Shown here: positions 1 through 64,000 of the stretch, one piece after another | Layout: every line of letters begins with the position of its first letter | How positions within the stretch are numbered: the first letter of the stretch is position 1 | NCBI GenBank assembly: GCA_030679255.1 | Contig: JAUXTO010000022.1 | Coordinates: forward strand, 915-64,914 | DNA from: Candidatus Gottesmanbacteria bacterium | GTDB taxonomy: Bacteria > Patescibacteriota > Microgenomatia > UBA10105 > UBA927 | DNA length: 64,000 nucleotides | Direction of reading: 5' to 3' | Translations under genes and position numbers: made by a program | The notes under the pieces: model-generated | What the model was told of the DNA's origin: nothing | The model's database searches: none | Seen by the model: the letters and a program-made list of their open reading frames with translations, nothing else

Positions 1-321
1 TGTCTGACGACTGATAGCTGACGACTGATGACTTTTTGTAAGTAATTGCACGTAAGGGAGAACCCAAAGTGGCCGTTAAACCCTTTGTTCTCCACAACTT
101 CGATCGATTAGTACGAGTAAACTAGAACACGTTGCCGTGCGTACATTTCTCGCCTATCAACGTTGTCATCTACAACGGATCTGAATAACGATTCTTCATC
201 TTGGGGTGGGCTTGGCGCTTGAGATGCTTTCAGCACTTATCCCTTCCGGATCTAGCTACCCTACGATGCCGGTTGTCCGACAATAGGCACACCAGGGATC
301 CGTTCCTCCCGGTCCTCTCGT

Positions 322-1100
322 CAAGTTATTCTCTTATTTCTAAGAGCTTAGACTATATCTTCACCCTGCTCCATTTGGTGCGGGGGTCGGCGTTTGATGG
401 ATTGTTACTCAATCTATCTCACTCCATCGTTGTCGCTTAGCGACATAATGATGGAGATCAGTCGTTACGGGGTCAAACAAAGTATTAAAAATCAAGTATA
501 GCTTTTATAGATTCATCTGTGTATCTCCGCTGGTGCGATTGATAATTATATTCTCGAAGAGAAATAATTACCTCTGCTACTCTCATCCGTTCTTTGTGAC
601 TCATATCAGTCAATTTTTTTCGACAAAGCAACGGAAGAATTTTTAGCAGTAATGCAACTTGTTTTTTCTTAAACCGAATAAACGGTTTAACGAGTTGCAA
701 AATACGATGGGTTTCTTCAAAGCCATTGATACGATATTCCGCCATATGATCATTACGTACAGAAATGTACCCAATGTGAAACATGCGGCGAATCCATCGC
801 AATGGTTGTACATGACGTGCATCCTGATAAAAACAGATTGTGGTCATAATTCGCCAACCAAATTTTGAATCTGATCGACGCTTAATCTGCATCATAATGC
901 TACCGTCACCATCTAAGAAACCTGCTATATACGCTACGTCTTGTATCTTTAATTCTTGTCGACTTCCCACGGTATTATCTTTGATGTTATGGTCCTCTCG
1001 CATCTATCTATCGTACCACAACTATCAGAAGACTTCACCGTTATAAGCCAATTACATTCCGATCTTTACAGATCGGAAGAGCATGACGCTCATCGCGTCT
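322..1100 (-). mobile_element. Group I-type intron in the 23S sarcin-ricin loop region (after the E. coli U2656 equivalent), encoding a LAGLIDADG homing endonuclease
   Basis: Conserved exon sequence ...CCCTAGT | ACGAGAGGACCGG (rRNA sense) is split by 779 nt. In rRNA sense the 5' exon ends in U and the insert ends in G. The insert carries the ORF 485..1003. Confidence 0.75.
485..1003 (-). CDS. LAGLIDADG homing endonuclease (single-motif type), intron-encoded
   Basis: Motif YIAGFLDGDGSI; 172 aa; sits inside the 23S intron. Confidence 0.85.
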   Translation of the reverse strand: MREDHNIKDNTVGSRQELKIQDVAYIAGFLDGDGSIMMQIKRRSDSKFGWRIMTTICFYQDARHVQPLRWIRRMFHIGYISVRNDHMAEYRINGFEETHRILQLVKPFIRFKKKQVALLLKILPLLCRKKLTDMSHKERMRVAEVIISLREYNYQSHQRRYTDESIKAILDF

Positions 1101-1139
1101 ACTAGGGAGAACTCCCCTCAAGAATCGATCGCTTGCACT

Positions 1140-1188
<49 letters not shown>

Positions 1189-1252
1189 CTTTTAACCGGC
1201 GAACAGCCGGACCCTTGGGACCTTCTCCAGCCCCAGGATAGGATGAGCCGAC

Positions 1253-1548
1253 CATGATTGTCCATTGTTTCCAATGGCATAGACTATACCACCACCCTTC
1301 ATTGTGTCATAAGGGTGTCCAGCGTGTGATAGATGTATAAAAAAATTAAATCTATCTCACCACGTTCAGTTTTCATGAACGTGGATCAGTCGTTACGGGG
1401 TTATGATGTGCCACTACGGTACATCAAACTTCCCTCGGTATTACCCTTCACTCCGGTTCAAAAGAGAAAGAGAGTTTCACCGATATGAGCTGAATTATTC
1501 AAAAAGGATTACTCCTTTAGGCGACATGATCCCGACTTCATCGGGATT
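1253..1548 (-). mobile_element. Second, ORF-less intron (~296 nt) in 23S near the E. coli ~2500 region (CCUCGAU | GUCGGCUC)
   Basis: Conserved block GAGCCGAC...ATCGAGGTGCCAAAC is interrupted between 1252 and 1549. In rRNA sense the preceding exon base is U and the last insert base is G. The exact boundary is uncertain by ~1-2 nt. Confidence 0.6.
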
Positions 1549-1595
1549 ATCGAGGTGCCAAACCGCCTCGTCGATATGGACTCTCGGAAGCGATC

Positions 1596-1628
<33 letters not shown>

Positions 1629-2955
1629 AAGCCCGGTCCCTCCCACGAGGGATCCGAGGATCACTAACACCGACTTTCGTCCCTGCTCGGCCTGTACGCC
1701 TCGCAGTCAAGCTGGCTTTTGGCGTTTGCACGACACGTCCTGGTTTCCATTCAGGATTAGCCAACCTTTGTACGCCTCCGTTACACTTTTGGAGGCAACC
1801 TCCCCAGTTAAACTGCCCACCAGACAGTGTCCTCCGCCTAGATTTTTATGTAGGCGTAAGTCAGATTTCCTCATTTCGAAGAGTGGTATTCCAGTGATGA
1901 CCGAAGTCTCCCACCTATGCTCGACAGTCAAAATAAAGTCCTCAGTGTCTAGATGCAGTAAAGCTCCACGGGGTCTTTTTGTCCAAGTGCAAGTAGGCCG
2001 CATCTTCACAGCCATTTCAATTTCGCCGGGTAATGGTTCAAGACAGTCACTACGTCGTTCTACCTTTCGTGCGGGTCGGAACTTGCCCGACAAGGAAATT
2101 CGCTACCATAGAACAATTATAGTTATTGCTGCCGTTCACCGGAGCTTGAGAAATCGGCCTCTTTGATTGCTCAAAGTCACCAACCACTCTTAACTTACCG
2201 GCACTGGGCAGGTGTCAGCCCCTATACGTTGCCTTTCGGCTTCGCAGAGACCTGTGTTTTAGTTAAACAGTCGCGTAGTGTCATTTACTGTGCCCCCGAT
2301 TGCTCGGGGAAGGGCATCTCCCATAGGTTACGCCCAGCTTTTGTTGCCGAGTTCCTTGAACCATTGTCGCCCGCTTGCCTTGGTGGTCTGCCACCAGCGC
2401 ACCTGTGTCGGTTTGCGGTACGGAAAAGAAGTGCTCCCCAACGAAACTTTTCTCGAAAACGAAACTATCTGTGTTGCCTTTGCCTCGCGGCGCGGACTCC
2501 TATTCGCTTTTCAATTAATCGCAATAACGGATTTACCAATTATCACTATTTCAAAGCTTAAATCCCGACGAATCGAGACACGGACACGTTTCATTTTGTC
2601 ATTCCTTTGGGTCTTCATCGACACTCCCTTGTAACGGAATATCAACCGTTTCTACATCGAGCTACGCCATTGTGGCCTCGCCTTAGATCCGACTTACCCG
2701 AAGTCGACGAACGTTGCTTCGGAAACCTTGCGCATTCGGCATGGATGATTCTCACATCCAAACGCTACTCATACCGGCATTCTCACTTCTGTCCGCTCCA
2801 ACCCGCCTTACAGCGGCATCTTCACTGCAAACAGAACGCTCCCCTACCACACTATTGCCTTGCGGCAACAATATCTCAATCTTCGGCCCTTTGCTTAAGC
2901 CTCGATCATTTTCGGCGCCACGGCTTTCATCCAGTGAGCTGTTACGCTTTCTTTA

Positions 2956-2986
<31 letters not shown>

Positions 2987-4455
2987 GTGTCTGTAAACCA
3001 TGACTTCCTTAACCACTGAGCAAAGAGTTAGAGGCCTTAGATGTGAGTCAGGGCTGTTTCCCTTTTGACGCACGAGCTTAGCCCCGCACGTCTGACTGGC
3101 CGAATAACGATGTAAGTATTCGGAGTTTGGTTGAAGACGGTTCCTTGCGAAACCGTTATCATTCAGTGCTCTACCACTCCATCGCTTGATCGGCCGCTAT
3201 ACCAAAATATATTTCGGGGAGAACCAGCTATCTCCGGGTTCGATAGGCATATTACCCCTAACCACAGGTCGTCCCACAGATTTGAAACTCTGACGGGTTC
3301 GGGCCTCCATCCCGCTTTCGCGGGACTTCACCCTGCCCATGGTTAGCTCACCCGGTTTCGGGTCTCATCCGTGCTACAAACGGGCTATTCACCCTCGCTT
3401 TCACTATGTCTCCGTCGCTTGAAGCGACTTAGACCGCAGCACAGAAGAACTCACCGGTTCATTCTTCAATAGGCACGTGATTACCCCTTGCAGGGCTCTC
3501 ACTGTTTGTTAGCTGACAATTTCAGGTACTATTTCATTCCCCTTCCGGGGTGCTTTTCACCTTTCCCTCACGGTACTCGTTCACTATCGGTGCACTCATG
3601 TATTTAGTCTTGGAGGATGGTTCCCCCAGCTTCCCGCAGGACCTTCGTGTCCCACGGTACTTGGGAACGGAATAAAGGTATTGAAAGTTTCGGATACGAG
3701 GCTTTCACTCTCTCTGGCCACCTATTCCGAGATGTTCTCCTACCTTCAATACTCCTATGACTCCCGCCCCACAACCCCACACCTTGCGGTATGGTTTAGA
3801 CTGTTCCGCGTTCGCTCGCCGCTACTAACGGAATCTCATTACGATTTATATTCCTCGCGTTACTTAGATGTTTCAGTTCACGCGGTGCCCCACCCATTGC
3901 TATAACAACCTTACGGCTGCCTTTACGATGGGTTGACCAACTCACGTTGGCCGGATTTCTCCATTCGGAAACCGCCGGATCGCGAGAGTATGGCTCCTCC
4001 CCGGCGACTATCGTGGCCATATACGTCCTTCCTCGGCATGAGCGCCCAAGGCATCCATTGTCAGCTTGTAGCGTTGCAGAGAACAAAAGGTTTTTTTGTC
4101 CCCTTTCTAAAAAAATTATTACCCTCGTTAAAATTTCTTGCGAAATCTTTCATTCGGGCTGAAGGGTGATCCACATATGGATTCCCCCTTACGATGCAAC
4201 TACTTGTATATTTTCTATCCGACCCGGAATTTCACCTTGTCGGATAAAGTCATTATCGTTATTGTTAATGAGCAAGCTCACAATTTAGGAAAAAGTATCT
4301 AGTATAGAGGAATCCTAAATACTACATACTCGTCCCTAACCCCTGCGAAATTTCTTACGTTGTGGACCCGGGCAGAGTTTTACCCCGTACCACCGCTCTT
4401 GCGAGGTCCCGCTAAGCGGGACGAGCAAGTAAGGTTGGTTCGGGGCGAACCGTCC

Positions 4456-4531
4456 TGGTGGACCGTGGGAGATTCGAACTCCCGACCTCAGCATTGCAAA
4501 TGCTGCGCTCTACCAGCTAAGCTAACGGCCC
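4456..4531 (-). tRNA. tRNA-Ala (anticodon UGC)
   Basis: RC reads GGGCCGTTAGCTTAGCTGGTAGAGCGCAGCATTTGCAATGCTGAGGTCGGGAGTTCGAATCTCCCACGGTCCACCA, which folds as a cloverleaf with the G3:U70 alanine identity pair, anticodon TGC and an encoded CCA. Confidence 0.9.
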
Positions 4532-4703
4532 GTCGGCTTCGCTCGGAATCAAAAAACCCCGCCTTGGCGTGCGGGGCATCATTTCTCTCTTCAGAGAGAA
4601 AACTCTCAATCAACGCGCAAACGTCTCCGTAACGGATTTCGGTTTGTATATTGATTGATTGTTCTCATGAAAAAGGAAAAGATAGCTCGCACTCGCAATA
4701 GCT

Positions 4704-4955
4704 TTGCTATTCTACCGCGCGGTTGCACCCCCTGTCAACACCCGCTACAATTGCCTCATGCATCTCTGGGACTACCGCGAAAAAGACTTGAAAAAAACCG
4801 CCTGGGGCCGTCGCTATATCCTCCAGAATATGATTAACTTGGGCCCCGGCCGGCGTAAGATATCCAAAAAGCTCGTCAAAAAGTATTGGTTCGACCTGGA
4901 TATCGATCCGCTCCGGCGCAATTTACTCCGCTATCTCATATGGGGCAAACGCTGA
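4704..4955 (+). CDS. Small hypothetical protein with LWDY motif, partner of a DUF1814-type nucleotidyltransferase
   Basis: 83 aa; overlaps the start of the downstream NTase gene; paralog of 6275..6526 (shared LWDY motif). Confidence 0.5.
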   Translation: MLFYRAVAPPVNTRYNCLMHLWDYREKDLKKTAWGRRYILQNMINLGPGRRKISKKLVKKYWFDLDIDPLRRNLLRYLIWGKR

Positions 4956-5605
4956 CGCACCATTTCACCGATATACAACAACAATTTCTTGACCAAGTCC
5001 GTCGTGAGTCATATCTCGTCGAAAAATTTTACCTCACCGGCGGCACCGCCCTTTCCGCTTGTTACCTCAATCACCGGGAGAGCGAGGATATTGACCTGTT
5101 TACCGACGCACCTTTTGAAGAATCCACGGTCATTGCCGCTGTAGGAAGAATTGTCACCCATCTCCATGCCAAGTCAACGCTTGCCAAAATCCATGAGCGT
5201 CTGCGTTACGACCTTTCGTTTCCCAAAGGTGGGCTTCTGAAAATTGACTTTGTCTTCTACGATTTCAAACATCTCGAACCAACCAATATCCTGGATGGAC
5301 TTGCCGTTGACACGATCGGCGATATCGCCGTCAATAAGCTCCTCGCGTTGAGCCAGCGCACGGCATCTAAAGATTTTGTGGATTTGTATTTTCTTTTAAA
5401 GAAATACACCATCTGGGATTTACGTCAGTCTGTGGAGCACAAATTTAAGCTGGACATCGATCCCCTCTATCTCTCCGCGCTCTTTGCCAAAGCCGAAGAC
5501 CTGACTGATATGCCCATCATGAAGAAAAAGTTATCCCTCGAAGTCCTCAAGAAGTTTTTTCTGAAGCAAGCCAAAATCCTCGCCGCCCCCCTCCTCAAAC
5601 CGTGA
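4940..5605 (+). CDS. Nucleotidyltransferase, AbiEii/DUF1814-like (putative toxin)
   Basis: Motif FYLTGGTALSACYLNHRESEDIDLF. The start is taken at the internal Met to avoid a long overlap. Confidence 0.7.
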   Translation: MGQTLTHHFTDIQQQFLDQVRRESYLVEKFYLTGGTALSACYLNHRESEDIDLFTDAPFEESTVIAAVGRIVTHLHAKSTLAKIHERLRYDLSFPKGGLLKIDFVFYDFKHLEPTNILDGLAVDTIGDIAVNKLLALSQRTASKDFVDLYFLLKKYTIWDLRQSVEHKFKLDIDPLYLSALFAKAEDLTDMPIMKKKLSLEVLKKFFLKQAKILAAPLLKP

Positions 5606-5627
5606 CACTCTTTCGTCAAAAAAAAAA

Positions 5628-6305
5628 CTATTGCGGCTTTATGTTCAAAAGCAATTGTCGTGAGAGGTCTTGATAAAAAATTTTGATAGCATCCCATGGC
5701 AAATCCACAAGCATGGTGGGGTACGTCACGAGATCGGTAACTTTATCCAATGCATACGATAAAAATATTTCCTCTAGTCCCACATCTTTGCGTTTTGCTA
5801 AAGCAAATAAATGGTCAAAGGTAAAATCTGTTTTTTTCAAAATCCAATACAAATCGATAAAATCTTTCGCATCGGTTCTCCCAAAAACAGCGAGTATTTT
5901 GTTTGCTCCGATGTTTTCCAACGCGTCTAATCGGATACCGTCCTTTTGGACGATCTCACCAAAATGAATCGGCACATCTTTGACCACATCGATCTTGAGC
6001 CCCACACCGTGGGCATCTTCACATATGTACTGGAGAAATGCATCAACAGAAATAGTTCTCACCACGGAGAGTCCGAGTCCGGATACCATGGACAATATGG
6101 CTTGATGGGTATCGGCAAAATCCATACCTTGATTTTGCGTAAAGAGATCGACGTCTACGCTTTCCCGATGATGAAAATAAAATCTGGCGAGTGCCGTTCC
6201 ACCGGTAAGGTAAAAATCATTACCAAGCTGACTGCGGAAAAAGACCGATAAGAATCTATCCTGTAATGCGTCGTTTACTCCCATATGGAAAATGCGTGTT
6301 CCCAA
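5628..6305 (-). CDS. Nucleotidyltransferase, AbiEii/DUF1814-like (putative toxin)
   Basis: Motif FYLTGGTALARFYFHHRESVDVDLF; paralog of 4940..5605, convergently oriented. Confidence 0.7.
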   Translation of the reverse strand: MGTRIFHMGVNDALQDRFLSVFFRSQLGNDFYLTGGTALARFYFHHRESVDVDLFTQNQGMDFADTHQAILSMVSGLGLSVVRTISVDAFLQYICEDAHGVGLKIDVVKDVPIHFGEIVQKDGIRLDALENIGANKILAVFGRTDAKDFIDLYWILKKTDFTFDHLFALAKRKDVGLEEIFLSYALDKVTDLVTYPTMLVDLPWDAIKIFYQDLSRQLLLNIKPQ

Positions 6306-6526
6306 ACTCGTCGAATCGGGGCCTTTAATTTTAGCTCATGGAAGGAAGACTTCAATTCATCATAGGTCATATAGTTCCATACATCCTGGTATCTTGCGCT
6401 TTCTATGATCCGGGACATCATCCAAATTTTTTCCGTCTCATTATCCCCACGCAAAATCTCCCGCACCTGTTGGTCGGTCAGATCATAATCCCACAAAAAA
6501 TATGGCCGCTTGGCTTTGTCAGTCAT
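6275..6526 (-). CDS. Small hypothetical protein (LWDY motif), putative cognate partner of 5628..6305
   Basis: 83 aa; motif FLWDYDLTDQQ similar to 4704..4955; overlaps the NTase start. Confidence 0.5.
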   Translation of the reverse strand: MTDKAKRPYFLWDYDLTDQQVREILRGDNETEKIWMMSRIIESARYQDVWNYMTYDELKSSFHELKLKAPIRRVWEHAFSIWE

Positions 6527-6620
6527 GGATATAGTGTACCACGCCCGCCCCCCTCCTCAAACCGTAACTCTCATTATTTTTCTCGTTCTATCATTGGTAG
6601 TATTTGATATTGGTAGTATT

Positions 6621-6691
6621 GTCCCGATGCTGACCCCCGATTCTTATCGGAATTACAGCCGTCGTGGATCCCGCTTCGCGGGAGTAGTATT
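6621..6691. repeat. ~70-nt hairpin-forming repeat element, copy 1
   Basis: GTCCCGATGCTGACCCCCGATTCTTATCGGAATTACAGCCGTCGTGGATCCCGCTTCGCGGGAGTAGTATT, flanked by TTGGTAGTATT repeats. Confidence 0.8.
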
Positions 6692-6763
6692 AAATTCTCT
6701 CTCCTCCCTCCTCCTCCTTCTTCCTATTTTCTCCTATTTTCTCCTAGTTTCTCCTAGTTTCTC

Positions 6764-8596
6764 CTACCCTCTCTTCTCCCTCGCCATTTGCTCTTGCTTC
6801 GCTTGATCCTTTTTAACACCCGATTGTACTTTCAAGTAGTCTTCCATAGACGGCGGCCACTGACCGCTCTGCTCATAATAGCTTCGCAGTCCCTGATCCA
6901 TGCCTTCCGTCCACGCTTTATATTCACCTTGCCGACGACCCTTCTCTTCCATGCTATTTCGTAGCCCTTGTTCTTTTTGTATGCGCTCCTCATCTTCACG
7001 CATTTCAGCGATAGTCTGGACTGTCTTCCGGTATTTTTCAGGGACGAGATCCGGATTCTTTGCTGCTACCCGGACCCCTTTGTCGAGCACCTCCCCCACA
7101 GCTTTTGCATGCTCCGCGAGCCTACCTGACCCGATGTAATCTTCCACCTTCGCCGCGGCTACACCAAAAAACTCCGCCACTTTGGCCCCCAACCTCAAGC
7201 TGATATGCGCCGGCCCCACGCCTAATGCAATGCCTACACCCCCAACGCCGGGTACTAATGATTCGGCTACTCCTAAAGTAGGCAAATGCTTATCAATATA
7301 ATCATTAGGAATATTCTTTAAAGGAGTTTTCCAGTGTTTACCCATCTGTAATCTGTAATAAAAGTTTTGCAACCAATTAATATTGCTCTTGCCTATTTTG
7401 CCATCGATGACATTTTCCGTCTGCAAAGGATTTTGCAACCCCTTCCCCATCAAGACCAACCCCAATCCACTCAATGAAAAATCAACAACGGTTGAAGCAA
7501 TACCAAAGAATTTCCCCACCTTTCGCCACGTCTCCCCAGTCTTTTCAAACGCTGCGTACCGCTCTGTCTCTTTGATGTTCGCAAGGATATTTTTATGTGC
7601 GTTCACCCATGACTTCTCCACTCCCCCCGGCCCCACCCGTTCCCACCAGCCCGCCACCATCCGTTTCACCGCCCCCACCGCCGGATGTGTTGCTTCACCC
7701 TCTCCCCTTACAATCGGCTTGAACTCTTCCGGTTTTCCGACGCCTACATACTGGATATCGGTACTTTGCTCTCCCATAAATCCTTCTTTCTTCTTCAGTA
7801 TTATTGTACTGCCTCCCTGGATTGGATGCAGCATCCGTGTGCCGATCCCCGGGACGGTGAAGGTGAGGTCATCAATCAATGGTTCATGGATTCGATCGCT
7901 CGCCGACTGTTTGAGATACGCATCGTAATCCGACGTCGTTTTCATGCTGTAGCCCAGTCCCACCCGCCGCTTTGCTTCTGAGAGGTAACTTGACGCACAC
8001 GCAACGACATCAAACCCTAATTCACCCGCAAGCCGCCCAAGGACATGAAAGTCACCCCTTCCAATCGGTCCGATGTGGATATGCCGGCCCACCCGCAGAA
8101 GTTCACGAAACACTCCCTCCCTCTGTTCGGCCGGTATCTGATATGTGGACCACAGGGCCAAAACATGGTCAAACGATCCGTCGGCAAACGGTATCTTCCG
8201 TCCGTCATACTGCACAAATGTTTTATCCTTGACTCCCAGGAAGCTTTTTTGCAGCGCCCGCACTTTCGTCGTATCCCCACCAAACTTTTCGAGAAGCCGG
8301 CGATAAAGATCCAAACTAAGCGTCGCCCCATACCGCACCACGTCGTTTGCGCTAATGAGCGGTTCCTTGATGATATCCAAATTGACAACCGTCGATGGTA
8401 CACCCCGCTCCCCCAATTGCTGCTCCAAGTGCGTCAGTCCCGGCCCGAAATTGAGGACTGTTTCCCCGCGCAAAAGCTCCGCATCAAAGCCGAGTATGCG
8501 TTCATACGTTTTGAGCCCCCTGCCCGTAATAATCTCTCCCTCAAGGCTCTTCGGTTGTTGTGTTTGTAGTATTTTTGGGGATTCAATGGATTCCAT
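6764..8596 (-). CDS. Large hypothetical protein with a class-I SAM-methyltransferase-like N-terminal domain
   Basis: Motifs VLNFGPG, VVNLD, PFADGSFDHVLA; long C-terminal region of unknown function. Confidence 0.5.
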   Translation of the reverse strand: MESIESPKILQTQQPKSLEGEIITGRGLKTYERILGFDAELLRGETVLNFGPGLTHLEQQLGERGVPSTVVNLDIIKEPLISANDVVRYGATLSLDLYRRLLEKFGGDTTKVRALQKSFLGVKDKTFVQYDGRKIPFADGSFDHVLALWSTYQIPAEQREGVFRELLRVGRHIHIGPIGRGDFHVLGRLAGELGFDVVACASSYLSEAKRRVGLGYSMKTTSDYDAYLKQSASDRIHEPLIDDLTFTVPGIGTRMLHPIQGGSTIILKKKEGFMGEQSTDIQYVGVGKPEEFKPIVRGEGEATHPAVGAVKRMVAGWWERVGPGGVEKSWVNAHKNILANIKETERYAAFEKTGETWRKVGKFFGIASTVVDFSLSGLGLVLMGKGLQNPLQTENVIDGKIGKSNINWLQNFYYRLQMGKHWKTPLKNIPNDYIDKHLPTLGVAESLVPGVGGVGIALGVGPAHISLRLGAKVAEFFGVAAAKVEDYIGSGRLAEHAKAVGEVLDKGVRVAAKNPDLVPEKYRKTVQTIAEMREDEERIQKEQGLRNSMEEKGRRQGEYKAWTEGMDQGLRSYYEQSGQWPPSMEDYLKVQSGVKKDQAKQEQMAREKRG

Positions 8597-8652
8597 TATA
8601 TGTATATGAACCTTCCAGGTTACGTAGGTTTGAACATCCTACTTTTTGCTCA

Positions 8653-8940
8653 TTAATTGGGTATTACGTCATTCAACCCCGTACGTATTTTCGCGGTAGA
8701 AGCGCGGATCCGATCACTATCCGCAGGCGCCGCATCTCGATCAATGCTATCAAGCTCTTCATTAATATTGGATTTAAACGTCCCCGTCGCCGTGTTATAT
8801 TTCGCGTCATACTCGTCAATAATTTCCTCGAGTTTCACCCGGTCCCCACCCGTGATCGCATCAAAACCGGCCAGGATATCTATCTTCTCCTTGTCCGTAA
8901 ACAGCTTCGTCTCCTGTACTTTTTTTTTCAATGGATCCAT
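8653..8940 (-). CDS. Small helical protein, paralog family A
   Basis: 95 aa; pattern LF/LS-D-x-x-KI-x-IL...D...; related to 11626, 13023 and 18423. Confidence 0.6.
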   Translation of the reverse strand: MDPLKKKVQETKLFTDKEKIDILAGFDAITGGDRVKLEEIIDEYDAKYNTATGTFKSNINEELDSIDRDAAPADSDRIRASTAKIRTGLNDVIPN

Positions 8941-8994
8941 ATCGTTGTGTCATTCCGGCGAACGCCGGAATCCATCCTGATTACATAACCTTAC

Positions 8995-9050
8995 TGTAGT
9001 ATTTTTTCTTATTCGCTTATTCACTTATTCCATTATTCTCTTATTTGCTT
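8995..9050. repeat. TTATTCN / ATTATTC repeat array (intergenic)
   Basis: ttattcgcttattcacttattccattattctcttatttgcttattg; also at 26925-27000 and 35870-35960. Confidence 0.8.
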
Positions 9051-9688
9051 ATTGCCGCAGCGGCTTCCTCCCTCTTCGCCGCCAGCCCAAAAAATCCTTC
9101 AAACATATTGCGCAACCCTCCCACGATCGGTGGATTGAGACCCGGAACTTGTCCGAGGAACCAGTCTATTTTTGCCAAAGGTTGCAACTCTGTATCCATC
9201 TTTCTGATAAATTTACTGTATACCCAACCAGATAGCTCTACTCCCGCATAATATCCAGCCGCCGATCCGGCAAGCCCCCCACCAATAAATCCTGTATACA
9301 GACCGGCACCAAAACCTAAAACGGATGCAGGGATAGCTCCTGGCCCAGTCGAAGAAAATCCTGCAAGCCCGGCCAATCCGCCGATTACTCCCCCTGCAAG
9401 TCCCCCACCCACGGCTCCGCCAAGAGCCCCAAGCCCGGCGCCAAATCCCGCGGTTGCCGTACTTAATGATGTGAGCGCAATCCCATATGCGGTTTCTTTA
9501 AGCCCCGCCCGCCGGAGCACATCCGCGTTAAGCGTTTGGAGCTTGAGTCTGGCCTCCCGATCCGCCTCATTGATCCCATCACTCACTTTTTTGAGCTCAG
9601 TATTCCACCGCTCAAAAAACCGCTCAGCGAAGTTCTTCTTCTCCGCCCTCTCAGGTGTCATTACTGGCCTGTCCATCGTTTCTGTCAT
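9041..9688 (-). CDS. Glycine-zipper membrane protein (hypothetical)
   Basis: GGAVGGGLAGGVIGGLAGLAG GxxxG repeats; 215 aa. Confidence 0.55.
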   Translation of the reverse strand: MTETMDRPVMTPERAEKKNFAERFFERWNTELKKVSDGINEADREARLKLQTLNADVLRRAGLKETAYGIALTSLSTATAGFGAGLGALGGAVGGGLAGGVIGGLAGLAGFSSTGPGAIPASVLGFGAGLYTGFIGGGLAGSAAGYYAGVELSGWVYSKFIRKMDTELQPLAKIDWFLGQVPGLNPPIVGGLRNMFEGFFGLAAKREEAAAAISK

Positions 9689-9711
9689 AGGTAATACATC
9701 ACAAAAAAATT

Positions 9712-9918
9712 TTAAGACGAGATGCCTTTTTTATAATCCTCAAGAATCTGTCGATAACGATAATACTGAGCAATGTTCATAAGCATCCCCACGGGTTTTG
9801 AACGATGGACGACACACACCGGTTCGCCCAGCTCTTCAGCGACTTTTATGACTCCCAAAGGATCTTCCCGCAGGTCAGAAATGGATTTAATGGATTTTGG
9901 ATTAAGCATACATCTCAC
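9712..9918 (-). CDS. Phd/YefM-like antitoxin (orphan)
   Basis: 68 aa; ISDLRE...GEPV...SKPVGMLM pattern. Confidence 0.45.
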   Translation of the reverse strand: MRCMLNPKSIKSISDLREDPLGVIKVAEELGEPVCVVHRSKPVGMLMNIAQYYRYRQILEDYKKGISS

Positions 9919-9984
9919 CTCTATCTGAGATGAATATAGAGGTTTATCTCCTATTTGTCAATTTTTTCTCTTGTTTGATCATTG

Positions 9985-10060
9985 TTATATTTGGTCATTG
10001 GTCATTGTATGTTTGGTCATTGGTCATTATTGTTTGGTCATTGGGATTTGTGATTTGGAA
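9985..10060. repeat. TTGGTCATTGG / GGATTTG repeat array (intergenic); same family inserted in recF and yjeF
   Basis: ttggtcattggtcattgtatgtttggtcattggtcattattgtttggtcattgggatttgtgatttggaatttcc. Compare 61765-61805 and 62318-62360 (recF) and 60895-60945 (yjeF), all ending ...CAATGACCAA. Confidence 0.75.
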
Positions 10061-10150
10061 TTTCCTTGCCTTCCCCTTTCATCTCCCCTTTTTCTGTCAT
10101 ACAATGGATAGTGTATAGAAAAATAAGTTATTTATACAAGTTCAATCATC

Positions 10151-11554
10151 ATGAATAACGAAACAGCAGTTCATAATCTAGAAAGCAAAAAATTTGCCTC
10201 TGTCATCAAATCAATAGGAAATAATAATCTTGTTAATCTCAAGGTAATCGAACAAACCATAAGTGCGGCAAACGCATCACAGCTCCTGATTCTTAAACGG
10301 AAAAATGTTATTACCGATGAGGAGTATAGAGATCTCCGACAAAAACTCAGTGAAAAACAATCTGCAGAAGAAAAGAGCCGTATAGACGCTCTCAATAATA
10401 AAATGCACGGAAGCGATCAACAATCCAACACTCAACCTGAAAAAACAACAGAAAAAAAGATAGAACACGAAATTCAAAACGTTTCTTACACCGAATTAAG
10501 CACGATGCTAGGATCGGGCGTTATTTCTCTAGAACGATACGATGCTGAATTAAAACGTCGCAAAGATGATCCGATGACGCTGTCCATGGCAAACCCTCCT
10601 ACCGGCATTCCCGTCGAACGCCGCAACTACTCACCTACTAAAGCCAAAGATTTTATTACGCAAAATGTTCCACTCAGTCAACAAAAAGGACTCTTAGATG
10701 AATTGCAAAATTTTAAAAAAGAAGGCGAGTACTATAGCGTATCCATCAGAAAAGACAATAGAGGCTATGGCTTAGTACGCTTTGAACTCCCCAACCCCTG
10801 GACTTACGTCAAAAAAAACGCCGAACAATCCGTCACGCAATCGGTTCGTCATGAATTAGGCAAAGGGGGCAACCGTCTCATTAACCCCGACTACGTGCAC
10901 AATGAAATGATCAATCAATATAAACTCGTCCGCGATGCCCTCCCCGCGGGCACGACAACTCACAAACTATTGGAAAAAACCGATAAAATCGTCACAGTCG
11001 CCCTCACCGGCGCGGGACTCACTGTGGAAGCGGTCAATCTCTTGGTCAACGCCGTCCGCGGCGCGCTCCTCGAGTCACCTCAATTAAAATATAAAGTTGC
11101 CGCTCTCATCCCCGACGACCTGGTCCGCCAGGGAGCCACCGTAAATACACGGCTGCTTGGGAATAATTTGCGTACATTTATCCATAAAAAATATAATCTC
11201 CCCGACCGTCCCCGCCACACACCGGTCCTCGTCAACACCCTCGACCAAATCAAGCCAGAGCATTACCGCGCCCAGGATGCCCAAAAGGTCGGCATCACGA
11301 TGCGCGATCTGACCCGCGAGAATGCCATTAAATTTATTCATGAAAATGTTCCGGTAGAAAAGCAGGAAAGCGCCATCGAAACGATTAACCGCCTGCAGGG
11401 AAATCAATTTGGGGTTTCTATCATGGATTCCGGCTGGGTCCGGATCGATGCATCAGCACGTGAACCCAGGACATACGATAATCGCCCACAGTACGATAAT
11501 CGCCAAAAGTGGGTCGGCTCTTTTGATGCCTCAGTGGCCACCAAGATGCCCTAA
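10151..11554 (+). CDS. Hypothetical protein (467 aa)
   Basis: Long ORF with coding-like composition; no recognised motif. Confidence 0.55.
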   Translation: MNNETAVHNLESKKFASVIKSIGNNNLVNLKVIEQTISAANASQLLILKRKNVITDEEYRDLRQKLSEKQSAEEKSRIDALNNKMHGSDQQSNTQPEKTTEKKIEHEIQNVSYTELSTMLGSGVISLERYDAELKRRKDDPMTLSMANPPTGIPVERRNYSPTKAKDFITQNVPLSQQKGLLDELQNFKKEGEYYSVSIRKDNRGYGLVRFELPNPWTYVKKNAEQSVTQSVRHELGKGGNRLINPDYVHNEMINQYKLVRDALPAGTTTHKLLEKTDKIVTVALTGAGLTVEAVNLLVNAVRGALLESPQLKYKVAALIPDDLVRQGATVNTRLLGNNLRTFIHKKYNLPDRPRHTPVLVNTLDQIKPEHYRAQDAQKVGITMRDLTRENAIKFIHENVPVEKQESAIETINRLQGNQFGVSIMDSGWVRIDASAREPRTYDNRPQYDNRQKWVGSFDASVATKMP

Positions 11555-11580
11555 TTATCTTTCTGTTTATTTATTGCGAG

Positions 11581-11627
11581 TATTTGTAGTATTGGTAGTA
11601 TTTGAGATTGGTAGTATTGGTAGTATT
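11581..11627. repeat. TTGGTAGTATT tandem-repeat array (intergenic)
   Basis: tatttgtagtattggtagtatttgagattggtagtattggtagtatt. Other arrays: 6593-6620, 15911-15974, 21561-21583, 21651-21683, 24294-24333, 35564-35626 (inside trxB), 55566-55618, 62596-62650. Confidence 0.85.
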
Positions 11628-11904
11628 AATTTATTATTGTCTTGACCCCCAACCGTATCTTCTCCACCGCCTCCCGGACCGCTGGCGCGTTCCCGTCATC
11701 AGAAAGGATCCCTGCAAGCTCTTTATTCACCGCCGCCTGATACTTGGCCAACAATGCCTGATACTTCTCCTCATGCCGCGTTAAAACCTCGTCAAGCTTG
11801 GCGATCTCCTCCTCACTACACCCATCTACCTCCACCAGCAAATTAATTTTCTGCTGATCACTAAGAAGATGCGAGTGTTGTATTGTTTGTTTTATTGTAT
11901 TCAT
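11626..11904 (-). CDS. Small helical protein, paralog family A
   Basis: 92 aa; LLSDQQKINLLVEVDG...; C-terminal EKIRLGVKTI matches family A (AQIKTGVDAL / AKIRTGLNDV). Confidence 0.6.
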   Translation of the reverse strand: MNTIKQTIQHSHLLSDQQKINLLVEVDGCSEEEIAKLDEVLTRHEEKYQALLAKYQAAVNKELAGILSDDGNAPAVREAVEKIRLGVKTIIN

Positions 11905-12024
11905 AAAATCATCCCCGCGCCCTCATTGTCATCCCCGCGCGAGGCCGGGGATCCAGTGTCCAAAGCCTGGCTTTAGCCTTGGAAAGCCTGGCTTTGTCTC
12001 TTCAAAGCCACTTCCTTGGCGCTT

Positions 12025-12996
12025 TCACTCATCTTTCCCCATCTTCTCATACAACTCCAAAAACCTCTCCTGCTTATCTCTCTTGGCAGCTCCCATGGTC
12101 TTCGCCTTTTTCGCCTCCTCCAAGAGCGCATCCACTTTCATGGCTCCCCCGCTTTTGCGTGCACTCCGTATCTCCCCGACCGCCCGTATGTATGCCGACA
12201 CTCCTTCGACCACCTGCGCCGCTCCAAAAAGCGTCACGGGATTAGAAAAGTCTGCGACTTTCCCTGCCGCGAAACCAAATTCTGACAACCTACTCTTCTT
12301 CTGAGTTGTTTCAGAATTATCGGATTGAGCCCCGATCTTTTTCTCTTCAACGCTATTTGCTCTAAACTCCCTTATTACCTTTTCAGATGTATCTTTTGTT
12401 TCATTGACCTCTATTAAATAGGATGCATCTTTTGGCTTATTCAATCCCTTTCTCGCTGCCCAATCAAGTACGTTTACCATGGCCGAAGAAACTAAATATG
12501 AAGAAGGTATTTGCGGTAATCCCTTTCCGATAAATTCATTCCCTTTTTGATACATGACGAATGTTGCGCTATCAGCAATTACTTCCTGCGCGAGGGAACC
12601 ACCAAAGAGCTTCTTTACTTGCGCAATGCTTGCTTCATTTCCGACCGGTATCTTAGACAACACCATGTTGAGCGCCATTCCGAGTGCTGCTTCAGATAGA
12701 TACTCCAGTCCTCCGCCTATGGCGCCCGCGGTCAACGCTTTTCCAACTCTCGTCGACGCTATCTCCCCCAATTCCTTTTTCGCTGCAAGATTCGCTTTGC
12801 TCAAGTCTCCCAAAAATTCCATCGTCGCCCCGACGACACCCGCTACCCGCGCCTCCTCAGGCCTCCTCCTCTCCGAATCCCCAATCTTCACCACATCAAC
12901 TCCCGGGACCGTCTTCATCTCCGGTTTCCCCGCCTCCACCACTGGTAATTGTCCTATAGATTGCTCTCCCATATTTTCAGCCTTGAAGGGTCTCAC
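12025..12996 (-). CDS. Hypothetical protein (323 aa)
   Basis: Long ORF in the island; no known motif. Confidence 0.55.
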   Translation of the reverse strand: MRPFKAENMGEQSIGQLPVVEAGKPEMKTVPGVDVVKIGDSERRRPEEARVAGVVGATMEFLGDLSKANLAAKKELGEIASTRVGKALTAGAIGGGLEYLSEAALGMALNMVLSKIPVGNEASIAQVKKLFGGSLAQEVIADSATFVMYQKGNEFIGKGLPQIPSSYLVSSAMVNVLDWAARKGLNKPKDASYLIEVNETKDTSEKVIREFRANSVEEKKIGAQSDNSETTQKKSRLSEFGFAAGKVADFSNPVTLFGAAQVVEGVSAYIRAVGEIRSARKSGGAMKVDALLEEAKKAKTMGAAKRDKQERFLELYEKMGKDE

Positions 12997-13022
12997 CTTT
13001 TAAGGCTAGATTTCACCAAGCC

Positions 13023-13316
13023 TCACACTATCGGCTTGCCTACCCCGACGTAGACCTTATCAAGCTCACTGAGCTTTTCCGTTTTTGATGCTTCAGGCTT
13101 CCAAGTTTTGACCGTCTCCATGATCTCCCCAACATTCCCACGTATGCCCGTTTCATTCTTCAAAATGAAGTCATGTTCTTCTGCCAAAAACCGCCCCAAC
13201 TCCTCCACATCCCCACCACTCATGGCGTTCACGCGATCTAACAAAATAAGCTTATCCTCGTTGGGGAGAATAAAGCTATTGCGGATAAGTTTCACCAATG
13301 CAATTTTTTTGTTCAT
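13023..13316 (-). CDS. Small helical protein, paralog family A
   Basis: 97 aa; ILPNEDKLILLDRVNAMSGGDVEEL; 3-nt gap to the 13319..14269 gene. Confidence 0.6.
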   Translation of the reverse strand: MNKKIALVKLIRNSFILPNEDKLILLDRVNAMSGGDVEELGRFLAEEHDFILKNETGIRGNVGEIMETVKTWKPEASKTEKLSELDKVYVGVGKPIV

Positions 13317-13318
13317 AA

Positions 13319-14269
13319 TTACCCCGCAACCGGCTGAGCAAACACAGCCGCCGCTTGTGCCACATCTGGCTTTTTCACTTCCTTGATTTTTCCATCAAAC
13401 CGTTTCATCACGACTTTCCCCATATCGAGTACTAAATTACGGGCAGTGATCTGCCATTCATTATAATTGTGAGCAAGTTGCCAAACTGCCGGCACAATGT
13501 TTGCTCCAGGTAACACAAACTCCGCAAATCCAGCAACTAACGCGAGTTTTTGCGGCACATCAGGATACGGATCAATTTTATGCATCAGATGAAGTCCTCC
13601 ACTGATCACCACATCTTTCCCTAATTGTTTTTTCGCTCCGGAGTATGTCCCTTGGGCCTCTTTCATCATATCGTTTATTGCCCGCTCAGTTCGTTTTGCA
13701 TTTGGCCCTGTTACCCCGACCTTCTCTAGACGAGCAACTATTTTTGCTGTGTTGCCAACTTCCTCTATTTCTTTCCGCGCTCCCCACGCTTCTTGTGCTG
13801 AATGAATCGGATCCGCCGCCAAATGAATAGGGTTTCGTGGTATAGCTTTTAACGTCTCCCACAATTTACCCCTCGCCGCAGTTTGAACTACCTTTGCTGC
13901 TGTTTTTTCCGCTGCCGCCGCACCTCTTAACCCCCACGCAGCTTTCTCAGCCGTTAACGCCACCTTTCCTGCTTCTGCAGCTGCTCCGAATTTTACGAGA
14001 GTCCCTGTTGTACCAAGAAGTGGAACCAAAGAAAGTCCGCCCGCAGCTGTTGCTTTTGCGTTTTTCCAGGTAATCTCTCCAAATGTTTTTCCATGTGTTT
14101 TCATCACATTCCACATCTCCTGCACCATCCCCACTTCTCCCGCCGCGTCGGCGGTAGATTGTGCAGGCTCCTTCATATCCAGCTCAATTTGTGTGCGTGC
14201 TTCCGCCACCTCTTGCTTTAGAGTGTCCGCCTCGGCAATTTTCTCCATTTCTGATACCTGCTCTTCCAT
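13319..14269 (-). CDS. Hypothetical protein (316 aa), Ala/Gly-rich
   Basis: Long ORF; weak resemblance to 30317..31180 (GTTGTL segment, C-terminal ...AG). Confidence 0.55.
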   Translation of the reverse strand: MEEQVSEMEKIAEADTLKQEVAEARTQIELDMKEPAQSTADAAGEVGMVQEMWNVMKTHGKTFGEITWKNAKATAAGGLSLVPLLGTTGTLVKFGAAAEAGKVALTAEKAAWGLRGAAAAEKTAAKVVQTAARGKLWETLKAIPRNPIHLAADPIHSAQEAWGARKEIEEVGNTAKIVARLEKVGVTGPNAKRTERAINDMMKEAQGTYSGAKKQLGKDVVISGGLHLMHKIDPYPDVPQKLALVAGFAEFVLPGANIVPAVWQLAHNYNEWQITARNLVLDMGKVVMKRFDGKIKEVKKPDVAQAAAVFAQPVAG

Positions 14270-14291
14270 ATATTCGTTTATTGGTAGTATT

Positions 14292-14360
14292 GTCCCGCTG
14301 CTGACCCCCGATCTTTATCGGATTACAGCAGCGTGGATCCCGCTTCGCGGGAGCAGTATT
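14292..14360. repeat. ~70-nt hairpin-forming repeat element, copy 2
   Basis: GTCCCGCTGCTG...CAGCAGCGTGGATCCCGCTTCGCGGGAGCAGTATT; abuts the stop of 14360..14866. Confidence 0.8.
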
Positions 14361-14866
14361 TATTTCTTGGTCTCCGCCCTCGCCATCCCGACGAGGATCT
14401 GATGCGAATTCTCAAGGGTCGCCTTGGCCGGAGCCGGCCGCCGTTCTCCGAGTATCCCATCGACGATCCCATCTACAGTCCGCACTCCCATCTGCACCGG
14501 CCCGGACTCCACCACTTTTTCCGCCATAAAGCCGACGACTTTTTCTTTTAATTGACTGAACTTTTCTGGAAAAAATGTGACAAAAGACATTCCGGGTATT
14601 CTTTTCGCAAACTCAAGCACTGTTGCAAAAGCAGCTTGCGGTACTTTCACCGCATCCACGGCGAGTCCTATCGCGTCCTTTGCCCGCCCCTCTGGAAGGG
14701 CGGCATTGACCCGCTCGCAATTTCTCGCCTGCTCCCGTACTACAGGATTTTCATTGATGTACCCGTTCAGGACCCCCCGCACTGCTTCCCGCACGCCCGA
14801 TTTTGCCCGTTCAGGATTGAGGGGTGTCTGTTCTTGAGGAGATAATCCTTCCCGGTCTTCTGCCAT
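14360..14866 (-). CDS. Hypothetical protein (168 aa)
   Basis: ORF; the stop abuts copy 2 of the hairpin element. Confidence 0.5.
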   Translation of the reverse strand: MAEDREGLSPQEQTPLNPERAKSGVREAVRGVLNGYINENPVVREQARNCERVNAALPEGRAKDAIGLAVDAVKVPQAAFATVLEFAKRIPGMSFVTFFPEKFSQLKEKVVGFMAEKVVESGPVQMGVRTVDGIVDGILGERRPAPAKATLENSHQILVGMARAETKK

Positions 14867-15003
14867 ACTACCAGCCTACGGCAAAAGAGACCTATCGGTC
14901 AATAGTTCGCATAAAAAAAGCTAAGCTTTGATCTTCAAAAAGCTTAGCTTTGTAAAACAGCGTAGGATACCTAGATCACGTAGGAAACGTAGATTCTGAA
15001 GTC

Positions 15004-15810
15004 TTACGAAGTCGTTACCGCCTCACCCGTCGTCGTATTCACCATAGCAGATGCCATCGCCAAATCCGGCACAACATAGATCATCGTCGTTTCGCGGGTC
15101 AACGTCGGTTCTTTCTGATCTTTCGGCTTATTGGCTTTCACAAACTCATCTTGCGTGCCGGCTACCACAGCCTTGTATGCACGATACCAATCCATGACGG
15201 CCATCCGCGCCTCATCTGCCCCCAGCGCCGTCACCGGATTGATGTAGTCAAGGAGGGATTTTTTCTGTGTCGTTTCCTCTGTCACGATAATCGTTGTTTT
15301 AGGTGTTGATATTTCATCACTCGAAGGAACTTGTTCATCAATGTGAGCTGCTGCTAAAACTGCTGATGTCGCAGCCGCCGATGCATTATCAATAGCAGTC
15401 TTGGTTTCAGTTTTCGACTTTCTCCAAGATTTTATTCTTCCCCCTACCCCTTCCGCGCCGGACACGAGGATCGTTCCAAGGGTCGATGTGGTCAAATGAC
15501 GCAGTTTAAGCTTTGGAAGCGGCTCGTTCAGTTGTTTATTTGCCACAGCATAAACGACGGCCACGACGCCATCTTCCAATAATTCTTGAAATAATGTAGG
15601 GAGCGTGTCAAATTTTATCGAAGGAAATTTTTCTTGTATTAATGCTGTACTACCGCTGGAAATCATTTCCAGCGCGACACCGGTGACTGTTATCGCAGCA
15701 GCTCCACCCACGCGAGTGAGTGGTTTAGCGCCATCTACATGAATTTTACCGGCGAGTTGGTGTGCACTCAATACGTCTTGAAGAACGGATCGTTCTGGGC
15801 TTTTTGCCAT
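15004..15810 (-). CDS. Hypothetical protein (268 aa)
   Basis: ORF in the island. Confidence 0.5.
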   Translation of the reverse strand: MAKSPERSVLQDVLSAHQLAGKIHVDGAKPLTRVGGAAAITVTGVALEMISSGSTALIQEKFPSIKFDTLPTLFQELLEDGVVAVVYAVANKQLNEPLPKLKLRHLTTSTLGTILVSGAEGVGGRIKSWRKSKTETKTAIDNASAAATSAVLAAAHIDEQVPSSDEISTPKTTIIVTEETTQKKSLLDYINPVTALGADEARMAVMDWYRAYKAVVAGTQDEFVKANKPKDQKEPTLTRETTMIYVVPDLAMASAMVNTTTGEAVTTS

Positions 15811-15925
15811 AATGCAGGGGACTATATCACACTATGGGCCATCCTGTCAAACCAAACCCCTCCTACCCTCTCCTACCTTCTCCTAATTCCCCTTATCTTC
15901 TTCTATTGGACTGTTGGTAATATTT

Positions 15926-18391
15926 CTACTTGGTAGTATTGGTAGTATTTGAAATTTGTTTATTGGTAGTATTGTAATCCCCCTCCCCCACCAAGACCTG
16001 CCCGTCAACGAGTGGCGGCTTCTTATTAAGCTCGCTAAAGTCCACCACGCGCTCGGCTATCGTCTCAAATACCGGATCATGGGTGATGGCCACGACCGTC
16101 ATACCGGGCCGTTTCCTCCGCAATTCTTGTATAATTTCCATGACCTGATGCCCTGTTTGTACATCCAAATTGCTCGTCGGTTCATCCAAAAATAGTACCT
16201 TCGGATCTTTGATGAGCGCACGGGCAATCCCGATGAGCCTCTTCTCTCCACCGGAAAAGTGTGCGTGCTTCTCGTCAAGCTTGTCGCTAAACTTCCCCAT
16301 CCCGAGTTCATTGAGGGTATCCCGTAGCCGTTCGTCCGAAATCTTTCTACGTGACCAAAGCAAGAGATTCTCCCGTATCGTCATGTGGGGCAAGATGTGG
16401 GGCTCCTGATTGGCATACCCGATCACCCGCTGGAATGCCTGATCCCCATATTGCTTTATGCCGTCTATCGGTACTCCTCCATAGGTCACCGCTCCGCTTT
16501 CTTTCCCATAAAGCCCCATGAGGTGACGCAGAAGTGTCGTCTTCCCGCTTCCCTTCTCACCTTTGATGGTCAGAAACGTCCCCTGTGGAATATCCAGAGA
16601 AACGTCGTGAAGAATATTCTTATACGATACATTTTTGACCGTTATATCCAGATTTTTCAAAGAATCCACGCCCACCCGCGCTATTTCTTTCGGCCCGTCC
16701 GGTCGGTCAAGGGCATCCTGCGATCCCAAGAATTCTTCAAATTTGCGGGCTTCCGTCACTGCGGTTCTCAAGGTCCCGGTATAAAGCCCAACGAGCGAGG
16801 CGATATTCCCTTTGAGAATTTCCTGATTGCGCGAGGATGACAGCGCGCTTTCCAGTATCTCACTGCCTTTGATGATGTAGTCAGGAGGTCCCATCGTTTT
16901 TATATTTCCTAGCCTCGATGGTACTCGAGCAACATTGTTCAACGATTGTTTCGCGCCCCGGACTCTATCTTTTGGCCACCCCGCTATATTCTGTAGTATT
17001 CCTTGACGAGCTTCCGACGGCACTACATCATCAGATCCTCCATTTTGTATGAGTCGCCAAAGAGCGCTCGCCACAGGCGTCCCGTAGTCAAACGCCCGCG
17101 TCACCCGGACGTGTCCCTTTTCGCTTGCCGTCAGCGCCCGCTCTTTGCCCCTCAGCACGTCATCACGGTTATCAAATGCATCCCGAAGTTCCTTTGCCGC
17201 TGTCTCCACATCATCGGTTTTGACGACTTCTGCAGACCCGAGGATCCCTACGATGGTTGACTCTATGGCTGCCCGCTTTTTCCCTTCTTCCTTTCCCCAC
17301 TTTATCGACTCATCAATATGCTCTTTAGCAGCACTCAAGATGAACGGTACACGAAGCAAACTTAACACCCCTCCAACCATATCCATCCGTGCAAATTGAG
17401 ATGCGACGGACATGCCTGTGGCGATGAGCCGCGGCACGATGTCGATATGATGATGCGCAATGAGGGTCGTCACTGCCCAACGCCCGCGTTCAATCTTATT
17501 GATAAGCTCCCCAGCAGAAGCATCATGAAGAAACTCAAAATCCCGCATGAGGATCGAGTCGGAAATGCGCCGGTTAAGGGATCGGTTCACCTCTCCCATC
17601 CCTTCCCGGAACTTCTCATGCGCTTTTCCCTGCAGTTGCCCGAGAGGAATGGCCGAAAGCGAAAAAAGCAGTGGGAGTTGATCCATGATCAAACGCTGAG
17701 CGTAAGGAATTTTTAACCCATCAATTTTACCTGGATTTAATCCGTTAGCCAGTGCCTTCTGGGTTTCATGGCGTAATGCAGCGTTACTCAATGGGACTTC
17801 GGTAATTACAGGAATGCCAGCATCAAGCGCAACCATTGAATTTTGTTCTTGAATATTTTTCCTCATATCCTCCCGACGTATCCTATTCACCCAATGCCAC
17901 GCCACGTACTGCGGCCCGATGCCGTTAATGGCGGCTGTCGCGATGAGCGCTCCCTGCCAGACGCGCAATTTCGGTCCGGCGTTGGTAGAGAATCCATATT
18001 TATCCGATACATCCTTGACGACCGACCGGTACTCGGGCAGCCATTGGAGAAATTCCGAGAATCCGTTTTGGGTTTTGGCGTCTATCCCCCCTGGTTCCCG
18101 TACCGCGCGGGACGTTTGACCAAAGAAGCTCTTGGCATTCTTCCGCCATCCTTTATCTTCTTTCGGAGTGAATGTAATGCCCTGCGTTGCTAAATCGCGG
18201 GCAACAGAATCCAGAAGGGTGTTGGATTGATCCGCTTCAATCGCCTTGCCCGCCATCATTGCTTCGGCGACTGCTTTGGACGCATCCAATGACTCTTGGG
18301 ATATTTCGGTCTTTGGCCCCTCTTCCTGCGGTTTTTCCGGATTGTTTGGTAGTGGGACTACCTCAGGAGTTTTACGTTCTAATTCGCTCAT
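15926..18391 (-). CDS. ABC exporter-type fusion protein (membrane domain + ATP-binding cassette)
   Basis: Walker A GEKGSGKTT, signature FSGGEKRLIGIARAL, Walker B VLFLDEPTSNLD, H-loop ITHD. The N-terminal half has hydrophobic segments and an MsbA-like coupling motif ILMRDFEFLHDASAGELINKIERG. The C-terminal tail YNTTNKQISNTTNTTK is encoded by the TTGGTAGTATT repeat array. Confidence 0.8.
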   Translation of the reverse strand: MSELERKTPEVVPLPNNPEKPQEEGPKTEISQESLDASKAVAEAMMAGKAIEADQSNTLLDSVARDLATQGITFTPKEDKGWRKNAKSFFGQTSRAVREPGGIDAKTQNGFSEFLQWLPEYRSVVKDVSDKYGFSTNAGPKLRVWQGALIATAAINGIGPQYVAWHWVNRIRREDMRKNIQEQNSMVALDAGIPVITEVPLSNAALRHETQKALANGLNPGKIDGLKIPYAQRLIMDQLPLLFSLSAIPLGQLQGKAHEKFREGMGEVNRSLNRRISDSILMRDFEFLHDASAGELINKIERGRWAVTTLIAHHHIDIVPRLIATGMSVASQFARMDMVGGVLSLLRVPFILSAAKEHIDESIKWGKEEGKKRAAIESTIVGILGSAEVVKTDDVETAAKELRDAFDNRDDVLRGKERALTASEKGHVRVTRAFDYGTPVASALWRLIQNGGSDDVVPSEARQGILQNIAGWPKDRVRGAKQSLNNVARVPSRLGNIKTMGPPDYIIKGSEILESALSSSRNQEILKGNIASLVGLYTGTLRTAVTEARKFEEFLGSQDALDRPDGPKEIARVGVDSLKNLDITVKNVSYKNILHDVSLDIPQGTFLTIKGEKGSGKTTLLRHLMGLYGKESGAVTYGGVPIDGIKQYGDQAFQRVIGYANQEPHILPHMTIRENLLLWSRRKISDERLRDTLNELGMGKFSDKLDEKHAHFSGGEKRLIGIARALIKDPKVLFLDEPTSNLDVQTGHQVMEIIQELRRKRPGMTVVAITHDPVFETIAERVVDFSELNKKPPLVDGQVLVGEGDYNTTNKQISNTTNTTK

Positions 18392-18422
18392 AGTGCTGAT
18401 ATGAGCATATCATAGATAGAAG

Positions 18423-18716
18423 TTATGCAGAAAGCAGGGCGTCGACGCCGGTTTTTATCTGCGCCGTGGCCGCCTGCATGCTGGGGACATCTTCTGGTTT
18501 TTGTTTTGCAACAACACCATCCAGCGTCTCATACACGGCTTTTTTATAATCAGCAACAGCCTGGGTATGTGCCGCATCAAACTCATCAATAATCTTTTCA
18601 AGCGCCTGTATATCCGCCTCCCCATACCCATCCACGGCAACTAAGATGGCAATCTTATCCTCATCACTGAGGAGTGTGGTATTTTTAATCTTCTGTTTTA
18701 AATCCTGCATATTCAT
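18423..18716 (-). CDS. Small helical protein, paralog family A
   Basis: 97 aa; LLSDEDKIAILVAVDG...; preceded by a GGAGG-containing TAGGAGA repeat leader. Confidence 0.6.
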   Translation of the reverse strand: MNMQDLKQKIKNTTLLSDEDKIAILVAVDGYGEADIQALEKIIDEFDAAHTQAVADYKKAVYETLDGVVAKQKPEDVPSMQAATAQIKTGVDALLSA

Positions 18717-18790
18717 TCCCTCCTAACTCCTCCTAATTTCTCATAACTTCTCCTCATATCCCTTACGCTCCCGTAGCTTCCCGTAATCTC
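18717..18790. promoter_or_regulatory. TAGGAGA-type (SD-like) pyrimidine/purine repeat leader upstream of the family A gene; the 25-mer is shared with the acylphosphatase leader (40680-40715)
   Basis: The RC reads GAGAAGTTATGAGAAATTAGGAGGAGTTAGGAGGG, placing GGAGG ~7 nt before the ATG at 18716. The identical CCTAATTTCTCATAACTTCTC block occurs upstream of 40678. Similar arrays at 6700-6780, 15858-15905, 20490-20560, 21490-21560, 45120-45180 and 49240-49280. Confidence 0.55.
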
Positions 18791-18826
18791 GCGTTAATTT
18801 GTCACTTTGTCACTTTGTTAATGAGT

Positions 18827-19600
18827 TTACCCTTTCCTCATCTCCCACAGCCCCTTCCCCACAGCCCGCATTCCAGCGACAGATAGAGGATTAAACACTT
18901 CATTAAGAATAATTCTCCCAACAAATCCTCTTAGACCAATATTACGTCCATCTAATAGCATATTCATACCAGAAAGTCCTACATTACTTATTACCCAGTC
19001 ATACCATTTAACAGGTGGCAAATTATTTTTTGTAGCTATTTTTTTATTATGAACGAGTCCTGCAGTTTCAAAACCAATTGTTTCTCCGATCTTAGCACCA
19101 ACGACTGCCCCGCCCGTGCTGCCAATCACAGGTCCCATTGATGATAGTTGTCGAGGGTCAAATTCAAAACCCATTTCTTTGAATCTGGAGGCATCATCAG
19201 AATCTATAATACCTTGTAGCCTGGAACGGCCAAAATCGCTCTGAATAATTGATGGTCCAAATAAGCTTCCCCCAATCCCACCGACTATTGCACCCACCAA
19301 TCCACCCCCGACCGTCCACTTCAACTGTGACTTCACCGTCTCCCACACCCCAATTTTCATCTGATTAAGTCCTGCATCGACAAGTTCTTTTCCATGAAGT
19401 GCTTTAAGTTGAGTGGCCGCCATCTCTCGCGCATCCAGTTGATCTTTTTCAAATTCCTTGCCTGCTCTCTGCATCACCTCGACCACCTGTTTTTGTTCAG
19501 GATTAAGCATCATCTCATCCTTCGGCAGCGCTTCTCTCGTTTGCTTGGACGCATCCCCTTGCCCGACAAATTGTGGATTACTCGGAGTATTTTCACTCAT
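18827..19600 (-). CDS. Glycine-rich (glycine-zipper) hypothetical protein
   Basis: VGGGLVGAIVGGIGGSLFG; 257 aa. Confidence 0.55.
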   Translation of the reverse strand: MSENTPSNPQFVGQGDASKQTREALPKDEMMLNPEQKQVVEVMQRAGKEFEKDQLDAREMAATQLKALHGKELVDAGLNQMKIGVWETVKSQLKWTVGGGLVGAIVGGIGGSLFGPSIIQSDFGRSRLQGIIDSDDASRFKEMGFEFDPRQLSSMGPVIGSTGGAVVGAKIGETIGFETAGLVHNKKIATKNNLPPVKWYDWVISNVGLSGMNMLLDGRNIGLRGFVGRIILNEVFNPLSVAGMRAVGKGLWEMRKG

Positions 19601-19785
19601 ATACTGACAGTATCACACACACGCACAATTATTCAATACACCCGCATCTTCCCTTTTCCCCTTGTCTCCTCCATCCTCCATCCTATGTCGTATATCCTAA
19701 GTCCTACGTCTCCCCGGCTTCTATCCTATCTCTTACGTCCTACGTCCTATGTCTTACCCCTCCTATCCTCTCCTATCTTCCCCCA

Positions 19786-19830
19786 TTGGATTATTGGATT
19801 ATTGGATAATTGGATTATTGGTAATATTGA
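19786..19830. repeat. TTATTGGA tandem-repeat array (intergenic)
   Basis: ttggattattggattattggataattggattattgg; also at 20612-20640 and 26540-26590. Confidence 0.8.
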
Positions 19831-20449
19831 TTCCCATCCTTCCCTCATATTTGAGCGTTCCCCGCTCTTTATATTTTTCGTCCGATGCCAATCCCTTGCG
19901 TACCATTTCTTCATTGACTAATTTCCCCTCGCTACACCCCTTTGGGTTTTCCAAGAGCCCCTCCCGCGATGAGTTATAAGTCAGGTGCATATAGTCAGCC
20001 GGCAAGAAGGAGGGCTCCCGCTCGCAGCCCACCCATATCCAGGCGAGGATCCGCCCATATTTATCATCCTGGTACCGGTCGTACTCCAGGTACACCCGCT
20101 TGCGGTCAATCAATTCATCAAGCGCCACGCGCGCCTCATCCCATTTCGCTTCTCCCCTATTGGGCGCATCGATCCCGATCATCCGGACCCCAACGCCATT
20201 TTTTAGTTCGAATGTATCTCCATCAACGACGTGAGTAACTATCCCGCTTGACGGAAAAATAGTTTTAATCTCCTGATAATTCTTGACACTTGCAAGCTTG
20301 GTAGGATTCCACCCCAACGCCATAGCGATGAGGATCCCGGGGATAAGCACCGCCGGCAGACCCAGCGCGATAAGCCGCTTCCTCGTCCACCGTGTTCCTT
20401 TCGTCGTGATGGAAGTCGAATGGTGCTTTGCCATATCTGTAGTATACAA
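19799..20449 (-). CDS. Membrane-anchored thermonuclease (staphylococcal nuclease/SNase homolog)
   Basis: N-terminal TM helix, then VVDGDTFEL...VRMIGIDAPN...YGRILAWIWV, typical of the SNase fold. Confidence 0.75.
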   Translation of the reverse strand: MYTTDMAKHHSTSITTKGTRWTRKRLIALGLPAVLIPGILIAMALGWNPTKLASVKNYQEIKTIFPSSGIVTHVVDGDTFELKNGVGVRMIGIDAPNRGEAKWDEARVALDELIDRKRVYLEYDRYQDDKYGRILAWIWVGCEREPSFLPADYMHLTYNSSREGLLENPKGCSEGKLVNEEMVRKGLASDEKYKERGTLKYEGRMGINITNNPIIQ

Positions 20450-20745
20450 AAATGGACTCCACCTATGGAGTCCTCATTTTTCCGTTTCTATCTTCCCGCC
20501 TCTTATCCTCTCCTACCTTCTCCTATCTTCTCCTATCTTCTCCTAATTCCCCTTATTCGCCCGCCTCGCCCCGCGTAGCATTGGCGAAGTGGGGTATCTT
20601 CCCATCTGTATTTTATTGGATTATTGGCTTATTGGATTATTGCTTTCCCCTCCCCCTCCCGTCCCCCTCCCCCACCCACACCTGCTCCACCGGCTTCCGA
20701 TTTATCTCCTTAAAGTCCACAATCCGCTCGGCAATCGCCTCATCA

Positions 20746-21096
20746 TTATTCTTTTTCCACATCCTGAAGAAGAGCAACAATTTGCTTTTGCAATACTGGA
20801 ATATCGATTTGCACCATATCCCATACTTTCTTTTCATCAACGGTAAAGTAGCCGTGAATGAGCGTATTACGCGCGTCCGTTATCGGCCTCCAGGGAATCT
20901 CCGGCGTTGCCAGCTTACGCTCATCGCTCACATTACGAGCAGCTTCACCGATAATTTCAAGCTGGCGGATGATCGCGCTTTGCAGTTTCTCGTCTCCGGC
21001 AAAATCCTTAATCGTCTTGCCGTCCGACCAGGCTACTATAAGCGCTATCGCGTCGCGGATGTGCAAAAAGTAGAGTGTGTCAGTTTTCCTGTCCAT
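20746..21096 (-). CDS. hepT: HepT-like toxin (DUF86, nucleotidyltransferase-substrate-binding), type II/VII TA
   Basis: RX4HXY motif RNTLIHGY; 116 aa; overlaps the upstream MntA gene. Confidence 0.75.
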   Translation of the reverse strand: MDRKTDTLYFLHIRDAIALIVAWSDGKTIKDFAGDEKLQSAIIRQLEIIGEAARNVSDERKLATPEIPWRPITDARNTLIHGYFTVDEKKVWDMVQIDIPVLQKQIVALLQDVEKE

Positions 21097-21388
21097 AGAG
21101 AGGTGTAACAGAAGACAAAATACTATCGCGAATATAGGGGGAAATATTTCGTTTGGTCACTAGGTCTACGTCTGCTCCAAGCAAATCCTTCAGGCGTAGT
21201 TTGAGTTCGATCATTCCCAACAACGTGGTTTTTGACTCCGGTAAAAATTCCACAACGATATCATAATCGCTCTCCGGCCTGTTATCTCCGAATGCCCGCG
21301 AGCCAAACAGCGCAGCATACGACACGCCGTACTGTCGAAATGCATCGCAAATCGCATCATACTGGGGAAGCACAATAGTCGTGTTCAT
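21080..21388 (-). CDS. mntA: MntA-like minimal nucleotidyltransferase antitoxin
   Basis: GSRAFGDNRPESDYDIVV (GS...DxD NTase motif); 102 aa. Confidence 0.75.
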   Translation of the reverse strand: MNTTIVLPQYDAICDAFRQYGVSYAALFGSRAFGDNRPESDYDIVVEFLPESKTTLLGMIELKLRLKDLLGADVDLVTKRNISPYIRDSILSSVTPLYGQEN

Positions 21389-21583
21389 GTCTCCATGGTA
21401 CTCCCTCTCTTATATGCTGGTCAATCCATTCTCCACCCTTCAGGTGGACTAGCTCCTGCCCGCAATGCTTTCAGCATGGCTGATGCAGGCGGGTCGCCCC
21501 TCTTCTTTTTCTCTCTTACCTTCTCCTACTTTCTCCTTTTTCCTCTTAATATCTCTTAATTTTTATTGGTAGTATTTGAGTAT

Positions 21584-21651
21584 TGTCCCGATGCTGTTTC
21601 CGATCTTTATCGGATTACAGCATCGTGGATCCCGCTTCGCGGGAGTAGTAT
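21584..21651. repeat. ~70-nt hairpin-forming repeat element, copy 3
   Basis: GTCCCGATGCTG...CAGCATCGTGGATCCCGCTTCGCGGGAGTAGTATT; overlaps the 3' end of ABC gene 21607..23901. Confidence 0.8.
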
Positions 21652-23901
21652 TTGATTATTGGTAGTATTGTAATCCCCCTCCCCCACGTACACCTGCTCC
21701 ACCGGTTTCCTATTAATCTCTTTAAAATCTACAATCCGCTCCGCTATCGCCTCAAAACTTGGGTCATGGGTCACAGCCACCACCGTCATCTCCGGCCGTT
21801 TCACGCGCAGTCCCTTGATGATCTCCAAGACCTGCTTCGTGGATTCCGCGTCGAGGTTTGCCGTCGGCTCATCGAGGAACAAGACCCGCGGGTCTTTGAG
21901 GAGCGCCCGGGCTATGCCAATCCGCCGCAATTCCCCTCCTGAATAATGTTTCACCTTCGAATCCATGCGGTCGATGAGCCCGTCGAGCCGCAAATCATGG
22001 AGCGTCTGCCGGATTTCAATGTCCGTCGTGGGCTTTTTGGTCCAGAGAAGGAGGTTTTCCCGCAGCGTCATATTTTCAAAAAACTGCGGGTTTTGGTTGG
22101 CATAGGCAATCTTGCTGTAGATAGATTGTTCCCCAAACTTTTTGATGTTTTGCAGGTCAACGCCTCCATACTGCACCACGCCATCTTTAGCGCCGTAAAG
22201 CCCCATCAGATGCCGGAAAAATGTGGTCTTCCCGATCCCCGACGGGCCTTTGATCGTCACAAACGACCCCTGGGGAATATCCAAAGACACATCATGGAGA
22301 ATATCTTTGAATGAAAGGTTTTTGACGCTGATATCAAAGTTTCCCAACGCATCGACCTCCATCCTCGCCTTTTCCTTCGGCCCCTCCGGCGTATCCACCT
22401 GATCATACGGCCCCAGCAGTTCCTCCATCTTCTTAAAGTCCTGAATGGCGGGTTGGATGCGGTTCGTAAATAAGTTGATGATGGAATTGGCACGCATATT
22501 CACAATACTTTGCCCCACGGATACACGGAGAAATTCCATAGCAGCAAGCCCCCCTCGAGCAATATTTTTTGCTGTAGATATATTGTCGGTAGAACTAGAG
22601 CTTGATTTAGTAAAAAACTCTCCAAACGCACTAACTACCTCTTCAACTTGTTTACTCGCGTTAGCATCCTTGTTGCCAAACGATTTGGCCAGTATTGAAA
22701 ACGGATCCTTAGTCGTCACATATTTAATACCAGCAGCGGCAAATGGCGCGACAATATCCGTTACTCGTAAAAGAAAATCTCCTTTTTTTGATACTTTTAT
22801 CTGCTCAATTGCACGATTTGTTTGCAGCTCCTCACGCTCTTTCATCGTCTCCTCTAGCTGTGTGATAGCCGTATCCATGCTGTCAGAAGTTTTTATAACC
22901 TCAAGACTTCCCAAAGACGTCAACACTCTTGTGTCAATATCATCTTTTCGCGCCAGTTCTTCCCGTCGTTGACGGTTGATTGCTATCACTTTCTCCTTGG
23001 ACGTGAGGTACAACAATGGTATTTTTGCCGCACCATAAAGTCCCGCAAAGAGACTGGCGCGCAGTTGCGGAATGACTGTAGCAAATATACCGGTAAGTTC
23101 CGGGATGATACCCGTATACGTCATGGTAAGCAAATTCATCGTCGCGCTTTTTCCTTTATCTATGGCATTGAGTATTTCGGCGGCAGATTTATCATGGACA
23201 AATTCAAAGTCCCGCATAAACACTGACTCTGCGACGCGACGGTTTATCATGCTTTTAAGTGGCAGCAATTCCTTTTCAAATCCAATTTGTGCCATGACGT
23301 CTACGACGGATGCCGGAAGAGCTAATAACAACGGAAGAAACATTGGGCCGTAGGCTTTTATAAGGGTCCGCGTTAATTTTCCCTTCGTTAATTCGCCACT
23401 TTCAAGTTTCGCTAGTTCTTGTGCGCTTTTTATGGTCGTTTCTATTAAATTTGTCATCCCAAGCTCACCGGTGACTGCTAATGCATTGCTTCCCATCATG
23501 AGGGCGGTATAGGCAGCAAACTTCGGAGTAGATTTTTTTAAGTCATACGTTCCGTGTATCCGCTTGATACAATCTGCATAGTCGTTGAGGTTGATCGCAT
23601 CGGGGTCAGCTGTGGACTCTGGAGATTTGGAGAGGCCACTGTATGCCCCTTTTGATTTCTCCTTCCATATCTTTTTTTCTTCCGGCGTGAGATTGATGCC
23701 TCCCTTTTGCATGTCTTTCTCAAACGACTGCAACATTTGCTCTACACTTTGTTCCGACGTCTTTCCATTATCCTTCACCTCGCCGAGCATTTTCGAAGCT
23801 TCATTGATGGTATCTGCAGATATCTCTATCGGCTTAGTCTTTGCCGCCGCCTCCGGCTTCAATCCTTGGGGTTCTCCATGAAGTATCGTCTGTTCAACCA
23901 T
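21607..23901 (-). CDS. ABC exporter-type fusion protein, paralog of 15926..18391
   Basis: Walker A GPSGIGKTT, signature YSGGELRRIGIARAL, Walker B VLFLDEPTANLD, VTHD; coupling motif VFMRDFEFVHDKSAAEILNAIDKG. The 3' end reads through the hairpin repeat element. Confidence 0.8.
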   Translation of the reverse strand: MVEQTILHGEPQGLKPEAAAKTKPIEISADTINEASKMLGEVKDNGKTSEQSVEQMLQSFEKDMQKGGINLTPEEKKIWKEKSKGAYSGLSKSPESTADPDAINLNDYADCIKRIHGTYDLKKSTPKFAAYTALMMGSNALAVTGELGMTNLIETTIKSAQELAKLESGELTKGKLTRTLIKAYGPMFLPLLLALPASVVDVMAQIGFEKELLPLKSMINRRVAESVFMRDFEFVHDKSAAEILNAIDKGKSATMNLLTMTYTGIIPELTGIFATVIPQLRASLFAGLYGAAKIPLLYLTSKEKVIAINRQRREELARKDDIDTRVLTSLGSLEVIKTSDSMDTAITQLEETMKEREELQTNRAIEQIKVSKKGDFLLRVTDIVAPFAAAGIKYVTTKDPFSILAKSFGNKDANASKQVEEVVSAFGEFFTKSSSSSTDNISTAKNIARGGLAAMEFLRVSVGQSIVNMRANSIINLFTNRIQPAIQDFKKMEELLGPYDQVDTPEGPKEKARMEVDALGNFDISVKNLSFKDILHDVSLDIPQGSFVTIKGPSGIGKTTFFRHLMGLYGAKDGVVQYGGVDLQNIKKFGEQSIYSKIAYANQNPQFFENMTLRENLLLWTKKPTTDIEIRQTLHDLRLDGLIDRMDSKVKHYSGGELRRIGIARALLKDPRVLFLDEPTANLDAESTKQVLEIIKGLRVKRPEMTVVAVTHDPSFEAIAERIVDFKEINRKPVEQVYVGEGDYNTTNNQILLPRSGIHDAVIR

Positions 23902-23944
23902 ATATCTACTCTACCACATTAAAATCCGAAATTCTTCCACATCG

Positions 23945-24160
23945 TCACCACCCTCTCACAATCCGATCGACAATTTTTACGACGCGGGTCCCAATCGCCG
24001 TCTCCATTTTCGCATTGAGCTTGGCGAGTCCATGCACCGGTCCCAGCTCGATAACCGCAGCTCCCGCAGCAATGCCTGCCAGTGTCGCATTACCATATTT
24101 TTGCATACCACTTAAGTCCCTCGACCGGAGAAACACGCGTGAGTTCGTTTTTGAGTGCAT
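23945..24160 (-). CDS. Small hypothetical ORF, possibly the remnant of a frameshifted gene (see 24108..24230 in another frame)
   Basis: 71 aa Ala/Gly-rich ORF; the adjacent upstream ORF is in a different frame. Confidence 0.25.
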   Translation of the reverse strand: MHSKTNSRVFLRSRDLSGMQKYGNATLAGIAAGAAVIELGPVHGLAKLNAKMETAIGTRVVKIVDRIVRGW

Positions 24161-24363
24161 TGACCGATATCCCGCGAAGTGTTTGCTCTGAAGCGTCGCT
24201 TCCCTCTCCCATACTCTTACCCTATCACGATTGCAGTCGAGACAGCAACAATCTCTCCCTTCTTTTGTCTATCATCTTTTCATCTTCTTTGCTTATTGGT
24301 AGTATTTGATGATTGGTAGTATTGGTAGTATTAACTCGTGTCTCCTCCTTCTTCCTCATCCCT

Positions 24364-25140
24364 CTACTTTTTCCCATGACCGATGACCCTCTTCAGATAC
24401 GTTTGTACGTAGTCATAAAAATCAGAAAGTTTTGCCCGCTCCTCTATCGGGACAAACGGCCGGAGATCGGCGATAAAGTCTGCCACAGAAAAATCGCGAC
24501 AGCGTGACAGTATCACATCAAAATTCTCTACGTTCATCTGATAATACGCAAGCTTTTTTTGAACCATTACCGCATCCGGACGTACGCCGAGTGTCGACAA
24601 ATACCAGAGGTCATAAAGATCCCTCCCTTTCTTTCTTGTCATGATCGCCCGTATTTTTTCGGCGTAGAGTTCCTCTTTGGACAAATGCCATATAAATCCA
24701 GTGAAAGCGATCGGGAAATCACTGGTAATGACGGACTTTTCCGGCTGGAGTACGTCCTCCCGAAACGAAAAATCAAGATTGATGAACGTCGGCGGATATC
24801 CAGGGAGATCGTTAGTGCTCATCATATACCGCTTTCCAGCAATGGTCTTTCGTTCTTTAAATATCAATCGTTCGTGCTTGGTCAGATACCCAAATGCATC
24901 ATGTATCGTCTTCATAAACTCTTTTTGAGGAAGCATCACCGTGAAATCCAGATCCTCTGAGAATCGCGGTGCGTGATAGATGAGATGGATCGCTGTTCCG
25001 CCCTTAAAATAGATACGGGAACTGGCAAGCTGGCTATAGAGCACACTTAAAAACAGATACTGCAAATACTCCCGTAGCGCCGTCATGTCATTTGTTTTGA
25101 GCGCTTTGGCAAAAGCGCGCACTTGATCCATCGTTATCAT
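24364..25140 (-). CDS. AbiEii-like nucleotidyltransferase toxin (type IV TA)
   Basis: YFKGGTAIHLIYHAPRFSEDLDF; 258 aa. Confidence 0.75.
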   Translation of the reverse strand: MITMDQVRAFAKALKTNDMTALREYLQYLFLSVLYSQLASSRIYFKGGTAIHLIYHAPRFSEDLDFTVMLPQKEFMKTIHDAFGYLTKHERLIFKERKTIAGKRYMMSTNDLPGYPPTFINLDFSFREDVLQPEKSVITSDFPIAFTGFIWHLSKEELYAEKIRAIMTRKKGRDLYDLWYLSTLGVRPDAVMVQKKLAYYQMNVENFDVILSRCRDFSVADFIADLRPFVPIEERAKLSDFYDYVQTYLKRVIGHGKK

Positions 25141-25742
25141 AGCAATACCTCCTTTTGTATTTTATCGAGTATCACCTGCACAGGTGGCGTGTGGGGCATG
25201 CGTTTCATATACGATGCGAGACGGTTTTTGTCTATCCGAGATACCTCATATTCGTCCAGAGGAAACTGCCGTAGTCCACGGGCGGCAAAATATGCTTGAT
25301 CTAGGATGGCCTTTTCAGGATGCGCGATGAGCGCGCCGCGGACTTTTTCATACCCCCAATACAGTGATGGCTGGATATGCCCGTAAGAATAGAGCCTTTC
25401 CTGCACCGTCTTTTGGATGGGCTTGTTGGTCGTGACACTCGTCACTTCGTAGGGAAACTGCGACAATATGCCGTGCATATTCAGCGCGGATTCGCAAGAT
25501 ATATACGATGGACCGTGGAGAACATTCGCGATGAGGAATGCATCCGGCGTGCGGTGGACAAGTACGTATATCCCCCGCTCGAGTTTTACGAGTATTCCCA
25601 TGCGGATCAGTTTACGCAGATACACATACAAGGTATCCGGAAGGCGGGTGACAAACATATCCCGGAGCGTCTTTATCGTAAAGACCGGAAGGTTTGATTC
25701 ATAGAGCAATTTGGTAGCCGAAGTTATATTTAATGTTTCCAT
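25137..25742 (-). CDS. AbiEi-like antitoxin / transcriptional regulator
   Basis: 201 aa; N-terminal wHTH-like region; 4-nt overlap with the downstream AbiEii gene. Confidence 0.65.
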   Translation of the reverse strand: METLNITSATKLLYESNLPVFTIKTLRDMFVTRLPDTLYVYLRKLIRMGILVKLERGIYVLVHRTPDAFLIANVLHGPSYISCESALNMHGILSQFPYEVTSVTTNKPIQKTVQERLYSYGHIQPSLYWGYEKVRGALIAHPEKAILDQAYFAARGLRQFPLDEYEVSRIDKNRLASYMKRMPHTPPVQVILDKIQKEVLL

Positions 25743-25984
25743 TAACTATGTATAGTACATAGTTTCTCGAAACATGTCAAGAGGAAGAAATTGGTACATT
25801 TTTGTACCAAAAATGGACTCGTTGTCAAAATCGTTGCAGTCAAACCTTAAGAAGCCGTATCAGAAGTTCCTTTGTTGTATTGTTACTTTGTAAATTTGTC
25901 CTTCTCGTTATGTTGTCCTCCCCCACCTACCTCCCCACAAACTCCACAAAATTGGCTTAAAAATCAAGTCTTCGGAGGTTCCAC

Positions 25985-26533
25985 TTAAATTGTTTTTATA
26001 TCAGGGGTAGAAGATGTACCCACTTTTATATCCAATGGCTTTTGCCACAGTCCAGTAACTCTGTTTCTTATGTTATTAATTTGTTGATCCACTTTTGCTC
26101 GAAAATCATTTACATTTTGCATCGCGGACATAACCTTGACTTTATTATCAATAGATAATTTACCCATGAACGTTTCTCCAACTTTGCCTATTCCCTTTCC
26201 TATATTATCTTTCTGCCAATACACTGCCCCTGCCCCAACTAAAACGGTTCCAGCAATTGCAGATACCACCACTGCATCTCTGACCAAACTCCCTTTTGCA
26301 TCTTCCATTTTGCCCGCCACCAGATCCGGCCGCCGCGCTTCGAGCATCTTCATGGCTTCTACGCGCTTTTCTTCGGGAACTTGTGCAAGGATCGCATCAA
26401 TCTGCTTCTGCGCCATCACTTCGGCGCGGCCCTCTACTGTAAACATCTTGCGCAGTGCACCTTTCACCTTATCCACGACTCCCGCGGGTTTGGGCTGCAT
26501 CTCTGCGATAGTCGGTCCTCCTGCTTCTGCCAT
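25985..26533 (-). CDS. Hypothetical protein with a hydrophobic Gly/Ala-rich helix
   Basis: 182 aa; AVVVSAIAGTVLVGAGAVYW. Confidence 0.5.
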   Translation of the reverse strand: MAEAGGPTIAEMQPKPAGVVDKVKGALRKMFTVEGRAEVMAQKQIDAILAQVPEEKRVEAMKMLEARRPDLVAGKMEDAKGSLVRDAVVVSAIAGTVLVGAGAVYWQKDNIGKGIGKVGETFMGKLSIDNKVKVMSAMQNVNDFRAKVDQQINNIRNRVTGLWQKPLDIKVGTSSTPDIKTI

Positions 26534-26589
26534 AATTTTTTTATTGGATTATTGGATTATTGGATAATTTGAGAATTGGATAATTTATA

Positions 26590-26907
26590 TTATGATGCTG
26601 GATTTGCTACCGGCGGTCTCGGAAACAGAATCGGTCCAAACACCCGGTGGACGCCGGATGAGAGGACTTTCACTGCTTCCAGATATGCCTTCGGGTCATT
26701 TTTATCGCCAAGGTCCTTGAGAAGCTGCCGGGATATATCCATCGGACTCACTTTGTCTTTCTTCGATAGCTGCTTCACCCGTTCAAGATAAAGCTTCATC
26801 GTTTCGTCGCGCTTCACCTGGTCGCGCATCTCCTGGCTCGCTTTCACGAGCGGATCCTCCCCGACTCCCACACTCAACTCTTGTAATGCTGCCGTTGCTT
26901 CCGCCAT
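26590..26907 (-). CDS. Hypothetical small protein (105 aa)
   Basis: ORF only. Confidence 0.45.
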   Translation of the reverse strand: MAEATAALQELSVGVGEDPLVKASQEMRDQVKRDETMKLYLERVKQLSKKDKVSPMDISRQLLKDLGDKNDPKAYLEAVKVLSSGVHRVFGPILFPRPPVANPAS

Positions 26908-26993
26908 ATTTTATCCCTCAACTTTTATTCGCCCATTCTCTTATTCCATTCTTTTATTCCATTATTCTATTATTCGTTTATTCCATTATTCTA

Positions 26994-27308
26994 TTATTTG
27001 ATCCCTTCCCCCGCCAACGCCTTATCCACTTCTTCCAAGACTTTATTCATAAGCCCTTCGATCTCTTTGAGAGCGACCCCGTCTTTGATCGTGTCCTCAA
27101 TGAGCTTGGCGTAGGACTCAACGGTCACCCGGCTCTTGGGGTCTGCCGCGAGGAATTCAAGTTCCTCCTTGGGCATGTATTTGAGGAGCACTGGCCACAC
27201 CGTCGCCTGCAGCCCCTCGCTGATCGTCGCGTAGAGCTCCTCTTTATCTGCATCTTTAAGTGTCGATGCTTCTATCTTCGTCACAATCGCCCGCAATTTA
27301 TCTTCCAT
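26994..27308 (-). CDS. Small helical protein, paralog family B
   Basis: 104 aa; EDKLRAIVTKIE...ISEGLQATVWPVLLKYMP; ~45% identical to 28712..29023. Confidence 0.6.
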   Translation of the reverse strand: MEDKLRAIVTKIEASTLKDADKEELYATISEGLQATVWPVLLKYMPKEELEFLAADPKSRVTVESYAKLIEDTIKDGVALKEIEGLMNKVLEEVDKALAGEGIK

Positions 27309-27399
27309 AGGTTATTTCCTCCTTACACCCGCCTTGGGCAACATCATTATTTCATCTATTATGCACGCATCTTCCCTGAGATTGCAAGCAGCATTTTTA

Positions 27400-27795
27400 T
27401 TACCTATATGGCACGACGACGCGTAACCCTTCAATGGACATAAAATGCTTTGCGTTATGAGAAACAAGCTCATCATTGCGCTCCATCGCGGTAGCTGCAA
27501 TCAACGCATCAGCAATTCCGATGCCATGTGCATGATGGTACATCTCATGGATGGCTCCTGCCCGTGTGGATATATCTACGTTGAGTTCCGCTATCTCTAC
27601 CTGGAGTTGGCGTAACTGCCGATGAAGAAGCAAGATGTCACGCTTTTGTTTTAACCCGTCGACCAACTCCATTACGCTTACTCTGCTTATCATGAGATCC
27701 TGTGATGGTTGCAGAAAAAAGTGTTGAGCATTGGGTTCACCGCGGAGAAGATCGATAAATACCGTCGTATCCACGATCATGTTCTCGTCCTCCAT
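27400..27795 (-). CDS. vapC: PIN-domain toxin VapC
   Basis: IVDTTVFIDLL ... IADALIAATAMERNDELVSHNAKHF. Confidence 0.8.
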   Translation of the reverse strand: MEDENMIVDTTVFIDLLRGEPNAQHFFLQPSQDLMISRVSVMELVDGLKQKRDILLLHRQLRQLQVEIAELNVDISTRAGAIHEMYHHAHGIGIADALIAATAMERNDELVSHNAKHFMSIEGLRVVVPYR

Positions 27796-28040
27796 GCGCG
27801 CTGTCTCAGAAGCAGGCCCACCTGGGCCGCAGTGCCGGTAAAGTGAGAAAGGAGCGTGCTTGCCGCCGGAAGTATCTTTTTCCGGTGCACTGTTGGAGCC
27901 GTTTTTTCTACAGGAAGCAGACGCGCAACGGGAATATTATTCTTCACCACGAGAAACTCTTCTCCGGCAAAGACGCGGTTGACGAGCTGTGCCCATTCTT
28001 CCCTCGCCCATGAAACGGTTACTTGTTGCATATATCCCAA
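27777..28040 (-). CDS. Phd/YefM-family antitoxin
   Basis: 87 aa; overlaps the vapC start. Confidence 0.7.
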   Translation of the reverse strand: MGYMQQVTVSWAREEWAQLVNRVFAGEEFLVVKNNIPVARLLPVEKTAPTVHRKKILPAASTLLSHFTGTAAQVGLLLRQRAWRTRT

Positions 28041-28103
28041 TATAGTACAACTTTGTACAAGATTGTCAACACCTTGTTTCTTGGTTATAAATGATACTTT
28101 GAA

Positions 28104-28649
28104 TCAATTGGGGGGTATTTCTGGAGGACTTTCTTTAAAAGGAGGTGGCTCTACATCTTTTTCCGGATGATAAACCGGGGCACTTGAAGGATTAATGATC
28201 TTCTCCCACGTCTGCCGGACGCGATCTCCTAAATCAGTCACCCCTGTCACCACGTAGTTAAACGCACGCGCCCCAGCTGCTATCGCCGCTATTCCAAGTA
28301 CTTTCCCGGATTCCACAATCGCGCTTCCTGCTGCTATCGCCCCCGCCGGATTCATGAGGAACAGTGCTCCACCGTAGAGCGCCGCCGCGCTCAATGCCAC
28401 CTTCACCACCGGATCCGCCCAGCCCGCTATTTTAGCGGCGGTTTCAATCGGGCCTTGAAGTTTTGCAAGTAGTTCTGGCTGCTTACCCCAAAGCCGCTCG
28501 GAGGCTACCGTCAGCGTCTTTTTGTACCGCTCACCGACGGCCGGCGGCATTTGGTTCTCCACCCACTTACCGATCCCCGCCGCAATCCGCTCCCCGCGCG
28601 TCATGGGCTTCACTTCCGATTTAACCAAATCCAAATTATCTTCCGCCAT
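28104..28649 (-). CDS. Hypothetical protein with an Ala/Gly-rich hydrophobic segment
   Basis: 181 aa; ALSAAALYGGALFLMNPAGAIAAGSAIV. Confidence 0.5.
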   Translation of the reverse strand: MAEDNLDLVKSEVKPMTRGERIAAGIGKWVENQMPPAVGERYKKTLTVASERLWGKQPELLAKLQGPIETAAKIAGWADPVVKVALSAAALYGGALFLMNPAGAIAAGSAIVESGKVLGIAAIAAGARAFNYVVTGVTDLGDRVRQTWEKIINPSSAPVYHPEKDVEPPPFKESPPEIPPN

Positions 28650-28711
28650 ATATTTTTTCTCCTTATCGATCGACTTTATAGACTTTATAGACTTTATAGA
28701 CTTTCTGACTT

Positions 28712-29023
28712 CTACACTATCCCTTCTTTCGCGAGCAACCCATTTATCTCCACAATCAACTCATCAATCTTGATGGGCACTTCCCGTCCCACCCGTTCAT
28801 CTTTGATGGCTATGCTCACTAAACCCACCCATCGGTCTACGGTGATCGTTTCAGGATTTTTTGTGAGTTCATCGAGCTCCGCTTGCGGCATGCATTTGAG
28901 GAGGATGGGAAGGACGGTAGCCCGCAGTCCCTCGGAAATAGCGCGGTACACTTTTTCTTTCTCTTCCGGGGAAAAATCCGACTGCTCTACTTTGGTGATA
29001 ATTGCCTTGAGCTTTTCTTCCAT
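28712..29023 (-). CDS. Small helical protein, paralog family B
   Basis: MEEKLKAIITKVE...ISEGLRATVLPILLKCMP; start taken at the internal Met of ORF 28712..29059. Confidence 0.6.
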   Translation of the reverse strand: MEEKLKAIITKVEQSDFSPEEKEKVYRAISEGLRATVLPILLKCMPQAELDELTKNPETITVDRWVGLVSIAIKDERVGREVPIKIDELIVEINGLLAKEGIV

Positions 29024-29113
29024 TATGTCAAATATAGGCGATACGCCAACACATATCAATGCCCAACTTATTTCAACTCTTTCAAAAAAATTGTTTCACC
29101 TACAGAGTTGGGG

Positions 29114-30262
29114 TTATAATATTGTAGCAAGACTCTGTACCGCATAGCCAAACGGGAGTATCTCAATGTTTTTAATATAAAGTCTTTCGCTCCCACCATA
29201 GAGCATATAACCCTTTGCCATGGGGTAATCTTGTAAAAAACTTACCAAACTGCTTATGTCACTGCGCGAGATTGTTTTTTTACTTTTTATTTCAAATGCT
29301 TTCAACCCCCGCTTCCCATAGGCGATAAAATCCACTTCAACGCCTGTCGCCGTCCGATAATAATAGAGTGTATACCCCAAATCCAGGTAATCATTAATTG
29401 CCCGCAAATTTTGAAAAAATACGCTCTCAAGCGCTACCCCGCCCATCACTTCAGGCTGATCCAAAGGCCCCATCGGACGAATTGCTTGATAGACTCCCAC
29501 GTCAAAAAAATAAAATTTATTGTGTTTGACCAATCTCCTTTTTGCCTTTTTAGAAAAAACCGGTAGTCGTACTCCCAGCATCAAATCCTCCAGAGCGCTA
29601 AAATAGTCCTCTACCACTTTTCGCCCCACCGAGGCTTCTCTGCCAACTTCCGTCATATTGACGACCGATCCCTGGGAAAAACTTGCGGTTTCCAAAAACC
29701 GCGCAAACGAACCCACATTTCGACTAATCCCTTCCTGAATAACTTCTTGCTGTAAATACGTTTGAATATAACTTTTCAGGTAATTTTTTTTGTCTTGAGT
29801 AGCAAAGACTGCCGGAAGGCCGCCAAATGCTACATATTCTTTGAGATGGAATTCCTTTCCCAGCTCTGCTGCGGTTAATGGGTGCATGTTGTAGATCAAG
29901 GCTCTCCCTGCAAGCAAATTCACCCCGCCGCGGCGCAGTTTTCTCGCTGACGATCCGGTTAAAATAAATTTATAATGGTTGTTCTCGATAAGCCTGTGGA
30001 CTTCGTCAAGTAATGCAGGAATTTTTTGGATTTCATCGATCACAACCCAGTCCTTGAAATCTTTTGGGATAGCCTCTTCTATCCGCGTTGGATTGGCGAC
30101 AAGATAATCATACGTTTCCGCTTTTAGAAGATCGAAATAGAGCGCGGTGGGATACTGAAACCTCACCCACGTCGTTTTCCCCGTTCCCCGGGATCCAAAC
30201 AAAAAAAAGCTGTTTTGTGTCGGCGGACGTAGCAATCTGGCGTACATAAGTCCATTATACAT
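29114..30262 (-). CDS. AAA+ ATPase (DUF4143-type)
   Basis: Walker A FGSRGTGKTT near the N-terminus; 382 aa. Confidence 0.7.
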   Translation of the reverse strand: MYNGLMYARLLRPPTQNSFFLFGSRGTGKTTWVRFQYPTALYFDLLKAETYDYLVANPTRIEEAIPKDFKDWVVIDEIQKIPALLDEVHRLIENNHYKFILTGSSARKLRRGGVNLLAGRALIYNMHPLTAAELGKEFHLKEYVAFGGLPAVFATQDKKNYLKSYIQTYLQQEVIQEGISRNVGSFARFLETASFSQGSVVNMTEVGREASVGRKVVEDYFSALEDLMLGVRLPVFSKKAKRRLVKHNKFYFFDVGVYQAIRPMGPLDQPEVMGGVALESVFFQNLRAINDYLDLGYTLYYYRTATGVEVDFIAYGKRGLKAFEIKSKKTISRSDISSLVSFLQDYPMAKGYMLYGGSERLYIKNIEILPFGYAVQSLATIL

Positions 30263-30316
30263 TGTAAAACGGACTTGTCAAGAGGAATCGGACCAATCAA
30301 ATCGAAGACAGGATCA

Positions 30317-31180
30317 TCACCCGGCGGGTTTGGCCTCCGGCCCGGCCGGTACGGCACTCGGCCCTCTCACGATATTGTTGACGATATGATCCACAACCCA
30401 CGACCCGACCTTTTCTCCAGCCTTAATATGTAATTTTGCAAGCCGAGTAACAGGACGAAACGCAAACAGCGCCGCTTCACCTCCAGCAAGCCCAGCCATC
30501 TTAACCCCTTCGCCCCAGACATATCCCGTTACTCGTTTATCTACATCCTCATTCACCAATTGCTTGCCATCCCAGGTAAACACATTCGGCGTTACCGTTC
30601 TATCTACTATTAATTCATCTGCCTTTTGCAGCAACTCTTTCCTTGCTTGTTTACTGGCTGCTGCTAAGTTTTTTTTATCTTGTGGCGATCCGCGCCAATA
30701 ATCCTTCCACGCTTGCTTTTTAGTTAATTTAGCAAGAGCTTCTTTCTTTTTAGCATCGATTAGCTCTCGGCCCTCTGGAGAATCAATTTGTCTTAAGTGT
30801 TCTTGATGTAATACCCGTCCCCCCGCCTCTGCATTTGCTTTTACATCAAATGCGTCTAATCTTGCTGATCTTGATTTCCATCTCAAGTACCATGGAAAGG
30901 TTGCTACAAACGCATCGCAAGCAAGGGTGGTCGTACCAGTAAGCTTCCCAAACCCACGGACGAGCGTTTTCATATTTTTATGCTCAAGTAATGCCCGGAG
31001 ATCTTCGTTTTTCACCCGGCTCACGACGTTTTCAAACGACTCCAACTCTTTTGCCCCCATCGTCCCCGGACTAAATTCATCCCACCAGCCCTTGGCCGCC
31101 CTCCCCACACCTTTAAGGACCGCCTTGGGATTAATGTCTTTAAACATTGCTTCTCCGTAATTGATGGTCTGTTCTGACAT
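30317..31180 (-). CDS. Hypothetical protein (287 aa)
   Basis: ORF; C-terminal PAGPEAKPAG. Confidence 0.5.
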   Translation of the reverse strand: MSEQTINYGEAMFKDINPKAVLKGVGRAAKGWWDEFSPGTMGAKELESFENVVSRVKNEDLRALLEHKNMKTLVRGFGKLTGTTTLACDAFVATFPWYLRWKSRSARLDAFDVKANAEAGGRVLHQEHLRQIDSPEGRELIDAKKKEALAKLTKKQAWKDYWRGSPQDKKNLAAASKQARKELLQKADELIVDRTVTPNVFTWDGKQLVNEDVDKRVTGYVWGEGVKMAGLAGGEAALFAFRPVTRLAKLHIKAGEKVGSWVVDHIVNNIVRGPSAVPAGPEAKPAG

Positions 31181-31184
31181 GGGA

Positions 31185-31847
31185 TTATTTAGCTACCGGT
31201 TTTTGCACGTCTTTAGGATGCAATATGTTATACATTGCCTTTTCCGCACGCCTCTGGAGCATGGTGGCCGCCACCTCCGGCGCCGTGACGATGGCTTCGC
31301 CTACTGCCCGCTCTGCTTTTCCTGCAACTTTTAGCCCCTTGCCCACTACTTCTGTCGACTTTTTGCTGGCAATAAGAGCAGCAGCTTCCACAGCGGCTTT
31401 TGTGGTAAGTGCGTGCGTTGTCGCTACAGCAAATCGTTTGGCTATGTCCTTTGGAATCGGAATCACAGGGAGAAAACGACGCACCGGCCACGTTCCTGCA
31501 TTATAGACGAGGTCAAATGCTGCAGAACTCAACCCAATAAATGTTCCTGCCAGTCTCGTCATGACCCGGTCCTTCACCTCCATGAGCTTGGCTCCCCAAC
31601 TGCGGTTTTCCCCACCCCACAGGACATCCGTCACCTTGTCCATTTGCTGCACGTACATCTTTATGATGCCACCACCGTGCCACGGCTCTATACGGCCCTG
31701 AAGTTCTTTGCGTATTTTCCAATACTCGTCATTGAGGCCGCCCTTCTCGTTCTCCGTGGCCTGTTCAATGGCGCCCTTCACGCTCGCCACGACGGGGTTT
31801 TCCGTTCTCATTTCTTGGGGCATGGGCATTTCTCCGGTTTCGCTCAT
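31185..31847 (-). CDS. Hypothetical protein (220 aa)
   Basis: ORF; 4-nt gap to the downstream gene. Confidence 0.5.
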   Translation of the reverse strand: MSETGEMPMPQEMRTENPVVASVKGAIEQATENEKGGLNDEYWKIRKELQGRIEPWHGGGIIKMYVQQMDKVTDVLWGGENRSWGAKLMEVKDRVMTRLAGTFIGLSSAAFDLVYNAGTWPVRRFLPVIPIPKDIAKRFAVATTHALTTKAAVEAAALIASKKSTEVVGKGLKVAGKAERAVGEAIVTAPEVAATMLQRRAEKAMYNILHPKDVQKPVAK

Positions 31848-31916
31848 AAGATGATTATATCATTTTGGGGCAGCAATGCAGAATATACCCATAGTATCCA
31901 TACTCGCTCATCCCTG

Positions 31917-32327
31917 TCAATCCCCGTCTTTCTCCGTCTTCTCAGCGAGACGCTTAAGCTTCCGGTCAAATGTTAAAAGTTCTTTTCCTCCCAACTTTGC
32001 CGTATGAAGAAGCACGGCATCTGCGAAGCTCACACCTGGATGTTGCGCCCATGTCGCGTACGCTTCTCGCAGGATATACCGATCAGGTATATCGATATAC
32101 GGGGCCAACAATAGAGTTTCATATTTTTCTTTTACTGCAACCCGTGTATATCCATAAAACTTCGTCAGTGTATACGTCGCTTCAAAAAATACGATGAGCG
32201 GTATCGTAAGTTCCACCTTTCCATTTTTGACTAACCGAAATACTTGTGCGATTTGTTCTGATTGTACAGGAATATCTTTGAGAGAATATCGCAGAAGCCC
32301 GTTCGTATCCAGAAGGAATCTCTTCAT
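31917..32327 (-). CDS. PIN-domain toxin (VapC-like)
   Basis: FLLDTNGLL ... LLTFDRKL. Confidence 0.7.
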   Translation of the reverse strand: MKRFLLDTNGLLRYSLKDIPVQSEQIAQVFRLVKNGKVELTIPLIVFFEATYTLTKFYGYTRVAVKEKYETLLLAPYIDIPDRYILREAYATWAQHPGVSFADAVLLHTAKLGGKELLTFDRKLKRLAEKTEKDGD

Positions 32328-32563
32328 ATTTCACCACGGGCCCAGGCCTCATCAAGCATGGCCCTCGTTTTTTTCCAGGAAAGACGCTTTTTTGTTTTAA
32401 ATGCGCCGTAGAGGTCTAACACATCAGGCACAGGTTCTACCACCATCTTCCCCCCATCCACTCGTGCAATCGCCTTACTGGCTTTTTGAAGCCCCAACGC
32501 GAGTCGAATATCAGCGGGGATCGTCATCTGTCCTTGAGAAGTTATGGAAACGGTGTAAGTCAT
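32324..32563 (-). CDS. AbrB/MazE-type antitoxin
   Basis: SQGQMTIPADIRLALGL; 4-nt overlap with the PIN gene. Confidence 0.7.
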   Translation of the reverse strand: MTYTVSITSQGQMTIPADIRLALGLQKASKAIARVDGGKMVVEPVPDVLDLYGAFKTKKRLSWKKTRAMLDEAWARGEI

Positions 32564-32628
32564 ATAATGAACATATCATCTCCAATTACTTTTGTCAATA
32601 CTCATTACTTTTCTCAATATCCATTATT

Positions 32629-34023
32629 TTATGACTTCTTCATTATCCTGCCCACCGCCACGGCAAACGCTGCGGTCCGCAGCGTCGTTTTATACTTCTT
32701 TGCGGCCTCCCACACCGCGCCCGCCGCCGTCTCCATCTTCTTTCTAAGTTTGCGGTTCACATCCTCTTTCGTCCAATGTTGGCCCTTGAGATTCTGTTCC
32801 CACTCAAACGCCGACACCGTCACACCCCCACTGTTGGCCAAGACATCAGGGATCACGGTCACCCCTCGCTTGGCGAGAATTTCATCTGCCTCCGGAGTCG
32901 TCGGCCCATTGGCCATTTCAAGAATGACCTTTGCCTTTATCTTTGATGCGTTTTCTTTGGTAATCACATTTTCCAACGCTGCCGGTATGAGGATATCAAC
33001 GGGTAATTCTAAAAGTTGCTCTTGGGTAATCGGCCGGCCTTTCGATAAATCGCAAACTGATCCCGAGCAGTAGCAACCCGCGAGGTACCCATTTTTCTTT
33101 TTACACGCGAGGGTGAGTTCCGGATTGACGCCCGTTGGCACATGGATCCCGCCGCGGCTGTCTGACACGGCAACGACCGTAAAGCCAGCGCCAACTAAAA
33201 ACTTCACCATGTTATACCCCACATTCCCAAATCCCATGACCGCCACAGTCAAACGCGGCTGGGACGTTGAAATTTCTAAGGGAAATTTCTTACGTCCCGC
33301 AACCATCATTGCTTTTTGTTTACTGTTTCCTGTCCCGTTAACCATTTTCTTCAACGCCGCTTGCAACACATATAGTCCCCCCAACCCCGTCGCCTCTTCC
33401 CGTCCCTCTGATCCTCCATCTTTAATCAATTTACCAGTGAACGTACCCCGCAGTTTCTCTTTGTCTTTCGTGCTGACGACTGACGACTGACGACTGACGA
33501 CTTTTATGTATTCATCAACCATCCACCCCATGATCGTCCCATTGGTGTTCACGTCCGGCGCGGGCACATCTTTATCCGGCCCGATCACATCGGCAATCGC
33601 ACGGGCGTATCCGCGGGAAAGCCGTTCCAGTTCCCCGGCTGACAGTTCTTTCGGATCAACGACGACGCCTCCTTTTCCCCCGCCGAGCGGGAGCCCGGCA
33701 ACGGCGCACTTCATCGTCATCCAAAAAGCAAGCGCCTTCACTTCGTTCAAATCGACATTCGGGTGATAGCGTATCCCGCCTTTGTACGGTCCAAGCGCAC
33801 GGTTATACTGCACGCGGTACCCGGCAAATATCCGGAGCGTCCCATCATCCATGACAACAGGGATGTTCACATGCACTTCCCGTTCCGGCTGCTCCAGCTT
33901 TCGAAGGGTTACTTGTAATGTTTTCCCTGATTCCTGATTCCTAATTCCTGATTCGACAAGCACTTTTCCGGCTTTCCCCAACTGAACCAGCGCACTTTCA
34001 AATGGATTGATATGATCAGTCAT
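32629..34023 (-). CDS. gdhA: Glutamate dehydrogenase
   Basis: GPYKGGIRYHP ... GLPLGGGKGG; 464 aa; contains the in-frame GACGACTGA-repeat insert VVSRQSSVVS. Confidence 0.9.
   Translation of the reverse strand: MTDHINPFESALVQLGKAGKVLVESGIRNQESGKTLQVTLRKLEQPEREVHVNIPVVMDDGTLRIFAGYRVQYNRALGPYKGGIRYHPNVDLNEVKALAFWMTMKCAVAGLPLGGGKGGVVVDPKELSAGELERLSRGYARAIADVIGPDKDVPAPDVNTNGTIMGWMVDEYIKVVSRQSSVVSTKDKEKLRGTFTGKLIKDGGSEGREEATGLGGLYVLQAALKKMVNGTGNSKQKAMMVAGRKKFPLEISTSQPRLTVAVMGFGNVGYNMVKFLVGAGFTVVAVSDSRGGIHVPTGVNPELTLACKKKNGYLAGCYCSGSVCDLSKGRPITQEQLLELPVDILIPAALENVITKENASKIKAKVILEMANGPTTPEADEILAKRGVTVIPDVLANSGGVTVSAFEWEQNLKGQHWTKEDVNRKLRKKMETAAGAVWEAAKKYKTTLRTAAFAVAVGRIMKKS
33471..33500. repeat. GACGACTGA tandem repeat in frame in gdhA
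   Basis: gctgacgactgacgactgacgac; same family at 3-30, 34425-34462, 51705-51745 and 55855-55880. Confidence 0.75.
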
Positions 34024-34077
34024 AAGTATAATATGTTGTCAACTCTCCTCCGGTCGAGAGTGAATTGACATCATTTT

Positions 34078-34860
34078 TCAAAAAAACGTTTCTGTAAATA
34101 TCTGGCTCGGAGCGACCCCATTGTCCGTCAGAAGTTGCCGCATGTCCACGATCATACCACGGGTACCGCACAAGTAAAACTCTGAATTTGTCAAATCCGG
34201 TGTCTCGCCGATGACGTGCTCCGTCACCCTCCCCTGTGCACCAGTCCATGCATCCATCGGCTCGCCTCGCTGAGTCGAAGCGGGCTGCGAAAGCGTTAAC
34301 ACAAATCGAAAGTTTGGATGCGTAGCTGCGAGCCCCTCAAACTCATCCTTCCAAAACACATCCGTCTCATACCGCAAGCCCCAGAATAAAGTCATCAGCT
34401 CTCCGCTTTCAGCTTTCAGACTGTTTTTACTTTCTGATGACTGATGGCTGACGACTGACAGCTTGTCCATAATCATCCCCCGCAAGGGTGCAATCCCACA
34501 TCCCGTCGCCACAAATACTTTTGGGCGTATGCTTTCCTTTTGCAACACAAATTTCCCGAGTGGGCCCAAAAACTGCACCGGGTCGCCAGGCTTGAGTCCC
34601 AAAAGCCACTTGGATCCCTCTCCCATGGGAGCGACACTCTGAAGAAGTTCAATCGTTCCGTCTTGACTGGGCGCTGAGGCAATAGACAATGTATGATTCC
34701 CCTTCGGTGGCCCGATTTTGCAGATCACATACTGTCCGGCGGTAAACTGCATTTCTTTGGGATCAACAAGTTTGAGTTTGGCCACATGAAATTCCCCCGC
34801 GACATTGGTTACGGAGTTCACGATTGCGGTGTACATTTGGGGTTTATCCATGATGCTCAT
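34078..34860 (-). CDS. FAD/NAD(P)-binding oxidoreductase, ferredoxin-NADP reductase-like
   Basis: FNR-like beta-barrel plus Rossmann motif VFVATGCGIAPLRGM; 260 aa. Confidence 0.65.
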   Translation of the reverse strand: MSIMDKPQMYTAIVNSVTNVAGEFHVAKLKLVDPKEMQFTAGQYVICKIGPPKGNHTLSIASAPSQDGTIELLQSVAPMGEGSKWLLGLKPGDPVQFLGPLGKFVLQKESIRPKVFVATGCGIAPLRGMIMDKLSVVSHQSSESKNSLKAESGELMTLFWGLRYETDVFWKDEFEGLAATHPNFRFVLTLSQPASTQRGEPMDAWTGAQGRVTEHVIGETPDLTNSEFYLCGTRGMIVDMRQLLTDNGVAPSQIFTETFF

Positions 34861-35866
34861 TCAGCCATTTTTGCGCGTCCATAGCGGCCATACAACCCAT
34901 ACCGGCGGCTACCACAGCTTGGCGATATCGGGAATCGACACAATCTCCTCCAGCAAACACCCCCTCAACTGAGGTTGCCGTCTGCACCAATGTGTTAGAG
35001 TTCTCACTTTCGACTTTTGACTTTTGACTTTTGACTATCTTGATATATCCCTTGGCATCCATGTCGAGAAAACCTTTCAAGAACTCTGTACTCGGTTTGT
35101 GTCCAATCGCCAAAAACACCCCATCCGTCTTCACGTCTTCCAGTACCCCCGTCTTATTGTTTTTCAGTCTCACCCCGCTCACCACGTTCTCCCCGAGTAT
35201 TTCTTCCACGGTTTTGTTGAGTAAAAAGGAAATCTTCGGATTTTTCCGCGCCCGGTCGAGCATGATGGCCGACGCCCGGAACTCCTCGCGCCGATGAACA
35301 ATCGTAACGTGGCTCGCAAAGGTCGTGAGAAACGTGGCCTCTTCCATCGCCGTATCCCCACCGCCGATCACAACGACATCTTTCCCGCGGAAGAAAAATC
35401 CGTCACACGTGGCACACGCCGAGACTCCCTTGCCCATGAGCTTTTGCTCCGAAGGAAGTCCCAAGTACTGGGCTTGCGCCCCCGTCGCCACAATCACCGC
35501 CCTCCCCTGATATGACTCACTTTGTCCTTTCACATCAAAATATTTTTCATTGTCTATTGGCATATTGGTAGTATTGGTAGTATTTGGCTTGGTAGTATTT
35601 GATATTGGTAGTATTTGTATATTGGATATTACATCGCTTACGGCGCTTGCGCCGAAGCGTGTTGCCTGCTTTTTCATTTCTTCCATCAAAGCCGGGCCCT
35701 TGATGCCGCCCGCAAATCCGGGAAAATTGTCGACATCCGTCGTGGTCGTGAGTTGTCCGCCGGGCGCAATGCCTGCCAGAACAAGCGTTTTCAAAAAAGC
35801 TCTCGAAGTATAGAGAGCCGCAGTGTATCCTGCCGGCCCGGAGCCAATGATGATGACATCATACAT
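34844..35866 (-). CDS. trxB: Thioredoxin-disulfide reductase
   Basis: GSGPAGYTAA, CATCDGFFF, GGGDTAMEEA; contains two in-frame repeat inserts (NTTKPNTTNTTN and KSQKSKV). Confidence 0.9.
   Translation of the reverse strand: MYDVIIIGSGPAGYTAALYTSRAFLKTLVLAGIAPGGQLTTTTDVDNFPGFAGGIKGPALMEEMKKQATRFGASAVSDVISNIQILPISNTTKPNTTNTTNMPIDNEKYFDVKGQSESYQGRAVIVATGAQAQYLGLPSEQKLMGKGVSACATCDGFFFRGKDVVVIGGGDTAMEEATFLTTFASHVTIVHRREEFRASAIMLDRARKNPKISFLLNKTVEEILGENVVSGVRLKNNKTGVLEDVKTDGVFLAIGHKPSTEFLKGFLDMDAKGYIKIVKSQKSKVESENSNTLVQTATSVEGVFAGGDCVDSRYRQAVVAAGMGCMAAMDAQKWLNEHHG
35564..35626. repeat. TTGGTAGTATT repeat array inserted in frame within trxB (encodes SNTTKPNTTNTTN)
   Basis: attggtagtattggtagtatttggcttggtagtatttgatattggtagtatttg lies inside the trxB ORF. 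Confidence 0.8.
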
Positions 35867-35962
35867 AATAAATAAGCGAATAAACGAATAATGGAATAAT
35901 CGAATAATTAAATGGATTTTCCATTCTCTTATTCATTATTGAATTATTCACTTATTCCCTTA

Positions 35963-36286
35963 TTAGTTGATTAATTTATTCAACTCCCCCAGGAGCGTCT
36001 CTTTGCTCTGCACCCCGATGAACTGTTTCACGACCGCTCCACTTTTAAACACCATGATCGTGGGGATACTCATGACCCCATATTTTTGCGCCATCTGAGG
36101 ATTTTCATCGACGTTGAGCTTGCCTACTTTGGCCTTTCCTGCCATCGCTTTGGCCACGTCCGACACGATCGGCCCCTGCATTTGACACGGTCCGCACCAC
36201 ACCGCCCAAAAGTCGACCAATACAGGAACCGTGCTCTTGAGCACTTCACTATCAAAATTACCGTCCGTGATCGTTATATCTGTCAT
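35963..36286 (-). CDS. trxA: Thioredoxin
   Basis: WAVWCGPCQM; 107 aa. Confidence 0.9.
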   Translation of the reverse strand: MTDITITDGNFDSEVLKSTVPVLVDFWAVWCGPCQMQGPIVSDVAKAMAGKAKVGKLNVDENPQMAQKYGVMSIPTIMVFKSGAVVKQFIGVQSKETLLGELNKLIN

Positions 36287-36429
36287 ATTTGTTTCCTTTC
36301 TTAGACCCGCCGCTCAAACCAAAACAAGTTTAGGCGGGCTTAGGTTTTCTACTCTACCACCCAGTATACCACGATTGCAATACCCTGCTTATTGACTATT
36401 TTGTATATTTTGTATATTATATACATTAT

Positions 36430-36681
36430 ATGAATACCTTTACCGTCACCGCTACCGATCTTCGCAAAAACGCCGCGGATATCCTCAATCGCGTCTACTA
36501 CGAGAAAAAAATAGCCCTCATCGAGCGCGCCGGCAAAGTCATCGTGCGTATGCATCCGTCAAACACCGATGCCCCACATGAGTCGTTTCTTGATGTCTGG
36601 AATCGCTCTGCGGGCTCTATGCCTGATTTCCCGGACGTAAAAAAGTTTCGTCGTGACAAACGCCATTGGCCTGCGATATGA
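36430..36681 (+). CDS. Phd/YefM-family antitoxin
   Basis: 83 aa; immediately precedes the PIN gene. Confidence 0.7.
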   Translation: MNTFTVTATDLRKNAADILNRVYYEKKIALIERAGKVIVRMHPSNTDAPHESFLDVWNRSAGSMPDFPDVKKFRRDKRHWPAI

Positions 36682-37055
36682 CCCACCTGTTTGACACAGA
36701 TGTTCTTATCTTTCATCTCAAAGACCACTACATCCTCCCGATTACCCCGGACATGCCGCCGGCGATAAGTGTGATCACCTATGCGGAGCTCCTCTATGGT
36801 GTTGAAAAATCAAAAAATCCCAAAAGGCGTACCCAGCTTGAGGCACTGCTTCAAGATTTACGCATGGTGATTCTTCCGGTAACACCAGCCATCATTGCGC
36901 GTTTCATTGCCCTGAAAATTCAATTGGAGACGGATGGAGAAAAACTTGCTGACTTTGACCTCCTCATCGCGGCGACGGCCATGGAGCATAATCTCACCCT
37001 TATCACCGGCAATAAAAAGCACTTCTCCCGCATCCCCGGCCTTTCTCTGGCCTAA
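36678..37055 (+). CDS. vapC: PIN-domain toxin VapC
   Basis: LFDTDVLIF ... LIAATAMEHNLTLITGNKKHF. Confidence 0.8.
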   Translation: MTHLFDTDVLIFHLKDHYILPITPDMPPAISVITYAELLYGVEKSKNPKRRTQLEALLQDLRMVILPVTPAIIARFIALKIQLETDGEKLADFDLLIAATAMEHNLTLITGNKKHFSRIPGLSLA

Positions 37056-37507
37056 TTTTTTCCTTCAAACATCTCCAAAAACTCTGCCGGTGTCATGATG
37101 GCAATAGCTTTGTATTGTTTTAGACGCAATAAATCCGTATCTCCCGTCACGATATATCCGCACGCCCCCTCCGCTGCCGCCTCCAATACCCGATTATCGT
37201 CATCATCATCCAGTAAAGCGATGGTTTTCTCCGGTTGAATAATGAGAAAACTGTCTTGTATCAATGACTCTGAATCCGCAAGTCTCCGTGTGGAAAAATG
37301 AAACTTTTTCGACAAGACGTCGATAAGTTCTGCTACCAATACACGTGTCGCCACCCCAGTGATATGTTCATCGACCACAAGCGCAAGAATTTGTTTTGGT
37401 ATACCGCCGTAGACGATGGCGGAAACGAGAACGTTCGTATCGATGACTACCCGAAGGACATTACTGCTTTTTCCCATGCCGATAATTCCAAACAATTTTA
37501 TTGACAT
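37052..37507 (-). CDS. PIN-domain protein (putative TA toxin)
   Basis: VVIDTNVLVSA ... GDTDLL. Confidence 0.7.
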   Translation of the reverse strand: MSIKLFGIIGMGKSSNVLRVVIDTNVLVSAIVYGGIPKQILALVVDEHITGVATRVLVAELIDVLSKKFHFSTRRLADSESLIQDSFLIIQPEKTIALLDDDDDNRVLEAAAEGACGYIVTGDTDLLRLKQYKAIAIMTPAEFLEMFEGKN

Positions 37508-37709
37508 CCTCTTCGTTCGTTATCCCCATCTTCTTCCCCATCGCTTTACCGTACGAAAAAAGCTCGTCCCACTCCATACGACGCTGAAGATATATCCATG
37601 CGGCTTCCCGGATGAGCTCGCTCCTATTGCGGTATTCCCGTTTTGCGACGGCATCAATTTTTTGCACGAGTTCCTTGGGAAGAACGATATTGAAGCTTTG
37701 TGTTTGCAT
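37461..37709 (-). CDS. Ribbon-helix-helix (CopG-like) antitoxin
   Basis: 82 aa; IVLPKELVQKIDAVAKREYRNRSELIREA. Confidence 0.65.
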   Translation of the reverse strand: MQTQSFNIVLPKELVQKIDAVAKREYRNRSELIREAAWIYLQRRMEWDELFSYGKAMGKKMGITNEEDVNKIVWNYRHGKKQ

Positions 37710-37855
37710 ACAGTTATTGTATGCATCTTGTATGCCCTTGTCAAGGGAGTATTTTTCCGTGTCTTGCCTTGCCTGTCCTACTTTTATTGCTGGTCCTACT
37801 TGCCTTACTATCTTTCTATTTTACTCGTGTTGCTATCTTGCTATCCTGCTTTATT

Positions 37856-38557
37856 TCATTCCATCGTCTTCTCCGGCCCCTGGTCGCGGTGATAATCGAT
37901 GAACCGCTCAATTCTTCCCGCGTCAAAACTGTCAAACGTATCGATATAATTCCACGCAGTAAGAGCTATCGTCGTTTCTAACTGAGGTCTCGGAACCACC
38001 GCGAGTTTCCAGAGTTTTTTCTTATTGGCGAGTTCCGTAAGACTTTCTACCAACGTCTTGCACCCTTCACTCCCATTCACGGCGCTCCCGGTGGCAATAG
38101 TGGGATCTTTAAAATCTGCCGACGGACTGCCAGATTCTTCATGCGCAAAGACTTTTAGACTTTTGACTTTCCCGCCTGCAACGCTTTGCGTAGCATTGCG
38201 GGCAGGCGACTTTTGACTTTTTAAGTGCACATTACAGTTATAATTGATAATCACATATCCATGCTCGAGCGCATGGAGGAGCTCCCCCTCACTTTGCGGC
38301 GAAGTAAATACTCCCCCCCTCACCCACGTCGCAAGATGCGATCCGCTCGTCGGTGGATTACTATTGTATTTAAAATCAGCAACCGCCTGTGGCGACACAT
38401 GCTCTCTCCCTTGATCAGCCATCTTCGTCCCCGGCACCGGCCGGGTCACCGTCCACCCAATCCATCCAAGGATTCCAACAATCACAATACCGATCCCCAC
38501 TTTCCACCACATAATATAGCGAGTATACCATATGGTGTATAATAACAATCTCATCAT
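37856..38557 (-). CDS. DUF3105-like membrane-anchored protein
   Basis: N-terminal TM; PPTSGSHL motif; contains the in-frame repeat insert KSPARNATQSVAGGKVKSLKV. Confidence 0.55.
   Translation of the reverse strand: MMRLLLYTIWYTRYIMWWKVGIGIVIVGILGWIGWTVTRPVPGTKMADQGREHVSPQAVADFKYNSNPPTSGSHLATWVRGGVFTSPQSEGELLHALEHGYVIINYNCNVHLKSQKSPARNATQSVAGGKVKSLKVFAHEESGSPSADFKDPTIATGSAVNGSEGCKTLVESLTELANKKKLWKLAVVPRPQLETTIALTAWNYIDTFDSFDAGRIERFIDYHRDQGPEKTME
38150..38225. repeat. GACTTTTGAC-flanked element with a GC-rich palindromic core, in frame in the DUF3105 gene
   Basis: gacttttagacttttgactttcccgcctgcaacgctttgcgtagcattgcgggcaggcgacttttgacttttt; homologous copy at 53385-53470 in the PHP gene; core-less copy at 35010-35045 in trxB. 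Confidence 0.75.
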
Positions 38558-38610
38558 TCTTGTCCTTTTTTTATTGTTTATTGTTTACTGTTTATTGTCT
38601 TTTTCAACAT

Positions 38611-39033
38611 ATGCGTATCTTTTTCGCCGGTCCACTGACTGATCTCAAAAATCCGGAGGCTACCAAAGTCTTCTATCTCAAGCTTGCGGGCGTGGCGACA
38701 TCAAATAAATTTCAATGGTTCTGGGCTTTCTTAAACGGCACGGATCCGATCAAAAATCCCGAAGTACCTGCAAATGTGGTGTACGAGACGGATCTCGAGG
38801 AACTCGCCAAAAGCGACCTGATGGTCATTTACCTCGGGGAGCCCTCAACCGGCACCGGACAGGAAATTGAGTATGCCAAGGAGCACAATATTCCGGCATA
38901 TCTCCTGTATGAAAAAGGGACGCGGATCACCCGCATGGTCCTGGGAAGCCCTAATATTAAAGGGACAATTGAGTTTACCTCTGAGTCCGACGCCCTCGCG
39001 CAACTGGACACTCTTCTCAAATCACTTTCTTAA
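38611..39033 (+). CDS. Hypothetical protein, possibly nucleoside 2-deoxyribosyltransferase-like
   Basis: MRIFFAGPL start; weak fold-level guess only. Confidence 0.4.
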   Translation: MRIFFAGPLTDLKNPEATKVFYLKLAGVATSNKFQWFWAFLNGTDPIKNPEVPANVVYETDLEELAKSDLMVIYLGEPSTGTGQEIEYAKEHNIPAYLLYEKGTRITRMVLGSPNIKGTIEFTSESDALAQLDTLLKSLS

Positions 39034-39083
39034 CTCCCTCATTCCCAAACAATCTCTCCCCCACTTTCCGACTTTATAGACTT

Positions 39084-39863
39084 TTAGAGGTATAACGCCA
39101 CCGTCATATTCCAAAACACATGAACGAGGATGGGGGCCAGAAGCGACTTCGTGTTGAAGTAAAGCAAGCTGTTAGCCATCCCCAGGATGAAATCCGTGAG
39201 AAAGAAAAGCACAAGCATCGTGCCCTGCAGATGGAGTGATGTCAACAGAATCGGAACATGCAGCAGCATAAACAACACCGTTGAGAGAAGCGACGCATAC
39301 GGAAGACTTTTTGTTTTTTCCATGATCCGGCCAAAAAGAAAGCCACGGTTGAGGATCTCTTCGCTTATCGCCGTTGCGACACTGAGCACAAGTAAGATAA
39401 CCATTCCGTACTGCTCAAACGCAGCAATCGGATTAATCTGAATTTTACCGTATTTTATAGCATTAGCCGCAATTCCTTCGAGCGCAAAAACAAACCCGAA
39501 TCCGAGTCCCACATAGAGATTCATGAAAAGATTTTTGGTCGTAAACCCAAGGCTTTCGATCGTCCGTTTTTCTTTGTGGTAGACGTACCAAAGGACCGGC
39601 CCGAGAAACACCAGGGGTTTGGCGATAAATTCATCTGCCCACTCCGGCAACTTCAAAAAATACCGGTACAGGCTCCAAGCGAGAAGCGTCCATGCCCACA
39701 CCTGATAGATGGGCTCGAGTGTCACCGTGGTCACTTTGCTTTTTTTCTTTTCTTTCATAATCCTACGATATCCTCTTTCTCCCACATTGACAAGAGAGCG
39801 GATTTTGATTTCTTCATACCCATTCGACCCATGAGACACATAAGACTCATTTTTCTCATACAT
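39084..39863 (-). CDS. CPBP-family intramembrane metalloprotease (CAAX protease-like)
   Basis: Multi-TM; motif SEEILNRGFLFG (EExxxR). Confidence 0.7.
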   Translation of the reverse strand: MYEKNESYVSHGSNGYEEIKIRSLVNVGERGYRRIMKEKKKSKVTTVTLEPIYQVWAWTLLAWSLYRYFLKLPEWADEFIAKPLVFLGPVLWYVYHKEKRTIESLGFTTKNLFMNLYVGLGFGFVFALEGIAANAIKYGKIQINPIAAFEQYGMVILLVLSVATAISEEILNRGFLFGRIMEKTKSLPYASLLSTVLFMLLHVPILLTSLHLQGTMLVLFFLTDFILGMANSLLYFNTKSLLAPILVHVFWNMTVALYL

Positions 39864-39870
39864 CCCATGC

Positions 39871-40332
39871 TTATCGGATAAAAAGATATGTCTCGAGAAT
39901 AAATATGATCACCAATACCACCAGCACCCACCGCTGCTGGGATATGCTCGGCACGCCCGCCACCATCCCATACCAACTATTCAAGTTACCCGTGAGCTGC
40001 AACTCCCCGATCTGCCAGAGGAGCAGGGAAAGATAGAGGGACAGGACGAGTCCCGCCCCCAGAAAACTTCCGGAAGAGGTTACGACAAAAAAGCTCACAA
40101 CGGCGTAACCTGCCATAAAAAGCACACTACGAAACGGCGAAGGAGTGAGGGCAAAAAACACTTCCGCCCCGTCGAGGAAATACACGCCTAATATTGCCCC
40201 GCCGAAGTAGAGGAACGCCTGCGGAGGCCAGACAATCTTCCATTTGAGGATCCCCACTCCCAACGCATACCCCACGGATACGGCGAGAAACAGGACTGGC
40301 TTCTTTTTAATAATCTCGATCACTTTATCCAT
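39871..40332 (-). CDS. Hypothetical multi-pass membrane protein
   Basis: Hydrophobic helices; start trimmed to the internal Met to avoid overlap with the acylphosphatase gene. Confidence 0.45.
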   Translation of the reverse strand: MDKVIEIIKKKPVLFLAVSVGYALGVGILKWKIVWPPQAFLYFGGAILGVYFLDGAEVFFALTPSPFRSVLFMAGYAVVSFFVVTSSGSFLGAGLVLSLYLSLLLWQIGELQLTGNLNSWYGMVAGVPSISQQRWVLVVLVIIFILETYLFIR

Positions 40333-40369
40333 AGACTTTATGGCTTTTGACTCTTGAATTTCAACTAAC

Positions 40370-40663
40370 TTAGTATACAACTTCAAACCCCATAAATTCA
40401 CCGGTCGCTTTTTCCCACTCGACCTGTATCTTTTCCACAAATGCAACCTCCGGCCCTTTGTGACACGCTCCAATCAAATCTTCAAGATCTTTCTTCTCCC
40501 CTTCCGCCACCACCTCTACCGCCCCATCCTCCCGATTTTTCACCCACCCCGTAATGGACTTTTCCTGTTTATCCCGAGTCTTTCCGAGGGAAGCCTGGTC
40601 GACCCATGCCCGGTACCCCACCCCCTGCACATCACCAGAAATTATCAGATGCACACGTTTCAT
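40370..40663 (-). CDS. acyP: Acylphosphatase
   Basis: VQGVGYRAW ... GWVKNREDGAVE. Confidence 0.8.
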   Translation of the reverse strand: MKRVHLIISGDVQGVGYRAWVDQASLGKTRDKQEKSITGWVKNREDGAVEVVAEGEKKDLEDLIGACHKGPEVAFVEKIQVEWEKATGEFMGFEVVY

Positions 40664-40799
40664 AGTTCTAGTATACATACCCTTACTCCCTCCTAATTTC
40701 TCATAACTTCTCTTAACCTCTCCTATCCCTTCTCTTTCTGTATGCTCTCATAAACAGCCCGTTGCTTTGATGTGGATTGACGATCTACAATTAATTTAC

Positions 40800-41516
40800 A
40801 TGGACGAATCATCTCCGACTATTCCCCCTCTTCCCCCTGATCCTTCTATTCCCTCTCTTCAATTCATCACCCCTCCCGTCCCCCACCGATCTTATCGCAT
40901 CTGGATTCTCGGCGGACTATCAATCCTCTTCCTCGGCATCCTCGTGGGTTTCATAGGCGCCAAGGTTCCCAGTCCATCTACTAAACAATCTGTCGTTCTC
41001 CCGACTTCTATCCTGACCCCGACCCCGTCTCTCGCCCAAGGAGCTGATATTTTCGCAGGGTGGAAAACATTTACAACCAATTGCAATGTTAGTTTCAAAT
41101 ATCCAAACGATTGGAATGCAAAAGAATTTTTCCTTGTAAAAAATGATGGTGATTGCGGCTATCTGACTGCGCCTGGCTATACACAAGGATTAGACACAAG
41201 AAAAGGATTGTATATCGCCGTTTCAAAAATTCTTCTTGGAAACGTCTCCAATAACATTGCCATCAATTCAATAGACGACTACATAAGGTCCATAAAAGCT
41301 ATCTCGGATCCACCAGCGCGCATAACAAATCTAATAAACAAATCATTACAAAATTATCAAGGAAAACAATTTGACATGAGTTTGGCCGAATCTCAAACAA
41401 TATTTGTTTTTGCAAAAGATACGTATCTCTACACAGTAGCTTGGCCAAGCCAATTCTCTGGACGAGAAATGTCCCAAATAGACCAAATCCTCTCCACGTT
41501 TAAATTTAACAAATAG
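40800..41516 (+). CDS. Family C paralog: proline-rich N-terminus, one TM anchor, variable ectodomain, conserved C-terminal motif FDQILSTFKF
   Basis: MDESSPTIPPLPPDPSIP ... WILGGLSILFLGILVGF ... IDQILSTFKFNK. Confidence 0.7.
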   Translation: MDESSPTIPPLPPDPSIPSLQFITPPVPHRSYRIWILGGLSILFLGILVGFIGAKVPSPSTKQSVVLPTSILTPTPSLAQGADIFAGWKTFTTNCNVSFKYPNDWNAKEFFLVKNDGDCGYLTAPGYTQGLDTRKGLYIAVSKILLGNVSNNIAINSIDDYIRSIKAISDPPARITNLINKSLQNYQGKQFDMSLAESQTIFVFAKDTYLYTVAWPSQFSGREMSQIDQILSTFKFNK

Positions 41517-41571
41517 TCTCCCATTCTCTTGCGCGATCCATTGCGCGATTATTGCGTGATATAATAAGGGT

Positions 41572-42618
41572 ATGTTTCTACCAACCTACCGTATTTCCGA
41601 TCAGATTCTTGCATGGCTTTCTGAAATTGCCCAAATCAAAGCTATGGTGGACCATGCCACATTACTCCCTGCTCGCCAAGCGCTACTTCGCCGCGCTACA
41701 ACGATCAAGATGACCCATTCCTCCACCTCCATAGAGGGAAATTCCCTGAAAGAATATCAGGTGCTTCAGATCGCAGACGGCAAGAGGGTGCAGGCTCAAT
41801 CCAAGGATATCCGGGAGGTCCAAAACTATCTCAGCGCGCTTGAACTTATAGATACTCTCTCTCAAAATTCTACGTTCACCCAGGGAGACATCCTCGCGAT
41901 CCACAGTCGCGTGATCACAGGGTTAGTAGACACCGCAAAAACCGGCACGTTGCGCCGTGGACCGGTGTATGTCGTCAATACATTACCGTCAGGAAGGGAA
42001 CAATTAGTCTATACACCGCCTACGTGGCAGAAAGTAGCTGTCCTTTTAGACGATCTCACCGCGTGGTGCAACGAATCTGCCGCAGTCCATCCTATTATTC
42101 GAGCGGGCATCCTTCATTATCAATTTGAATCGATCCATCCCTTCACCGATGGCAACGGTAGGGTGGGGAGACTTCTCACCCTCCTTCATCTCTACCAATC
42201 TGCCTGGAATTTTAAAAAGGTTCTGGTGTTAGAAGATTTTTATAATGAAAATCGGAAAAATTATTACGAGGCTCTCCAAACAGGTACAACATTTGCAAAA
42301 CGAGATGGCGCAGATATCACCCCATGGCTCACCTACTTTATCAAAGGATTTTGGGAGGAAGCACTTCGCGTAAAAGAACAAATACTGAGCTTACAGGTAG
42401 GCGCAGGGGATATTACATCGCGCAGACTCACGACAGACGAACTCAGGATGATCGATTTCCTCGTGACGATGGGAAAAATTACGAGCGCTGATGTGGTAGA
42501 CATACTCCAGGTGCCCAAGCGTACGGCACAAGCGAAACTGAAAAAGTTAGAGCTCTATCGTATCGTTAAAAAAATATCTGCTGGTCCGAGTACTTACTAC
42601 TGCCTTGCGCCCACATAA
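41572..42618 (+). CDS. Fic/DOC-family protein
   Basis: Fic motif HPFTDGNGRVGRLL. Confidence 0.85.
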   Translation: MFLPTYRISDQILAWLSEIAQIKAMVDHATLLPARQALLRRATTIKMTHSSTSIEGNSLKEYQVLQIADGKRVQAQSKDIREVQNYLSALELIDTLSQNSTFTQGDILAIHSRVITGLVDTAKTGTLRRGPVYVVNTLPSGREQLVYTPPTWQKVAVLLDDLTAWCNESAAVHPIIRAGILHYQFESIHPFTDGNGRVGRLLTLLHLYQSAWNFKKVLVLEDFYNENRKNYYEALQTGTTFAKRDGADITPWLTYFIKGFWEEALRVKEQILSLQVGAGDITSRRLTTDELRMIDFLVTMGKITSADVVDILQVPKRTAQAKLKKLELYRIVKKISAGPSTYYCLAPT

Positions 42619-42732
42619 ACGGTACCGCTCCTCATTCTCTCCTCATTTCTCTTGCCTTCCCGTAGTTCTCTCATACTCTCCCGCATTCATCCCGTTGCTT
42701 TGATGAGGGATGACGATCTACAATAAATTTAC

Positions 42733-43503
42733 ATGGACGAATCATCTCCAACTCCTCCCCCTCTTCCCTCTGATCCTTCTATTCCTTTACCTCAAATCGT
42801 CCCCCCTCCACCAACAGTCCCCCATCCATCCAAACTTCTCTGGTTTCTCGCCGGCCTTGCCATCCTCATTCTCGGCATCCTCGTGGGATACGCGGCCACC
42901 AACGTCCTGAGTCAATCAAAAAAGCCATCAGATGACGCAACCACCTCATCACAAAAATCTTCCACCAATTTTTCCCAACTCACCTCTTCCCCTACCCCCT
43001 TACCCGACGGAGCTTCAGCGAAGGAGGGTGCCCCAACACTCGCAACAGGAGCGGATCTGTTTGCACAGTGGATAACATATACCAATGACAAACATAAATT
43101 TTCTTTTACATACCCTCAAGAATTATCTTATTTAAATGATTATTTGGACAAAAACACACAAATATATGGAAATTTATTACTACAAAATTTTGACGGATCA
43201 AAACCGCGCAAGGAATTGACCTCAGATTTTCAAATGGGTATCTGGTTAAACAAGGACGATGGAACACCTCTGGCAAATCACCCGAAACAATGGGAAAAAG
43301 AATTGGGAAAATTACCAATTGAATACATAACCGTGGGCGGAATCAATGCGATCAAAGGGTTTAGTGAACAAAAATATCAAGCGGTCCCAACTGTTTGGTT
43401 TTCAAAAAATGATGATTCCTACATGATACAACTCTCCCATCCCAACTCAACAAACAAAATATGGTTTGACCAAATCCTCTCCACATTTAAATTCACAGAG
43501 TAG
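42733..43503 (+). CDS. Family C paralog (membrane-anchored variable surface protein)
   Basis: Same N-terminal PPLPSDPSIP...TM and C-terminal FDQILSTFKFTE; 5' flank almost identical to the 40800 gene. Confidence 0.7.
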   Translation: MDESSPTPPPLPSDPSIPLPQIVPPPPTVPHPSKLLWFLAGLAILILGILVGYAATNVLSQSKKPSDDATTSSQKSSTNFSQLTSSPTPLPDGASAKEGAPTLATGADLFAQWITYTNDKHKFSFTYPQELSYLNDYLDKNTQIYGNLLLQNFDGSKPRKELTSDFQMGIWLNKDDGTPLANHPKQWEKELGKLPIEYITVGGINAIKGFSEQKYQAVPTVWFSKNDDSYMIQLSHPNSTNKIWFDQILSTFKFTE

Positions 43504-43622
43504 ACCAACTCTGCGCGATACATTGCGCGATTATTGCGTAGTAATGTTTGTAACCGTTTAAGAGTTACCACAAGGTTGCATCAGTTGAATGACGAAGGAG
43601 ACTAACGTACAATACGCTCACC

Positions 43623-43907
43623 ATGGATACGAAAGCACTCAACTATCGCGTCATCATCGAGCCAGACGTGTATTCCGGGTCAGGAAAACCGTGCTATTTA
43701 GCGTACGCACCGGCCCTTGACGTGGCGGACAATGGGGATAGCATCGAAAAGGCAATCACAAACATCACTGAGGCAATCCGTTGCCGGATAGATGCTCTCA
43801 TAGCTGATGGAGAGCCGGTTCCTTCACCGGAGAATCCTAGCGACACCGTGGTTGTGACCACAGCAAAAGTTTTGGTTCCCAAAGATTATCCTTTTGCATT
43901 TGCATGA
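43623..43907 (+). CDS. hicB: HicB-family antitoxin
   Basis: 94 aa; UPF0150/HicB-like. Confidence 0.7.
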   Translation: MDTKALNYRVIIEPDVYSGSGKPCYLAYAPALDVADNGDSIEKAITNITEAIRCRIDALIADGEPVPSPENPSDTVVVTTAKVLVPKDYPFAFA

Positions 43908-44128
43908 GTAAATTAGGCAACGTTCGCCCCCGCGATGTTATCCGTGCGTTTAAGAAGCATGGATTTATAGAGGTCAAAACCGTCGGAAGCCACGTAGACC
44001 TTCGCCATCCGGCCGGATACCGTACTACTGTCCCGTTTCACGCCAAAACACTCGGAAAAGGACTTCTTGCCAAGATTCTCAAGCAATCCCACCTTACTAT
44101 CGATCAATTACGAAATCTCATAAAATAA
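43904..44128 (+). CDS. hicA: HicA-family mRNA interferase toxin
   Basis: 74 aa; GSHVDLRHP motif; 4-nt overlap with hicB. Confidence 0.7.
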   Translation: MSKLGNVRPRDVIRAFKKHGFIEVKTVGSHVDLRHPAGYRTTVPFHAKTLGKGLLAKILKQSHLTIDQLRNLIK

Positions 44129-44209
44129 ACTAACATACAACAGCGCGCGACTCTTGCGTGGTATTTATTTTGTTGATTGATGAAGTTCAAGAGTTTACTA
44201 TAAATCTAC

Positions 44210-45112
44210 ATGGACTCCTCCACTGTCACTCCTCCCCCTCTTCCCTCTGATCCTTCTATCTCTTTGCCTCAAATCGTCCCTCCTCCACTACCCGTCCCCC
44301 ATCCATCCAAACTCAAATGGCTTCTCGGAGGACTATCAATCCTCATCCTCGGCATCCTCGCGGGATACGCGGCCACCAACGTCCTGAGTCAATCAAAAAA
44401 GCAAGTCGCCACCCCACCAAAAAACTCTCCTTCCACATTCTCCACCCTCTCCTCTCCTACTCCCTTGCCCGCCGGCTTGTCCGCCGAAGCCTTGGCGAAG
44501 GTGGAGGCTTCAGCGAAGGGAGATGATCCAACTTCGAATTGGAAAAGGTATCTGGTAAAAACAGTAAATCTTGAATTCAAATTACCACCAACGTTTAATT
44601 CCTACGGAGACCTAATGGAAAAAATTGAACCCGGGGAAAAAGGTACGCTACTGTGTATAACATTTCCAACGAGCTCGTCGTATCATTTTATTAACCCTAT
44701 TTTTGCCGGAGGAACAGGATGCCAAATACATAAATTCGGTCTCGGCACCATATCCGTAGACTACGAAGCGGGCAGAGGTGGAAGTTTTACTGACGTACTC
44801 GGTTATGTCATAAAAAACGGAAAATACTATGGACGTCAAGTAGGCAACAGTGTGTTCGAACTTCCTCCATTATTGACCACCCCGATGAATAATTCTAACG
44901 GTATGCAAATACTAAAAATCATAGGTAAAAACGAAACATCCGGAGAATGGCGGGGCCCCGTCGGAGGCACGCCCGGAGATGGAAAAATTGGAGCTATCCT
45001 CAATACGAAAAACCCTCTCTACCCCGGCATCGCGATAGAAATGGAATTAAATAGTACTCTTACTGAGGGCCTTTTTGACCAAATCCTCTCCACGTTTCAA
45101 TTCACACAGTAG
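44210..45112 (+). CDS. Family C paralog
   Basis: MDSSTVTPPPLPSDPSISLPQIVPPP...TM...FDQILSTFQFTQ. Confidence 0.7.
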   Translation: MDSSTVTPPPLPSDPSISLPQIVPPPLPVPHPSKLKWLLGGLSILILGILAGYAATNVLSQSKKQVATPPKNSPSTFSTLSSPTPLPAGLSAEALAKVEASAKGDDPTSNWKRYLVKTVNLEFKLPPTFNSYGDLMEKIEPGEKGTLLCITFPTSSSYHFINPIFAGGTGCQIHKFGLGTISVDYEAGRGGSFTDVLGYVIKNGKYYGRQVGNSVFELPPLLTTPMNNSNGMQILKIIGKNETSGEWRGPVGGTPGDGKIGAILNTKNPLYPGIAIEMELNSTLTEGLFDQILSTFQFTQ

Positions 45113-45266
45113 ACTCCCGAGCTCTCCTACTTCCTCCTACTCTCTCCTATCCACTCCTAATTACCCTTATCCTCCCGTACATTCCCATACTCCCGCAGTA
45201 CCCCCTCGCGGCCCACATCGTGCGTAGGATTGATTACTTCCCATCAACCATTTACTATGTCTCTAC

Positions 45267-45995
45267 ATGGACACCATTCCCATTTCTCCTCCCCCTCTTC
45301 CCTCTGATCCTTCTATTCCTTCACCTCAAATCGTCCCCCCTCCACCAACAGTCCACCATCCCTCCAAACTTCTCTGGTTTCTCGCCGGTCTTACGATTCT
45401 CATCCTCGGCATCCTCGCGGGATACTTTGCCACCAACGTCCTGAGTCAATCAAAAAAGCCATCAGATGACGCAACCACCCCATCACAAAAATCTTCCACC
45501 AATTTTTCCCAACTCGCCGTTTCCCCGACCTCAACAATTGACCCCACGGCAAATTGGAAAACATATACAAATCCTAATTATCCCTTCAGTTTTAAATATC
45601 CATCAAATTACACAGTGGAAGAAAATTCAGGATATATAAGTATCCTCAGTCCTCTACTTCCAGTGACTGATAAGGGGTACGAATTAAAAAATGGTGAACT
45701 AAAGATAGAAATTTATATACAGTCATCACCAGTAAATGATTCGCTGAAAAAATATGTATTAGAAAAGAAGACTCAAACAAAGGAAAACTTACCGGAATCA
45801 AAAATAATTAACGAAACCGAAGTTACAATCGATGGTATAAAAACTATTTTATTAAAATGGGAAGCCGTGGGAACAGGAGAAACAAGATATGTAATCAAGA
45901 ACGGATATAGAATTGGAATTACCAAATATCCTCTTGAAACTTCAAGACAATCAGAATTTGACCAAATCCTCTCCACGTTTACATTCACCGACTAA
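45267..45995 (+). CDS. Family C paralog
   Basis: First ~250 nt ~90% identical to the 42733 gene; ends EFDQILSTFTFTD. Confidence 0.7.
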   Translation: MDTIPISPPPLPSDPSIPSPQIVPPPPTVHHPSKLLWFLAGLTILILGILAGYFATNVLSQSKKPSDDATTPSQKSSTNFSQLAVSPTSTIDPTANWKTYTNPNYPFSFKYPSNYTVEENSGYISILSPLLPVTDKGYELKNGELKIEIYIQSSPVNDSLKKYVLEKKTQTKENLPESKIINETEVTIDGIKTILLKWEAVGTGETRYVIKNGYRIGITKYPLETSRQSEFDQILSTFTFTD

Positions 45996-46000
45996 CGACG

Positions 46001-46753
46001 TTACCGTAACACATAGTCGAGTTGATCGATAATCACTGTTCTAAAATCCTGCAAAAATTGGCTCAAAAATTCTTTGGTCTCGACCAGTGGATAGAGATCA
46101 TCATAAACAAATTGTGGATCTACCAATTCTACTTTGGCTTTCACCAAGTCCCGTATTTCCGGGAGAGACTTTTTTTGCAACAGCGCCGTCAACCGTTTGA
46201 CATTGGGTTTGAGGGTATAGCCGGTCTTAGCCGAAAGTTGGAGGAGCCAGTACATATCGTAGATATCCCGCCCCTTAAATGGGATTGTTTGAAATTTTCC
46301 TTTAAAAAAGTTCCTGCTCAGAAACGCTACAATTTTATTGGCAAAAAGCGTGGGCAGATCATACGCAGTAACAAAAAATTGACGATTGCCGGCAGTGATC
46401 AAATTTTTTTGGACGTGATATTCTGTTGTTGTAACCTTGGAAAAATCACACCGTACGAAAATATTGTCAGGAAATTTTACAAACACCGTCGCGTTATTGC
46501 CGGATATCTTGGTACCTGTGGATAAACATTTTCCCAAATTATTGGCAAACATCGTGATATCTACGGAGATACCCATAGGGATATCAAAATCCAAATCTTC
46601 AGACAAGCGGTTTAACCCATACGCTTTTCGCAGACAGGTTCCCCCGGTAAAAATGAGTTTATTGTAAACGCTATCATGGTAAACAAAGCTGAGTATTTCA
46701 TCTTGCCACCGTTCTTTTACCAAATTTCTCTGATAGGTATTAGTGTCGCTCAT
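46001..46753 (-). CDS. AbiEii-like nucleotidyltransferase toxin
   Basis: IFTGGTCLRKAYGLNRLSEDLDFD. Confidence 0.75.
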   Translation of the reverse strand: MSDTNTYQRNLVKERWQDEILSFVYHDSVYNKLIFTGGTCLRKAYGLNRLSEDLDFDIPMGISVDITMFANNLGKCLSTGTKISGNNATVFVKFPDNIFVRCDFSKVTTTEYHVQKNLITAGNRQFFVTAYDLPTLFANKIVAFLSRNFFKGKFQTIPFKGRDIYDMYWLLQLSAKTGYTLKPNVKRLTALLQKKSLPEIRDLVKAKVELVDPQFVYDDLYPLVETKEFLSQFLQDFRTVIIDQLDYVLR

Positions 46754-47378
46754 AGAGGTATTGTAGTACGTTTCGCATCTTTTTTGACCTTGATTTTGTC
46801 ACGATCTCTTTAAATTCTTGCATATCTTTGGGTGTAAATACTCCCCAATTGAACCGTGAGTCAAATAAAAATTCCCGTGCAACCCTGCCAGATTCAAGCG
46901 GAGTAAGATAGATCAGATCAAACAGCGCTTTGGCCGGACTGGCCATTTGATATGTCAGCGTTCCAAAGAATTTTTTGGTATATCCCCAAAACAACCCGGA
47001 CTTAATATTCCGGTATCGGAAGCTCATGAGTGGACTTTGAAACTTCCTGGTTTTTTTGGTCGTAATATACGTGATGGTATAGACACTTTCGGCCAATATT
47101 CCGTAAAGCGCCAACGCATACTCCAAAGAGATATAGCTGTCCCGCACCATCTCGCCACCGATATATCTCGCCATTTCTTCCGGCTCGGATGTTTTTTGGT
47201 ACAGCGTTTTGTTGAGGTATATTCCGGGCTTGATTGTGTCGAGCATTCCCATCCGTCTGAGCGACGTGATCCGATAGTCTGTCGTGCGTCTATTGTCCCC
47301 CAATAGGAGCTCCAGATTCTTCCTGGTAAAAAACGGAGCTGTGCTTTCTGAGATCAATTTCTTATAATCTGTTTCCAT
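46740..47378 (-). CDS. AbiEi-like antitoxin
   Basis: ~212 aa; overlaps the AbiEii start. Confidence 0.6.
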   Translation of the reverse strand: METDYKKLISESTAPFFTRKNLELLLGDNRRTTDYRITSLRRMGMLDTIKPGIYLNKTLYQKTSEPEEMARYIGGEMVRDSYISLEYALALYGILAESVYTITYITTKKTRKFQSPLMSFRYRNIKSGLFWGYTKKFFGTLTYQMASPAKALFDLIYLTPLESGRVAREFLFDSRFNWGVFTPKDMQEFKEIVTKSRSKKMRNVLQYLYERH

Positions 47379-47486
47379 ATGCACATAATTATATGTGCAA
47401 CAAGAAATAAAGTCAAGTGGTGGTTATTACATACGTTCGTATCTTCCTCTTGATCGATAAAATAGAAAGACTTATCATAATTCTAC

Positions 47487-48839
47487 ATGGACGAATCATC
47501 TCCAACTCCTCCCCCTCTTCCCCCCTCGCCCGCCGCCTTGTCCGCCGAAGCCTTAGCGAAGGTGGAAGCCTTAGCGAAGGAGGGTGATCCTTCTATCTCT
47601 TTGCCTCAAATCGTCCCTCCTCCACTACCCGTCCCCCATCCATCCAAACTCAAATGGCTTCTCGGCGGTCTCACGATCCTCATCCTCGGCATTCTCATGG
47701 GATACGCGGCCACCAACGTCCTTAATCAATCAAAGAAACCCCCAAATGACGCAGCCACTCCATCCCAAAAATCTTCCACCAATTTTTCCCAACTCACCTC
47801 TTCCCCTACCTCTACTATTGAATTCAACCAAGAGCTAAAAACATATAAAAACCCACGCGGGCTCAATTTTTCCTACCCAAATGGCTGGCAAATTTTGGAT
47901 CGGACGCTTAACCCGGGAGAAAACCTAAAAGAAAAGGGCAGGTATGATATTTCAGCTGATAAGGATCCAGTAGAGATTGTCGACGTGGTAAAAAATGATT
48001 GGACACTCCGCGTTACAATAAAAGACGCGTATAGTCCACTTGGAGGTTTCGGGCCAATTCAAGATCTTCACGAATATAAAGTTTTTCCCATCCTCGGTAG
48101 AAATGCTCTCAGAACTAAAATTGAAGATGGATATATGCCTGCCATATCTGATCATCCAGAACCCTATCCCTTTCCAATTTTGTTCCAAAGGCATCCTGGG
48201 GAAACCGACCCTGTTTATTGGCGTACTCCGGATACAGAGGGAAATTTTGTTCCATTGTTTTCTACAAATGATCCAAGGGACAAAATTAATATAGATGCAG
48301 TTATCTATTCAAAATTCCTTACAAAAAATAATATCAATAACCGCAAGATTGAGCCATCTATAATTCAAGAAATAGACCAAATCCTCTCCACGTTTCAATT
48401 TCTCGATGCTCCAAGTCCCACCACCACGACGCGCATACAAGCCACGCCAATCGAGTCAAACGGCGTGGATCTCAAAGGCATCCGCTACACCCTCCCTACG
48501 GGTTGGGGAGCGACGCTTAACGCCGACAATCTCCATCTCGCGCCTAAATCCGGAGGTGGATACTTATATATTGAAGTATTCAATTACCCCGGTACCACGG
48601 GGCGGAGAGACTACTACTGCCAGCTGCGTAAATACTGTATCCCCGAGACTGAATTTACAGAAACAACCATTGGAAATATATCAGGATACCGAGCAACGAG
48701 GCTTGATAATAGCGGCGGCGGAGAGGAATATTTTGGGGCCAAAGGCAACAAATTCTATATCATCGGTACATACTCTCCCCCCTCTCCCAACGACTTTGAC
48801 AATAATTACAAATCCGTCTTGAGTTCGCTCATCTTCTGA
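47487..48839 (+). CDS. Family C paralog with an extra C-terminal domain after an internal IDQILSTFQF motif
   Basis: 5' ~170 nt near-identical to the 44210 gene; the conserved C-terminal motif sits mid-protein (~residue 300), followed by ~140 aa more. Confidence 0.7.
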   Translation: MDESSPTPPPLPPSPAALSAEALAKVEALAKEGDPSISLPQIVPPPLPVPHPSKLKWLLGGLTILILGILMGYAATNVLNQSKKPPNDAATPSQKSSTNFSQLTSSPTSTIEFNQELKTYKNPRGLNFSYPNGWQILDRTLNPGENLKEKGRYDISADKDPVEIVDVVKNDWTLRVTIKDAYSPLGGFGPIQDLHEYKVFPILGRNALRTKIEDGYMPAISDHPEPYPFPILFQRHPGETDPVYWRTPDTEGNFVPLFSTNDPRDKINIDAVIYSKFLTKNNINNRKIEPSIIQEIDQILSTFQFLDAPSPTTTTRIQATPIESNGVDLKGIRYTLPTGWGATLNADNLHLAPKSGGGYLYIEVFNYPGTTGRRDYYCQLRKYCIPETEFTETTIGNISGYRATRLDNSGGGEEYFGAKGNKFYIIGTYSPPSPNDFDNNYKSVLSSLIF

Positions 48840-48968
48840 CATCTTCCATCGTACGTCTTGAGTCCTACGTCTTATGTCCTTCTCAATCCGTCCTCTCCTC
48901 CCTCATTTTTTAATTGGATTTTACATTCATTTGTAGATTTGTAGATTCGTAGATTTCCTCATTTGTTT

Positions 48969-49229
48969 TTACTCCTCCCCCTTCCGGAGCTTCCCCATCT
49001 TCCACATAAAGAGTTTGGGCTTGCTGGTGGCATTAGCATCCTTGACGAATGAGTATGCTTTTTCGAGGATCGCCCGCGGCACGGTTTTGGCGAGGCGTAT
49101 GTAGAGCGATTTATGTTTGTAATCCCCGAGATTTTCTGCAAGGAATATCCCATATGACTGAAACTCCCGCGAGATATATTTGTCTTCGATGGGATTAAAC
49201 TTCTTGAGGATATCGCTTATGGTCTGCAT
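48969..49229 (-). CDS. Hypothetical protein (86 aa)
   Basis: ORF with an upstream TAGGAGA-type leader. Confidence 0.45.
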   Translation of the reverse strand: MQTISDILKKFNPIEDKYISREFQSYGIFLAENLGDYKHKSLYIRLAKTVPRAILEKAYSFVKDANATSKPKLFMWKMGKLRKGEE

Positions 49230-49288
49230 AGCAGTGTTTTCTCTTATCCTCTCCTATTTTCTCCTAATTTCTCCTAACGCGTGATGAA

Positions 49289-49879
49289 TCAATTAAACCG
49301 ATTCATCGCTTTATCAATCCCATCGATTAGTCCGATCCGAACCGCTTCTGTTCCGTGTTTTACGAGGTGCTTGAGGCTTCCTGCTTCGTCACGACGAAAC
49401 CGGGACAGCACAAACTGGATGACGGACCGATGATGAAGATTTTTATCCCGCGCATCGGGAGATCCTGCTTTCCCCCGCCCGATCCCCATACGGAAACGGA
49501 TAAACGCATCAGTCTTGATTGCCAACGCAATGGACTCTATCCCATGATGCCCACCGGTCCCGCCTTTTTCGCGTATGCGGATTTTTCCCAAAGGAAGATC
49601 GATGTCATCGTGGATGACCCAGAGGTCTGCGGGGGCGAGTTTATAAAAACGAATAAGCGCCCCCACGGCAAGTCCGCTGTTATTCATGAAGGTGAGTGGC
49701 TTGGCAAGGATCACGTCGCCCACGCGGGCTACCATTGCCTTGCGGGCACTGTCTTCTTTCCAGGAAGCATCGATGCCTCCCAACTCATGGGCGAGCTTGT
49801 CCACGATCATAAACCCGATATTATGCCGGGTGCTTTCATATTCTCGCCCAGGATTACCAAGACCAACAATCAATTTCAT
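49289..49879 (-). CDS. pth: Peptidyl-tRNA hydrolase
   Basis: MKLIVGLGNPGREYESTRHNIGFM. The start is taken at this internal Met; the longer upstream extension is unlikely. Confidence 0.85.
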   Translation of the reverse strand: MKLIVGLGNPGREYESTRHNIGFMIVDKLAHELGGIDASWKEDSARKAMVARVGDVILAKPLTFMNNSGLAVGALIRFYKLAPADLWVIHDDIDLPLGKIRIREKGGTGGHHGIESIALAIKTDAFIRFRMGIGRGKAGSPDARDKNLHHRSVIQFVLSRFRRDEAGSLKHLVKHGTEAVRIGLIDGIDKAMNRFN

Positions 49880-49884
49880 TCCGA

Positions 49885-50229
49885 TTACTTTCCCGCCATC
49901 TTTGCCAGTTGCGCTTCTGCAATATCGCCGACTTTCGGCACTTTGTACATTTCTCCCTGAAACGCTTTCCACATACACACAATCCAGAGGATGAATGATA
50001 CGAGCGATAACACGAGTCCTGTGAGCCATCCCAATATCGGGATAAATCCAAGCGCGATATTAGCGAGAAATACGCCGCCAAAAAGGACGGTCGATTGCAT
50101 CGCGTGAAAACGGACGAATTTGCTTTGCTTCTCGAGGAGCAGGAAGATAATTCCGGTCACAAATCCCAACAGGTAGCTAGCTGCGGCCATGAGATTTTCA
50201 TTTCCTTTTGTTGTTGTTCCATTTGCCAT
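49885..50229 (-). CDS. DUF4870-like small membrane protein
   Basis: SKFVRFHAMQS motif; 3 TM helices. Confidence 0.6.
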   Translation of the reverse strand: MANGTTTKGNENLMAAASYLLGFVTGIIFLLLEKQSKFVRFHAMQSTVLFGGVFLANIALGFIPILGWLTGLVLSLVSFILWIVCMWKAFQGEMYKVPKVGDIAEAQLAKMAGK

Positions 50230-50498
50230 ATATACTCACCACCTTTCATTAGAAACAGTTTACGAGTTTTACAAATAATTACTGTTTCTTATGTCCGCCA
50301 AGAAATCACTCCACGAGCCGCGCTACTGCCTGTCCGCCTCTGGCGGAAATAGTAGGTAAGGCGAGTGGTAAGATCTGGCGGATCTCTTCTTCACCATACC
50401 ATGACTTTTTTCACTCCGTCAATGAGGAAGTTTCGTTCCTTGATTTTAATAGGCAAGAAATATAGAATTATAGAAAGTCAGAAAAAGGGAAATTCCAT

Positions 50499-50684
50499 AT
50501 GCAACAACCTCCACTCGAAGCAGTCATCAGAATGCAACCAAAAGGTGTCATCACCATCCCAATAAAAATGCGTCAAGCGCTCAACATAGAGACAGGTACA
50601 TTCTTGCGGCTGACAGTAAACCATAATCAAATCATTATCGAACCCCTTCGGATTGTCCCCCACCGCTCCACCACCAGTACCTAA
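50499..50684 (+). CDS. AbrB/SpoVT/MazE-family antitoxin-like protein
   Basis: KGVITIPIKMRQALNIETGTFLRL. Confidence 0.55.
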   Translation: MQQPPLEAVIRMQPKGVITIPIKMRQALNIETGTFLRLTVNHNQIIIEPLRIVPHRSTTST

Positions 50685-50713
50685 CAGACGAATAGCTGAA
50701 CAAAACTTCTATA

Positions 50714-50995
50714 CTACCCCACCCTCCCCAACTCCTTCTCCACCCGCTCGACGAGGAACATTTTCATGAGCGACTGGTACGGCACGTCACGCTTGTTGGC
50801 CATTTGTTTAAGACTGGCCAAGAGCCATTCGGGGAGTCGCAACGAAATCGAATTCGTCGTTAATTTCAAATTGGGAAATATTACCCGTTCCGCCTTACTG
50901 GTATCAAAATAGTCTGTGACATCGTGTGATGACCAAAATTCAAACTCTTGTATTTCGTTTTTAAAATCCGGAGTCTTTTTTAATTTCTTCTGCAT
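50714..50995 (-). CDS. BrnA-like (CopG-type) antitoxin, no obvious BrnT partner
   Basis: ISLRLPEWLLASLKQMANKRDVPYQSLMKMFL. Confidence 0.5.
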   Translation of the reverse strand: MQKKLKKTPDFKNEIQEFEFWSSHDVTDYFDTSKAERVIFPNLKLTTNSISLRLPEWLLASLKQMANKRDVPYQSLMKMFLVERVEKELGRVG

Positions 50996-51023
50996 ACGCC
51001 CTCCTTTCTTTCTTATTCATATT

Positions 51024-53672
51024 TTACAACAAACTCATTTGTTCTTTCGACGCGTCCACGAGGGGTTTATCTTCATCGTCGCGCCAGAGTTTCACGACAC
51101 CAAATACTCCGTCATACCCGGGATCGATGACGAGATCCCCACGTCGGACTTTATCGATACCTTCAGCTATCCTTGCGCCCGCAACCTTCGTAATTTCCTC
51201 TATAGTCGCGTTCAGAAGCACATTAAACTCCCCACCCAATGCATCTGTCAGCGTCATGTACGGCCCCTGTACCTTGGGGCTTGCAACCGGTGATCCAATA
51301 CACTCATGAATTATCTCTTGTAAGGGTACGAGCATCACAAACGGCGGCCTGTTTGGAAATTTCTTGCTTCCCGTCATCCGAATTGTTTTCTTATCTGACA
51401 GCTGACCCGCTTCGCCGGAGCTTGAGCGAGGCGAGTAGTTGACAGCTGATAGCTTGAGTGATTCCTCGCTCCTCCCTGCCAGCTGTTCAACTCTCTGCAC
51501 GACACCCTGGACAAGCGGTTTCCCACACACAGGACACGTCGTCCCCTTCTTTGCCGTCTCCTCGGGACCCCACCGTATCCCGCACGCCCGGTGCCCCGAC
51601 CAATGATACTTCCCCTCTTCGGGATAAAATTCTATCGTATAAGCAATCTTAGCTTTCAGCTTTCTGTCTTCAGTCTTCAGACTTGAAGAACGTATCGCAT
51701 CATAAATCATCTGATAGCTGAGAGCTGACGACTGACGACTAGTCTCAAATACCGTCGCTTCCCTCCCCAACTTCGGCCCCGAGTGCGCATCGGAAAAAGA
51801 CAGAATCGATCGATGATCAAGTTCCTTGATGCGCCAATTCATCGCCGGATTACTCGATAACCCCGTCTCTATCGCATAAATATGCTTTGCATACGGCCCA
51901 AATGCCTCATCCAGACTCTCAAACCCACCCTTCTCGCCATAGACCGAGAACCACGGAGTCCAGCAATTATGAACAACCGCATACTCTGCGATATATGAAT
52001 GATCCTTTTCCACCTCCAGGTTATAGACATCGCCTTCATACACTTTTTTTGTTATTTCCTTTATCGGCAAATAGACGTTCATTTTGTCGATCCATCCATG
52101 CCTACGGTCCAACGTTGTTTGCGACTTCGGCATTTCTTTTTTGAGATCAAACGCATCCTCAAAGAAAGAAAGATTTGACATTGAATAGAGATCATAGTTA
52201 AATTTTATCACCCGGTTGCCAATTTTATGATTACCTATTCTTTGATGCACCGCTTCATTATTTATGATAATAGATGGAATAATACCCAGACGAAGACACA
52301 CAGCTTTCATCTGATGTACCAACATTCGCGACGTCGTATATCCACGATCTCCCCTATACCACCCGCGGAGACATTCTGCTTGTGCAGCAGCATCTGCCAT
52401 TAGGAGCACAGATGGAATCATTTTATTGCTTGCGGAATGTTTTTGTCCTGGTGTGTAGCATTGGTGAGCGAACCACTGGGCATGGAGTTTGGAATAATAA
52501 ATAATTTCCACACCTTTTGTCTGTTTCCGACGATACAGTCGATTGTAATCAATGCCAAGTACGTTTTTCACTAATTGAACGACATCATCGATATATTCCT
52601 GTTCCTTTTCAGAAAAACAAAAGGAAAAACTATTGTCGCCGTCCGTGGACCCCTCCGCAATATAATACCCGACCAATCTACCCAAATCCGACGTTATGGG
52701 AATTCTGTTTTTCAGCACTCTCCCCCGTGTTCCCCCGGCGCGAATTAAACTTTCGTGCCCTCCATTTACATCCAAATACATATCTGTTTCGCGCTTCATC
52801 GTTTGCGAACGTGGATATACGAGCATATCACCTACGGTTAAATCTTCTGCCTTAACCCATGCTGGTTTATACTTCAAACATTCTTTTCTTTTGCAAAGAG
52901 AAAGGTGCGATCTGCTGGGTCGGCATATATCGCCGGTACTCGAACACTTCTTAATTGTTTGGATAGCATAATATGGATGCTCCGGCGTCGTCACAAGCCC
53001 GGGACGGAAGTACCAAGGTTGTACATGAAGAACAAATCCTTTATATGAACGTTTTTTTACTTCTGTAACGCTATGCAGCTCACCGGTGTGTGTTAACACA
53101 CCATCACCTTCTACAATTTTGTCGATACGTTTCGGCACAAAATTATCTCCCAATATCATCGAATCAGGGAGAAGACAATGCGCCGGTATGATCAACGCTT
53201 TAGGCTCTATAGCCAACACGAGTTCGGCTATATGGATGCAGGAAAGCCCCACGATAGGCCGACCGTCGCTCATGAGATTGCAGCCGCGCTTCGTCATCTC
53301 CTGACTAATTTTCCGGGCAGACGCAATGGTCGGCACCCAGATGAGTGTATGCACCCGCCGGACTTTCCCGCCCTGGGAATAAATCGAAGAAACTTCGGTA
53401 GCAAGCATAAAATGAGGACTTTTGACTTTCTTGCCCGCCGTAGCTTTAGCGGAGGTGGGTGACTTTTGACTTTTGACTTGTAATAACCCATTCCCCAACT
53501 CCACCAGATCCCTCTCTATCTCCCGAAACCACATCGGGTGCATCCAGTCGCCTGTCGCGACCAATCCTATCCCCTTCCTCCTCGCCCACGCGGCAATATT
53601 GGGGATAGTCATAGCCGGCGACACCGCACGGGAAAAATGGGAGTGGAGCTGTAAGTCGGCAATAATCTGCAT
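51024..53672 (-). CDS. PHP-domain protein (EndoQ/TIGR00375-like?) with C-terminal zinc ribbon, interrupted by a LAGLIDADG intein
   Basis: N-terminal ADLQLHSHFS PHP motif. Intein Cys1 ...AH|CLLPDS..., LAGLIDADG blocks LVGYYIAEGSTDGDN and LRGWYRGDRGY, C-terminal VVHN|C. Extein resumes CWTPWF...SFSDAHS; later CPVCGKPL. Confidence 0.7.
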   Translation of the reverse strand: MQIIADLQLHSHFSRAVSPAMTIPNIAAWARRKGIGLVATGDWMHPMWFREIERDLVELGNGLLQVKSQKSPTSAKATAGKKVKSPHFMLATEVSSIYSQGGKVRRVHTLIWVPTIASARKISQEMTKRGCNLMSDGRPIVGLSCIHIAELVLAIEPKALIIPAHCLLPDSMILGDNFVPKRIDKIVEGDGVLTHTGELHSVTEVKKRSYKGFVLHVQPWYFRPGLVTTPEHPYYAIQTIKKCSSTGDICRPSRSHLSLCKRKECLKYKPAWVKAEDLTVGDMLVYPRSQTMKRETDMYLDVNGGHESLIRAGGTRGRVLKNRIPITSDLGRLVGYYIAEGSTDGDNSFSFCFSEKEQEYIDDVVQLVKNVLGIDYNRLYRRKQTKGVEIIYYSKLHAQWFAHQCYTPGQKHSASNKMIPSVLLMADAAAQAECLRGWYRGDRGYTTSRMLVHQMKAVCLRLGIIPSIIINNEAVHQRIGNHKIGNRVIKFNYDLYSMSNLSFFEDAFDLKKEMPKSQTTLDRRHGWIDKMNVYLPIKEITKKVYEGDVYNLEVEKDHSYIAEYAVVHNCWTPWFSVYGEKGGFESLDEAFGPYAKHIYAIETGLSSNPAMNWRIKELDHRSILSFSDAHSGPKLGREATVFETSRQSSALSYQMIYDAIRSSSLKTEDRKLKAKIAYTIEFYPEEGKYHWSGHRACGIRWGPEETAKKGTTCPVCGKPLVQGVVQRVEQLAGRSEESLKLSAVNYSPRSSSGEAGQLSDKKTIRMTGSKKFPNRPPFVMLVPLQEIIHECIGSPVASPKVQGPYMTLTDALGGEFNVLLNATIEEITKVAGARIAEGIDKVRRGDLVIDPGYDGVFGVVKLWRDDEDKPLVDASKEQMSLL
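51966..53177 (-). mobile_element. Intein (404 aa) with a LAGLIDADG homing-endonuclease domain inside the PHP-domain gene
   Basis: Bounded by Cys (residue 166) and His-Asn (568-569), followed by a Cys +1; contains two LAGLIDADG motifs. Confidence 0.7.
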
Positions 53673-53674
53673 AG

Positions 53675-53911
53675 TTATTTCTTCTTATTCAGTACCATTA
53701 CACACCACGCGCAAAACGCAAGCATACTCCAGGATACGATGATCATAACGAGCCCGCTTCCTAGAGACGGATAAAGAAGATGCAGGCCCAAAAAACGGAA
53801 AAAATTCATTTCGCTCCAAGAACCTTTCATGATTGCTACAGAAAGGAGTATGACAAAGTGAAGAAGTCCAAAATATCCTATTGTTACGATGAGTGCATTC
53901 CAATACTTCAC
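53675..53911 (-). CDS. Small membrane protein (78 aa)
   Basis: Two hydrophobic helices. Confidence 0.4.
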   Translation of the reverse strand: MKYWNALIVTIGYFGLLHFVILLSVAIMKGSWSEMNFFRFLGLHLLYPSLGSGLVMIIVSWSMLAFCAWCVMVLNKKK

Positions 53912-53916
53912 GGGCT

Positions 53917-54738
53917 TTATGATAGCATGTCTTTGAGCAATTTTTTATACCCTTTCTGAAAAATCCTGATGACGGATCCGGTCGGCCGTTTCTTTTTCCG
54001 ATAAATCTGTCCGCCCAATTCATACCCTCTAATATGTTTCGGAGATTGACCAGTGATCAGTACGCGCAGGATACCCTTGGCATACACCTGCAAAAATCTC
54101 ATTCTCCCCTGCTCTCTATACCGTCGAAACGATTGAATATAAAGTGTTTCCCGGATGATGGTGAGAGGAATCCCTAGTCTTGCTAATTTTTGTGTCAGAT
54201 CATAATCCTCCCCAAACGTCCGTGTTTGGTCGTACCCACCGGTGCGTTCAAAAAGGGCTTTTGTTACCCCAACGACCCCGGCGGCAATTGGTTTTTTTAC
54301 CATGAGTGCACCTTCTATCATCCCAATAGCAAGAAGCGACACGGCTACATCGGATGGATTAGACGTATCAGGGCTATACCAAGGAGTAAAAAATTGATGA
54401 TTACCATCAGAGATATACGTTCGTATGCGTTCAATACAATATGGATACAGGATGACATCCGCATCGATAAATACGAGATAATCACCGGTCGCCCGGCCCA
54501 CTCCCAAGTTTTTCTGATATGATACCCCAGCTTTTCCCGCATGAACAATTGATAGATGAGGCACCTTTTTTATGTACAATTGGGCTACCTCAACAGTCTT
54601 ATCCCCTGATTCCCCGTCCACGATAATCACTTCAAAATCTTGGTCATGTTGTTCCATCAACGAATCCAAAAGGTGCGGAAGAAACTTTTCTTCGTTCAGC
54701 GTTGGGATGATTATGGAAATCGTTGGCTTCTGACTCAT
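53917..54738 (-). CDS. Family-2 glycosyltransferase
   Basis: ISIIIPTLNEEKFL ... VIIVDGESGDKT ... FIDADV (DxD). Confidence 0.8.
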   Translation of the reverse strand: MSQKPTISIIIPTLNEEKFLPHLLDSLMEQHDQDFEVIIVDGESGDKTVEVAQLYIKKVPHLSIVHAGKAGVSYQKNLGVGRATGDYLVFIDADVILYPYCIERIRTYISDGNHQFFTPWYSPDTSNPSDVAVSLLAIGMIEGALMVKKPIAAGVVGVTKALFERTGGYDQTRTFGEDYDLTQKLARLGIPLTIIRETLYIQSFRRYREQGRMRFLQVYAKGILRVLITGQSPKHIRGYELGGQIYRKKKRPTGSVIRIFQKGYKKLLKDMLS

Positions 54739-54741
54739 ATA

Positions 54742-55563
54742 TTATTGAAATAATTTTACTATGGACTTGAGATGCAACATGATATCCGCAACGACCTTTT
54801 CATTCCATGTTACATTATTTTTATTATAAAGTTGCCCGCCCATGATAAACCCCGGAACTCCGTCCGGTGATTTGTTGGTGAGTAATACAGATATTGCGGA
54901 GTAGATGTACGCTCCCATTGCGCCAAGCATTCCTTGTTTTCTGTATCGTCTGAGTGAATAGACACAAAGCACCTCGCGTAATACGGATAGGGGTACATGT
55001 TTTTTATACAACCGGGTAGAAAAATCGTGGTCCTCGCCAAACGCTTTCTGTTCGTCATATCCGCCTACCCGGTCAAATATATCTTTTCTTACCACAACAA
55101 ACGGCCCCGGCGACCACGGGCGCTTGACGAGAATATAACCCTCAATGACAATGTTATTGAGGAGTATGAGAATAGCATCTTTGATCTCCTCACTATCGGC
55201 GCGGAACCACGAAGTGAAAAACGGGGCCTTCATGGTATGAATATGATCAATGCACCGCTGGATCAGATACGGCAAGGCGACCGTATCGGCATCGACAAAT
55301 ATATACCACGATCCGTGCGCGTGTTTTGCTCCCAAATTCCGCTGATATGGCAGGCTCGCCTTCTCTCCAACCAGAACCCGCAAGGATGGAAGTTTTTTCT
55401 CAAATGATTTGGCCACTGCCACGGTCTTGTCTTTCGATTTCCCATCGACGACAATCACTTCAAAGTTTTTTTGGGATTGTCCGGCAAGCGACTCCAGAAG
55501 ATGCGGTAAAAACTTTTCTTCATTGAGGGCCGGTATGATGACAGAAAATAAAGGATTCTTCAT
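54742..55563 (-). CDS. Family-2 glycosyltransferase (tandem paralog)
   Basis: FSVIIPALNEEKFL ... VIVVDGKSKDKT ... FVDADT. Confidence 0.8.
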   Translation of the reverse strand: MKNPLFSVIIPALNEEKFLPHLLESLAGQSQKNFEVIVVDGKSKDKTVAVAKSFEKKLPSLRVLVGEKASLPYQRNLGAKHAHGSWYIFVDADTVALPYLIQRCIDHIHTMKAPFFTSWFRADSEEIKDAILILLNNIVIEGYILVKRPWSPGPFVVVRKDIFDRVGGYDEQKAFGEDHDFSTRLYKKHVPLSVLREVLCVYSLRRYRKQGMLGAMGAYIYSAISVLLTNKSPDGVPGFIMGGQLYNKNNVTWNEKVVADIMLHLKSIVKLFQ

Positions 55564-55615
55564 ATTGGTTTATTGGTAGTATTTGAAATTGGTAGTATTG
55601 GTACTATTGGTAGTA

Positions 55616-57379
55616 TTAATTTCTATTCCCCCCCTGCTCCCGATACATTTTTTTGATCTCCTCGACACTCGTGGCCTGAGCGGGTGACTTATCCGTCCGT
55701 ATTCTCACTAATCTTGGGAAACGGACGGCAACGCCCGCCCCGTGCGTGGACGATTTGGTGAGATCGTCGCCCGCTATTTCCACAACGATCTTCGGCTCTA
55801 TCCACACGTCCGGCTCAAGCATTTTCGGGACCTCAGGATATTGCTTCGGTCTGATACCTGACGACTGACGACTGAACGCTGTTTTTAGTGATTTCCACAT
55901 TTCGTCCGTCACTCCCGTACCAATTTTTGTAATCGTCACAAAATCCTCTCCTTTTCTTACCCCCACGAGAAACGCGCCAATCCCAAACCCCGCCCTTTTT
56001 CCTTCTCCACGGTAGTAGCCCATGACGACCGCATCGATGGTGTCGGTAAGTTTGCCGATCTTGCCTTCTTCTTCCTTAAATTTCACCCAGCTGTACCCGC
56101 GCCTCCCGGGCTCATAGGGACTATGCCATTTTTTCACGACCGCCCCTTCTAAACCTTTCTTTATTTGTTCGTCATGATATGACCGGATTCTCTCCGGGGA
56201 ATCCGTCACGATTTGCGGAGCAATCACGAGCATACCTCCCCTATCACCCTCTTTGATTGTTTCTTCCAAAATCTTTCTTCTCTCCGACAGTGGAGTACTG
56301 AGCAAATCCTTCCCGTCTTTATAGAGGATGTCAAAAACGAAAAATTTGAGAGGAACTTTCAGAAGCGACGCTTGGATATCGTGCTTCCTCTTACGTGTCG
56401 ATGTCTCCTGAAATGGGATAAGCTTGCCGGTCGCCGGATCCATCCCCACCGCCTCACTGTCTAAAATAACGTCGTGAGCGTTCAACTGCTTTCCAACCTC
56501 TTGCAACTCCGGAAACATCTCCGTCGTATTCTCCAAATTCCTCGAAAACGTCTTCACTCTTTCTATCTTGCTATTTTGCTCTCTTGCTATCTTGCTGTAA
56601 TGAATTTGCACCCTCACGCCATCATATTTCCCTTCGACGGCGACCTCTCCCATCTTTTTGATCATTTCATCCGCGGTTGGCAGGCGCTGGCAAAGAGACG
56701 CAAGGATCGGCGCGCCGACGACGGCTTTTACATGAGACAGCCCCGCGATCCCGCGCTCTTTAATTTGTGTTGCGAGAAGCCCGATGTCCGGCCGGATATT
56801 GTAAACTTCCTCGAGCCTCTCTCTTTGAGTTTTATCACCCGCAAGCATCCAGGACAGGGCGTCGAGGATCGTCATGTCCGAAAACCCGAGTCGGAGTTTA
56901 TCCAGTGGTATCCGCACAAAATACCGTACAGACAATGCATCGAGGGATCCTAAAAGTTCTGCAAGTGCTTCAATCTTCCCCTCCTGCGACCCCTCTCCCC
57001 CCATCCCCGTAATTTCAACAAGTCGTTGATAAACGTTATCGATTGTTCTATTCTTTCCCTGATTCCTGATTCGGGATTCCTGATTCGATATATGCTCGGC
57101 GGCCGCTCCCAAATCTCCAAGTTTCCCAAACGCTCGTTTCACAATCTCATCCTCTACTCCATACGCTTTGGCGATAGCGCGTATCATCAATTTATCTCCC
57201 ACACCAAACTCGATGGGTTCATAGAGTGGCGCCACACGGCCTTGAAGCAAGTAACAAAGTTTGCCGATTTCCTCGCGACCGGCCTTCGTAAATAATTCTG
57301 CAAGTATCTCCGTCATCGCATTACGGGAGGGGGTCGCCTCAAGCTTTTGAAAAAAAATTGATAATTCTGCAAACGTCAT
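55616..57379 (-). CDS. lig: ATP-dependent DNA ligase
   Basis: Adenylation motif KYDGVRVQIH; 587 aa; contains the in-frame GACGACTGA insert (AFSRQSSGIRPK). Confidence 0.85.
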   Translation of the reverse strand: MTFAELSIFFQKLEATPSRNAMTEILAELFTKAGREEIGKLCYLLQGRVAPLYEPIEFGVGDKLMIRAIAKAYGVEDEIVKRAFGKLGDLGAAAEHISNQESRIRNQGKNRTIDNVYQRLVEITGMGGEGSQEGKIEALAELLGSLDALSVRYFVRIPLDKLRLGFSDMTILDALSWMLAGDKTQRERLEEVYNIRPDIGLLATQIKERGIAGLSHVKAVVGAPILASLCQRLPTADEMIKKMGEVAVEGKYDGVRVQIHYSKIAREQNSKIERVKTFSRNLENTTEMFPELQEVGKQLNAHDVILDSEAVGMDPATGKLIPFQETSTRKRKHDIQASLLKVPLKFFVFDILYKDGKDLLSTPLSERRKILEETIKEGDRGGMLVIAPQIVTDSPERIRSYHDEQIKKGLEGAVVKKWHSPYEPGRRGYSWVKFKEEEGKIGKLTDTIDAVVMGYYRGEGKRAGFGIGAFLVGVRKGEDFVTITKIGTGVTDEMWKSLKTAFSRQSSGIRPKQYPEVPKMLEPDVWIEPKIVVEIAGDDLTKSSTHGAGVAVRFPRLVRIRTDKSPAQATSVEEIKKMYREQGGNRN

Positions 57380-57475
57380 AGGTGAATTATTTCATTTCAT
57401 TGTTCTATTGCTCTATTGGCTCATTGTAGCATTCATTGGTCGGATTGGGTTATTGGTCTCGGATTGGTCGGATTA

Positions 57476-57661
57476 TTAGCGTATGAAGAAATAGTAGGCA
57501 GCCACCACGACTAAAAGAAAGATAATCCCAAACGTAAGGACGAGTCCTCCATCGCTCTCTTCTTTGGATATCTTATACACGCCCTGCCCGACGACGATGA
57601 GCGCAAACAACGTCGGAATGACCATAAGGAGATAGGTGATACCAGGACCATTTAAATTCAT
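57476..57661 (-). CDS. Small membrane protein (61 aa)
   Basis: Two TM helices. Confidence 0.4.
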   Translation of the reverse strand: MNLNGPGITYLLMVIPTLFALIVVGQGVYKISKEESDGGLVLTFGIIFLLVVVAAYYFFIR

Positions 57662-57796
57662 AATGCCTTAATCCAACCAATTTACCAATCCGACCAATAA
57701 ATGAGTTAATGACATAATAGCTGAAGGAATTAATTCATTTTTTCATTCTCACATTCATTGGTAAATTGGGTTATTGGTCTGGATTGGTCGGATTCG

Positions 57797-58840
57797 CTAG
57801 GTACGCAGCACATATCGTGCTCCCTTCGTCGTTCCTTCTTTGACCACTATACCTTTTTTGAGTAAGTCCTTCAATTCCCGGAGTACCGTGTCTTCGCTCA
57901 CCATGGGAAACAGTTCAAAAAATGATTTATTCTGCAAAAACCCACTCTCCTGGATATACTCGATGATCTTGATCTGTCGCTCTGAGAGAGAAATCTGCTG
58001 TCCGCCGAGGGACTTTTTTATCTTGAGATCCGTAGAAAGTCCCTTCACTTTTTCCTTGATACGCGTCAGTTCAATCGCGAGTCCCTCGATGAAGTATTCA
58101 AGCCAGACGTTGAGGTTTCCTCCTGCTTTCCCGACACTTTGGAGCGCTTCATAGTAGGCCATAGGTTCGCGGTCATAGTATTCTTCAAGAGCAAAAAAAC
58201 GTTTGATGTCATACCCTTCTTTAAAAAGGACGAGAGTCGCTGTCGCCCGCGCGACTCTCCCGTTGCCATCCAGGAATGGATGGATGCGGACCGCCTCATA
58301 GTGCGTGATGCCGGCTTTGAGCGCTGTATGCACTTGGTCATCGGTTGTGCCATTGAGCCATTCCAAAAATGACCGGAGCAAGAATGGCACTTCGATGGCC
58401 GGCGGCGGCCGGAAGGTGATCTCGCCGGTGGCCGAATTTTTCACGACGACCTGGGTCTTGCGGTACTCCCCCACTTGCTCGTCGGGTAGTAGCCGGTGGG
58501 TCGTAAGCTCATGAATATGTTTGATGGTTTCCTCGCTAATTTCTTTTTTATCGTACCCCTCGATGAACTTGAGGACATTTCGGTAGTTAAGCACTTCCTG
58601 GATATCGCGGTCGCGTCCCACAATCTTTCCGCCGGCCAACACCTGTTCTGCCTCGGTTTTATTAAGTTCATTTCCCTCAATGTGGGTGCCATGGTGGACG
58701 GTCCGGACGATCGCCTCCTCGCGAAATTTGGCTTCCCATGCCGGCACGAGGGGCGAATTCTCGATCACTTCCTTCGCCGCCTCAATCGTCCCGATGAGCC
58801 GAAGAAGTTTGTTGGTGATGGTGAAGTTAGGAGAGTACAT
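57797..58840 (-). CDS. Fic/DOC-family protein with C-terminal wHTH
   Basis: HPFLDGNGRVARATATLVL; start trimmed to MYSPNF. Confidence 0.8.
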   Translation of the reverse strand: MYSPNFTITNKLLRLIGTIEAAKEVIENSPLVPAWEAKFREEAIVRTVHHGTHIEGNELNKTEAEQVLAGGKIVGRDRDIQEVLNYRNVLKFIEGYDKKEISEETIKHIHELTTHRLLPDEQVGEYRKTQVVVKNSATGEITFRPPPAIEVPFLLRSFLEWLNGTTDDQVHTALKAGITHYEAVRIHPFLDGNGRVARATATLVLFKEGYDIKRFFALEEYYDREPMAYYEALQSVGKAGGNLNVWLEYFIEGLAIELTRIKEKVKGLSTDLKIKKSLGGQQISLSERQIKIIEYIQESGFLQNKSFFELFPMVSEDTVLRELKDLLKKGIVVKEGTTKGARYVLRT

Positions 58841-58963
58841 ATTCCCGCATTTCAATCCTGTATAACCAGGTAGTAGAACTTCGACGCGAAAACGAAGTTT
58901 TCGCTTTGCAGCGCGCTTTTTTGCGTGCTGTGTCGAAGTTTCACTACCTGGTATAATAAACGC

Positions 58964-59233
58964 ATGGACCAAAAAACACAACTATCAGAGAAGAAAAAAC
59001 TCCACAAGGAAATTCTCAAACAGATGGTCACCCTGTCCGCCTCCGGCTTCGGGCTCGTCGCAGCGCTTGCCTGGAACAATGTCATCCAGGAGCTCGTGAG
59101 CAATTACATCAAACCCTACCTCCCCAACGGGGGTCTTCTTTCACTACTCATCTACGCCATCCTCATTACCATGCTCGCTGTCACCATTACCTATCAACTC
59201 TCAAAACTTGTGGAAAAACTGGAGAAATCATGA
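58964..59233 (+). CDS. Small membrane protein
   Basis: SASGFGLVAALAWNNVIQELV plus a second helix. Confidence 0.45.
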   Translation: MDQKTQLSEKKKLHKEILKQMVTLSASGFGLVAALAWNNVIQELVSNYIKPYLPNGGLLSLLIYAILITMLAVTITYQLSKLVEKLEKS

Positions 59234-59478
59234 AAACTCGGGGTACAAACAAATTCGAACGGCGCATTGCATTTCGCGGGTGGAGAAGGCATATTGGTGC
59301 CTCAGAAAGGAGGCAGTTTGAGGAAAGTAGAAAGAAAATTACGATGCAGGAAGAAGCTCCTTCATCACCCCCGGTATCTCCCCGGCCAAATCCGTCGCGT
59401 CAAACGCGACTTGAGCCGCGTTAGACGGGGCTGGCACGTTTGACCGTGTCGTTGCGTTGAAGTAGGGCCCCGTGTCTC

Positions 59479-59904
59479 TCATTTCTGGTCATCCAAGCCA
59501 AAGCGGATGTAGCCGTTTTTGCGGAAAACCTCATCATAGCCGAAGACAAATTTCGTATTGTACGCATCAGCCGTCGCCATCACGAGACAATCGGTGAAAC
59601 TTACGGAAGCCGGTTGTGACGAAAACTTAACGAGTGCTTCTTTTCGAATAGTTGTTGATGTTTCTACTATTGTGAAATCCGGCGACTCCAGGATGCTCTT
59701 TCCTACTCGTACCGCGATGTCGTGACTGACTTTTTTACCAAGAACATTGACCGTCTCGGTGACTATTTCGCCGGGCATGATGAACGGAAGATGTTGTTCT
59801 TGGATAGAAACACTGCCGGCCAGAGCACGGGCGTGATTGCTGTCTGTCGCCGAAACAAGCGAAACAAACCCGCTGGAGTCTGCTATGACAGGACTTTTCA
59901 TCAT
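59479..59904 (-). CDS. PIN-domain toxin
   Basis: VIADSSGFVSL ... LVMATADAYN. Confidence 0.7.
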   Translation of the reverse strand: MMKSPVIADSSGFVSLVSATDSNHARALAGSVSIQEQHLPFIMPGEIVTETVNVLGKKVSHDIAVRVGKSILESPDFTIVETSTTIRKEALVKFSSQPASVSFTDCLVMATADAYNTKFVFGYDEVFRKNGYIRFGLDDQK

Positions 59905-60125
59905 GTATACAGGTATTCATCAATGCGGGAAGAAAGATCCTTGGGTCCTTTTGCTCCAATTTTGGCGATTTGGAGAAGCGCCCGGCCGGCGTTGGGCTGA
60001 GTGCGCTCGAGTCCAACGTGAAGGAGCTCGCGGACCACCGCTGCAGCTTTCTTCTGCCCCCGTTTCGCTTCAAGCTGGATACGGGTATACAAATCTTCAG
60101 TAAGGTACACTTGTGTTCGAATCAT
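59901..60125 (-). CDS. Ribbon-helix-helix antitoxin
   Basis: 74 aa; 4-nt overlap with the PIN gene. Confidence 0.6.
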   Translation of the reverse strand: MIRTQVYLTEDLYTRIQLEAKRGQKKAAAVVRELLHVGLERTQPNAGRALLQIAKIGAKGPKDLSSRIDEYLYT

Positions 60126-60177
60126 ATGTTATATGTATAACATACGTTTACCGTCTTGTCAAACGATTTGAAGAATA

Positions 60178-60531
60178 CTAAACGGCTTCAAAAAACATCC
60201 CGGGTGTATCATACATACTTCCTGCTCGCTTCCTCGCGCGATCAACGTACGTCTGATAATTATCTTGGGCTTTGACCTCTTCAGGGTCATCTCCCATTTC
60301 CAATGCAACCCACGCGGTTACAAATTCCTCTCTTGTAAGTCTCCTCAGCTCCACAGCCCAATCAATTTCACTCAGTGGAAGTGTTCCCGGCCAACTCATG
60401 ATTGTGCGTTCAACTGGATCATAGTCGACATAATTGGTAGCATCACGCGTAAAGATTGGCACGAGGACAATTTGTTTCTGATCCGTCTTAAGCGTTACAA
60501 CGATTCCGGATAAAATTTCAATTTGAGCCAT
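60178..60531 (-). CDS. Hypothetical protein (117 aa)
   Basis: ORF only. Confidence 0.45.
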   Translation of the reverse strand: MAQIEILSGIVVTLKTDQKQIVLVPIFTRDATNYVDYDPVERTIMSWPGTLPLSEIDWAVELRRLTREEFVTAWVALEMGDDPEEVKAQDNYQTYVDRARKRAGSMYDTPGMFFEAV

Positions 60532-60539
60532 AAATTTTT

Positions 60540-61409
60540 TTATTTTTCTTTATCAATAACCAATGATTTCATCACCACCGGTATCTCCCCAGCCAAATCC
60601 GTCGCATTGAAGTATGGACCGACGCGGGCGTAGAGCGCGTCCCCGGCTTTTTTATTGATGAAGCTGCCGGCAATCGCAGCGAGGAACGGATCGTTTTTGC
60701 AGGCTAAAGCCGCGATGAGTCCCGCCAGCACATCCCCCGTCCCGCCCTTGGTCATCCCGGCGTTGCCGCCTTCGATCACCCGGCACTCCCCCAGTGTACA
60801 AACATTTCTATCACATTCCCCGCCACTGGCGGCGATATCCTTCTCGCCCTTGAGCAACACGATGCACTGATATTCTTTCGCAAACAATTTTACTTTATCT
60901 TGATCTGAAATTATTTGGTCATTAGAAATTGGAAATTGGAAATTACGGCAAAGCCCTTCAAACTCTCCATGGTGCGGTGTCAATATGGCGTTTTTCGGAA
61001 TGAGCGACAGATCCATCATTTGGAGAGCCCCCGCGTCAATCACCCACTGTTTCTTGGGATATTTTTTCAATAATCGATTCGTCAATTCCTGTGTTTCAGG
61101 GGTCCGGTCCATTCCCGGACCGATAAGGATACAATCATCCTCTTCAATATAATTTTCCACATCTCCCCGCGCTATCACAATTCCATTTCTAAATTCCTCT
61201 TTCGCTTTTTGCACGATTTCATTATTCTCCGGCACGCTGCAGTAATGCACCAAGTCGACTATCCGCGAGGCGACGGTGAGCGACCACAGACTCGCCGCGT
61301 GGAACAGGTGGGATCCTCCAATAATGAGGAGCCTCCCGTTCTGACCCTTATGGCTCCCTCTCCCCGGCACATATAGCGTTTTCAAGTCCTCAATAGTTAC
61401 GGTCTTCAT
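60540..61409 (-). CDS. nnrD: YjeF-family carbohydrate kinase / NAD(P)H-hydrate dehydratase
   Basis: LIIGGSHLFHAASLW ... LIGPGMDRT ... GTGDVLAGLIAAL; contains the in-frame repeat insert NFQFPISNDQ. Confidence 0.8.
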   Translation of the reverse strand: MKTVTIEDLKTLYVPGRGSHKGQNGRLLIIGGSHLFHAASLWSLTVASRIVDLVHYCSVPENNEIVQKAKEEFRNGIVIARGDVENYIEEDDCILIGPGMDRTPETQELTNRLLKKYPKKQWVIDAGALQMMDLSLIPKNAILTPHHGEFEGLCRNFQFPISNDQIISDQDKVKLFAKEYQCIVLLKGEKDIAASGGECDRNVCTLGECRVIEGGNAGMTKGGTGDVLAGLIAALACKNDPFLAAIAGSFINKKAGDALYARVGPYFNATDLAGEIPVVMKSLVIDKEK

Positions 61410-61424
61410 AGAGTTATTACGCCT

Positions 61425-61485
61425 TCCGACTTTATAGACTTTATAGACTTTATAGACTTTAGACTTTAGACTTTAGACTTTCTGA
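61425..61485. repeat. GACTTTATA / GACTTTA tandem-repeat array (intergenic, yjeF-recF spacer)
   Basis: gactttatagactttatagactttatagactttagactttagactttagactttctgac; related arrays at 28668-28710 and 39062-39085. Confidence 0.85.
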
Positions 61486-61491
61486 CTTCTA

Positions 61492-62565
61492 TTATAACCT
61501 TATCACCTTGGCGGCCCCCAGTATCTCTTTTGGCACCGAGGCTTCATCGGCGGAAGTCAAAATTGTTTGTTGCTTACCAACTAAATCAACAACGAGCCGT
61601 CGATGCCCTTCATCCAGCTCCGAAAATATATCGTCGAGAAGTAAAATAGGCCGCTCTCCACTCTCTTGCTCTATATAAGAAAGTTCTGCAAGCTTCAACC
61701 AAAGCACCGCAAGCCGCTGTTCACCGCGGCTCCCATATTTACTCAACTGCTTAATATTTGCTTGGTCATTGGGATTTGGGATTTGAGATTTCATGACGAC
61801 AAAGTCGTCCCGATGTGGCCCCACGAGCGTCGCCTTCGCCCCCACTTCTTCGGCCGCATACTGCTCGAGCCGGCTCTCCGATATCACACTCTTGTCATAT
61901 TCAATCTGATATCTTACATCTGACATCTTATATCTATTGACAAAGTCAATCAGCTCTCCCCTCTTTTCCGTTATATATTCCCCGGCTTTAATGAGGAGCT
62001 GATTCCAAAACAGGAGCTGCCCCCTTCCTGCCTTTCCTTCATTGATGAGATCCAGGAGTCGGTTGCGTTGCCGGAGTCCCCGCTCATAGGAAGAGAGATT
62101 TCTCCGGTATTCACGGTCCACTTGCACGAGGACGCTGTCCAAATATTTTCGTCGTATCGAGGGGCTATCGGTGACGAGCTCGAGGTGCTCCGGCCAAAAA
62201 AGGACCGCCCGCAAATTGCCCACGAAGTCCACCTGCCGCCTGGGTACCCCATTGACCAGATACTTCTTCATCGGCACTTCTTGTCCCTGCACTTCTCCCT
62301 GTGTAATTACTACTTCAAGGCTTATTTGGTCATTGAGATTTGAGATTTGAGATTTTATCCATGTCATTTCGCTTCCCCACCCGATCGCCTCCCGATCTTG
62401 ATCCGCCCGGAAACTTTTGCCTGTCGCAAGAAACGCGATCGCCTCCAAAATATTCGTCTTCCCCGCCGTATTGGGGCCTACGATGAGCGTTGTACCAGTG
62501 GAAAACTCAAATGTCTTTTTCGCGTAACTACGGAAATTTTGAAGCGAGAGGTTCGACAATATCAT
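61492..62565 (-). CDS. recF: DNA replication and repair protein RecF
   Basis: LIVGPNTAGKTNILEAI (Walker A) ... LLLDDIFSELD; contains two in-frame repeat inserts. Confidence 0.9.
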   Translation of the reverse strand: MILSNLSLQNFRSYAKKTFEFSTGTTLIVGPNTAGKTNILEAIAFLATGKSFRADQDREAIGWGSEMTWIKSQISNLNDQISLEVVITQGEVQGQEVPMKKYLVNGVPRRQVDFVGNLRAVLFWPEHLELVTDSPSIRRKYLDSVLVQVDREYRRNLSSYERGLRQRNRLLDLINEGKAGRGQLLFWNQLLIKAGEYITEKRGELIDFVNRYKMSDVRYQIEYDKSVISESRLEQYAAEEVGAKATLVGPHRDDFVVMKSQIPNPNDQANIKQLSKYGSRGEQRLAVLWLKLAELSYIEQESGERPILLLDDIFSELDEGHRRLVVDLVGKQQTILTSADEASVPKEILGAAKVIRL

Positions 62566-62647
62566 TTACCAATTTTATCATTTCTCTCGTTGATTGTTTT
62601 TATTAGTAGTATTGGTAGTATTTGATGATTGGTAGTATTGGTAGTAT

Positions 62648-63349
62648 TTATTGTATCGTCGTCCCTTTAAACGCCTTCCCATCAAGGGCGCGGGCAAGAT
62701 TGACGAGATCGCGGCCATTGAGAAGTTTGACCGTCACCCCGAGTTCAGAAGCAAGTTTGGAGGCAATCGGATCAAACGGCACGTTCATCCCCGGCGTCCA
62801 CGTATCCCCTACTATTTTCCGGTATGCCGCCCACCGGACGTTGGTCATAGGCTTGGCGTCAGGAAACTTTTTAGGATCCTTGTCATACACCTGGTCGACA
62901 TTGGTGAGATTAACGACCTGCCGGATCCCATAATCCACACAGAGCGTCACTGCACAGTAGTCCGTACTCCACCCCGGCTTCCATCCGGCCGCCATGACGA
63001 CGGGTTTATCGGTTTTGAGAATCACTTCATAGTGTTTGATGATCCTGGGATCGGCAATATCTACAAATATTGTCCGCACAAGCTGGGCATTGAGCCGTGT
63101 GGCGTGCAGTCCCAACCAGTCCGTATCCGCATCGACCAGTTTTTGTCCCCGTACGACCCGCGCCGCTTCCTGATAGTGCCGCGTCGTCCCACCGCCTCCA
63201 ACCGTTATAAAAAATCTCCTTTTTTTGGAGGAGATTTGATTTCGGATGAAGGTGTTAAAAGCAGAAAGAAATTGGGTATCAATACCGCCATTAGGGACCA
63301 CAAGCGATCCCCCAAGGGATAAAACAAAAGTATTATTTTCGGTGCTCAT
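62648..63349 (-). CDS. Amino-acid-kinase-family protein, UMP-kinase-like
   Basis: FVLSLGGSLV ... FITVGGGGTTR; start taken at MSTENN. Confidence 0.65.
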   Translation of the reverse strand: MSTENNTFVLSLGGSLVVPNGGIDTQFLSAFNTFIRNQISSKKRRFFITVGGGGTTRHYQEAARVVRGQKLVDADTDWLGLHATRLNAQLVRTIFVDIADPRIIKHYEVILKTDKPVVMAAGWKPGWSTDYCAVTLCVDYGIRQVVNLTNVDQVYDKDPKKFPDAKPMTNVRWAAYRKIVGDTWTPGMNVPFDPIASKLASELGVTVKLLNGRDLVNLARALDGKAFKGTTIQ

Positions 63350-63461
63350 TATGTCCGTTTGTTCTTTTTGAAACTGGCGCAACAATATATCTTCGTGTAT
63401 ACTATCAGATGTATATATCCTGTCAATGAGCCCAAATATATTCAATATTATATTTTAATTT

Positions 63462-63698
63462 ATGGGAGATGCTGAAAGAATCGGAATTCAAGCAGAATTT
63501 CCAGTTGCCGATTTAAACGCTCATGCATTAGTTCGCGCATCGCTACCATTACGTTTACAATCACGTTTTGACATCTTATACGGTTCTATATTTTCTCAAA
63601 AGCTCAAACAACAATTAAGCGGTGCGACCACTGATTCCCGTGTACAAATACAGTCAGAAGCAGCTCAATTAGCAGCAAATGCGCTGATAAATCTCTAA
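63462..63698 (+). CDS. Hypothetical small protein (78 aa)
   Basis: ORF only. Confidence 0.35.
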   Translation: MGDAERIGIQAEFPVADLNAHALVRASLPLRLQSRFDILYGSIFSQKLKQQLSGATTDSRVQIQSEAAQLAANALINL

Positions 63699-63756
63699 CA
63701 AGTCCTGCCCATACTCCTTCAATGTCAACATATCGTAGTAATAGTTATAGAACTCT

Positions 63757-64000
63757 ATGCCAAGACTTTCAGACGTAGAATCCTATCGTCCCCACCCGAT
63801 TGTCGCCAGTGTTGGCGGATCTATTGTACGCCCAAATGAACTCAACCGCGGGTTTATCTGCGAATTTTTGGAGTTTACCAAAGATATCGTAGACCGCGAG
63901 GGGACGGTCGTTGCCGTCATCGGTGGTGGTGGCATGGCCCGTCAACTTATTGGCGACGCCCGCGCTATGGGCGTTTCTCATCCTCTCACGCTTGATCAGA
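63757..64000 (+). CDS. Amino-acid-kinase-family protein (UMP-kinase-like), truncated by the window end
   Basis: Own translation: MPRLSDVESYRPHPIVASVGGSIVRP...VAVIGGGGMARQLIG; no stop before the window ends. Confidence 0.6.
   Translation, partial: MPRLSDVESYRPHPIVASVGGSIVRPNELNRGFICEFLEFTKDIVDREGTVVAVIGGGGMARQLIGDARAMGVSHPLTLDQ

Follow-up and report, generated by a model that had tools for sequence, protein, structure and literature searches.

Rickettsia palindromic elements (RPE) are palindromic repeats that lie in frame in protein-coding genes and add peptide segments to their products. In IS200/IS605 single-strand transposition, hairpins at the element ends replace inverted repeats, no duplication is obligatory, and the process is strand-specific, with a link to the lagging-strand template. 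Fungi, Allomyces among them, and sponges are known to have mitochondrial double-hairpin elements (DHEs), GC clusters and repetitive hairpin-forming elements. The DHE term and concept appear in PMC2800124. As described in PMC3733652, REP and REPIN sequences are GC-rich palindromes located mostly between unidirectional or convergent genes, downstream of ORFs, and sometimes in repair or replication genes.

The window analysed here is a 64,000-nt stretch of a Candidatus Gottesmanbacteria genome (assembly GCA_030679255.1, contig JAUXTO010000022.1, positions 915 to 64,914). It contains three copies of an element that probably represents a small non-autonomous mobile DNA repeat family, made of two directly abutting hairpins. 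The best reading is that of an undescribed hairpin repeat behaving like REP elements, RPE and mitochondrial DHEs; because it is patchy at the same gene junctions and occurs in frame in essential genes, its behaviour is that of selfish mobile DNA and not of a conserved regulatory RNA.

Structure of the element

The three copies listed in the first-pass annotation exist, all co-oriented on the minus strand, which is the gene-sense strand. They are about 62 bases long and share the identical 19-mer GGATCCCGCTTCGCGGGAG, which matches the window exactly three times, at 6666, 14335 and 21627 (0.02 matches expected by chance; at least three in 0 of 100 shuffles); the 5' block TAGTATTGTCCCGMTGCTG also has three matches. 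Copy 1 (64 nt) occupies 6621..6684 on the minus strand, within a covariance-model match at 6614-6691 (90.5 bits), and is divided into a long hairpin A at 6622-6668 and a hairpin B at 6669-6683, the latter reading TCCCGC-TTC-GCGGGA on the plus strand and TCCCGC-GAA-GCGGGA on the minus strand. Copy 2 (62 nt, 14292..14353, minus strand; 91.6 bits) has hairpin A at 14293-14337 and hairpin B at 14338-14352, and copy 3 (61 nt, 21585..21645, minus strand; 99.7 bits) has them at 21586-21629 and 21630-21644. The annotated loci were right, but copy 3 had been started one base early and the ends had wrongly taken in the flanking TAGTATT.

The sequence of the element on the gene-sense, G-rich strand is (C)-TCCCGC-GAA-GCGGGA, followed directly by TCC-(A)-CGAUGCUG..CCGAU-loop-AUCGG..CAGCAUCG-GGA-(C), that is, a constant mini-hairpin (B) and a long two-part hairpin (A) closed by TCC/GGA. 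The outer stem (CGATGCTG/CAGCATCG), inner stem (CCGAT/ATCGG) and GC-rich hairpin described at first are all present, the last with a 6-bp stem (TCCCGC/GCGGGA) in place of CCCGC/GCGGG. Since the outer stem runs on past a 1-nt bulge into TCC/GGA, the whole element resolves into two abutting hairpins. In copy 1 the outer stem has a mismatch and a bulge (a 2x1 internal loop, which is a subtype feature), and on the gene strand of copies 1 and 2 the inner stem is lengthened by extra G.U pairs. Minimum free energies of the minus strand are -29.7, -37.1 and -35.6 kcal/mol for copies 1, 2 and 3 (z -3.8, -5.8 and -7.4), and the ensemble frequency of the RNA fold is 0.47-0.57 on the minus strand versus 0.08-0.21 on the plus strand.

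The compensatory change noted in the outer stem of copy 2, A to C opposite T to G (A-U to C-G in the RNA), is real, and the proposed search of relatives yielded 12 further full-length copies in related metagenome-assembled genomes (MAGs), which covary as well. In the alignment of these with the three window copies (15 copies from 11 sources; an earlier version had 11 copies), 97.6% of cells are paired and four pairs have changed on both sides, which was matched by 0 of 500 shuffles, while slid controls pair at about 30-49%. Conserved nucleotides all fall within stems, and loops vary freely; pairing and the TCC/GGA closure are the only requirements of hairpin A. Wobble pairs, taken from the "other" cells of the alignment, are roughly equal on both strands, neither being favoured. 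Hairpin B appears invariant across phyla, but this is in part a search artefact, the query having been the exact 19-mer; only four long-form copies were found without it. In three of them the stem is intact (loop GAG in one), and in the fourth a pair is broken.

Filled and empty sites in relatives

Presence/absence at orthologous sites supports the mobile-element reading put forward in the annotation. Six orthologous intergenic sites are polymorphic, filled or empty, among syntenic Gottesmanbacteria relatives with 67-87% amino-acid identity. The site of copy 3 is empty in L009, with nearly identical flanks. At the site of copy 2, L064, L065 and L066 carry another subtype, and L067, L068, L069, L070 and L074 are empty; the last has the same type of tandem array of AATACTACCAA units that adjoins the window copies (see below). 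Conversely, the window spacer at 18716..18827 (minus strand) has neither element nor AATACTACCAA array, and the orthologous spacer of L009 has an element (2776-2851) with array units. Window sites at 11.6 kb, 15.9 kb and 20.6 kb (an ABC 3' fragment) carry arrays only and are filled in L069 and L064, the 11.6 kb site in L069 (2748-2824) and the 15.9 kb site in L064 (8421-8496). No copy was found in loci L070-L076, which amount to about 40 kb of distinct syntenic sequence in two further relatives. The element does not belong to the conserved make-up of these operons, and individual filled/empty sites may reflect loss by deletion and not gain by insertion. Contigs L001 and L062 end at the element, as is expected of a multi-copy repeat; phages, plasmids and viral contigs gave no match to it.

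Copies within genes

Short forms of the element are 30 nt long, with a hairpin A apex of 3 nt compared with about 40 nt in the long form of the window. Their first hairpin shows covariation of the whole stem (TCCGGC/GCCGGA, TCCGCC/GGCGGA, TCCTGC/GCAGGA, TCCCGC/GCGGGA). They occur in frame in LeuRS (L020), UvrA (L017), an RpoC-like protein (L030, L007) and others; in GatB (L041), a short form and array units lie within a 14-residue stretch absent from the solved T. maritima GatB. Short forms inside essential genes are translated, with both orientations represented, and the family tolerates being translated when in frame.

In the window, copy 3 contributes the final 16 codons and the stop codon of the ABC-ATPase paralog at 21607..23901 (minus strand), which ends in ...NNQILLPRSGIHDAVIR. 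The element-less ortholog of this protein ends in ...NKQILPISNTTNKN and its ABC paralog in the window in ...NKQISNTTNTTK, and these differences uphold the initial view that copy 3 alters the C-terminus.

Orientation and function

About 11 of 12 long-form copies are co-oriented with flanking genes. The copy in L036 is antisense to both neighbours. Copy 2, placed by the annotation at a stop codon, begins 7 nt past the stop of ORF 14360..14866 and lies 22 nt ahead of the ATG of ORF 13319..14269. This orientation bias, and the position between a stop codon and the following gene or its promoter, would also be compatible with an RNA 3'-end structure kept by selection. A cis-acting mRNA structure could be a terminator or attenuator that lacks a U-tract, an intercistronic processing site, or a 3'-end stabiliser of the upstream cistron, such protection having been shown for some REP elements; compensatory changes that keep the stems, the well-defined minus-strand fold and the extra gene-strand G.U pairs in the inner stem of copies 1 and 2 speak for it as well. 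We nevertheless consider it unlikely as the main explanation. The annotation's candidate structured RNA stands as far as a multi-copy element with compensated pairing is concerned, but the changes do not single out RNA, because the same junctions are empty in close relatives, short forms of either orientation are translated within essential genes, an Rfam search at E<=10 gave no family, the gene strand has no U-run or T-run after the element, and wobble pairs are strand-neutral. In addition, one junction holds two different subtypes, and the L036 copy is antisense. A stand-alone small RNA gene or self-cleaving ribozyme is disfavoured and very improbable: the structure of about 62 nt is compact, stable and covarying, but the Rfam search and the freely varying loops weigh against it, as do the missing dedicated promoter-like site, the ORF ends that overlap the element and have it translated, and an apex that short forms reduce to 3 nt.

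Hairpin B of the gene-sense strand contains CGCGAAGCG, the exact core of an ultra-stable mini-hairpin. GCGAAGC is an extraordinarily stable DNA mini-hairpin documented at single-strand initiation sites where ssDNA is primed, e.g., in the phage G4 origin, with the related CCGAAGG in ssiA (PMC13037366). In 10 of 12 loci the strand with GCGAAGC is the G-rich one, and GC skew across the window does not depend on how genes are oriented, so this strand is probably the lagging-strand template. These observations, with the strict strand-specificity and conserved positions of the associated arrays, would suit a DNA site that the host uses for priming on the lagging-strand template, as a signal at forks or in recombination, or as a platform for binding that works jointly with the arrays. 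We regard such a role as improbable: the element is patchy in close relatives (with none in the 40 kb mentioned above), enters coding sequences, is irregularly spaced (7.3-7.7 kb in the window versus three copies within 4 kb in L064), and has no conserved protein partner that we found. Known d(GCGAAGC) sites are single functional sites in phage or plasmid origins; here the motif is half of a dispersed, patchy repeat.

Relation to known mobile elements

If the element is mobile DNA, as we favour, it would spread at the DNA level, most likely as folded single-stranded DNA exposed at replication forks, with the TCC/GGA hairpin bases recognised by a separately encoded enzyme; alternatively, the hairpins could drive template switching or gene conversion. 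Effects on the host would be by-products: upstream transcripts would acquire a very stable double hairpin at their 3' end, possibly a 3'-exonuclease or termination barrier, and protein C-termini or loops would be rewritten. This reading also takes in a possible secondary, exapted RNA effect.

IS200/IS605-type transposition, with its miniature derivatives (PATEs), is the mechanism that the element most resembles. The element differs in having no conserved 4-5-nt target directly 5' (left flanks end in AC, GC, AA and TC) and in being far smaller than known PATEs. A phmmer search of about 0.6 Mb with three approximate Y1/RAYT seed sequences, a weak test, matched no transposase or mobilising enzyme, neither a TnpA nor a RAYT, the transposase that mobilises REPs. 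According to PMC3733652, REP/REPIN are likewise small, GC-rich, palindromic, multi-copy, often paired, plausibly transcribed and sometimes intragenic. The element, however, belongs to a Patescibacteria lineage, its hairpins abut through GGATCC, unlike inverted REPs with their spacer, and the 5' foot of its palindrome carries neither GTAG nor CGTC as an unpaired tag; GTAG in the window lies 3' of hairpin B on the plus strand, is array-derived, and is missing from the L064, L069, L036 and L011 copies.

Mitochondrial DHEs share very short length, two adjacent GC-rich hairpins, patchiness between relatives, intergenic and in-frame coding sites, and the lack of their own transposase, but they are unrelated in sequence and belong to eukaryote organellar genomes, whereas this element is chromosomal and bacterial, with one constant hairpin, one variable partner, and short tandem arrays alongside. 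RPE share in-frame location in coding genes, yet they are Rickettsia-restricted, unrelated in sequence, and about 100-150 bp long, compared with 30-64 nt and two discrete hairpins here. MITEs are likewise short, non-coding, multi-copy, polymorphic in presence, and able to alter gene ends, and the annotation had called the element MITE-like. A classical MITE was rejected: in place of long terminal inverted repeats matching an insertion sequence there is just TCCCG/CGGGA, 5 bp long and part of the two hairpins; orientation is strongly one-sided; and no fixed-length target-site duplication is demonstrable. Most long forms are flanked by direct repeats of 6-8 nt, but the arrays in which these repeats lie consist of that same motif, and in-gene short forms have none.

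Tandem arrays around the element

In this lineage the element sits in or beside AATACTACCAA array units, and its orientation is nearly always the same. In gene sense, copy 1 is followed directly by two units at 6594..6620 (minus strand; TTGGTAGTATT on the plus strand), with a partial unit, TAGTATT, on the other side (6685-6691). One unit abuts copy 2 (14281..14291, minus strand), with CAGTATT across it (14354-14360). Copy 3 is abutted by one unit plus a partial one at 21566..21584 (TTGGTAGTATTTGAGTATT on the plus strand) and, on the other side, by a partial and a full unit at 21646..21669 (TAGTATTTGATTATTGGTAGTATT on the plus strand), both on the minus strand, the latter translated in the ABC tail. 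Arrays of the same orientation occur free of the element at the 3' end of the ABC paralog 15926..18391 (15914..15973) and after the 92-aa gene 11626..11904 (11583..11627).

Embedding of the copies in repeats thus holds insofar as arrays adjoin them, but the repeat is not specific to the element: TTGGTAGTATT has 31 matches at <=1 mismatch, all on the plus strand, in about 10 intergenic clusters, only three of which contain it. The suggestion of insertion at gene 3' ends was too specific, as window copies lie in or beside intergenic AATACTACCAA arrays and relatives' copies occupy other junction types and gene interiors too. The arrays are a second phenomenon, possibly of greater interest than the element. 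AATACTACCAA arrays also occur in frame within trxB, gdh, ligase and recF.

Sequence and structure of the element

Three copies of a double-hairpin element, all in the same orientation, are found in the window at 6621-6684, 14292-14353 and 21585-21645 (minus strand), which bears out the first-pass annotation, where three copies had been flagged at these places. Exactly three occurrences of the 19-mer GGATCCCGCTTCGCGGGAG are present in the window, against a chance expectation of 0.02, and the 5' block TAGTATTGTCCCGMTGCTG is likewise found three times. The genes that neighbour the copies lie on the minus strand, and the element is described on that strand. Aligned in the gene sense, the three copies are nearly identical over about 62 nt, and their flanks diverge except for a short AATACT motif.

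The entire element consists of two directly abutting hairpins, with the minus-strand form (C)UCCCGC-GAA-GCGGGA / UCC-A-CGAUGCUG-(3)-CCGAU-(4)-AUCGG-(3)-CAGCAUCG-GGA(C). Hairpin B is constant, with a stem of 6 bp; hairpin A is long and two-part, with UCC/GGA at its base, and the element is recognisable by the GGATCC that joins the two TCC/GGA-closed hairpins. The three copies fold with minimum free energies of -29.7, -37.1 and -35.6 kcal/mol; relative to shuffled sequences, their z-scores lie between -3.8 and -7.4. The compensatory base change that had been noticed in copy 2 is indeed present (A-U to C-G), and copy 1 has an internal loop in the same stem. A covariance model built from 11 copies matches only these three copies in the window.

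Related copies and covariation

Exact matches to the 19-mer, sought in one genome per species, were found at 51 loci, against about 4 expected (1.2e12 positions over 4^19). At seven of these loci the window element has a full-length homolog (L009, L011, L012, L014, L019, L036 and L040; L numbers denote the loci retrieved from contigs of relatives, MAGs and metagenomes). A very specific pattern, the 19-mer plus TAGTATT, returned two loci from metagenome contigs, one with a further full-length copy (L063) and the other with a cut-off copy (L062). Four more copies, three in L064 and one in L069, come from syntenic contigs reached via a neighbouring protein, and were not selected by the 19-mer.

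When the 15 distinct copies are compared, standard pairs fill 97.6% of pair cells, and two-sided changes are seen at four pairs: A-U to C-G, C-G to U-A (twice), G-C to A-U and, in the inner stem, C-G to U-A. These values are reached by none of 500 column shuffles, and slid partners pair only at about 30-49%. The first-pass annotation had named further copies lacking covariation as what would refute its reading; the 15 copies do covary, and the structure is maintained.

At most of the other 19-mer loci, hairpin B is directly preceded by a partner hairpin of the form TCC-NNN-loop-NNN-GGA, whose three central pairs covary together (GGC/GCC, GCC/GGC, TGC/GCA, CGC/GCG). The apex of the partner ranges from 3 nt in the 30-nt short forms, through AT-rich loops of about 26 nt, to the extension of about 40 nt seen in the window. 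That hairpin B seems universal is largely a product of the search with an exact 19-mer; in the four copies that were not so selected, the B stem is kept in three (one with the loop GAG) and has a broken pair in the fourth. Hairpin B can vary too, since both stems in L048 are TCCGCC/GGCGGA.

The 15-nt hairpin B also lies within quite different repeat architectures (L004, L028, L044, L049 and L051, and L024, L035, L042 and L047); in MAGs labelled Ignavibacteria or Zixibacteria an outer stem GGTTCGGGAATT/AATTCCCGAACC encloses it, and in MAGs labelled Gaiellales it is one hairpin of a three-hairpin unit. The same stem is seen in the hairpin TCCCGC-TTA-GCGGGA of the tRNA-23S spacer (window 4404-4421). 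In three relatives, a hairpin TCCCGC-CTAC/CTTC-GCGGGA stands directly before ATGACA (L064 9357, L067 4089, L070 15152); the site is intergenic in L064 and L067, and in L070 the ATG is a called gene start and the site lies within a gene (15128-15466). This hairpin may be regulatory, conserved and distinct from the element, with the stem of hairpin B in common.

Presence and absence at orthologous sites

Synteny with the window, at 67-87% amino-acid identity, is seen in several loci, and the presence of the element differs at six orthologous sites. Site A, the 3' end of ABC paralog 2, is filled in the window (copy 3) and empty in L009, which has near-identical flanks and three array units; L064 gives no covariance-model match at this site. 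Site B, the junction of the genes for proteins of 168 and 316 amino acids, is filled in the window (copy 2) and empty in L067, L068, L069, L070 and L074; in L064, L065 and L066 it is also filled, but by a different, copy-1-like subtype. Site C (18.7-18.8 kb) is empty in the window and filled in L009. Site D, after a gene for 92 amino acids, and site E, the 3' end of ABC paralog 1, hold only an array in the window and are filled in L069 and in L064 (at 8421), respectively; at site F, an ABC 3' fragment at 20.6 kb, the window has a different array and L064 is filled at 5958. Loci L070-L076, which come from two further relatives and amount to about 40 kb of distinct syntenic DNA, contain zero copies. 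In independent assemblies, contigs end inside the element (L001, L062), as is typical of a multi-copy repeat. Such patchy presence is expected of a mobile or otherwise unstable repeat, and would be difficult to explain for a dedicated regulatory RNA.

The record titles 'uncultured Gammaproteobacteria' of CAZLDC01 (L009, L014, L069) and CAYHFH01 (L006, L012, L040, L041, L066) were rejected as taxonomy, as these contigs share synteny and 75-87% amino-acid identity with the window. A second, unrelated hairpin-rich insertion of 56 nt (TCCACC-CTTCA-GGTGGA plus a longer hairpin) is seen at 21441-21497; it is single-copy in the window and missing from the otherwise near-identical L009 ortholog, and L067 has two further occurrences of its first hairpin, at 1498-1523 and 8310-8331.

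Copies within protein-coding genes

Short forms lie within uninterrupted reading frames of conserved proteins, namely LeuRS (L020, ...LDF[SGEAGSRFAGD]EPF...KMSKS), the N-terminus of UvrA (L017), an RpoC-like protein (L030, L007), the C-terminal region of an FtsZ-like protein (L048) and GatB (L041). The last of these loci is from a genome closely related to that of the window, the CAYHFH01 contigs being syntenic with the window, and alignment of its GatB with the solved enzyme of T. maritima has a 14-residue gap at the element and adjacent array units. Comparison of the LeuRS insertion with solved structures was set aside, as the site falls in a variable domain where the alignment is uninformative, in contrast to GatB and TrxB. 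The window ABC paralog takes its final 16 codons and its stop from copy 3 (...NNQILLPRSGIHDAVIR, then stop), whereas its element-free L009 ortholog ends in ...NKQILPISNTTNKN and the other paralog in ...NKQISNTTNTTK; the earlier remark that this copy replaces the C-terminal tail was correct. The public call of the ortholog of the 316-amino-acid protein in L064 (10001-11020, 339 amino acids) begins inside the hairpin element, and looks like an annotation artefact, a false N-terminal extension due to the repeat.

Tandem arrays

The TTGGTAGTATT motif is a separate, larger feature, with 31 matches in the window, all on the plus strand, in about 10 intergenic clusters with a spacing of 9 nt or 16-17 nt; only three of these clusters hold the hairpin element. 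Upstream of the gene for 316 amino acids (site B), arrays that share the grammar AAT-N4/5-CCAAT, with spacers ending in TCA, are conserved in position in six relatives, and their unit differs by lineage: AATACTACCAAT in the window (14270-14291) and L074 (9925-10000), AATTATCCAAT in L064 (9945-9975) and L070 (9935-10000), AATAAGCCAAT in L067 (9950-10000) and AATCCGACCAAT in L069 (40-90). Because the sites with AATACTACCAA arrays are shared between L074 and the window, and L074 lacks the hairpin element, the arrays are probably older and independent, with the element probably lodging in or beside AATACT-type units. It may also be that the AATACTACCAA unit travels with the element, as at site B of L064 the unit that follows the element is not of the local array type.

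Altogether, the window contains about 70 distinct short tandem arrays (96 TRF rows) with a period of 7-10 nt, mostly in intergenic spacers (for example, 6722-6766, 9008-9053, 19785-19821, 26543-26585, 28672-28704 and 61428-61461), with the unit families CTCCTANNTT, ATTGGATT, CTTATTCN, GACTTTATA, CTGACGA, TTGGTCA and TTGGTAGTA. Their orientation follows the DNA strand and not transcription: CTCCTA is found 34 times on the plus strand and only 3 times as TAGGAG, and it remains on the plus strand within the plus-strand gene cluster at 40.7-46 kb, where GC skew is still negative and AT skew flips (compare the arrays at 40690-40722 and 45124-45159 with those at 6722-6766, 15856-15885 and 20500-20545). 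Two in-frame arrays occur in trxB (ORF 34844..35866), at 35555-35625 and 35006-35036; the peptides of this thioredoxin reductase, ...ILPISNTTKPNTTNTTN... and ...KSQKSKVES..., both fall at gaps when a solved TrxB structure is aligned. In-frame translation of heptamer and octamer arrays is also seen in further conserved proteins (VVSRQSSVVS, SGIRNQESG, KSQIPNPN), with arrays in GDH (33473-33502, 33926-33954), DNA ligase (55858, 56558, 57058), RecF (61769, 61904, 62333) and the intein protein (51662, 51725, 53460). They resemble the amino-acid tandem repeats reported for Borg elements, but are found here in a Gottesmanbacteria chromosome.

Action at the level of RNA or DNA

The element had been proposed to be a structured RNA under selection, and several observations would suit a cis-acting role of this kind. 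The copies stand between a stop codon and the promoter or start codon that comes next, the flanking genes have the same orientation as the element in about 11 of 12 long-form (window-type) copies, L036 being the exception, and the fold is better defined on the gene strand. However, the presence of the element among relatives is patchy, copies are found in frame within genes, the gene strand lacks a U-run, and there is no matching Rfam family: for the window and 8 loci, Rfam 15 gives only 23S rRNA and tRNA matches at the gathering threshold, and a search of 21500-21720 at E<=10 yields only a chance match, of 12 bits, with a viral hairpin. Wobble pairs favour neither strand, as minus-strand G.U pairs are about as numerous as A.C pairs (G.U on the plus strand), and strand assignment by these balanced counts was abandoned as uninformative. 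An intrinsic (Rho-independent) terminator was rejected, since the gene strand continues with CAAUACUACCAA after the element, with no U-run; a terminator scan gave only weak antisense (plus-strand) matches at 21630 and 14342. An origin from tRNA or tmRNA was rejected as well, ARAGORN reporting only tRNA-Ala (4456-4531) in the window. A selected RNA structure is not specifically supported.

The DNA itself offers a clue. On the gene-sense strand, hairpin B contains CGCGAAGCG, the core of the d(GCGAAGC) DNA mini-hairpin, which is extraordinarily stable (Tm 76.5 C) and known from single-strand initiation sites (PMC13037366). GC skew of the plus strand is negative throughout the window and, because it does not change sign even across the plus-strand gene cluster at 40.7-48 kb, the skew reflects replication rather than transcription. 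The G-rich strand is usually the lagging-strand template, which by this rule would be the minus strand of the window; of 12 loci, 10 have GCGAAGC on the G-rich strand. A mechanism that acts on folded single-stranded DNA at replication forks, as in the IS200/IS605 family, would fit these observations, which do not prove it; the mobilising mechanism is inferred.

Relation to known repeat families

The description of the element as MITE-like, also made in the first-pass annotation, is supported in spirit, for its mobile behaviour, and fails by the tests of a classical MITE. Like a MITE, the element is multi-copy and present or absent at six polymorphic orthologous sites. However, classical MITEs need IS-derived terminal inverted repeats of at least about 10 bp, and the element has only TCCCG...CGGGA (5 bp), which is part of the hairpin stems; nor is a duplication of fixed length demonstrable for it. 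Direct repeats of the AATACTAC type agree at 8 of 8 positions in 5 long-form copies, as does the repeat CAAATTAA that flanks the L069 copy, four of the remaining long-form copies match at 6-7 of 8 positions and five at 5 or fewer, and all of these repeats lie within arrays of the same motif. A clean target-site duplication could not be derived from the empty site in L009, where the junction is not a simple insertion plus duplication.

With the IS200/IS605 family the element shares hairpins at both ends, lack of inverted repeats and strand-biased orientation, which is compatible with such an origin and not specific to it. Yet IS200/IS605 derivatives insert 3' of a conserved tetra- or pentanucleotide at the left end, and no conserved target tetranucleotide abuts the element, whose left flanks vary (...ACTAC, ...ACTGC, ...AGTAA, ...TTATC, ...AAATC). 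Direct repeats of 6-8 nt flank most long forms but are embedded in same-motif arrays, and short forms in coding sequences have none. Genomes with REP/REPIN elements carry a cognate gene for RAYT, a Y1 HUH transposase, which is typically REP-flanked; phmmer with approximate seeds for IS200, IS608 and E. coli RAYT matched no Y1/RAYT enzyme among 4124 open frames (about 0.6 Mb, window and other loci). No transposase was found among 30 window ORFs scanned. A phage or plasmid origin was rejected: the exact 19-mer is missing from viral contigs, a degenerate hairpin-A pattern gave only chance coding matches, and blastn of the element against plasmids and phages gave no match.

REPs themselves are GC-rich imperfect palindromes found mainly downstream of ORFs, between unidirectional or convergent genes, and all window copies and most copies in relatives are likewise placed downstream of ORFs. 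REPs inside genes are documented, and the same source defines a REP by a tag, GTAG (or CGTC), that is left unpaired at the palindrome's 5' foot (PMC3733652). In the element, plus-strand GTAG is found not at the 5' foot but after hairpin B (CGGGA-GTAG-TATT) or 5 nt upstream of hairpin A; it belongs to the TTGGTAGTATT array unit, and the copies in L064, L069, L036 and L011 lack it. Mitochondrial double-hairpin elements also have two adjacent short GC-rich hairpins, and occur in spacers and in frame in genes; the likeness is one of architecture and behaviour and not of membership, as hosts and sequences are unrelated. Rickettsia palindromic elements are palindromic units of about 100-150 bp known only from Rickettsia, whereas the element measures 30-64 nt and its host is Candidatus Gottesmanbacteria. 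It works most like these three kinds of repeat, all of them tiny palindromes that are patchy between relatives, follow ORFs and are sometimes translated in frame.

No description of the element was found in Rfam or in the full-text literature searched by sequence and by topic, CPR repeats included, and it represents an undescribed double-hairpin repeat family in Patescibacteria. Much more tentatively, and on balance doubtfully, it could be one branch of widespread, undescribed single-strand-DNA hairpin parasites of Patescibacteria, possibly also of Lentisphaeria, Omnitrophota and Ignavibacteria, that are built on the d(GCGAAGC) mini-hairpin and a TCC/GGA-closed partner, are mobilised at replication forks by an unrecognised enzyme family and, together with the strand-locked short tandem arrays in which they lodge, are a major route by which new peptides are inserted into proteins that are otherwise highly conserved in these reduced genomes. 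Taxonomy of the occurrences in the last three groups is that of record titles, and at least two titles (CAZLDC01, CAYHFH01) are wrong, these contigs being from Gottesmanbacteria relatives.

REPs, MITEs and Rickettsia palindromic elements shape gene expression and protein evolution in well-studied bacteria, and genomes of Patescibacteria are usually called streamlined. The family described here is dynamic between close relatives, rewrites protein ends and loops, including those of GatB, LeuRS and UvrA, breaks assemblies, as contigs end at it, and yields false N-terminal extensions in gene calls. It also offers a handle for the mobilising enzyme, via phylogenetic profiling of genomes with and without the element, and a way to test whether the ultra-stable GCGAAGC DNA mini-hairpin plays any biological part in transposition or priming.

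Other features of the window

The window holds a 23S rRNA gene (1062-4081, minus strand) preceded by tRNA-Ala (4459-4531, minus strand), with a LAGLIDADG endonuclease ORF (485-1003, minus strand) just downstream of the 23S rRNA gene; there is no 16S gene in the window. Other genes include AbiE and Fic toxin-antitoxin modules, two ABC-ATPase paralogs, an ATP-dependent ligase, RecF, GDH and TrxB, and an ORF of 882 amino acids (51024-53672, minus strand) with an intein splicing domain and a LAGLIDADG_3 domain. Four or five paralogous plus-strand genes at 40755-48423, one of which encodes a Fic-domain protein, have near-identical promoter/5' regions and conserved 3' ends (repeat families D3, D7, D9, D10 and D13). 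Sigma-70-like promoters (TTGACA-18-TATAGT with TG; TTGACC-18-TACCAT) stand a few bases before start codons at 15850-15821 and 21424-21395 (minus strand) of the window and at about 8520-8550 in L064, and such proximity suggests leaderless or near-leaderless mRNAs.

Follow-up and report, generated by a model that had tools for sequence, protein, structure and literature searches.

A conserved cluster of paired small helical and Gly/Ala-rich proteins around divergent ABC transporters in Candidatus Gottesmanbacteria

Background

In T7SSb, proteins encoded alongside the glycine-zipper membrane toxins stabilise, neutralise and target them, in some cases by binding the LXG domain of the toxin (PMC10434224; bioRxiv 10.64898/2026.03.12.711312), and cognate immunity proteins exist for T7SS glycine-zipper toxins (PMC12744356). 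Here we describe a 25-kb region (positions 6764 to 31847) of a 64,000-nucleotide stretch of Candidatus Gottesmanbacteria DNA, hereafter the window, that also encodes glycine-zipper proteins. An initial annotation had read this region as an island of lineage-specific genes for a secretion, surface or toxin-delivery system. All of the ORFs that it named exist at the positions given below, and its interpretation is partly supported. Protein-coding genes lie on the minus strand unless noted.

Vertical inheritance and a constant chromosomal position

The 25-kb region is this genome's copy of a vertically inherited gene cluster at a fixed chromosomal place, and the core of this cluster consists of two or three very divergent ABC exporters surrounded by small-helical/partner pairs. 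GC content (0.45-0.51) and GC skew do not differ from those of the flanks, so there is no compositional island and that label had to be dropped. Upstream, the cluster has a conserved boundary in glutamate dehydrogenase (GDH; 32629..34023; Pfam ELFV_dehydrog E 2e-68), which directly adjoins the first B gene in L006-L010; in six distant genomes the cluster begins right after GDH. Downstream, the locus is bounded by tRNA-Ala (4456..4531, minus strand), followed by the 23S rRNA (1062-4081). L008, the sole distant locus with the tRNA/23S end in view, likewise has the core between GDH and tRNA-Ala/23S rRNA. As the initial annotation had noted, almost all genes are on the minus strand; the single plausible plus-strand gene in the region (10151..11554) encodes a 467-aa hypothetical with one hydrophobic segment, no Pfam or NCBIfam match, and orthologs in this clade only (L001, L002, L003 and L005). 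An ORF at 20452-21108(+) was rejected as spurious.

The window order is repeated in L002, L004 and L005. The distant relatives L006-L011 carry a compact version of about 14 kb, without TA genes and with two or three tandem ABC genes, in the order GDH, B1-f16, B2-f8, B3-f9, (GlyZip-A3), ABC x2-3, F316-A4, f10-f11, C-A, where f11 is A-like; f19 and f25 come next in L008, L010 and L011, followed in L008 by tRNA/23S. By its gene layout, this compact form holds seven translationally coupled pairs, each arranged as B then partner or as partner then A, and each combining a ~100-aa all-helical protein with a leaderless Gly/Ala-rich, weakly hydrophobic partner of 165-360 aa. Intergenic gaps are mostly under 100 nt, and paired genes in the relatives often overlap by 4 nt. 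The recurring order first proposed (glycine-zipper protein, family A protein, large protein) survives as conserved pairing, corrected so that A genes follow their partners and B genes precede theirs. Module number differs by clade (two or three B pairs, two or three ABC genes, GlyZip-A3 present or absent), and subfamilies A1-A4, f11 and B1-B3 are each retained as orthologs. Of the ten related loci, each that is long enough to judge has both A and ABC genes, and B is present in those that extend into its part of the cluster; the synteny of A/B with ABC exporters is conserved in every related genome sampled.

Family A yielded 83 word-index matches and, in an exhaustive search of 1.84 billion representative proteins, 115 matches. 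Six long tandem-repeat proteins among the latter were discounted as spurious (three were inspected), leaving about 109 small A-like proteins. A B3 query returned 172 homologs, and the ABC N-terminal domain gave 8 matches plus 8 genome loci. Named organisms among these matches are limited to Gottesmanbacteria or "Patescibacteria group" (few B3 homologs are named), in agreement with the proposed lineage specificity. Every sampled relative with these genes has the cluster, and the named ones are Candidatus Gottesmanbacteria; three loci deposited as "uncultured Gammaproteobacteria" were taken as mislabels because of their synteny.

Small helical proteins and their partners

Four family A and two family B genes are present in the window, as first annotated. 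A1 (8653..8940), A2 (11626..11904) and A3 (18423..18716) are related to one another (blastp E 1e-12 to 1e-16), with A1 and A2 assigned by blastp, profile and clustering. A4 (13023..13316) has only a weak pairwise match (blastp E 0.003) and was placed in the family by profile and clustering; it has its own conserved orthologs and a conserved C-terminal ...KVYVGVGKP motif. A3 is 100% identical to P0001 (NCBI Q8L37_03075, from a Gottesmanbacteria MAG) and is predicted to be all-helical (AF2 pLDDT 95); a search for PDB structural neighbours of this model found none. The family B gene at 28712..29059 (probable ATG start 29023, about 103 aa) was aligned with 19 B members and is 43% identical to B3 (26994..27308; blastp E 6e-21). 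B3 shows the highest conservation in the cluster: its amino acid identity to L004 is 99% while nucleotide identity is 83%, and it is 76-78% identical to L006-L011, where GDH is 64-66% identical. Neither A nor B had a Pfam match or a significant PDB sequence relative, no housekeeping family was matched, and NCBIfam gave no significant match for the seven proteins tested (A3, B3, both glycine-zipper proteins and the 323-, 316- and 467-aa proteins). A and B proteins are probably cytosolic.

No partner protein matched Pfam above threshold and none showed an N-terminal signal peptide; internal Gly/Ala-rich hydrophobic stretches are present. The cognate partners of A1 and A3 are glycine-zipper proteins of 215 aa (9041..9688; 17% Gly; hydrophobic region 68-144) and 257 aa (GlyZip257; 18827..19600; 14% Gly; hydrophobic segment 95-121). 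They are true paralogs by hhalign (probability 96.6%, E 7e-10), as the initial annotation had implied; Pfam Gly-zipper matches were found for 18827 only, below threshold, and none for 9041. GlyZip precedes A3 with a spacing of -4 or +1 nt in L007-L009, and the middle part of GlyZip257 is very divergent between the window and L004. The A4 partner is a 316-aa Ala-rich protein (13319..14269) with orthologs in all loci, lying 2 nt from A4 in the window and overlapping it by 4 nt in L005, L008 and L010. The A2 partner is a 323-aa protein of family C (12025..12996; probable ATG start 12972; called as 315 aa in L001), whose 268-aa paralog lies at 15004..15810 (blastp E 0.005, same phmmer cluster). 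A 181-aa B-partner (28104..28649; no Pfam match) combines a polar N-terminal region with a Gly/Ala-rich hydrophobic stretch at residues 78-138. The 182-aa B3-partner (25985..26533), which is f9-like (hhalign probability 77%), likewise has a polar N-terminal region and one hydrophobic segment (residues 79-108, hydropathy 2.03).

Four further hypotheticals had no Pfam match: 105 aa (26590..26907; L004 ortholog 79% identical), 168 aa (14360..14866; orthologs in L002 and L005), 220 aa (31185..31847; Ala/Gly/Lys-rich, weak hydrophobic segments only, no signal peptide) and 287 aa (30317..31180). The C-terminal part of the last is akin to f16, the B1-partner family of the distant genomes (hhalign probability 77%), and a 71-aa ORF (23945..24160) resembling the same C-terminus (84%) is probably a gene remnant. 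The 610-aa fusion (6764..8596) has the methyltransferase-like N-terminus first ascribed to it, of class I and weak yet above cut-off (Methyltransf_11 E 2e-6); its C-terminal module begins "MGEQSTDIQYVGVGKP" at residue 277 and is similar to the N-terminal end of the 323-aa protein. L005 has the same fusion, and in L002 the counterpart is split into a pair of genes.

Five unrelated cluster families carry at their N- or C-termini a motif of roughly [QK]-hydrophobic x3-G-x-[GSA]-[KDE], conserved among orthologs; the 610-aa protein has it at residue 283. The motif is loose, its strict form giving 3 vs 0 matches in the window alone (Fisher p = 0.066), and where it occurs at the C-termini of this genome's ABC proteins, a 48-nt DNA element common to their genes (92% identity) accounts for part of it.

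Divergent ABC proteins

ABC1 (15926..18391, 821 aa; ABC_tran E 6e-33; conserved over its whole length) and ABC2 (21607..23901; ABC_tran E 1e-29) are ABCB-like half-transporters and paralogs, as previously noted, with 34% identity over the full length (E 5e-139) and a C-terminal ABC_tran domain in each. ABC1 is 100% identical to P0084, named "ABC transporter ATP-binding protein/permease" by NCBI. The proposed TMD-NBD architecture was upheld for the NBD. The best PDB match of ABC1 is the ABCB1 NBD, the closest NCBIfam models to the NBDs are those of CydC/CydD/T1SS-LssB/bacteriocin-ABC, and the ABC2 alignments extend into TM5/6 of exporter models. Its TMD half is less certain: the N-terminal region had no Pfam match even at E<=10 and only weak hydropathy, its profile gave marginal agreement in register with ABCB6 TM3-TM4 (E 0.09) and with MsbA/CydCD/MdlAB (residues 97-255; hhalign P 0.002), and AF2 modelled it at low confidence (pLDDT 45). 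Peptidase_C39 gave no Pfam match at E<=10 in the ABC N-terminal regions, neither Peptidase_C39 nor HlyD was matched by Pfam in any cluster protein scanned, and no double-glycine leader was seen. Walker A, signature and H-loop are intact in all ABC paralogs, and the Walker B pattern used matched 18/21, so that each is predicted to be a competent ATPase. The heterodimeric exporter first proposed is only suggested, by tandem adjacency in the relatives.

Within the ABC1 group, identity is 78-83% in the TMD and 91-95% in the NBD. ABC2 is 93-95% identical to L004 and L005 in the NBD and 34-39% in the TMD (N-terminal ~480 aa), with nucleotide similarity beginning abruptly at about 22460; the gene is a mosaic whose membrane domain has been swapped wholesale between species. 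Between the window and L005, A proteins are 77-85% identical, ABC1 84%, partners 45-67% and ABC2 50% overall. This pattern fits constant parts in the cytosol and variable parts that are exposed or determine specificity. The greater conservation of A/B than of their partners suits an adaptor or core subunit and, equally, a stable complex.

Inserted modules

This genome's cluster also contains inserted genes, and Pfam confirmed the HepT/MntA, AbiE, VapBC-type and AAA+ identities first annotated. A VapBC-type module (31917..32563; PIN 31917-32327, MazE/AbrB antitoxin 32324-32563; E 4e-10 and 8e-7) is absent between GDH and B1 in L006-L010. An AAA_14 + DUF4143 ATPase (29114..30262; E 6e-21 and 3e-27) matches the PADLOC candidate defence gene PDC-S01 (E 8e-53) and has a perfect promoter-like site (12/12, 30281-30254); the L002 copy is 25% identical and at another place. 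Promoter-like sites also occur at a PIN/Phd module (27400..28040; PIN toxin 27400-27795, E 1e-16; Phd/YefM-type antitoxin 27777-28040, PhdYeFM E 7e-6; site 28069-28042) and at an AbiEi/AbiEii type IV TA module (24364..25742; AbiEii E 2e-32, AbiEi_4 weak; site 25780-25752). MntA (21080-21388) and HepT (20746-21096) form a cassette (20746..21388; HepT-like E 7e-24, NTP_transf_2, Polbeta) that a repeat search found flanked by an 81-nt copy of the 3' end of ABC2 (20662..20742, minus strand; 88% identical to 21674-21754). An orphan Phd/YefM-like antitoxin-type gene (9712..9918; Pfam E 8e-5, below cut-off) is 89% identical in L002 and has a promoter-like site at 9961-9933 (11/12). Finally, the SNase-type nuclease (19799..20449; Pfam SNase E 6e-9) is membrane-anchored as described, with one strong N-terminal hydrophobic segment (24-49, KD 2.44), and was found in the window and L002 (81% identity) only, being missing from the L004-L011 clusters.

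The initial annotation had the island punctuated by most of these modules, with the SNase between the two exporter genes. Because they are missing from the compact cluster of the distant relatives, we regard the TA modules, the AAA_14/DUF4143 gene, the orphan Phd-like gene and the SNase as lineage-specific insertions, which have lengthened the cluster to 25 kb in this genome; judged by this distribution, neither the TA/Abi/AAA+ modules nor the SNase, an accessory gene, belong to the system.

Discussion

We tentatively propose, with a probability of roughly 0.4, that the cluster encodes chaperone- or adaptor-assisted, ABC-driven, Sec-independent export or membrane insertion of leaderless membrane-active proteins. 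A small helical protein would bind its neighbour in the cytosol, holding it soluble or inert, and would hand it to the ABC transporter(s), which, with no need for Sec signals, would export it or place it in the membrane; the products would be surface-directed or target-membrane-directed proteins. We infer the binding of A/B to partners, the export and whatever part the system may play in contacts between cells from the conserved order, lineage restriction and exporter-type C-terminal NBD, from signal-less partners with hydrophobic stretches beside a confidently folded family A, and from the conservation pattern, the shared terminal motif and the T7SSb analogy. A secretion or surface system centred on ABC transporters, as first suggested, remains the most economical reading; the episymbiotic lifestyle raised alongside it would be a speculative link.

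The same genes could instead form a stable lineage-specific multi-subunit membrane machine, with the Gly/Ala-rich proteins as permanent membrane subunits, A/B as cytoplasmic subunits or assembly factors, and the ABC proteins pumping a small molecule, peptide or lipid. We consider this unlikely, though worth keeping in mind: the locus is fixed and tightly packed like an operon across sampled genomes, purifying selection on B3 and the NBDs is very strong, NBD scores are best against the CydC/CydD small-molecule exporters, and each A, f11 and B subfamily is retained, but the numbers of B pairs, ABC genes and GlyZip-A3 modules vary between clades, partner sequences change far more quickly than those of A and B, and wholesale replacement of one ABC membrane domain would be unusual with fixed stoichiometry. 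An array of toxin/immunity pairs, in which partners are bacteriocin-like pore-formers, A/B cytosolic immunity proteins and the ABC proteins a dedicated exporter or immunity transporter, would account for the glycine-zipper composition, the translationally coupled order of toxin then small protein, the very divergent GlyZip257 middle adjoining the very divergent ABC2 membrane domain and the bacteriocin exporters among NCBIfam NBD matches, and has a T7SS precedent in glycine-zipper toxins with cognate immunity (PMC12744356). It is nevertheless improbable for a locus that is vertically inherited and orthologous across sampled genomes, not strain-variable, and in whose B pairs the small protein precedes its partner. 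Toxins and their immunity proteins normally diversify together, whereas here A/B are better conserved than the proteins that would be the toxins; this, with Pfam giving no Peptidase_C39 match in the N-terminal regions of the ABC proteins and no double-glycine leader in sight, makes the bacteriocin-like cargo of the initial annotation a poor fit.

That the ABC ATPases and hypotheticals form an anti-phage system in a defence island is hardly credible, even with six TA or defence-type modules within 25 kb and NBD matches to the PADLOC ABC-ATPase models mad3, mad8 and AriA. Those matches are confined to the generic NBD, none of the other proteins tested (A3, B3, GlyZip257, 316-aa, 610-aa, 467-aa) matched a defence model, L006-L011 have the compact cluster without any TA or defence gene, and place and content are conserved, unlike those of defence islands. 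Pfam and NCBIfam searches gave no functional assignment to the core non-ABC genes, as would be the case if these were unrelated lineage-specific genes in a conserved neighbourhood, with ordinary paralog expansions and no system at all; the repeated pair architecture with its 4-nt overlaps, the joint presence of A and ABC in every judgeable locus among the ten and of B wherever reached, and a terminal motif common to families make this very unlikely.

Compared with known systems, the export or insertion system proposed here would use ABC proteins that are like ABCB/CydDC in their ATPase domains and differ from them in an extremely divergent membrane domain that Pfam does not recognise. Its likeness to T7SSb, an analogy drawn from the literature, lies in glycine-zipper proteins encoded beside helper proteins.

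Conserved gene pairs beside ABC exporter-type genes

The region carries conserved gene pairs with translational coupling, in which small helical proteins (families A and B) are each encoded next to a partner protein, beside ABC exporter-type genes. All ORFs of the initial annotation were recovered as listed, coordinates included, and the kinships it had proposed among them were borne out. In family A, A1 (8653), A2 (11626) and A3 (18423–18716) are related to one another (pairwise E 1 × 10−12 to 1 × 10−16); A4 (13023) is weak by pairwise comparison (E 0.003), and its membership comes from profile and clustering. The two window genes of family B share 43% identity. The glycine-zipper proteins GlyZip215 (9041–9688) and GlyZip257 (18827–19600) are paralogs (hhalign probability 96.6%), as are the 323-aa (12025–12996) and 268-aa proteins of the C family (pairwise comparison and clustering) and the two ABC proteins, ABC1 (15926–18391, minus strand) and ABC2 (21607–23901, minus strand), which are 34% identical end to end. 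The A3 product is 100% identical to P0001 (Q8L37_03075, from a Candidatus Gottesmanbacteria MAG), and the 258-kb contig of P0001 also encodes P0084, which is 100% identical to ABC1; these identities place the organism within the CPR/Patescibacteria.

Pfam confirmed ABC_tran, SNase, HepT, MntA, AbiEii, two PIN toxins with their antitoxins, and AAA_14 with DUF4143. At 36.8 bits the SNase domain clears its cut-off of 21, which places the protein in the SNase family, and hydropathy gives it an N-terminal hydrophobic anchor (residues 24–49). The HepT-like protein (E 7 × 10−24) and NTP_transf_2/Polbeta form an adjacent toxin-antitoxin (TA) pair, AbiEii (E 2 × 10−32) lies beside a weak AbiEi_4, and the PIN proteins are accompanied by PhdYeFM (PIN E 1 × 10−16) and MazE (PIN E 4 × 10−10). 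Families A and B and all of the partner proteins were without a Pfam match; GlyZip257 reached 16.9 and 16.6 bits against the Gly-zipper models, below their cut-offs of 28.9 and 25, and GlyZip215 gave no Gly-zipper match. Long GxxxG-type runs are visible in both sequences. The partners lack a signal peptide and contain internal Gly/Ala-rich hydrophobic stretches. Two candidates were discarded: the JGI annotation of the B homolog P0139 as "RNA-binding protein YhbY", to which Pfam gives no support, and a 218-aa low-complexity ORF (20452–21108, plus strand), antisense to HepT and repeat arrays, which is almost certainly not a gene.

Elsewhere in the window, an 882-aa ORF (51024–53672, minus strand) combines an intein splicing domain with a LAGLIDADG homing-endonuclease domain (Pfam E about 2 × 10−7), and there are an ATP-dependent (archaeal/eukaryotic-type) DNA ligase, two Fic/DOC-domain proteins and an SMC_N/AAA_23-domain RecF-like ATPase (55616–57379, 41572–42618, 57797–58981 and 61492–62565).

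The small families are lineage-restricted in our searches. With the family A profile, a word-indexed search returned 83 proteins, and HMMER run exhaustively on 1.84 billion representatives returned 115 matches (E ≤ 1 × 10−3). Six of the 115 are long proteins that match in 4–17 short stretches each, and we rejected them as spurious; the three inspected (P0212, P0282 and P0296) are tandem-repeat proteins whose scores sum weak repeats. The family B profile found 172 proteins, and the listed ones of the B3 type are 62–96% identical to the window protein. All organism-named matches to A and B are from Gottesmanbacteria or "Patescibacteria group". Profile searches of PDB sequences with A and B returned nothing below E 0.07, the family A model had no significant PDB structural neighbour, and we found no paper on this cluster. 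None of the non-ABC genes of the block has any annotation, and their products are new protein families. Similarity between A and B is confined to a 26-column N-terminal match (hhalign E about 1 × 10−3, probability 15–21%) with the common motif I-x-x-[ST]-x-L-[ST]-x-x-[DE]-K-x-x-[IL]-[LY], and on these alignments a common ancestry is possible.

A fixed chromosomal locus with inserted cassettes

Exact-protein look-up gave three related loci (L001–L003), and a search of GTDB species genomes for the ABC N-terminal domain confirmed just 8 more (L004–L011). Five of these 8 are titled Gottesmanbacteria or Patescibacteria and three "uncultured Gammaproteobacteria"; we take the latter labels as wrong because gene content and order agree with the other loci. 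The window order recurs in the close relatives L002, L004 and L005 with differing TA insertions.

Distant relatives, whose glutamate dehydrogenase (GDH) is 64–66% identical, carry a compact form of the cluster: GDH, B1-f16, B2-f8, B3-f9, GlyZip-A3, two to three ABC genes in tandem, F316-A4, f10-f11 and C-A, where f numbers denote protein families of the distant loci and F316 the family of a 316-aa protein. The GlyZip-A3 pair is found in only three of these relatives, and f19 and f25 follow C-A in L008, L010 and L011. Most intergenic gaps are <100 nt, and within pairs 4-nt gene overlaps are frequent, with B 5′ of its partner and the partner 5′ of A. With f11, the A-like subfamilies number five (hhalign probability 89%); f8, f9 and a 182-aa window protein are mutually related, and the 287-aa window protein (30317–31180) is akin to f16. 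The cluster therefore has a core of ABC genes and seven cognate pairs at one fixed locus.

The region had been called an island, a label that the sequence context contradicts: GC content and GC skew are the same as in the flanks, and the locus follows GDH in six distant genomes and precedes tRNA/23S in the window and in L008, where the cluster ends with a tRNA and then 23S rRNA. We found no integrase or transposase, so the region does not qualify as a horizontally acquired island. In the window, the region is followed closely downstream by tRNA-Ala (4456–4531) and 23S rRNA (1062–4081); the 23S match is 3020 nt long, the model having 2925 positions, and is preceded by tRNA-Ala alone, with no 16S rRNA within the 64-kb window. 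A thioredoxin-reductase-like gene (34078–35866) lies three genes upstream of the cluster in the window and in L006–L010. In E. coli (L012, 1475–6051), trxB adjoins cydDC, whose NCBIfam models rank among the top matches to the ATPase domain (NBD) of the ABC proteins; this parallel is probably a coincidence.

Insertion-like behaviour is limited to TA and defence cassettes. The TA modules, the AAA_14/DUF4143 gene (a PADLOC PDC-S01 match, E 8 × 10−53) and the SNase gene, present in the window and L002 only, are insertions, and some of the cassettes have promoter-like TTGACA sites of their own. An 81-nt direct repeat of the ABC2 3′ end (20662–20742 and 21674–21754, 88% identity) brackets the MntA/HepT cassette and is likely the footprint of its insertion. 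Between AbiE and ABC2, a 71-aa ORF (23945–24160) resembles the C-terminus of the 287-aa protein (hhalign probability 84%) and is probably a gene remnant. The region offers an example of a conserved operon that appears as an "island" through its TA and defence cassettes.

ABC proteins with divergent putative membrane domains

Both ABC proteins match Pfam ABC_tran (E 6 × 10−33 and 1 × 10−29). Walker A (GxxGxGK[TS]), the signature ([FY]SGGE) and the H-loop ([VI]THD) are present in 21/21 ABC paralogs, and the Walker B pattern (LFLDEPT) in 18/21, both window proteins included; no degenerate ATP site, a marker of obligate heterodimers, was found among them. The paralogs lie in tandem with 24-nt gaps in L007–L011, an indirect pointer to a possible dimer of half-transporters. 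The NBD is canonical and nearest to ABCB1 in the PDB, and its best NCBIfam models are CydC, CydD, the type I secretion protein LssB and bacteriocin ABC, all far below family cut-offs.

The N-terminal 480–590 aa matched no Pfam family at E ≤ 10, related to none of the small and partner families by hhalign (as regards the N-terminal extension), and are weakly hydropathic, with one segment per protein at KD ≥ 1.5. A 21-sequence profile of this region gives marginal, in-register alignments with TM3–TM4 of ABCB6 (E 0.09) and with residues 97–255 of a profile of E. coli MsbA/CydC/CydD/MdlA/MdlB (155 columns, hhalign P 0.002, probability 14%); alignments of NCBIfam exporter models reach TM5/6 of ABC2. 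We read the domain from these alignments as a putative, very divergent type IV exporter domain. AF2 of ABC1 from an 8-sequence alignment gave a model unusable for fold search (pLDDT 45, pTM 0.31).

ABC2 is a mosaic. We compared the window with L004 (2000–4363) and L005 (3643–5778), whose aligned DNA is mostly 72–89% identical to it. The ABC2 NBD retains 93–95% aa identity among the three, and the N-terminal ~480 aa fall to 34–39%, no nearer than to the ancient paralogs (26–42%), with nucleotide similarity starting abruptly at about 22460 in both comparisons. Membrane-domain/NBD identities in other ABC groups are ordinary (81/93, 69/86, 56/73 and 59/78). In GlyZip257, the neighbour of ABC2, the middle part is 8–32% identical and the N-terminal and C-terminal parts are better conserved; B3, in contrast, keeps 99% protein identity at 83% nucleotide identity. 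The mosaic could have arisen through recombination that replaced the membrane domain, or through gene conversion of the NBD and then differential loss of paralogs; no silent copies of alternative ABC2 membrane domains were found in the window. A metagenome scan for close ABC2 alleles found only L014 and L015, which have the ABC2-MntA/HepT gene set of L005 and come, like L005, from the Hainich H41 groundwater site; the remaining finds were L016, a fragment, and L017, a tandem pair that is more distant. A constant NBD with a variable membrane domain in one ABC gene is an unusual evolutionary pattern, and the variable domain may be where the system is exposed or where its specificity is set.

A terminal motif and intergenic repeats

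A terminal motif, roughly [QK]-hydrophobic x3-G-x-[GSA]-[KDE], recurs in cluster proteins and is kept by their orthologs. It occurs at the C-terminus of A4 (KVYVGVGKP) and of distant C-family proteins (KVYVGKS), at the N-terminus of GlyZip257 (PQFVGQGDA) and f10 (HVYLGEGKA), and at residue 283 of the 610-aa protein, where two domains meet and L002 has a boundary between genes. Looser forms, QVLVGEG or QVFYA, occur in the tail of every ABC paralog. The motif is loose, its strict form occurring 3 vs 0 times in the window (Fisher p = 0.066), and among background proteins the Rossmann motif of thioredoxin reductase was the sole recurring match. The ABC1 and ABC2 tails in this genome share a 48-nt DNA element (92% identity) and then enter intergenic 9-nt repeats.

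Intergenic regions throughout the window contain short tandem arrays, with unit lengths of 8, 9 and 10 nt, which are not specific to the cluster. The 10-nt unit, TAGGAGnnnn on the coding strand, is Shine-Dalgarno-like (6697–6773, 15856–15885, 18719–18754, 20500–20545, 21512–21537, 45124–45159 and 49237–49276). Arrays of 8 nt are at 9008–9053, 19785–19832, 20613–20642, 26543–26585, 26948–26998 and 35871–35983, and those of 9 nt consist of TATTGGTAG (11579–11627, 15930–15974, 24294–24332, 35555–35625, 55563–55617 and 62601–62648) or GACTTTATA (28672–28704, 39070–39088 and 61428–61461). The ABC1, ABC2 and SNase genes extend into arrays, hence their odd C-terminal tails, e.g., NTTNKQISNTTNTTK; NTT sequons in the ABC tails were dismissed as a feature, being the translated 9-nt TATTGGTAG repeat. 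A REP-like element of about 90–100 nt, with copies 89–94% identical (6608–6696, 14272–14371 and 21600–21697), holds two small hairpins, CCGATCTTTATCGG and TCCCGCTTCGCGGGA. The 610-aa, 168-aa and ABC2 genes each have a copy at the 3′ end, and in ABC2 the element supplies the final 13 codons.

Interpretation of the cluster

Of the initial proposal of an island encoding a secretion, surface or toxin-delivery system, the pairing and the association with ABC genes stand and the island does not. The small proteins are conserved, their partners evolve faster and module copy number is flexible. CPR/Patescibacteria genomes are small and a 14–25-kb block occupies one locus in every sampled Gottesmanbacteria genome, so the cluster is likely part of core biology. 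The small helical proteins may bind and hold their neighbouring partners, which the ABC proteins would export or insert, and the cluster is best filed as a putative variant among ABC-exporter-centred secretion or insertion systems. The paired architecture leads to concrete hypotheses: binding of A and B to their partners, and ABC-dependent export.

A fuller version, to which we assign a probability of roughly one in five, is an undescribed export route specific to this CPR lineage, in which ABCB-like exporters would move leaderless glycine-zipper and Gly/Ala-rich proteins. One of the exporters would combine a constant ATPase with a membrane domain that can be exchanged; helical adaptors of ~100 aa (A and B) would deliver cargo, recognised via the short terminal Q-hydrophobic-G motif; the exported proteins could form pores or junctions in the membrane of a partner cell; and the divergent parts might stem from an arms race in which hosts or phages are the opponents.

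Readings that compete with export or insertion of the partners are a stable complex in the membrane, which would pump a small substrate and in which the partners would stay with the ABC proteins; toxin-immunity arrays, in which the pairs would be toxins and their antidotes; and no system at all, the genes being neighbours only. A defence island is a weak candidate: beyond the generic NBD no tested core protein matches PADLOC, and the compact clusters are without defence genes.

Comparison with known secretion systems

The cluster shares the order of membrane domain and then NBD with ABCB-type half-transporters of the type IV fold (bacteriocin/PCAT exporters, the type I secretion proteins HlyB/LssB/PrtD, and the heterodimeric CydDC), tandem paralogous half-transporter genes with cydDC, and neighbouring genes for leaderless proteins with the peptide- and protein-exporting members. 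It differs from them in the ~130-aa N-terminal extension of its ABC proteins and in its candidate cargo, 165–360 aa with hydrophobic hairpins, each with a small helical partner. The cluster qualifies as none of the type VII (T7SS), type I (T1SS) or PCAT systems: no FtsK/EssC-type ATPase was found, and A and B match no Pfam family, hence no WXG100/LXG; cluster proteins scanned in the window and L008 gave no HlyD or OEP Pfam match, and no RTX signal was seen in proteins neighbouring the ABC genes; and the ABC N-terminal 534–587 aa match no Pfam family at E ≤ 10, hence no Peptidase_C39, with no double-glycine leader of the LSxxELxxIxGG type seen by eye in neighbouring proteins.

Mycobacterial ESX loci encode PE/PPE and EsxAB gene pairs, each a ~100-aa helical protein with a larger helical partner, and a dedicated membrane ATPase. 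The cluster resembles this arrangement of several adjacent helical pairs grouped with a membrane ATPase, but the ATPase class differs, no sequence or structural similarity was detected, and the YxxxD/E and WxG motifs were not seen in the cluster. In T7SSb, LXG glycine-zipper toxins (TelE, EsxX) are co-encoded with partner and immunity proteins, and the co-expressed partners stabilise, neutralise and target the glycine-zipper proteins (PMC10434224; bioRxiv 10.64898/2026.03.12.711312; PMC12744356). The cluster likewise co-encodes glycine-zipper membrane-active proteins with partners, although its motor is an ABC protein and it is a conserved chromosomal core rather than a polymorphic toxin locus. 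By analogy, these co-encoded partners that stabilise, neutralise and target T7SSb toxins would be the closest functional counterpart of the small helical proteins described here.

Follow-up and report, generated by a model that had tools for sequence, protein, structure and literature searches.

Very small pieces of repeated DNA, inserted in frame, reshape conserved proteins in a 64-kb stretch (the window) of a groundwater Candidatus Gottesmanbacteria metagenome-assembled genome from the candidate phyla radiation (CPR). This is a real bacterial case and apparently an unreported one; we found no earlier report of such repeats from CPR in the literature searched. We think it probable that the window reflects a genome-wide proliferation of tiny repeats in this Gottesmanbacteria lineage, and that these repeats propagate as DNA rather than as peptide.

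The window contains 75 short tandem arrays (merged TRF, 2537 nt), compared with ~9.5 expected by chance (20 dinucleotide shuffles of the window, 5-17 arrays each). Across 28 loci the array periods peak at 7 nt (100 of 290 arrays), followed by 9, 8 and 10 nt, and thus the periodicity has no codon basis. Approximately 60% of the arrays lie inside ORFs, essential genes among them. Array density differs by lineage: it is 12-19 per 10 kb in the window, L001, L007 and L013, and ~1.5 per 10 kb, which is the level of the shuffles, in L012, L017, L021 and L028. The units are dispersed, with 2-5 loci per family (AATACTACC 9 times, AATTATCC 11 times, AAAAGTC and AGCTATC 6 times each, ACGACTG 5 times), and a CCAAT or AGTC core is common to many of them.

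The preliminary description had recognized four forms of repeat, occurring both between genes and in frame inside conserved genes, and we recovered all four at every position it gave. Although the repeats are real, its families lumped together two distinct layers, AT-rich direct tandem arrays (18-71 nt in the window) and GC-rich hairpins (21-62 nt) nested in them. Its proposal that the host proteins carry extra residues at the repeats holds for two sites in TrxB and for GDH, an FNR-like oxidoreductase, a DUF3105 gene, a PHP/intein gene, NnrD and one site in RecF (site 3), but fails for one site in the DNA ligase and one in RecF (site 1), where the repeat takes the place of an existing loop. 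Host gene identities were checked with Pfam. The sites in the oxidoreductase genes are as follows:

35006-35036 (-), TrxB: (AAAAGTC)4.4 array, or (ACTTTTG)4.4 on the other reading; peptide KSQKSKVES
35555-35625 (-), TrxB: AATACTACC-type composite array (also given as TATTGGTAG-type, SNIQILPISNTTKPNTTNTTN); peptide SNIQILPISNTTKPNTTNTTNMPI
33473-33502 (-), GDH: (GTCGTCA)4.3 array, also written (CTGACGA)4.3; peptide VVSRQSSVVS
33926-33954 (-), GDH, near the N-terminus: (AATCAGG)4 array; peptide ESGIRNQESG
34395-34458 (-), FNR-like oxidoreductase: two heptamer arrays (SVVSHQSSE...LKAESG), including 34434-34458

Compared with the solved TrxR 9xub, TrxB has 13 extra residues at amino acids 278-291 and ~15 at 85-102. 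The 35006-35036 insert is missing in P0007 and P0008, and the 35555-35625 site is hypervariable among 31 orthologs. In the predicted structure of TrxB, pLDDT falls below 50 only at the two inserts (94-104 and 281-292), and the inserts of TrxB, RecF and GDH align to gaps in solved homologs, as expected for the loop location that had been proposed. The heptamer-repeat site of GDH adds ~9 residues relative to P. furiosus GDH; at 33473-33502, L003 has (AGTCAAA)n and L001 an insert of ~60 amino acids. The L003 ortholog also has a 21-nt GC hairpin (SPPAGEAG) nested in its equivalent of the 33926-33954 array. The array segment of the FNR-like gene is missing in L001 and its place is taken in L003 by a 118-nt palindromic element. 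Similar sites occur in three further genes:

38149-38225 (-), DUF3105 gene: (AAAAGTC)n array split by a 37-nt GC-rich hairpin (38171-38207); peptide KSQKSPARNATQSVAGGKVKSLKV
51406-51435 (-), 882-aa PHP/intein gene: 30-nt GC hairpin insert (SPRSSSGEAG) between CAGCTRT heptamers
51662-51740 (-), 882-aa gene: (GTCGTCA) and (GACTGAA) heptamer arrays (ETSRQSSALS...SSLKTEDRK), including 51725-51740
53410-53479 (-), 882-aa gene: (AAAAGTC)n array enclosing a 31-nt GC-rich core (53430-53460)
55858-55875 (-), ATP-dependent DNA ligase: (GTCGTCA)2.6 array; SRQSS
56558-56596 (-), ligase: (TAGCAAGA)n array; peptide SKIAREQNSKIER
57058-57087 (-), ligase: (AATCAGG)n array; peptide SNQESRIRNQG

The hairpin in the DUF3105 gene has a folding energy of -24 kcal/mol and its arms have a second copy at 21455-21493; the L001 ortholog has the array without the hairpin. 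In the 882-aa gene, the L001 ortholog lacks the 51406-51435 hairpin insert, has another tandem sequence, DEHVIGEHDEHVI, at the first heptamer site of 51662-51740, and has a different sequence at 53410-53479, with a related core at L001:4361-4380. The ligase SRQSS loop had been listed with the in-frame repeats, but its length is equal in 14 orthologs; its sequence is repeat-derived, without net insertion. At the 56558-56596 array the per-residue gap fraction reaches 0.93 in the 14 orthologs. The 57058-57087 site reads KSQKSKVKN in L006 and is shorter in other orthologs. The recF region and nnrD carry the following:

60915-60944 (-), NnrD/YjeF-C: 30-nt composite (AATTTCC)3AATGACCAA; NFQFPISNDQ
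61428-61481 (-), downstream of recF: (TATAAAGTC)/(TAAAGTC) array
61762-61791 (-), RecF site 3: 30-nt composite (AAATCYC)3AATGACCAA; KSQIPNPNDQ
61904-61935 (-), RecF site 2: heptamer-periodic stretch; YKMSDVRYQ
62326-62355 (-), RecF site 1: second copy of the 30-nt composite; KSQISNLNDQ

RecF site 3 is empty in 10 of 26 orthologs and adds 10 residues relative to the solved RecF 5z67. The insertion that had been claimed at site 1 is extra relative to most Gottesmanbacteria orthologs, but not relative to this best solved RecF; L004 has (CCAATTAT)3 there and L005 (CCAATTT)n. At site 2 the units are AGATGTC, CAGCTAT or CGAGTAT, depending on the species, and L005, L007 and L011 have a nested GC hairpin. 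Some sites, of which RecF site 2 is one, resemble in situ duplication of local heptamers. Of 21 NnrD orthologs, 9 have an empty site; the AAATCYC version of the composite occupies it in L011 and in three metagenome contigs (L034, L054 and L056).

Among orthologs from 26 related species, the insert sites are indel hot spots that are either empty or occupied by other repeat units. Overall, half or more of the orthologs have a gap opposite 24.5% of array residues, compared with 5.0% of other residues. At one site shared by L004 and L005, one has an 8-nt unit and the other a 7-nt unit. Presence and absence differ between close relatives, as ortholog comparisons of TrxB, GDH, RecF and ligase/NnrD show. 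The same extra residues in repeat-free relatives would have spoken for ancient lineage-specific loops; in these comparisons such relatives do not keep them, and the residues are either missing or replaced by other repeats. Short-read metagenomic contigs can collapse or mis-join repeats, so that the arrays might be assembly or sequencing artefacts of low-complexity DNA. However, a relative assembled independently from two samples shows 100% identity between the assemblies across 13,718 nt that hold many arrays, the reading frame is kept in every host gene (in RecF it is intact in 26 of 26 orthologs despite many indels) and the same sites vary coherently over the 26 species. We give an artefact practically no credence. 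The two samples of one population show no variation in array copy number, which indicates that slippage is not fast.

The repeats also occur at gene ends and between genes:

6621-6683 (-): ~60-nt two-hairpin element nested in a AATACTACC array, intergenic, at a gene 3' end
9975-10063 (-): 30-nt composite, intergenic, followed by (TGACCAA)-containing 22-nt repeats
14292-14352 (-): ~60-nt two-hairpin element with one compensatory base-pair change
15930-15974 (-): C-terminal tail of ABC gene 1, a AATACTACC array (...YNTTNKQISNTTNTTK*)
21585-21680 (-): C-terminal tail and stop of ABC gene 2, a AATACTACC array plus the 60-nt two-hairpin element (...YNTTNNQILLPRSGIHDAVIR*)
55563-55617 (-): AATACTACC composite array, intergenic, in the spacer that separates the ligase stop from the next gene

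The architecture of the last recurs at 11579-11627, 24294-24332 and 62601-62648. The TTGGTCA unit at 9991-10044, which may be identical to STRR2, one of the cyanobacterial STRR1-3 units, also forms arrays in L047 and L050. The unit sequences are not specific to CPR.

The 30-nt composite, made of three heptamers plus AATGACCAA, is identical at four window sites and in L011. The exact 30-mer (AAATCYC)3AATGACCAA occurs in 40 metagenome contigs, with in-frame copies in members of ten Pfam families. On low-GC contigs its in-frame hosts include the genes for GatA, GltX, SecA (in one case Magasanikbacteria-like), YidC, a MiaB-like protein, L17, SpoU and NnrD, and on high-GC contigs, which are probably Planctomycetes, it is intergenic. 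It is read in two frames, KSQIPNPNDQ and NPKSQIPMTK, at times both within one gene; the third frame holds a TGA.

These observations bear on a simpler account in which nothing moves and slippage acts in situ on chance 7-10-nt duplications, as in pure microsatellite dynamics, with the likeness within families due to mutational or compositional bias and the polymerase footprint. In long bacterial SSRs an excess of heptamers is described as general, with slippage of the polymerase given as its cause (Mrázek 2007, as cited in PMC4692102), the units do differ at orthologous sites, as in the 8-nt and 7-nt units of L004 and L005, and arrays near or upstream of gene starts resemble the local Shine-Dalgarno sequence. 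Nevertheless, the identical 30-mer recurs at sites that are not linked, across ten gene families and genomes whose GC ranges from 0.35 to 0.70, the AATACTACC composite has one internal interruption common to 5-6 loci, and slippage cannot make GC hairpins, which recur as families. We consider the in situ account unlikely.

The GC-rich hairpins recur as families at unlinked loci and across species. In at least 8 of the 9 cases examined, hairpins (21, 30, 31, 33 and 37 nt long) sit within arrays, and in L003 and L004 the arrays run on in phase across them. Comparison of L005 with L004 reveals insertions of a 30-nt and a 21-nt hairpin that are precise and without target duplication. Hairpins are found inside ORFs in the DUF3105 gene, the 882-aa gene, RecF, GDH and NnrD, and the ~60-nt two-hairpin element is located at three gene 3' ends.

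The units have a strong polarity. Relative to the G-rich strand, the strand counts of the unit families are 9:0, 10:1, 6:0, 6:0 and 5:0, and the purine bias on that strand holds for genes on the leading strand (92:49) and on the lagging strand (20:8) and also between genes (75:35). Unit polarity tracks the chromosome strand rather than the gene. The G-rich strand is co-oriented with most genes, which makes replication polarity hard to tell from transcription polarity or protein-level selection; the DNA examined has no GC-skew switch at which a flip would show. The arrays also show a reading-frame filter: among arrays whose periods are not divisible by 3, to which the comparison was confined, none of the three frames of the consensus unit has a stop in 87 of 106 genic arrays, compared with 19 of 49 intergenic ones (odds ratio 7.2, p = 2e-7).

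One could suppose that the elements are functional, either as sites that bind protein or RNA (as terminators, in regulation or in the nucleoid) or as adaptive lineage-specific peptide loops. The array downstream of recF keeps its position in the window, L004 and L005, albeit with a different mix of units, the two-hairpin element lies at gene 3' ends and shows a compensatory change, and the Shine-Dalgarno-like arrays and the CCAAT or AGTC cores would fit as well. This explanation seems improbable to us because the same DNA gives unrelated peptides in two frames, close relatives lack or replace the inserts, the inserts are predicted to be disordered and polarity goes with the chromosome strand. 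A search at Rfam gathering thresholds matched only rRNA and tRNA and no family for the arrays or hairpins.

The preliminary description had likened the elements to Rickettsia palindromic elements (RPEs). Both are repeated DNA in frame in unrelated conserved genes, translated and tolerated as a surface segment, which would fit a true RPE/MITE class of non-autonomous transposon derivatives moved by their transposase. The nearest analogue of RPEs is the dispersed 118-nt palindromic element, found in frame in the FNR-like gene of L003 and in NnrD of L007; it is absent from the window. As a family label the comparison is not supported. RPEs (Ogata et al. 2000) are palindromes of ~100-150 bp (~150 bp in PMC10969869) that fold over their full length into one long hairpin, and of all the elements only that of the relatives fits their ~100-150 bp; the window has direct arrays of 18-71 nt, in which only the nested GC cores are palindromic, and hairpins of 21-62 nt. 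The peptide of RPEs is conserved, while more than one frame is used in the window elements. No homology between the two is known. MITEs have terminal inverted repeats and target-site duplications; the elements lack the former, and the 21-nt and 30-nt insertions of L005 relative to L004 show no duplication. REP/REPIN elements and the window hairpins are both short GC-rich imperfect palindromes in dispersed families, some of them doublets of two hairpins, without target duplication and with a possible ssDNA- or replication-linked polarity. However, REPs are by definition extragenic, linked to a RAYT gene and moved by its Y1 HUH transposase (PMC3116915), and here copies occur within genes. A scan of 48 ORFs in the 64-kb window revealed no transposase, RAYT, HUH enzyme or reverse transcriptase, which leaves the copy mechanism without a candidate enzyme there. 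We regard a true RPE/MITE class as very unlikely.

For the proliferation of mobile repeats, we propose a two-layer mechanism. The first layer is made up of 7-10-nt tandem arrays that form dispersed families, some of them fixed composites like the 30-mer, and the second of GC-rich 21-62-nt hairpins, inserted precisely, without target duplication, nearly always within first-layer arrays. Elements would land chromosome-wide with fixed polarity, A-/purine-rich on the G-rich strand, possibly through replication- or ssDNA-linked copying. Genic copies would persist only where they keep the frame, bring no stop codon and fall in a tolerant loop or terminus, and would be translated into short, hydrophilic, disordered peptides. 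Replication slippage would then expand, contract and homogenize the arrays, so that orthologous sites come to hold different units in different species. Of this scheme, our data bear out that the repeats are real, dispersed and polar, that a selection filter acts on them, that they lie in loops and that they turn over. The arrays and hairpins may be selfish or neutral passengers, neutrality being our assumption.

Plasmodium falciparum housekeeping proteins carry low-complexity inserts, and fungal mitochondrial genes carry GC clusters and double-hairpin elements. There too, repeats prone to slippage, or GC hairpins that move, give rise to non-globular stretches inserted in frame into conserved proteins, but these cases are eukaryotic or organellar, differ in sequence composition and show no evidence of relatedness to the window elements. 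Among known systems, heptameric SSR/STRR arrays and the SDR mini-elements of cyanobacteria come closest. The SDRs of Nostocaceae are reportedly hairpin-forming elements of ~21-27 nt, often within tandem heptameric repeats, and are said to show nested insertions, compensatory changes and presence/absence between relatives; they have reportedly also been called perhaps the smallest mobile elements. By this description the window hairpins resemble SDRs in being hairpin-forming, dispersed and embedded in heptamer arrays, but they have no known sequence relationship to them, are 21-62 nt long and GC-rich, belong to a CPR lineage and lie repeatedly in frame in housekeeping genes. SDRs are reported, in papers citing the original work, as limited to Nostocaceae (Elhai et al. 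2008, Genome Res 18:1484, cited in PMC3116915, PMC5861425).

Heptameric SSR/STRR arrays (Mazel 1990; Mrázek 2007; Rehm 2015, PMC4692102) share with the window mostly ~7-nt head-to-tail units and the presence of one unit at many dispersed loci. Their hosts have large cyanobacterial or xanthomonad genomes, whereas ours has a small CPR genome. A sizeable intragenic share is common to both, although the Anabaena arrays are mostly intergenic (32% intragenic, PMC4692102) and those of the window mostly in ORFs. Fixed composites such as the 30-mer that recur as discrete units are a further difference. Strand use in Rehm 2015 is roughly equal (PMC4692102), in contrast to the strong polarity here. GGGATTT-type units of the window resemble the G-tract heptamers of Nostoc and Xanthomonas.

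Tandem Repeats Finder reported 96 rows in the window, which merged into 75 arrays covering 2537 nt, as against 5-17 arrays (mean ~9.5) in 20 dinucleotide-preserving shuffles of the same DNA. The preliminary description had placed families of short repeats within conserved genes, and at every coordinate that it gave we found the repeat and the encoded peptide that it named. Both ABC-transporter genes terminate within AATACTACC arrays, their products ending in ...GEGDYNTTNKQISNTTNTTK and ...GEGDYNTTNNQILLPRSGIHDAVIR before the stop. The finding is real and greater in extent than was first described. TrxB of the window matches an NCBI protein of a Candidatus Gottesmanbacteria MAG at 100% identity. 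The gene calls agree with Pfam, which assigned the genes that host repeats as follows:

32629-34023, minus strand, Glu/Leu/Phe/Val dehydrogenase (GDH)
34078-34860, minus strand, FNR-like oxidoreductase
34844-35866, minus strand, TrxB
37856-38557, minus strand, DUF3105 protein
51024-53672, minus strand, 882-aa protein whose PHP-like N-terminus is interrupted by a LAGLIDADG intein
55616-57379, minus strand, ATP-dependent DNA ligase
60540-61409, minus strand, NnrD (Carb_kinase)
61492-62565, minus strand, RecF

The gene for the 882-aa protein is the host of three arrays and two GC-hairpin inserts; its ortholog in L001, the closest syntenic relative, has an MJ0043_C domain.

L001 and L002, independent assemblies of one relative made from different samples, agree at 100% identity over 13,718 nt in which many arrays lie, which rules out the possibility that the repeats are assembly artefacts. 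The same 13,718 nt revealed no copy-number polymorphism at the population level.

The first layer of repeats consists of A/T-rich tandem arrays. Across the window and 27 loci, a period of 7 was the most frequent (100 arrays), followed by 9 (50), 8 (45) and 10 (26), and thus the periodicity is a property of the DNA rather than of codons. The unit families AATACTACC, AATTATCC, AAAAGTC, AGCTATC, CAGTCGT and AAATCCC were found again at unlinked loci and in several species, and AATACTACC arrays have a common internal interruption at 5-6 loci. Some arrays are composites of fixed build. One of 30 nt, with the exact architecture (AAATCYC)3AATGACCAA (hereafter the 30-mer), occurs twice in the recF gene of the window, once between genes and as a variant in the NnrD gene; it is also found in recF and NnrD of a related locus, L011. 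Units can differ at a single site: in recF of two relatives (L004 and L005), the array is built from CCAATTAT in one genome and from CCAATTT in the other.

Within Gottesmanbacteria, array density is lineage specific. The window, L001, L007 and L013 hold 12-19 arrays per 10 kb, and L012, L017, L021 and L028 hold ~1.5, the shuffle level. ORF interiors, 81% of the sequence, hold ~60% of the arrays, which makes intergenic DNA ~2.8-fold denser in them. Shine-Dalgarno-like tandem arrays, (TAGGAGAAAC)n, were recorded at the positions below and lie upstream of many minus-strand genes:

6697-6773, minus strand, Shine-Dalgarno-like array
15856-15885, minus strand, the same
18719-18754, minus strand, the same
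20500-20545, minus strand, the same
21512-21537, minus strand, the same
40690-40722, minus strand, the same
42628-42651, minus strand, the same
45122-45159, minus strand, the same
49237-49276, minus strand, the same

Between plus-strand genes these arrays keep the same chromosome orientation, and a transcript would there bear an anti-Shine-Dalgarno-like CUCCUA.

To place the genic repeats relative to orthologs, we compared the DUF3105-trx-trxB-FNR-gdh block with the syntenic loci L001 and L003, and recF with 26 loci from GTDB species. When 31 TrxB orthologs (60-81% identity) were aligned, the two repeat sites (35006-35036 and 35555-35625) were the sole hypervariable indel regions. Both are empty in some orthologs (P0007 and P0008); elsewhere they are occupied by repeat-like inserts of other sequence (KIANSKYQIANSQ, KSKFKNQKFDEKNQ) or by an insert of 35 aa. 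The GDH, FNR-like, DUF3105 and 882-aa genes show the same insert pattern against L001 and L003. For RecF (27 sequences) and NnrD (22 sequences), the repeat sites are empty in ~40% of species and hold other repeats in the rest. Of the residues encoded by arrays, 24.5% face a gap in half or more of the orthologs, versus 5.0% of other residues; the comparison is descriptive, as residues are non-independent.

The proteins had been said to carry extra residues exactly at the repeats. Against solved homologs this held for both TrxB sites (aa 85-102 with ~15 extra residues, aa 278-291 with 13; the gaps fall exactly on the repeats), for GDH (~9 at VVSRQSSVVS) and for the RecF site at 61762-61791 (10 residues). 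The RecF site at 62326-62355 was mixed: its residues are extra relative to most Gottesmanbacteria orthologs but not relative to the best solved RecF. The ligase is an exception. The loop with SRQSS (55858-75) has equal length in 14 orthologs, so here repeat-derived sequence replaced a loop and added none. In the AlphaFold model of TrxB (pLDDT 82), pLDDT drops below 50 only at residues 94-104 and 281-292, which are the two inserts, both predicted as coil. The recF frame is intact in 26 out of 26 tblastn-derived orthologs despite dozens of indels, which suggests that the inserts are translated rather than bypassed. Several window-specific inserts, among them those in GDH (33260-33340, aa 227-257), the FNR-like protein (aa 195-202) and NnrD (aa 198-207), have no detectable tandem repeat. 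Such lineage-specific inserts may be decayed older arrays or may be of unrelated origin.

For a test of selection we used arrays whose period is not a multiple of three, so that every frame is read. Consensus units were stop-free in all frames for 87 of 106 arrays in genes versus 19 of 49 between genes (odds ratio 7.2, p = 2e-7), where the fraction expected at random is 0.51. The arrays are also strongly polarized. GC skew is strongly negative throughout the window; neither the window nor any of the 20 loci inspected has a GC-skew switch at which a flip in array orientation could show. Individual families are oriented 10:1, 9:0, 6:0, 6:0 and 5:0 with respect to the G-rich strand. Purine-rich units lie on the G-rich strand at 92:49 in leading-strand genes, 20:8 in lagging-strand genes (a small sample) and 75:35 between genes. 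The bias holds in all three, and polarity thus appears to track the chromosome strand rather than the gene. In lagging-strand genes, the arrays encode Pro/Leu/Ser-rich N-terminal segments.

Beyond the window, the exact 30-mer is present in 40 metagenome contigs. In those of low GC (0.35-0.49) it lies in frame in genes for a GatA-type amidase, a SpoU methylase, YidC, GltX, SecA, NnrD (one gene with two copies), ribosomal protein L17, a Wzy_C protein, a MiaB-like radical-SAM enzyme and a CobQ-type amidotransferase. The 30-mer is read in two frames, yielding KSQIPNPNDQ and NPKSQIPMTK; the third, which has a TGA, was never observed. The SecA host is nearest to Magasanikbacteria-type Patescibacteria, which belong to a class other than Gottesmanbacteria, and at that loop the relatives of this SecA have different repeats or no repeat. 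Some intergenic copies of the repeats in general may have a functional role, for instance as binding sites or terminators. For the genic copies, a role such as that of adaptive loops is contradicted by the use of two frames, by the presence/absence pattern and by the predicted disorder. Even elements of 21-30 nt can disperse and become fixed in frame in SecA, GltX, GatA, RecF, TrxB and similar genes.

In six contigs with GC of 0.62-0.70 (L033, L035, L038, L050, L053 and L057), the 30-mer and AAATCCC/TTGGTCA arrays are intergenic. There TTGGGAT or TTGGTCA arrays in inverted orientation accompany the 30-mer, and the pairs form long hairpins rich in AT. One of the six (L050) encodes a Mu-like head gene; 7 of its 120 listed matches bear a taxon name, and the named ones among the closest listed are Phycisphaerae, Phycisphaerales and Planctomycetales. 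The high-GC contigs are probably from Planctomycetes. The exact 30-mer is also found in a predicted viral contig from IMG/VR (IMGVR_UViG_3300017987_002545, at L070:8691-8720). An identical 30-mer in CPR and in high-GC, probably Planctomycetes, contigs could mean a shared mechanism or DNA exchange.

The second layer consists of GC-rich hairpins of 21-62 nt that are nested in the arrays. Copies in the window were:

38171-38207, GC hairpin in the DUF3105 gene
53430-53460, GC hairpin in the 882-aa gene
51406-51435, GC hairpin in the 882-aa gene
21455-21493, intergenic GC hairpin
6621-6683, minus strand, ~60-nt two-hairpin element
14292-14352, minus strand, ~60-nt two-hairpin element
21585-21644, minus strand, ~60-nt two-hairpin element

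The two-hairpin element is made of TCCCGCGAAGCGGGA and a 45-nt hairpin and is nested in AATACTACC arrays at gene 3' ends. There is one compensatory pair change among its three copies, one of which provides the final codons and stop of an ABC gene; it has no Rfam match. When the window, L003 and L007 were searched against Rfam at gathering thresholds, the only matches were the 23S rRNA and one tRNA. Hairpin copies sought by blastn-short form families that span species. Hairpins with TCCCGCGAAGCGGGA followed by a second hairpin occur in the window and six related loci (L004, L005, L008, L022, L006 and L011), and a CCTGCCTCGCCGGCAGGCAGG family occurs in L005, L013, L011, L003, L014 and L010. A generic excess of GC-rich hairpins was considered and set aside: with 48 perfect stems in the window versus 10-32 in shuffles, the excess is only modest, so the layer is defined by its families and not by bulk counts.

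In the recF DNA alignment of the close pair L004 and L005, hairpins of 30 and 21 nt are inserted precisely in L005, and no target duplication accompanies them. Tandem arrays flank at least 8 of the 9 hairpins inspected and run on in phase beyond them. The idea that arrays are target-site-duplication footprints of hairpin insertion and excision was not supported (in-phase arrays in L003 and L004, no duplication in L005).

A third layer, absent from the window and found only in relatives, is a ~118-nt palindromic dispersed element with compensatory stem changes:

L003:5883-6017, 118-nt element
L007:11580-11709, 118-nt element
L007:3490-3622, 118-nt element
L028:6137-6269, 118-nt element
L011:13014-13138, 118-nt element
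L016:6252-6313, 118-nt element

All copies are on the G-rich strand, and the element is carried in frame by the L003 FNR-like gene and by L007 NnrD (GTPWFSHRQGPDLSDIH...).

Pure in situ slippage would account for part of these observations, namely the period-7 excess and the turnover of units, but it does not explain how identical composites come to stand at unlinked sites and in genomes far apart, nor does it explain the hairpin families. Polymerase slippage has been proposed as the cause of the general heptamer excess in bacteria (Mrázek 2007, cited in PMC4692102). The best-supported reading combines three processes. Very small repeated DNA would proliferate within a lineage, propagating as DNA; purifying selection would leave in genes only frame-preserving, stop-free copies in tolerant loops and termini; and arrays, once arrived, would turn over by slippage-type change. 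A Pfam scan of 48 window ORFs detected toxin-antitoxin-type, housekeeping and intein genes, and no transposase, RAYT or reverse transcriptase. A more radical version, which we consider possible if rather doubtful, is that the 30-mer and the nested GC hairpins of 21-37 nt are autonomous-looking elements, smaller than any accepted mobile element, that copy themselves by an unrecognised strand-specific (replication-fork or RNA-mediated) mechanism across lineages as distant as Microgenomates, Parcubacteria and a high-GC group (probably Planctomycetes), in their genomes or those of their phages, generating new surface loops in essential proteins.

The term RPE-like, used in the preliminary description, does not apply as family membership, since RPEs are palindromes of ~100-150 bp with a conserved peptide (PMC10969869). 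The likeness is that the window repeats occupy housekeeping genes in frame; the 118-nt element is the clade's most RPE-like object. The arrays correspond to heptameric long SSRs and to cyanobacterial STRR, and the nested hairpins fit the SDR elements of Elhai (2008), which are reportedly 21-27 nt long, hairpin-forming, often set within tandem heptamers and perhaps the smallest mobile elements. The Elhai paper is cited in PMC3116915 and PMC5861425. SDRs have been reported as restricted to Nostocaceae. REP/REPIN elements resemble the hairpins in size and shape; they are, however, extragenic and RAYT-linked. The system is therefore one of STRR-like arrays and SDR/REP-like hairpins with RPE-like in-frame gene occupancy. 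It lies in a host group new for such repeats, has unusually small discrete units and shows a cross-phylum distribution; our literature search found no paper tying Gottesmanbacteria, Patescibacteria or CPR to tandem or simple-sequence repeats.

CPR proteins are noted for odd lineage-specific insertions, and the repeats represent a concrete DNA-level source for some of them, with a bearing on how CPR proteins are annotated, aligned, placed in phylogenies and modelled structurally. The origins of heptameric repeats and SDR-type mini-elements have been an open question since the 1990s-2000s. The system described here offers arrays that are dense, polarized and structured into families, in genomes of ~1 Mb, together with many related MAGs and with aquifer samples taken as time series, data with which slippage, ssDNA transposition and RNA-mediated copying are computationally separable. 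L001, L002 and L032 come from Hainich aquifer metagenomes.

Several other features of the region were recorded. The ligase is of the ATP-dependent Lig1-like type (DNA_ligase_A_N/M/C), is conserved in 14 related species and may be relevant to sealing breaks or flaps at repeats. Genes of toxin-antitoxin/abortive-infection type are unusually dense for 64 kb of a small genome: AbiEii (4886-5605, 5628-6305, 24364-25140 and 46001-46753), PIN (27400-27795, 31917-32327, 37052-37507 and 59479-59904) and Fic (41572-42618 and 57797-58981). Relatives have HEPN/nucleotidyltransferase pairs in their place. L001 encodes two 23S_rRNA_IVP/bAvd-type four-helix-bundle proteins (3663-3977 and 7395-7754). Genes of this kind are often accessory to diversity-generating retroelements; the 20 kb of L001 examined contained no reverse transcriptase. 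The 23S rRNA gene of the window (1062-4081, minus strand) spans 3020 nt versus 2925 positions in the Rfam model, with a tRNA upstream (4459-4531, minus strand); ORF calls below ~4600 are spurious. A (CTGACGA) array lies directly downstream of the rRNA, at 4-33.
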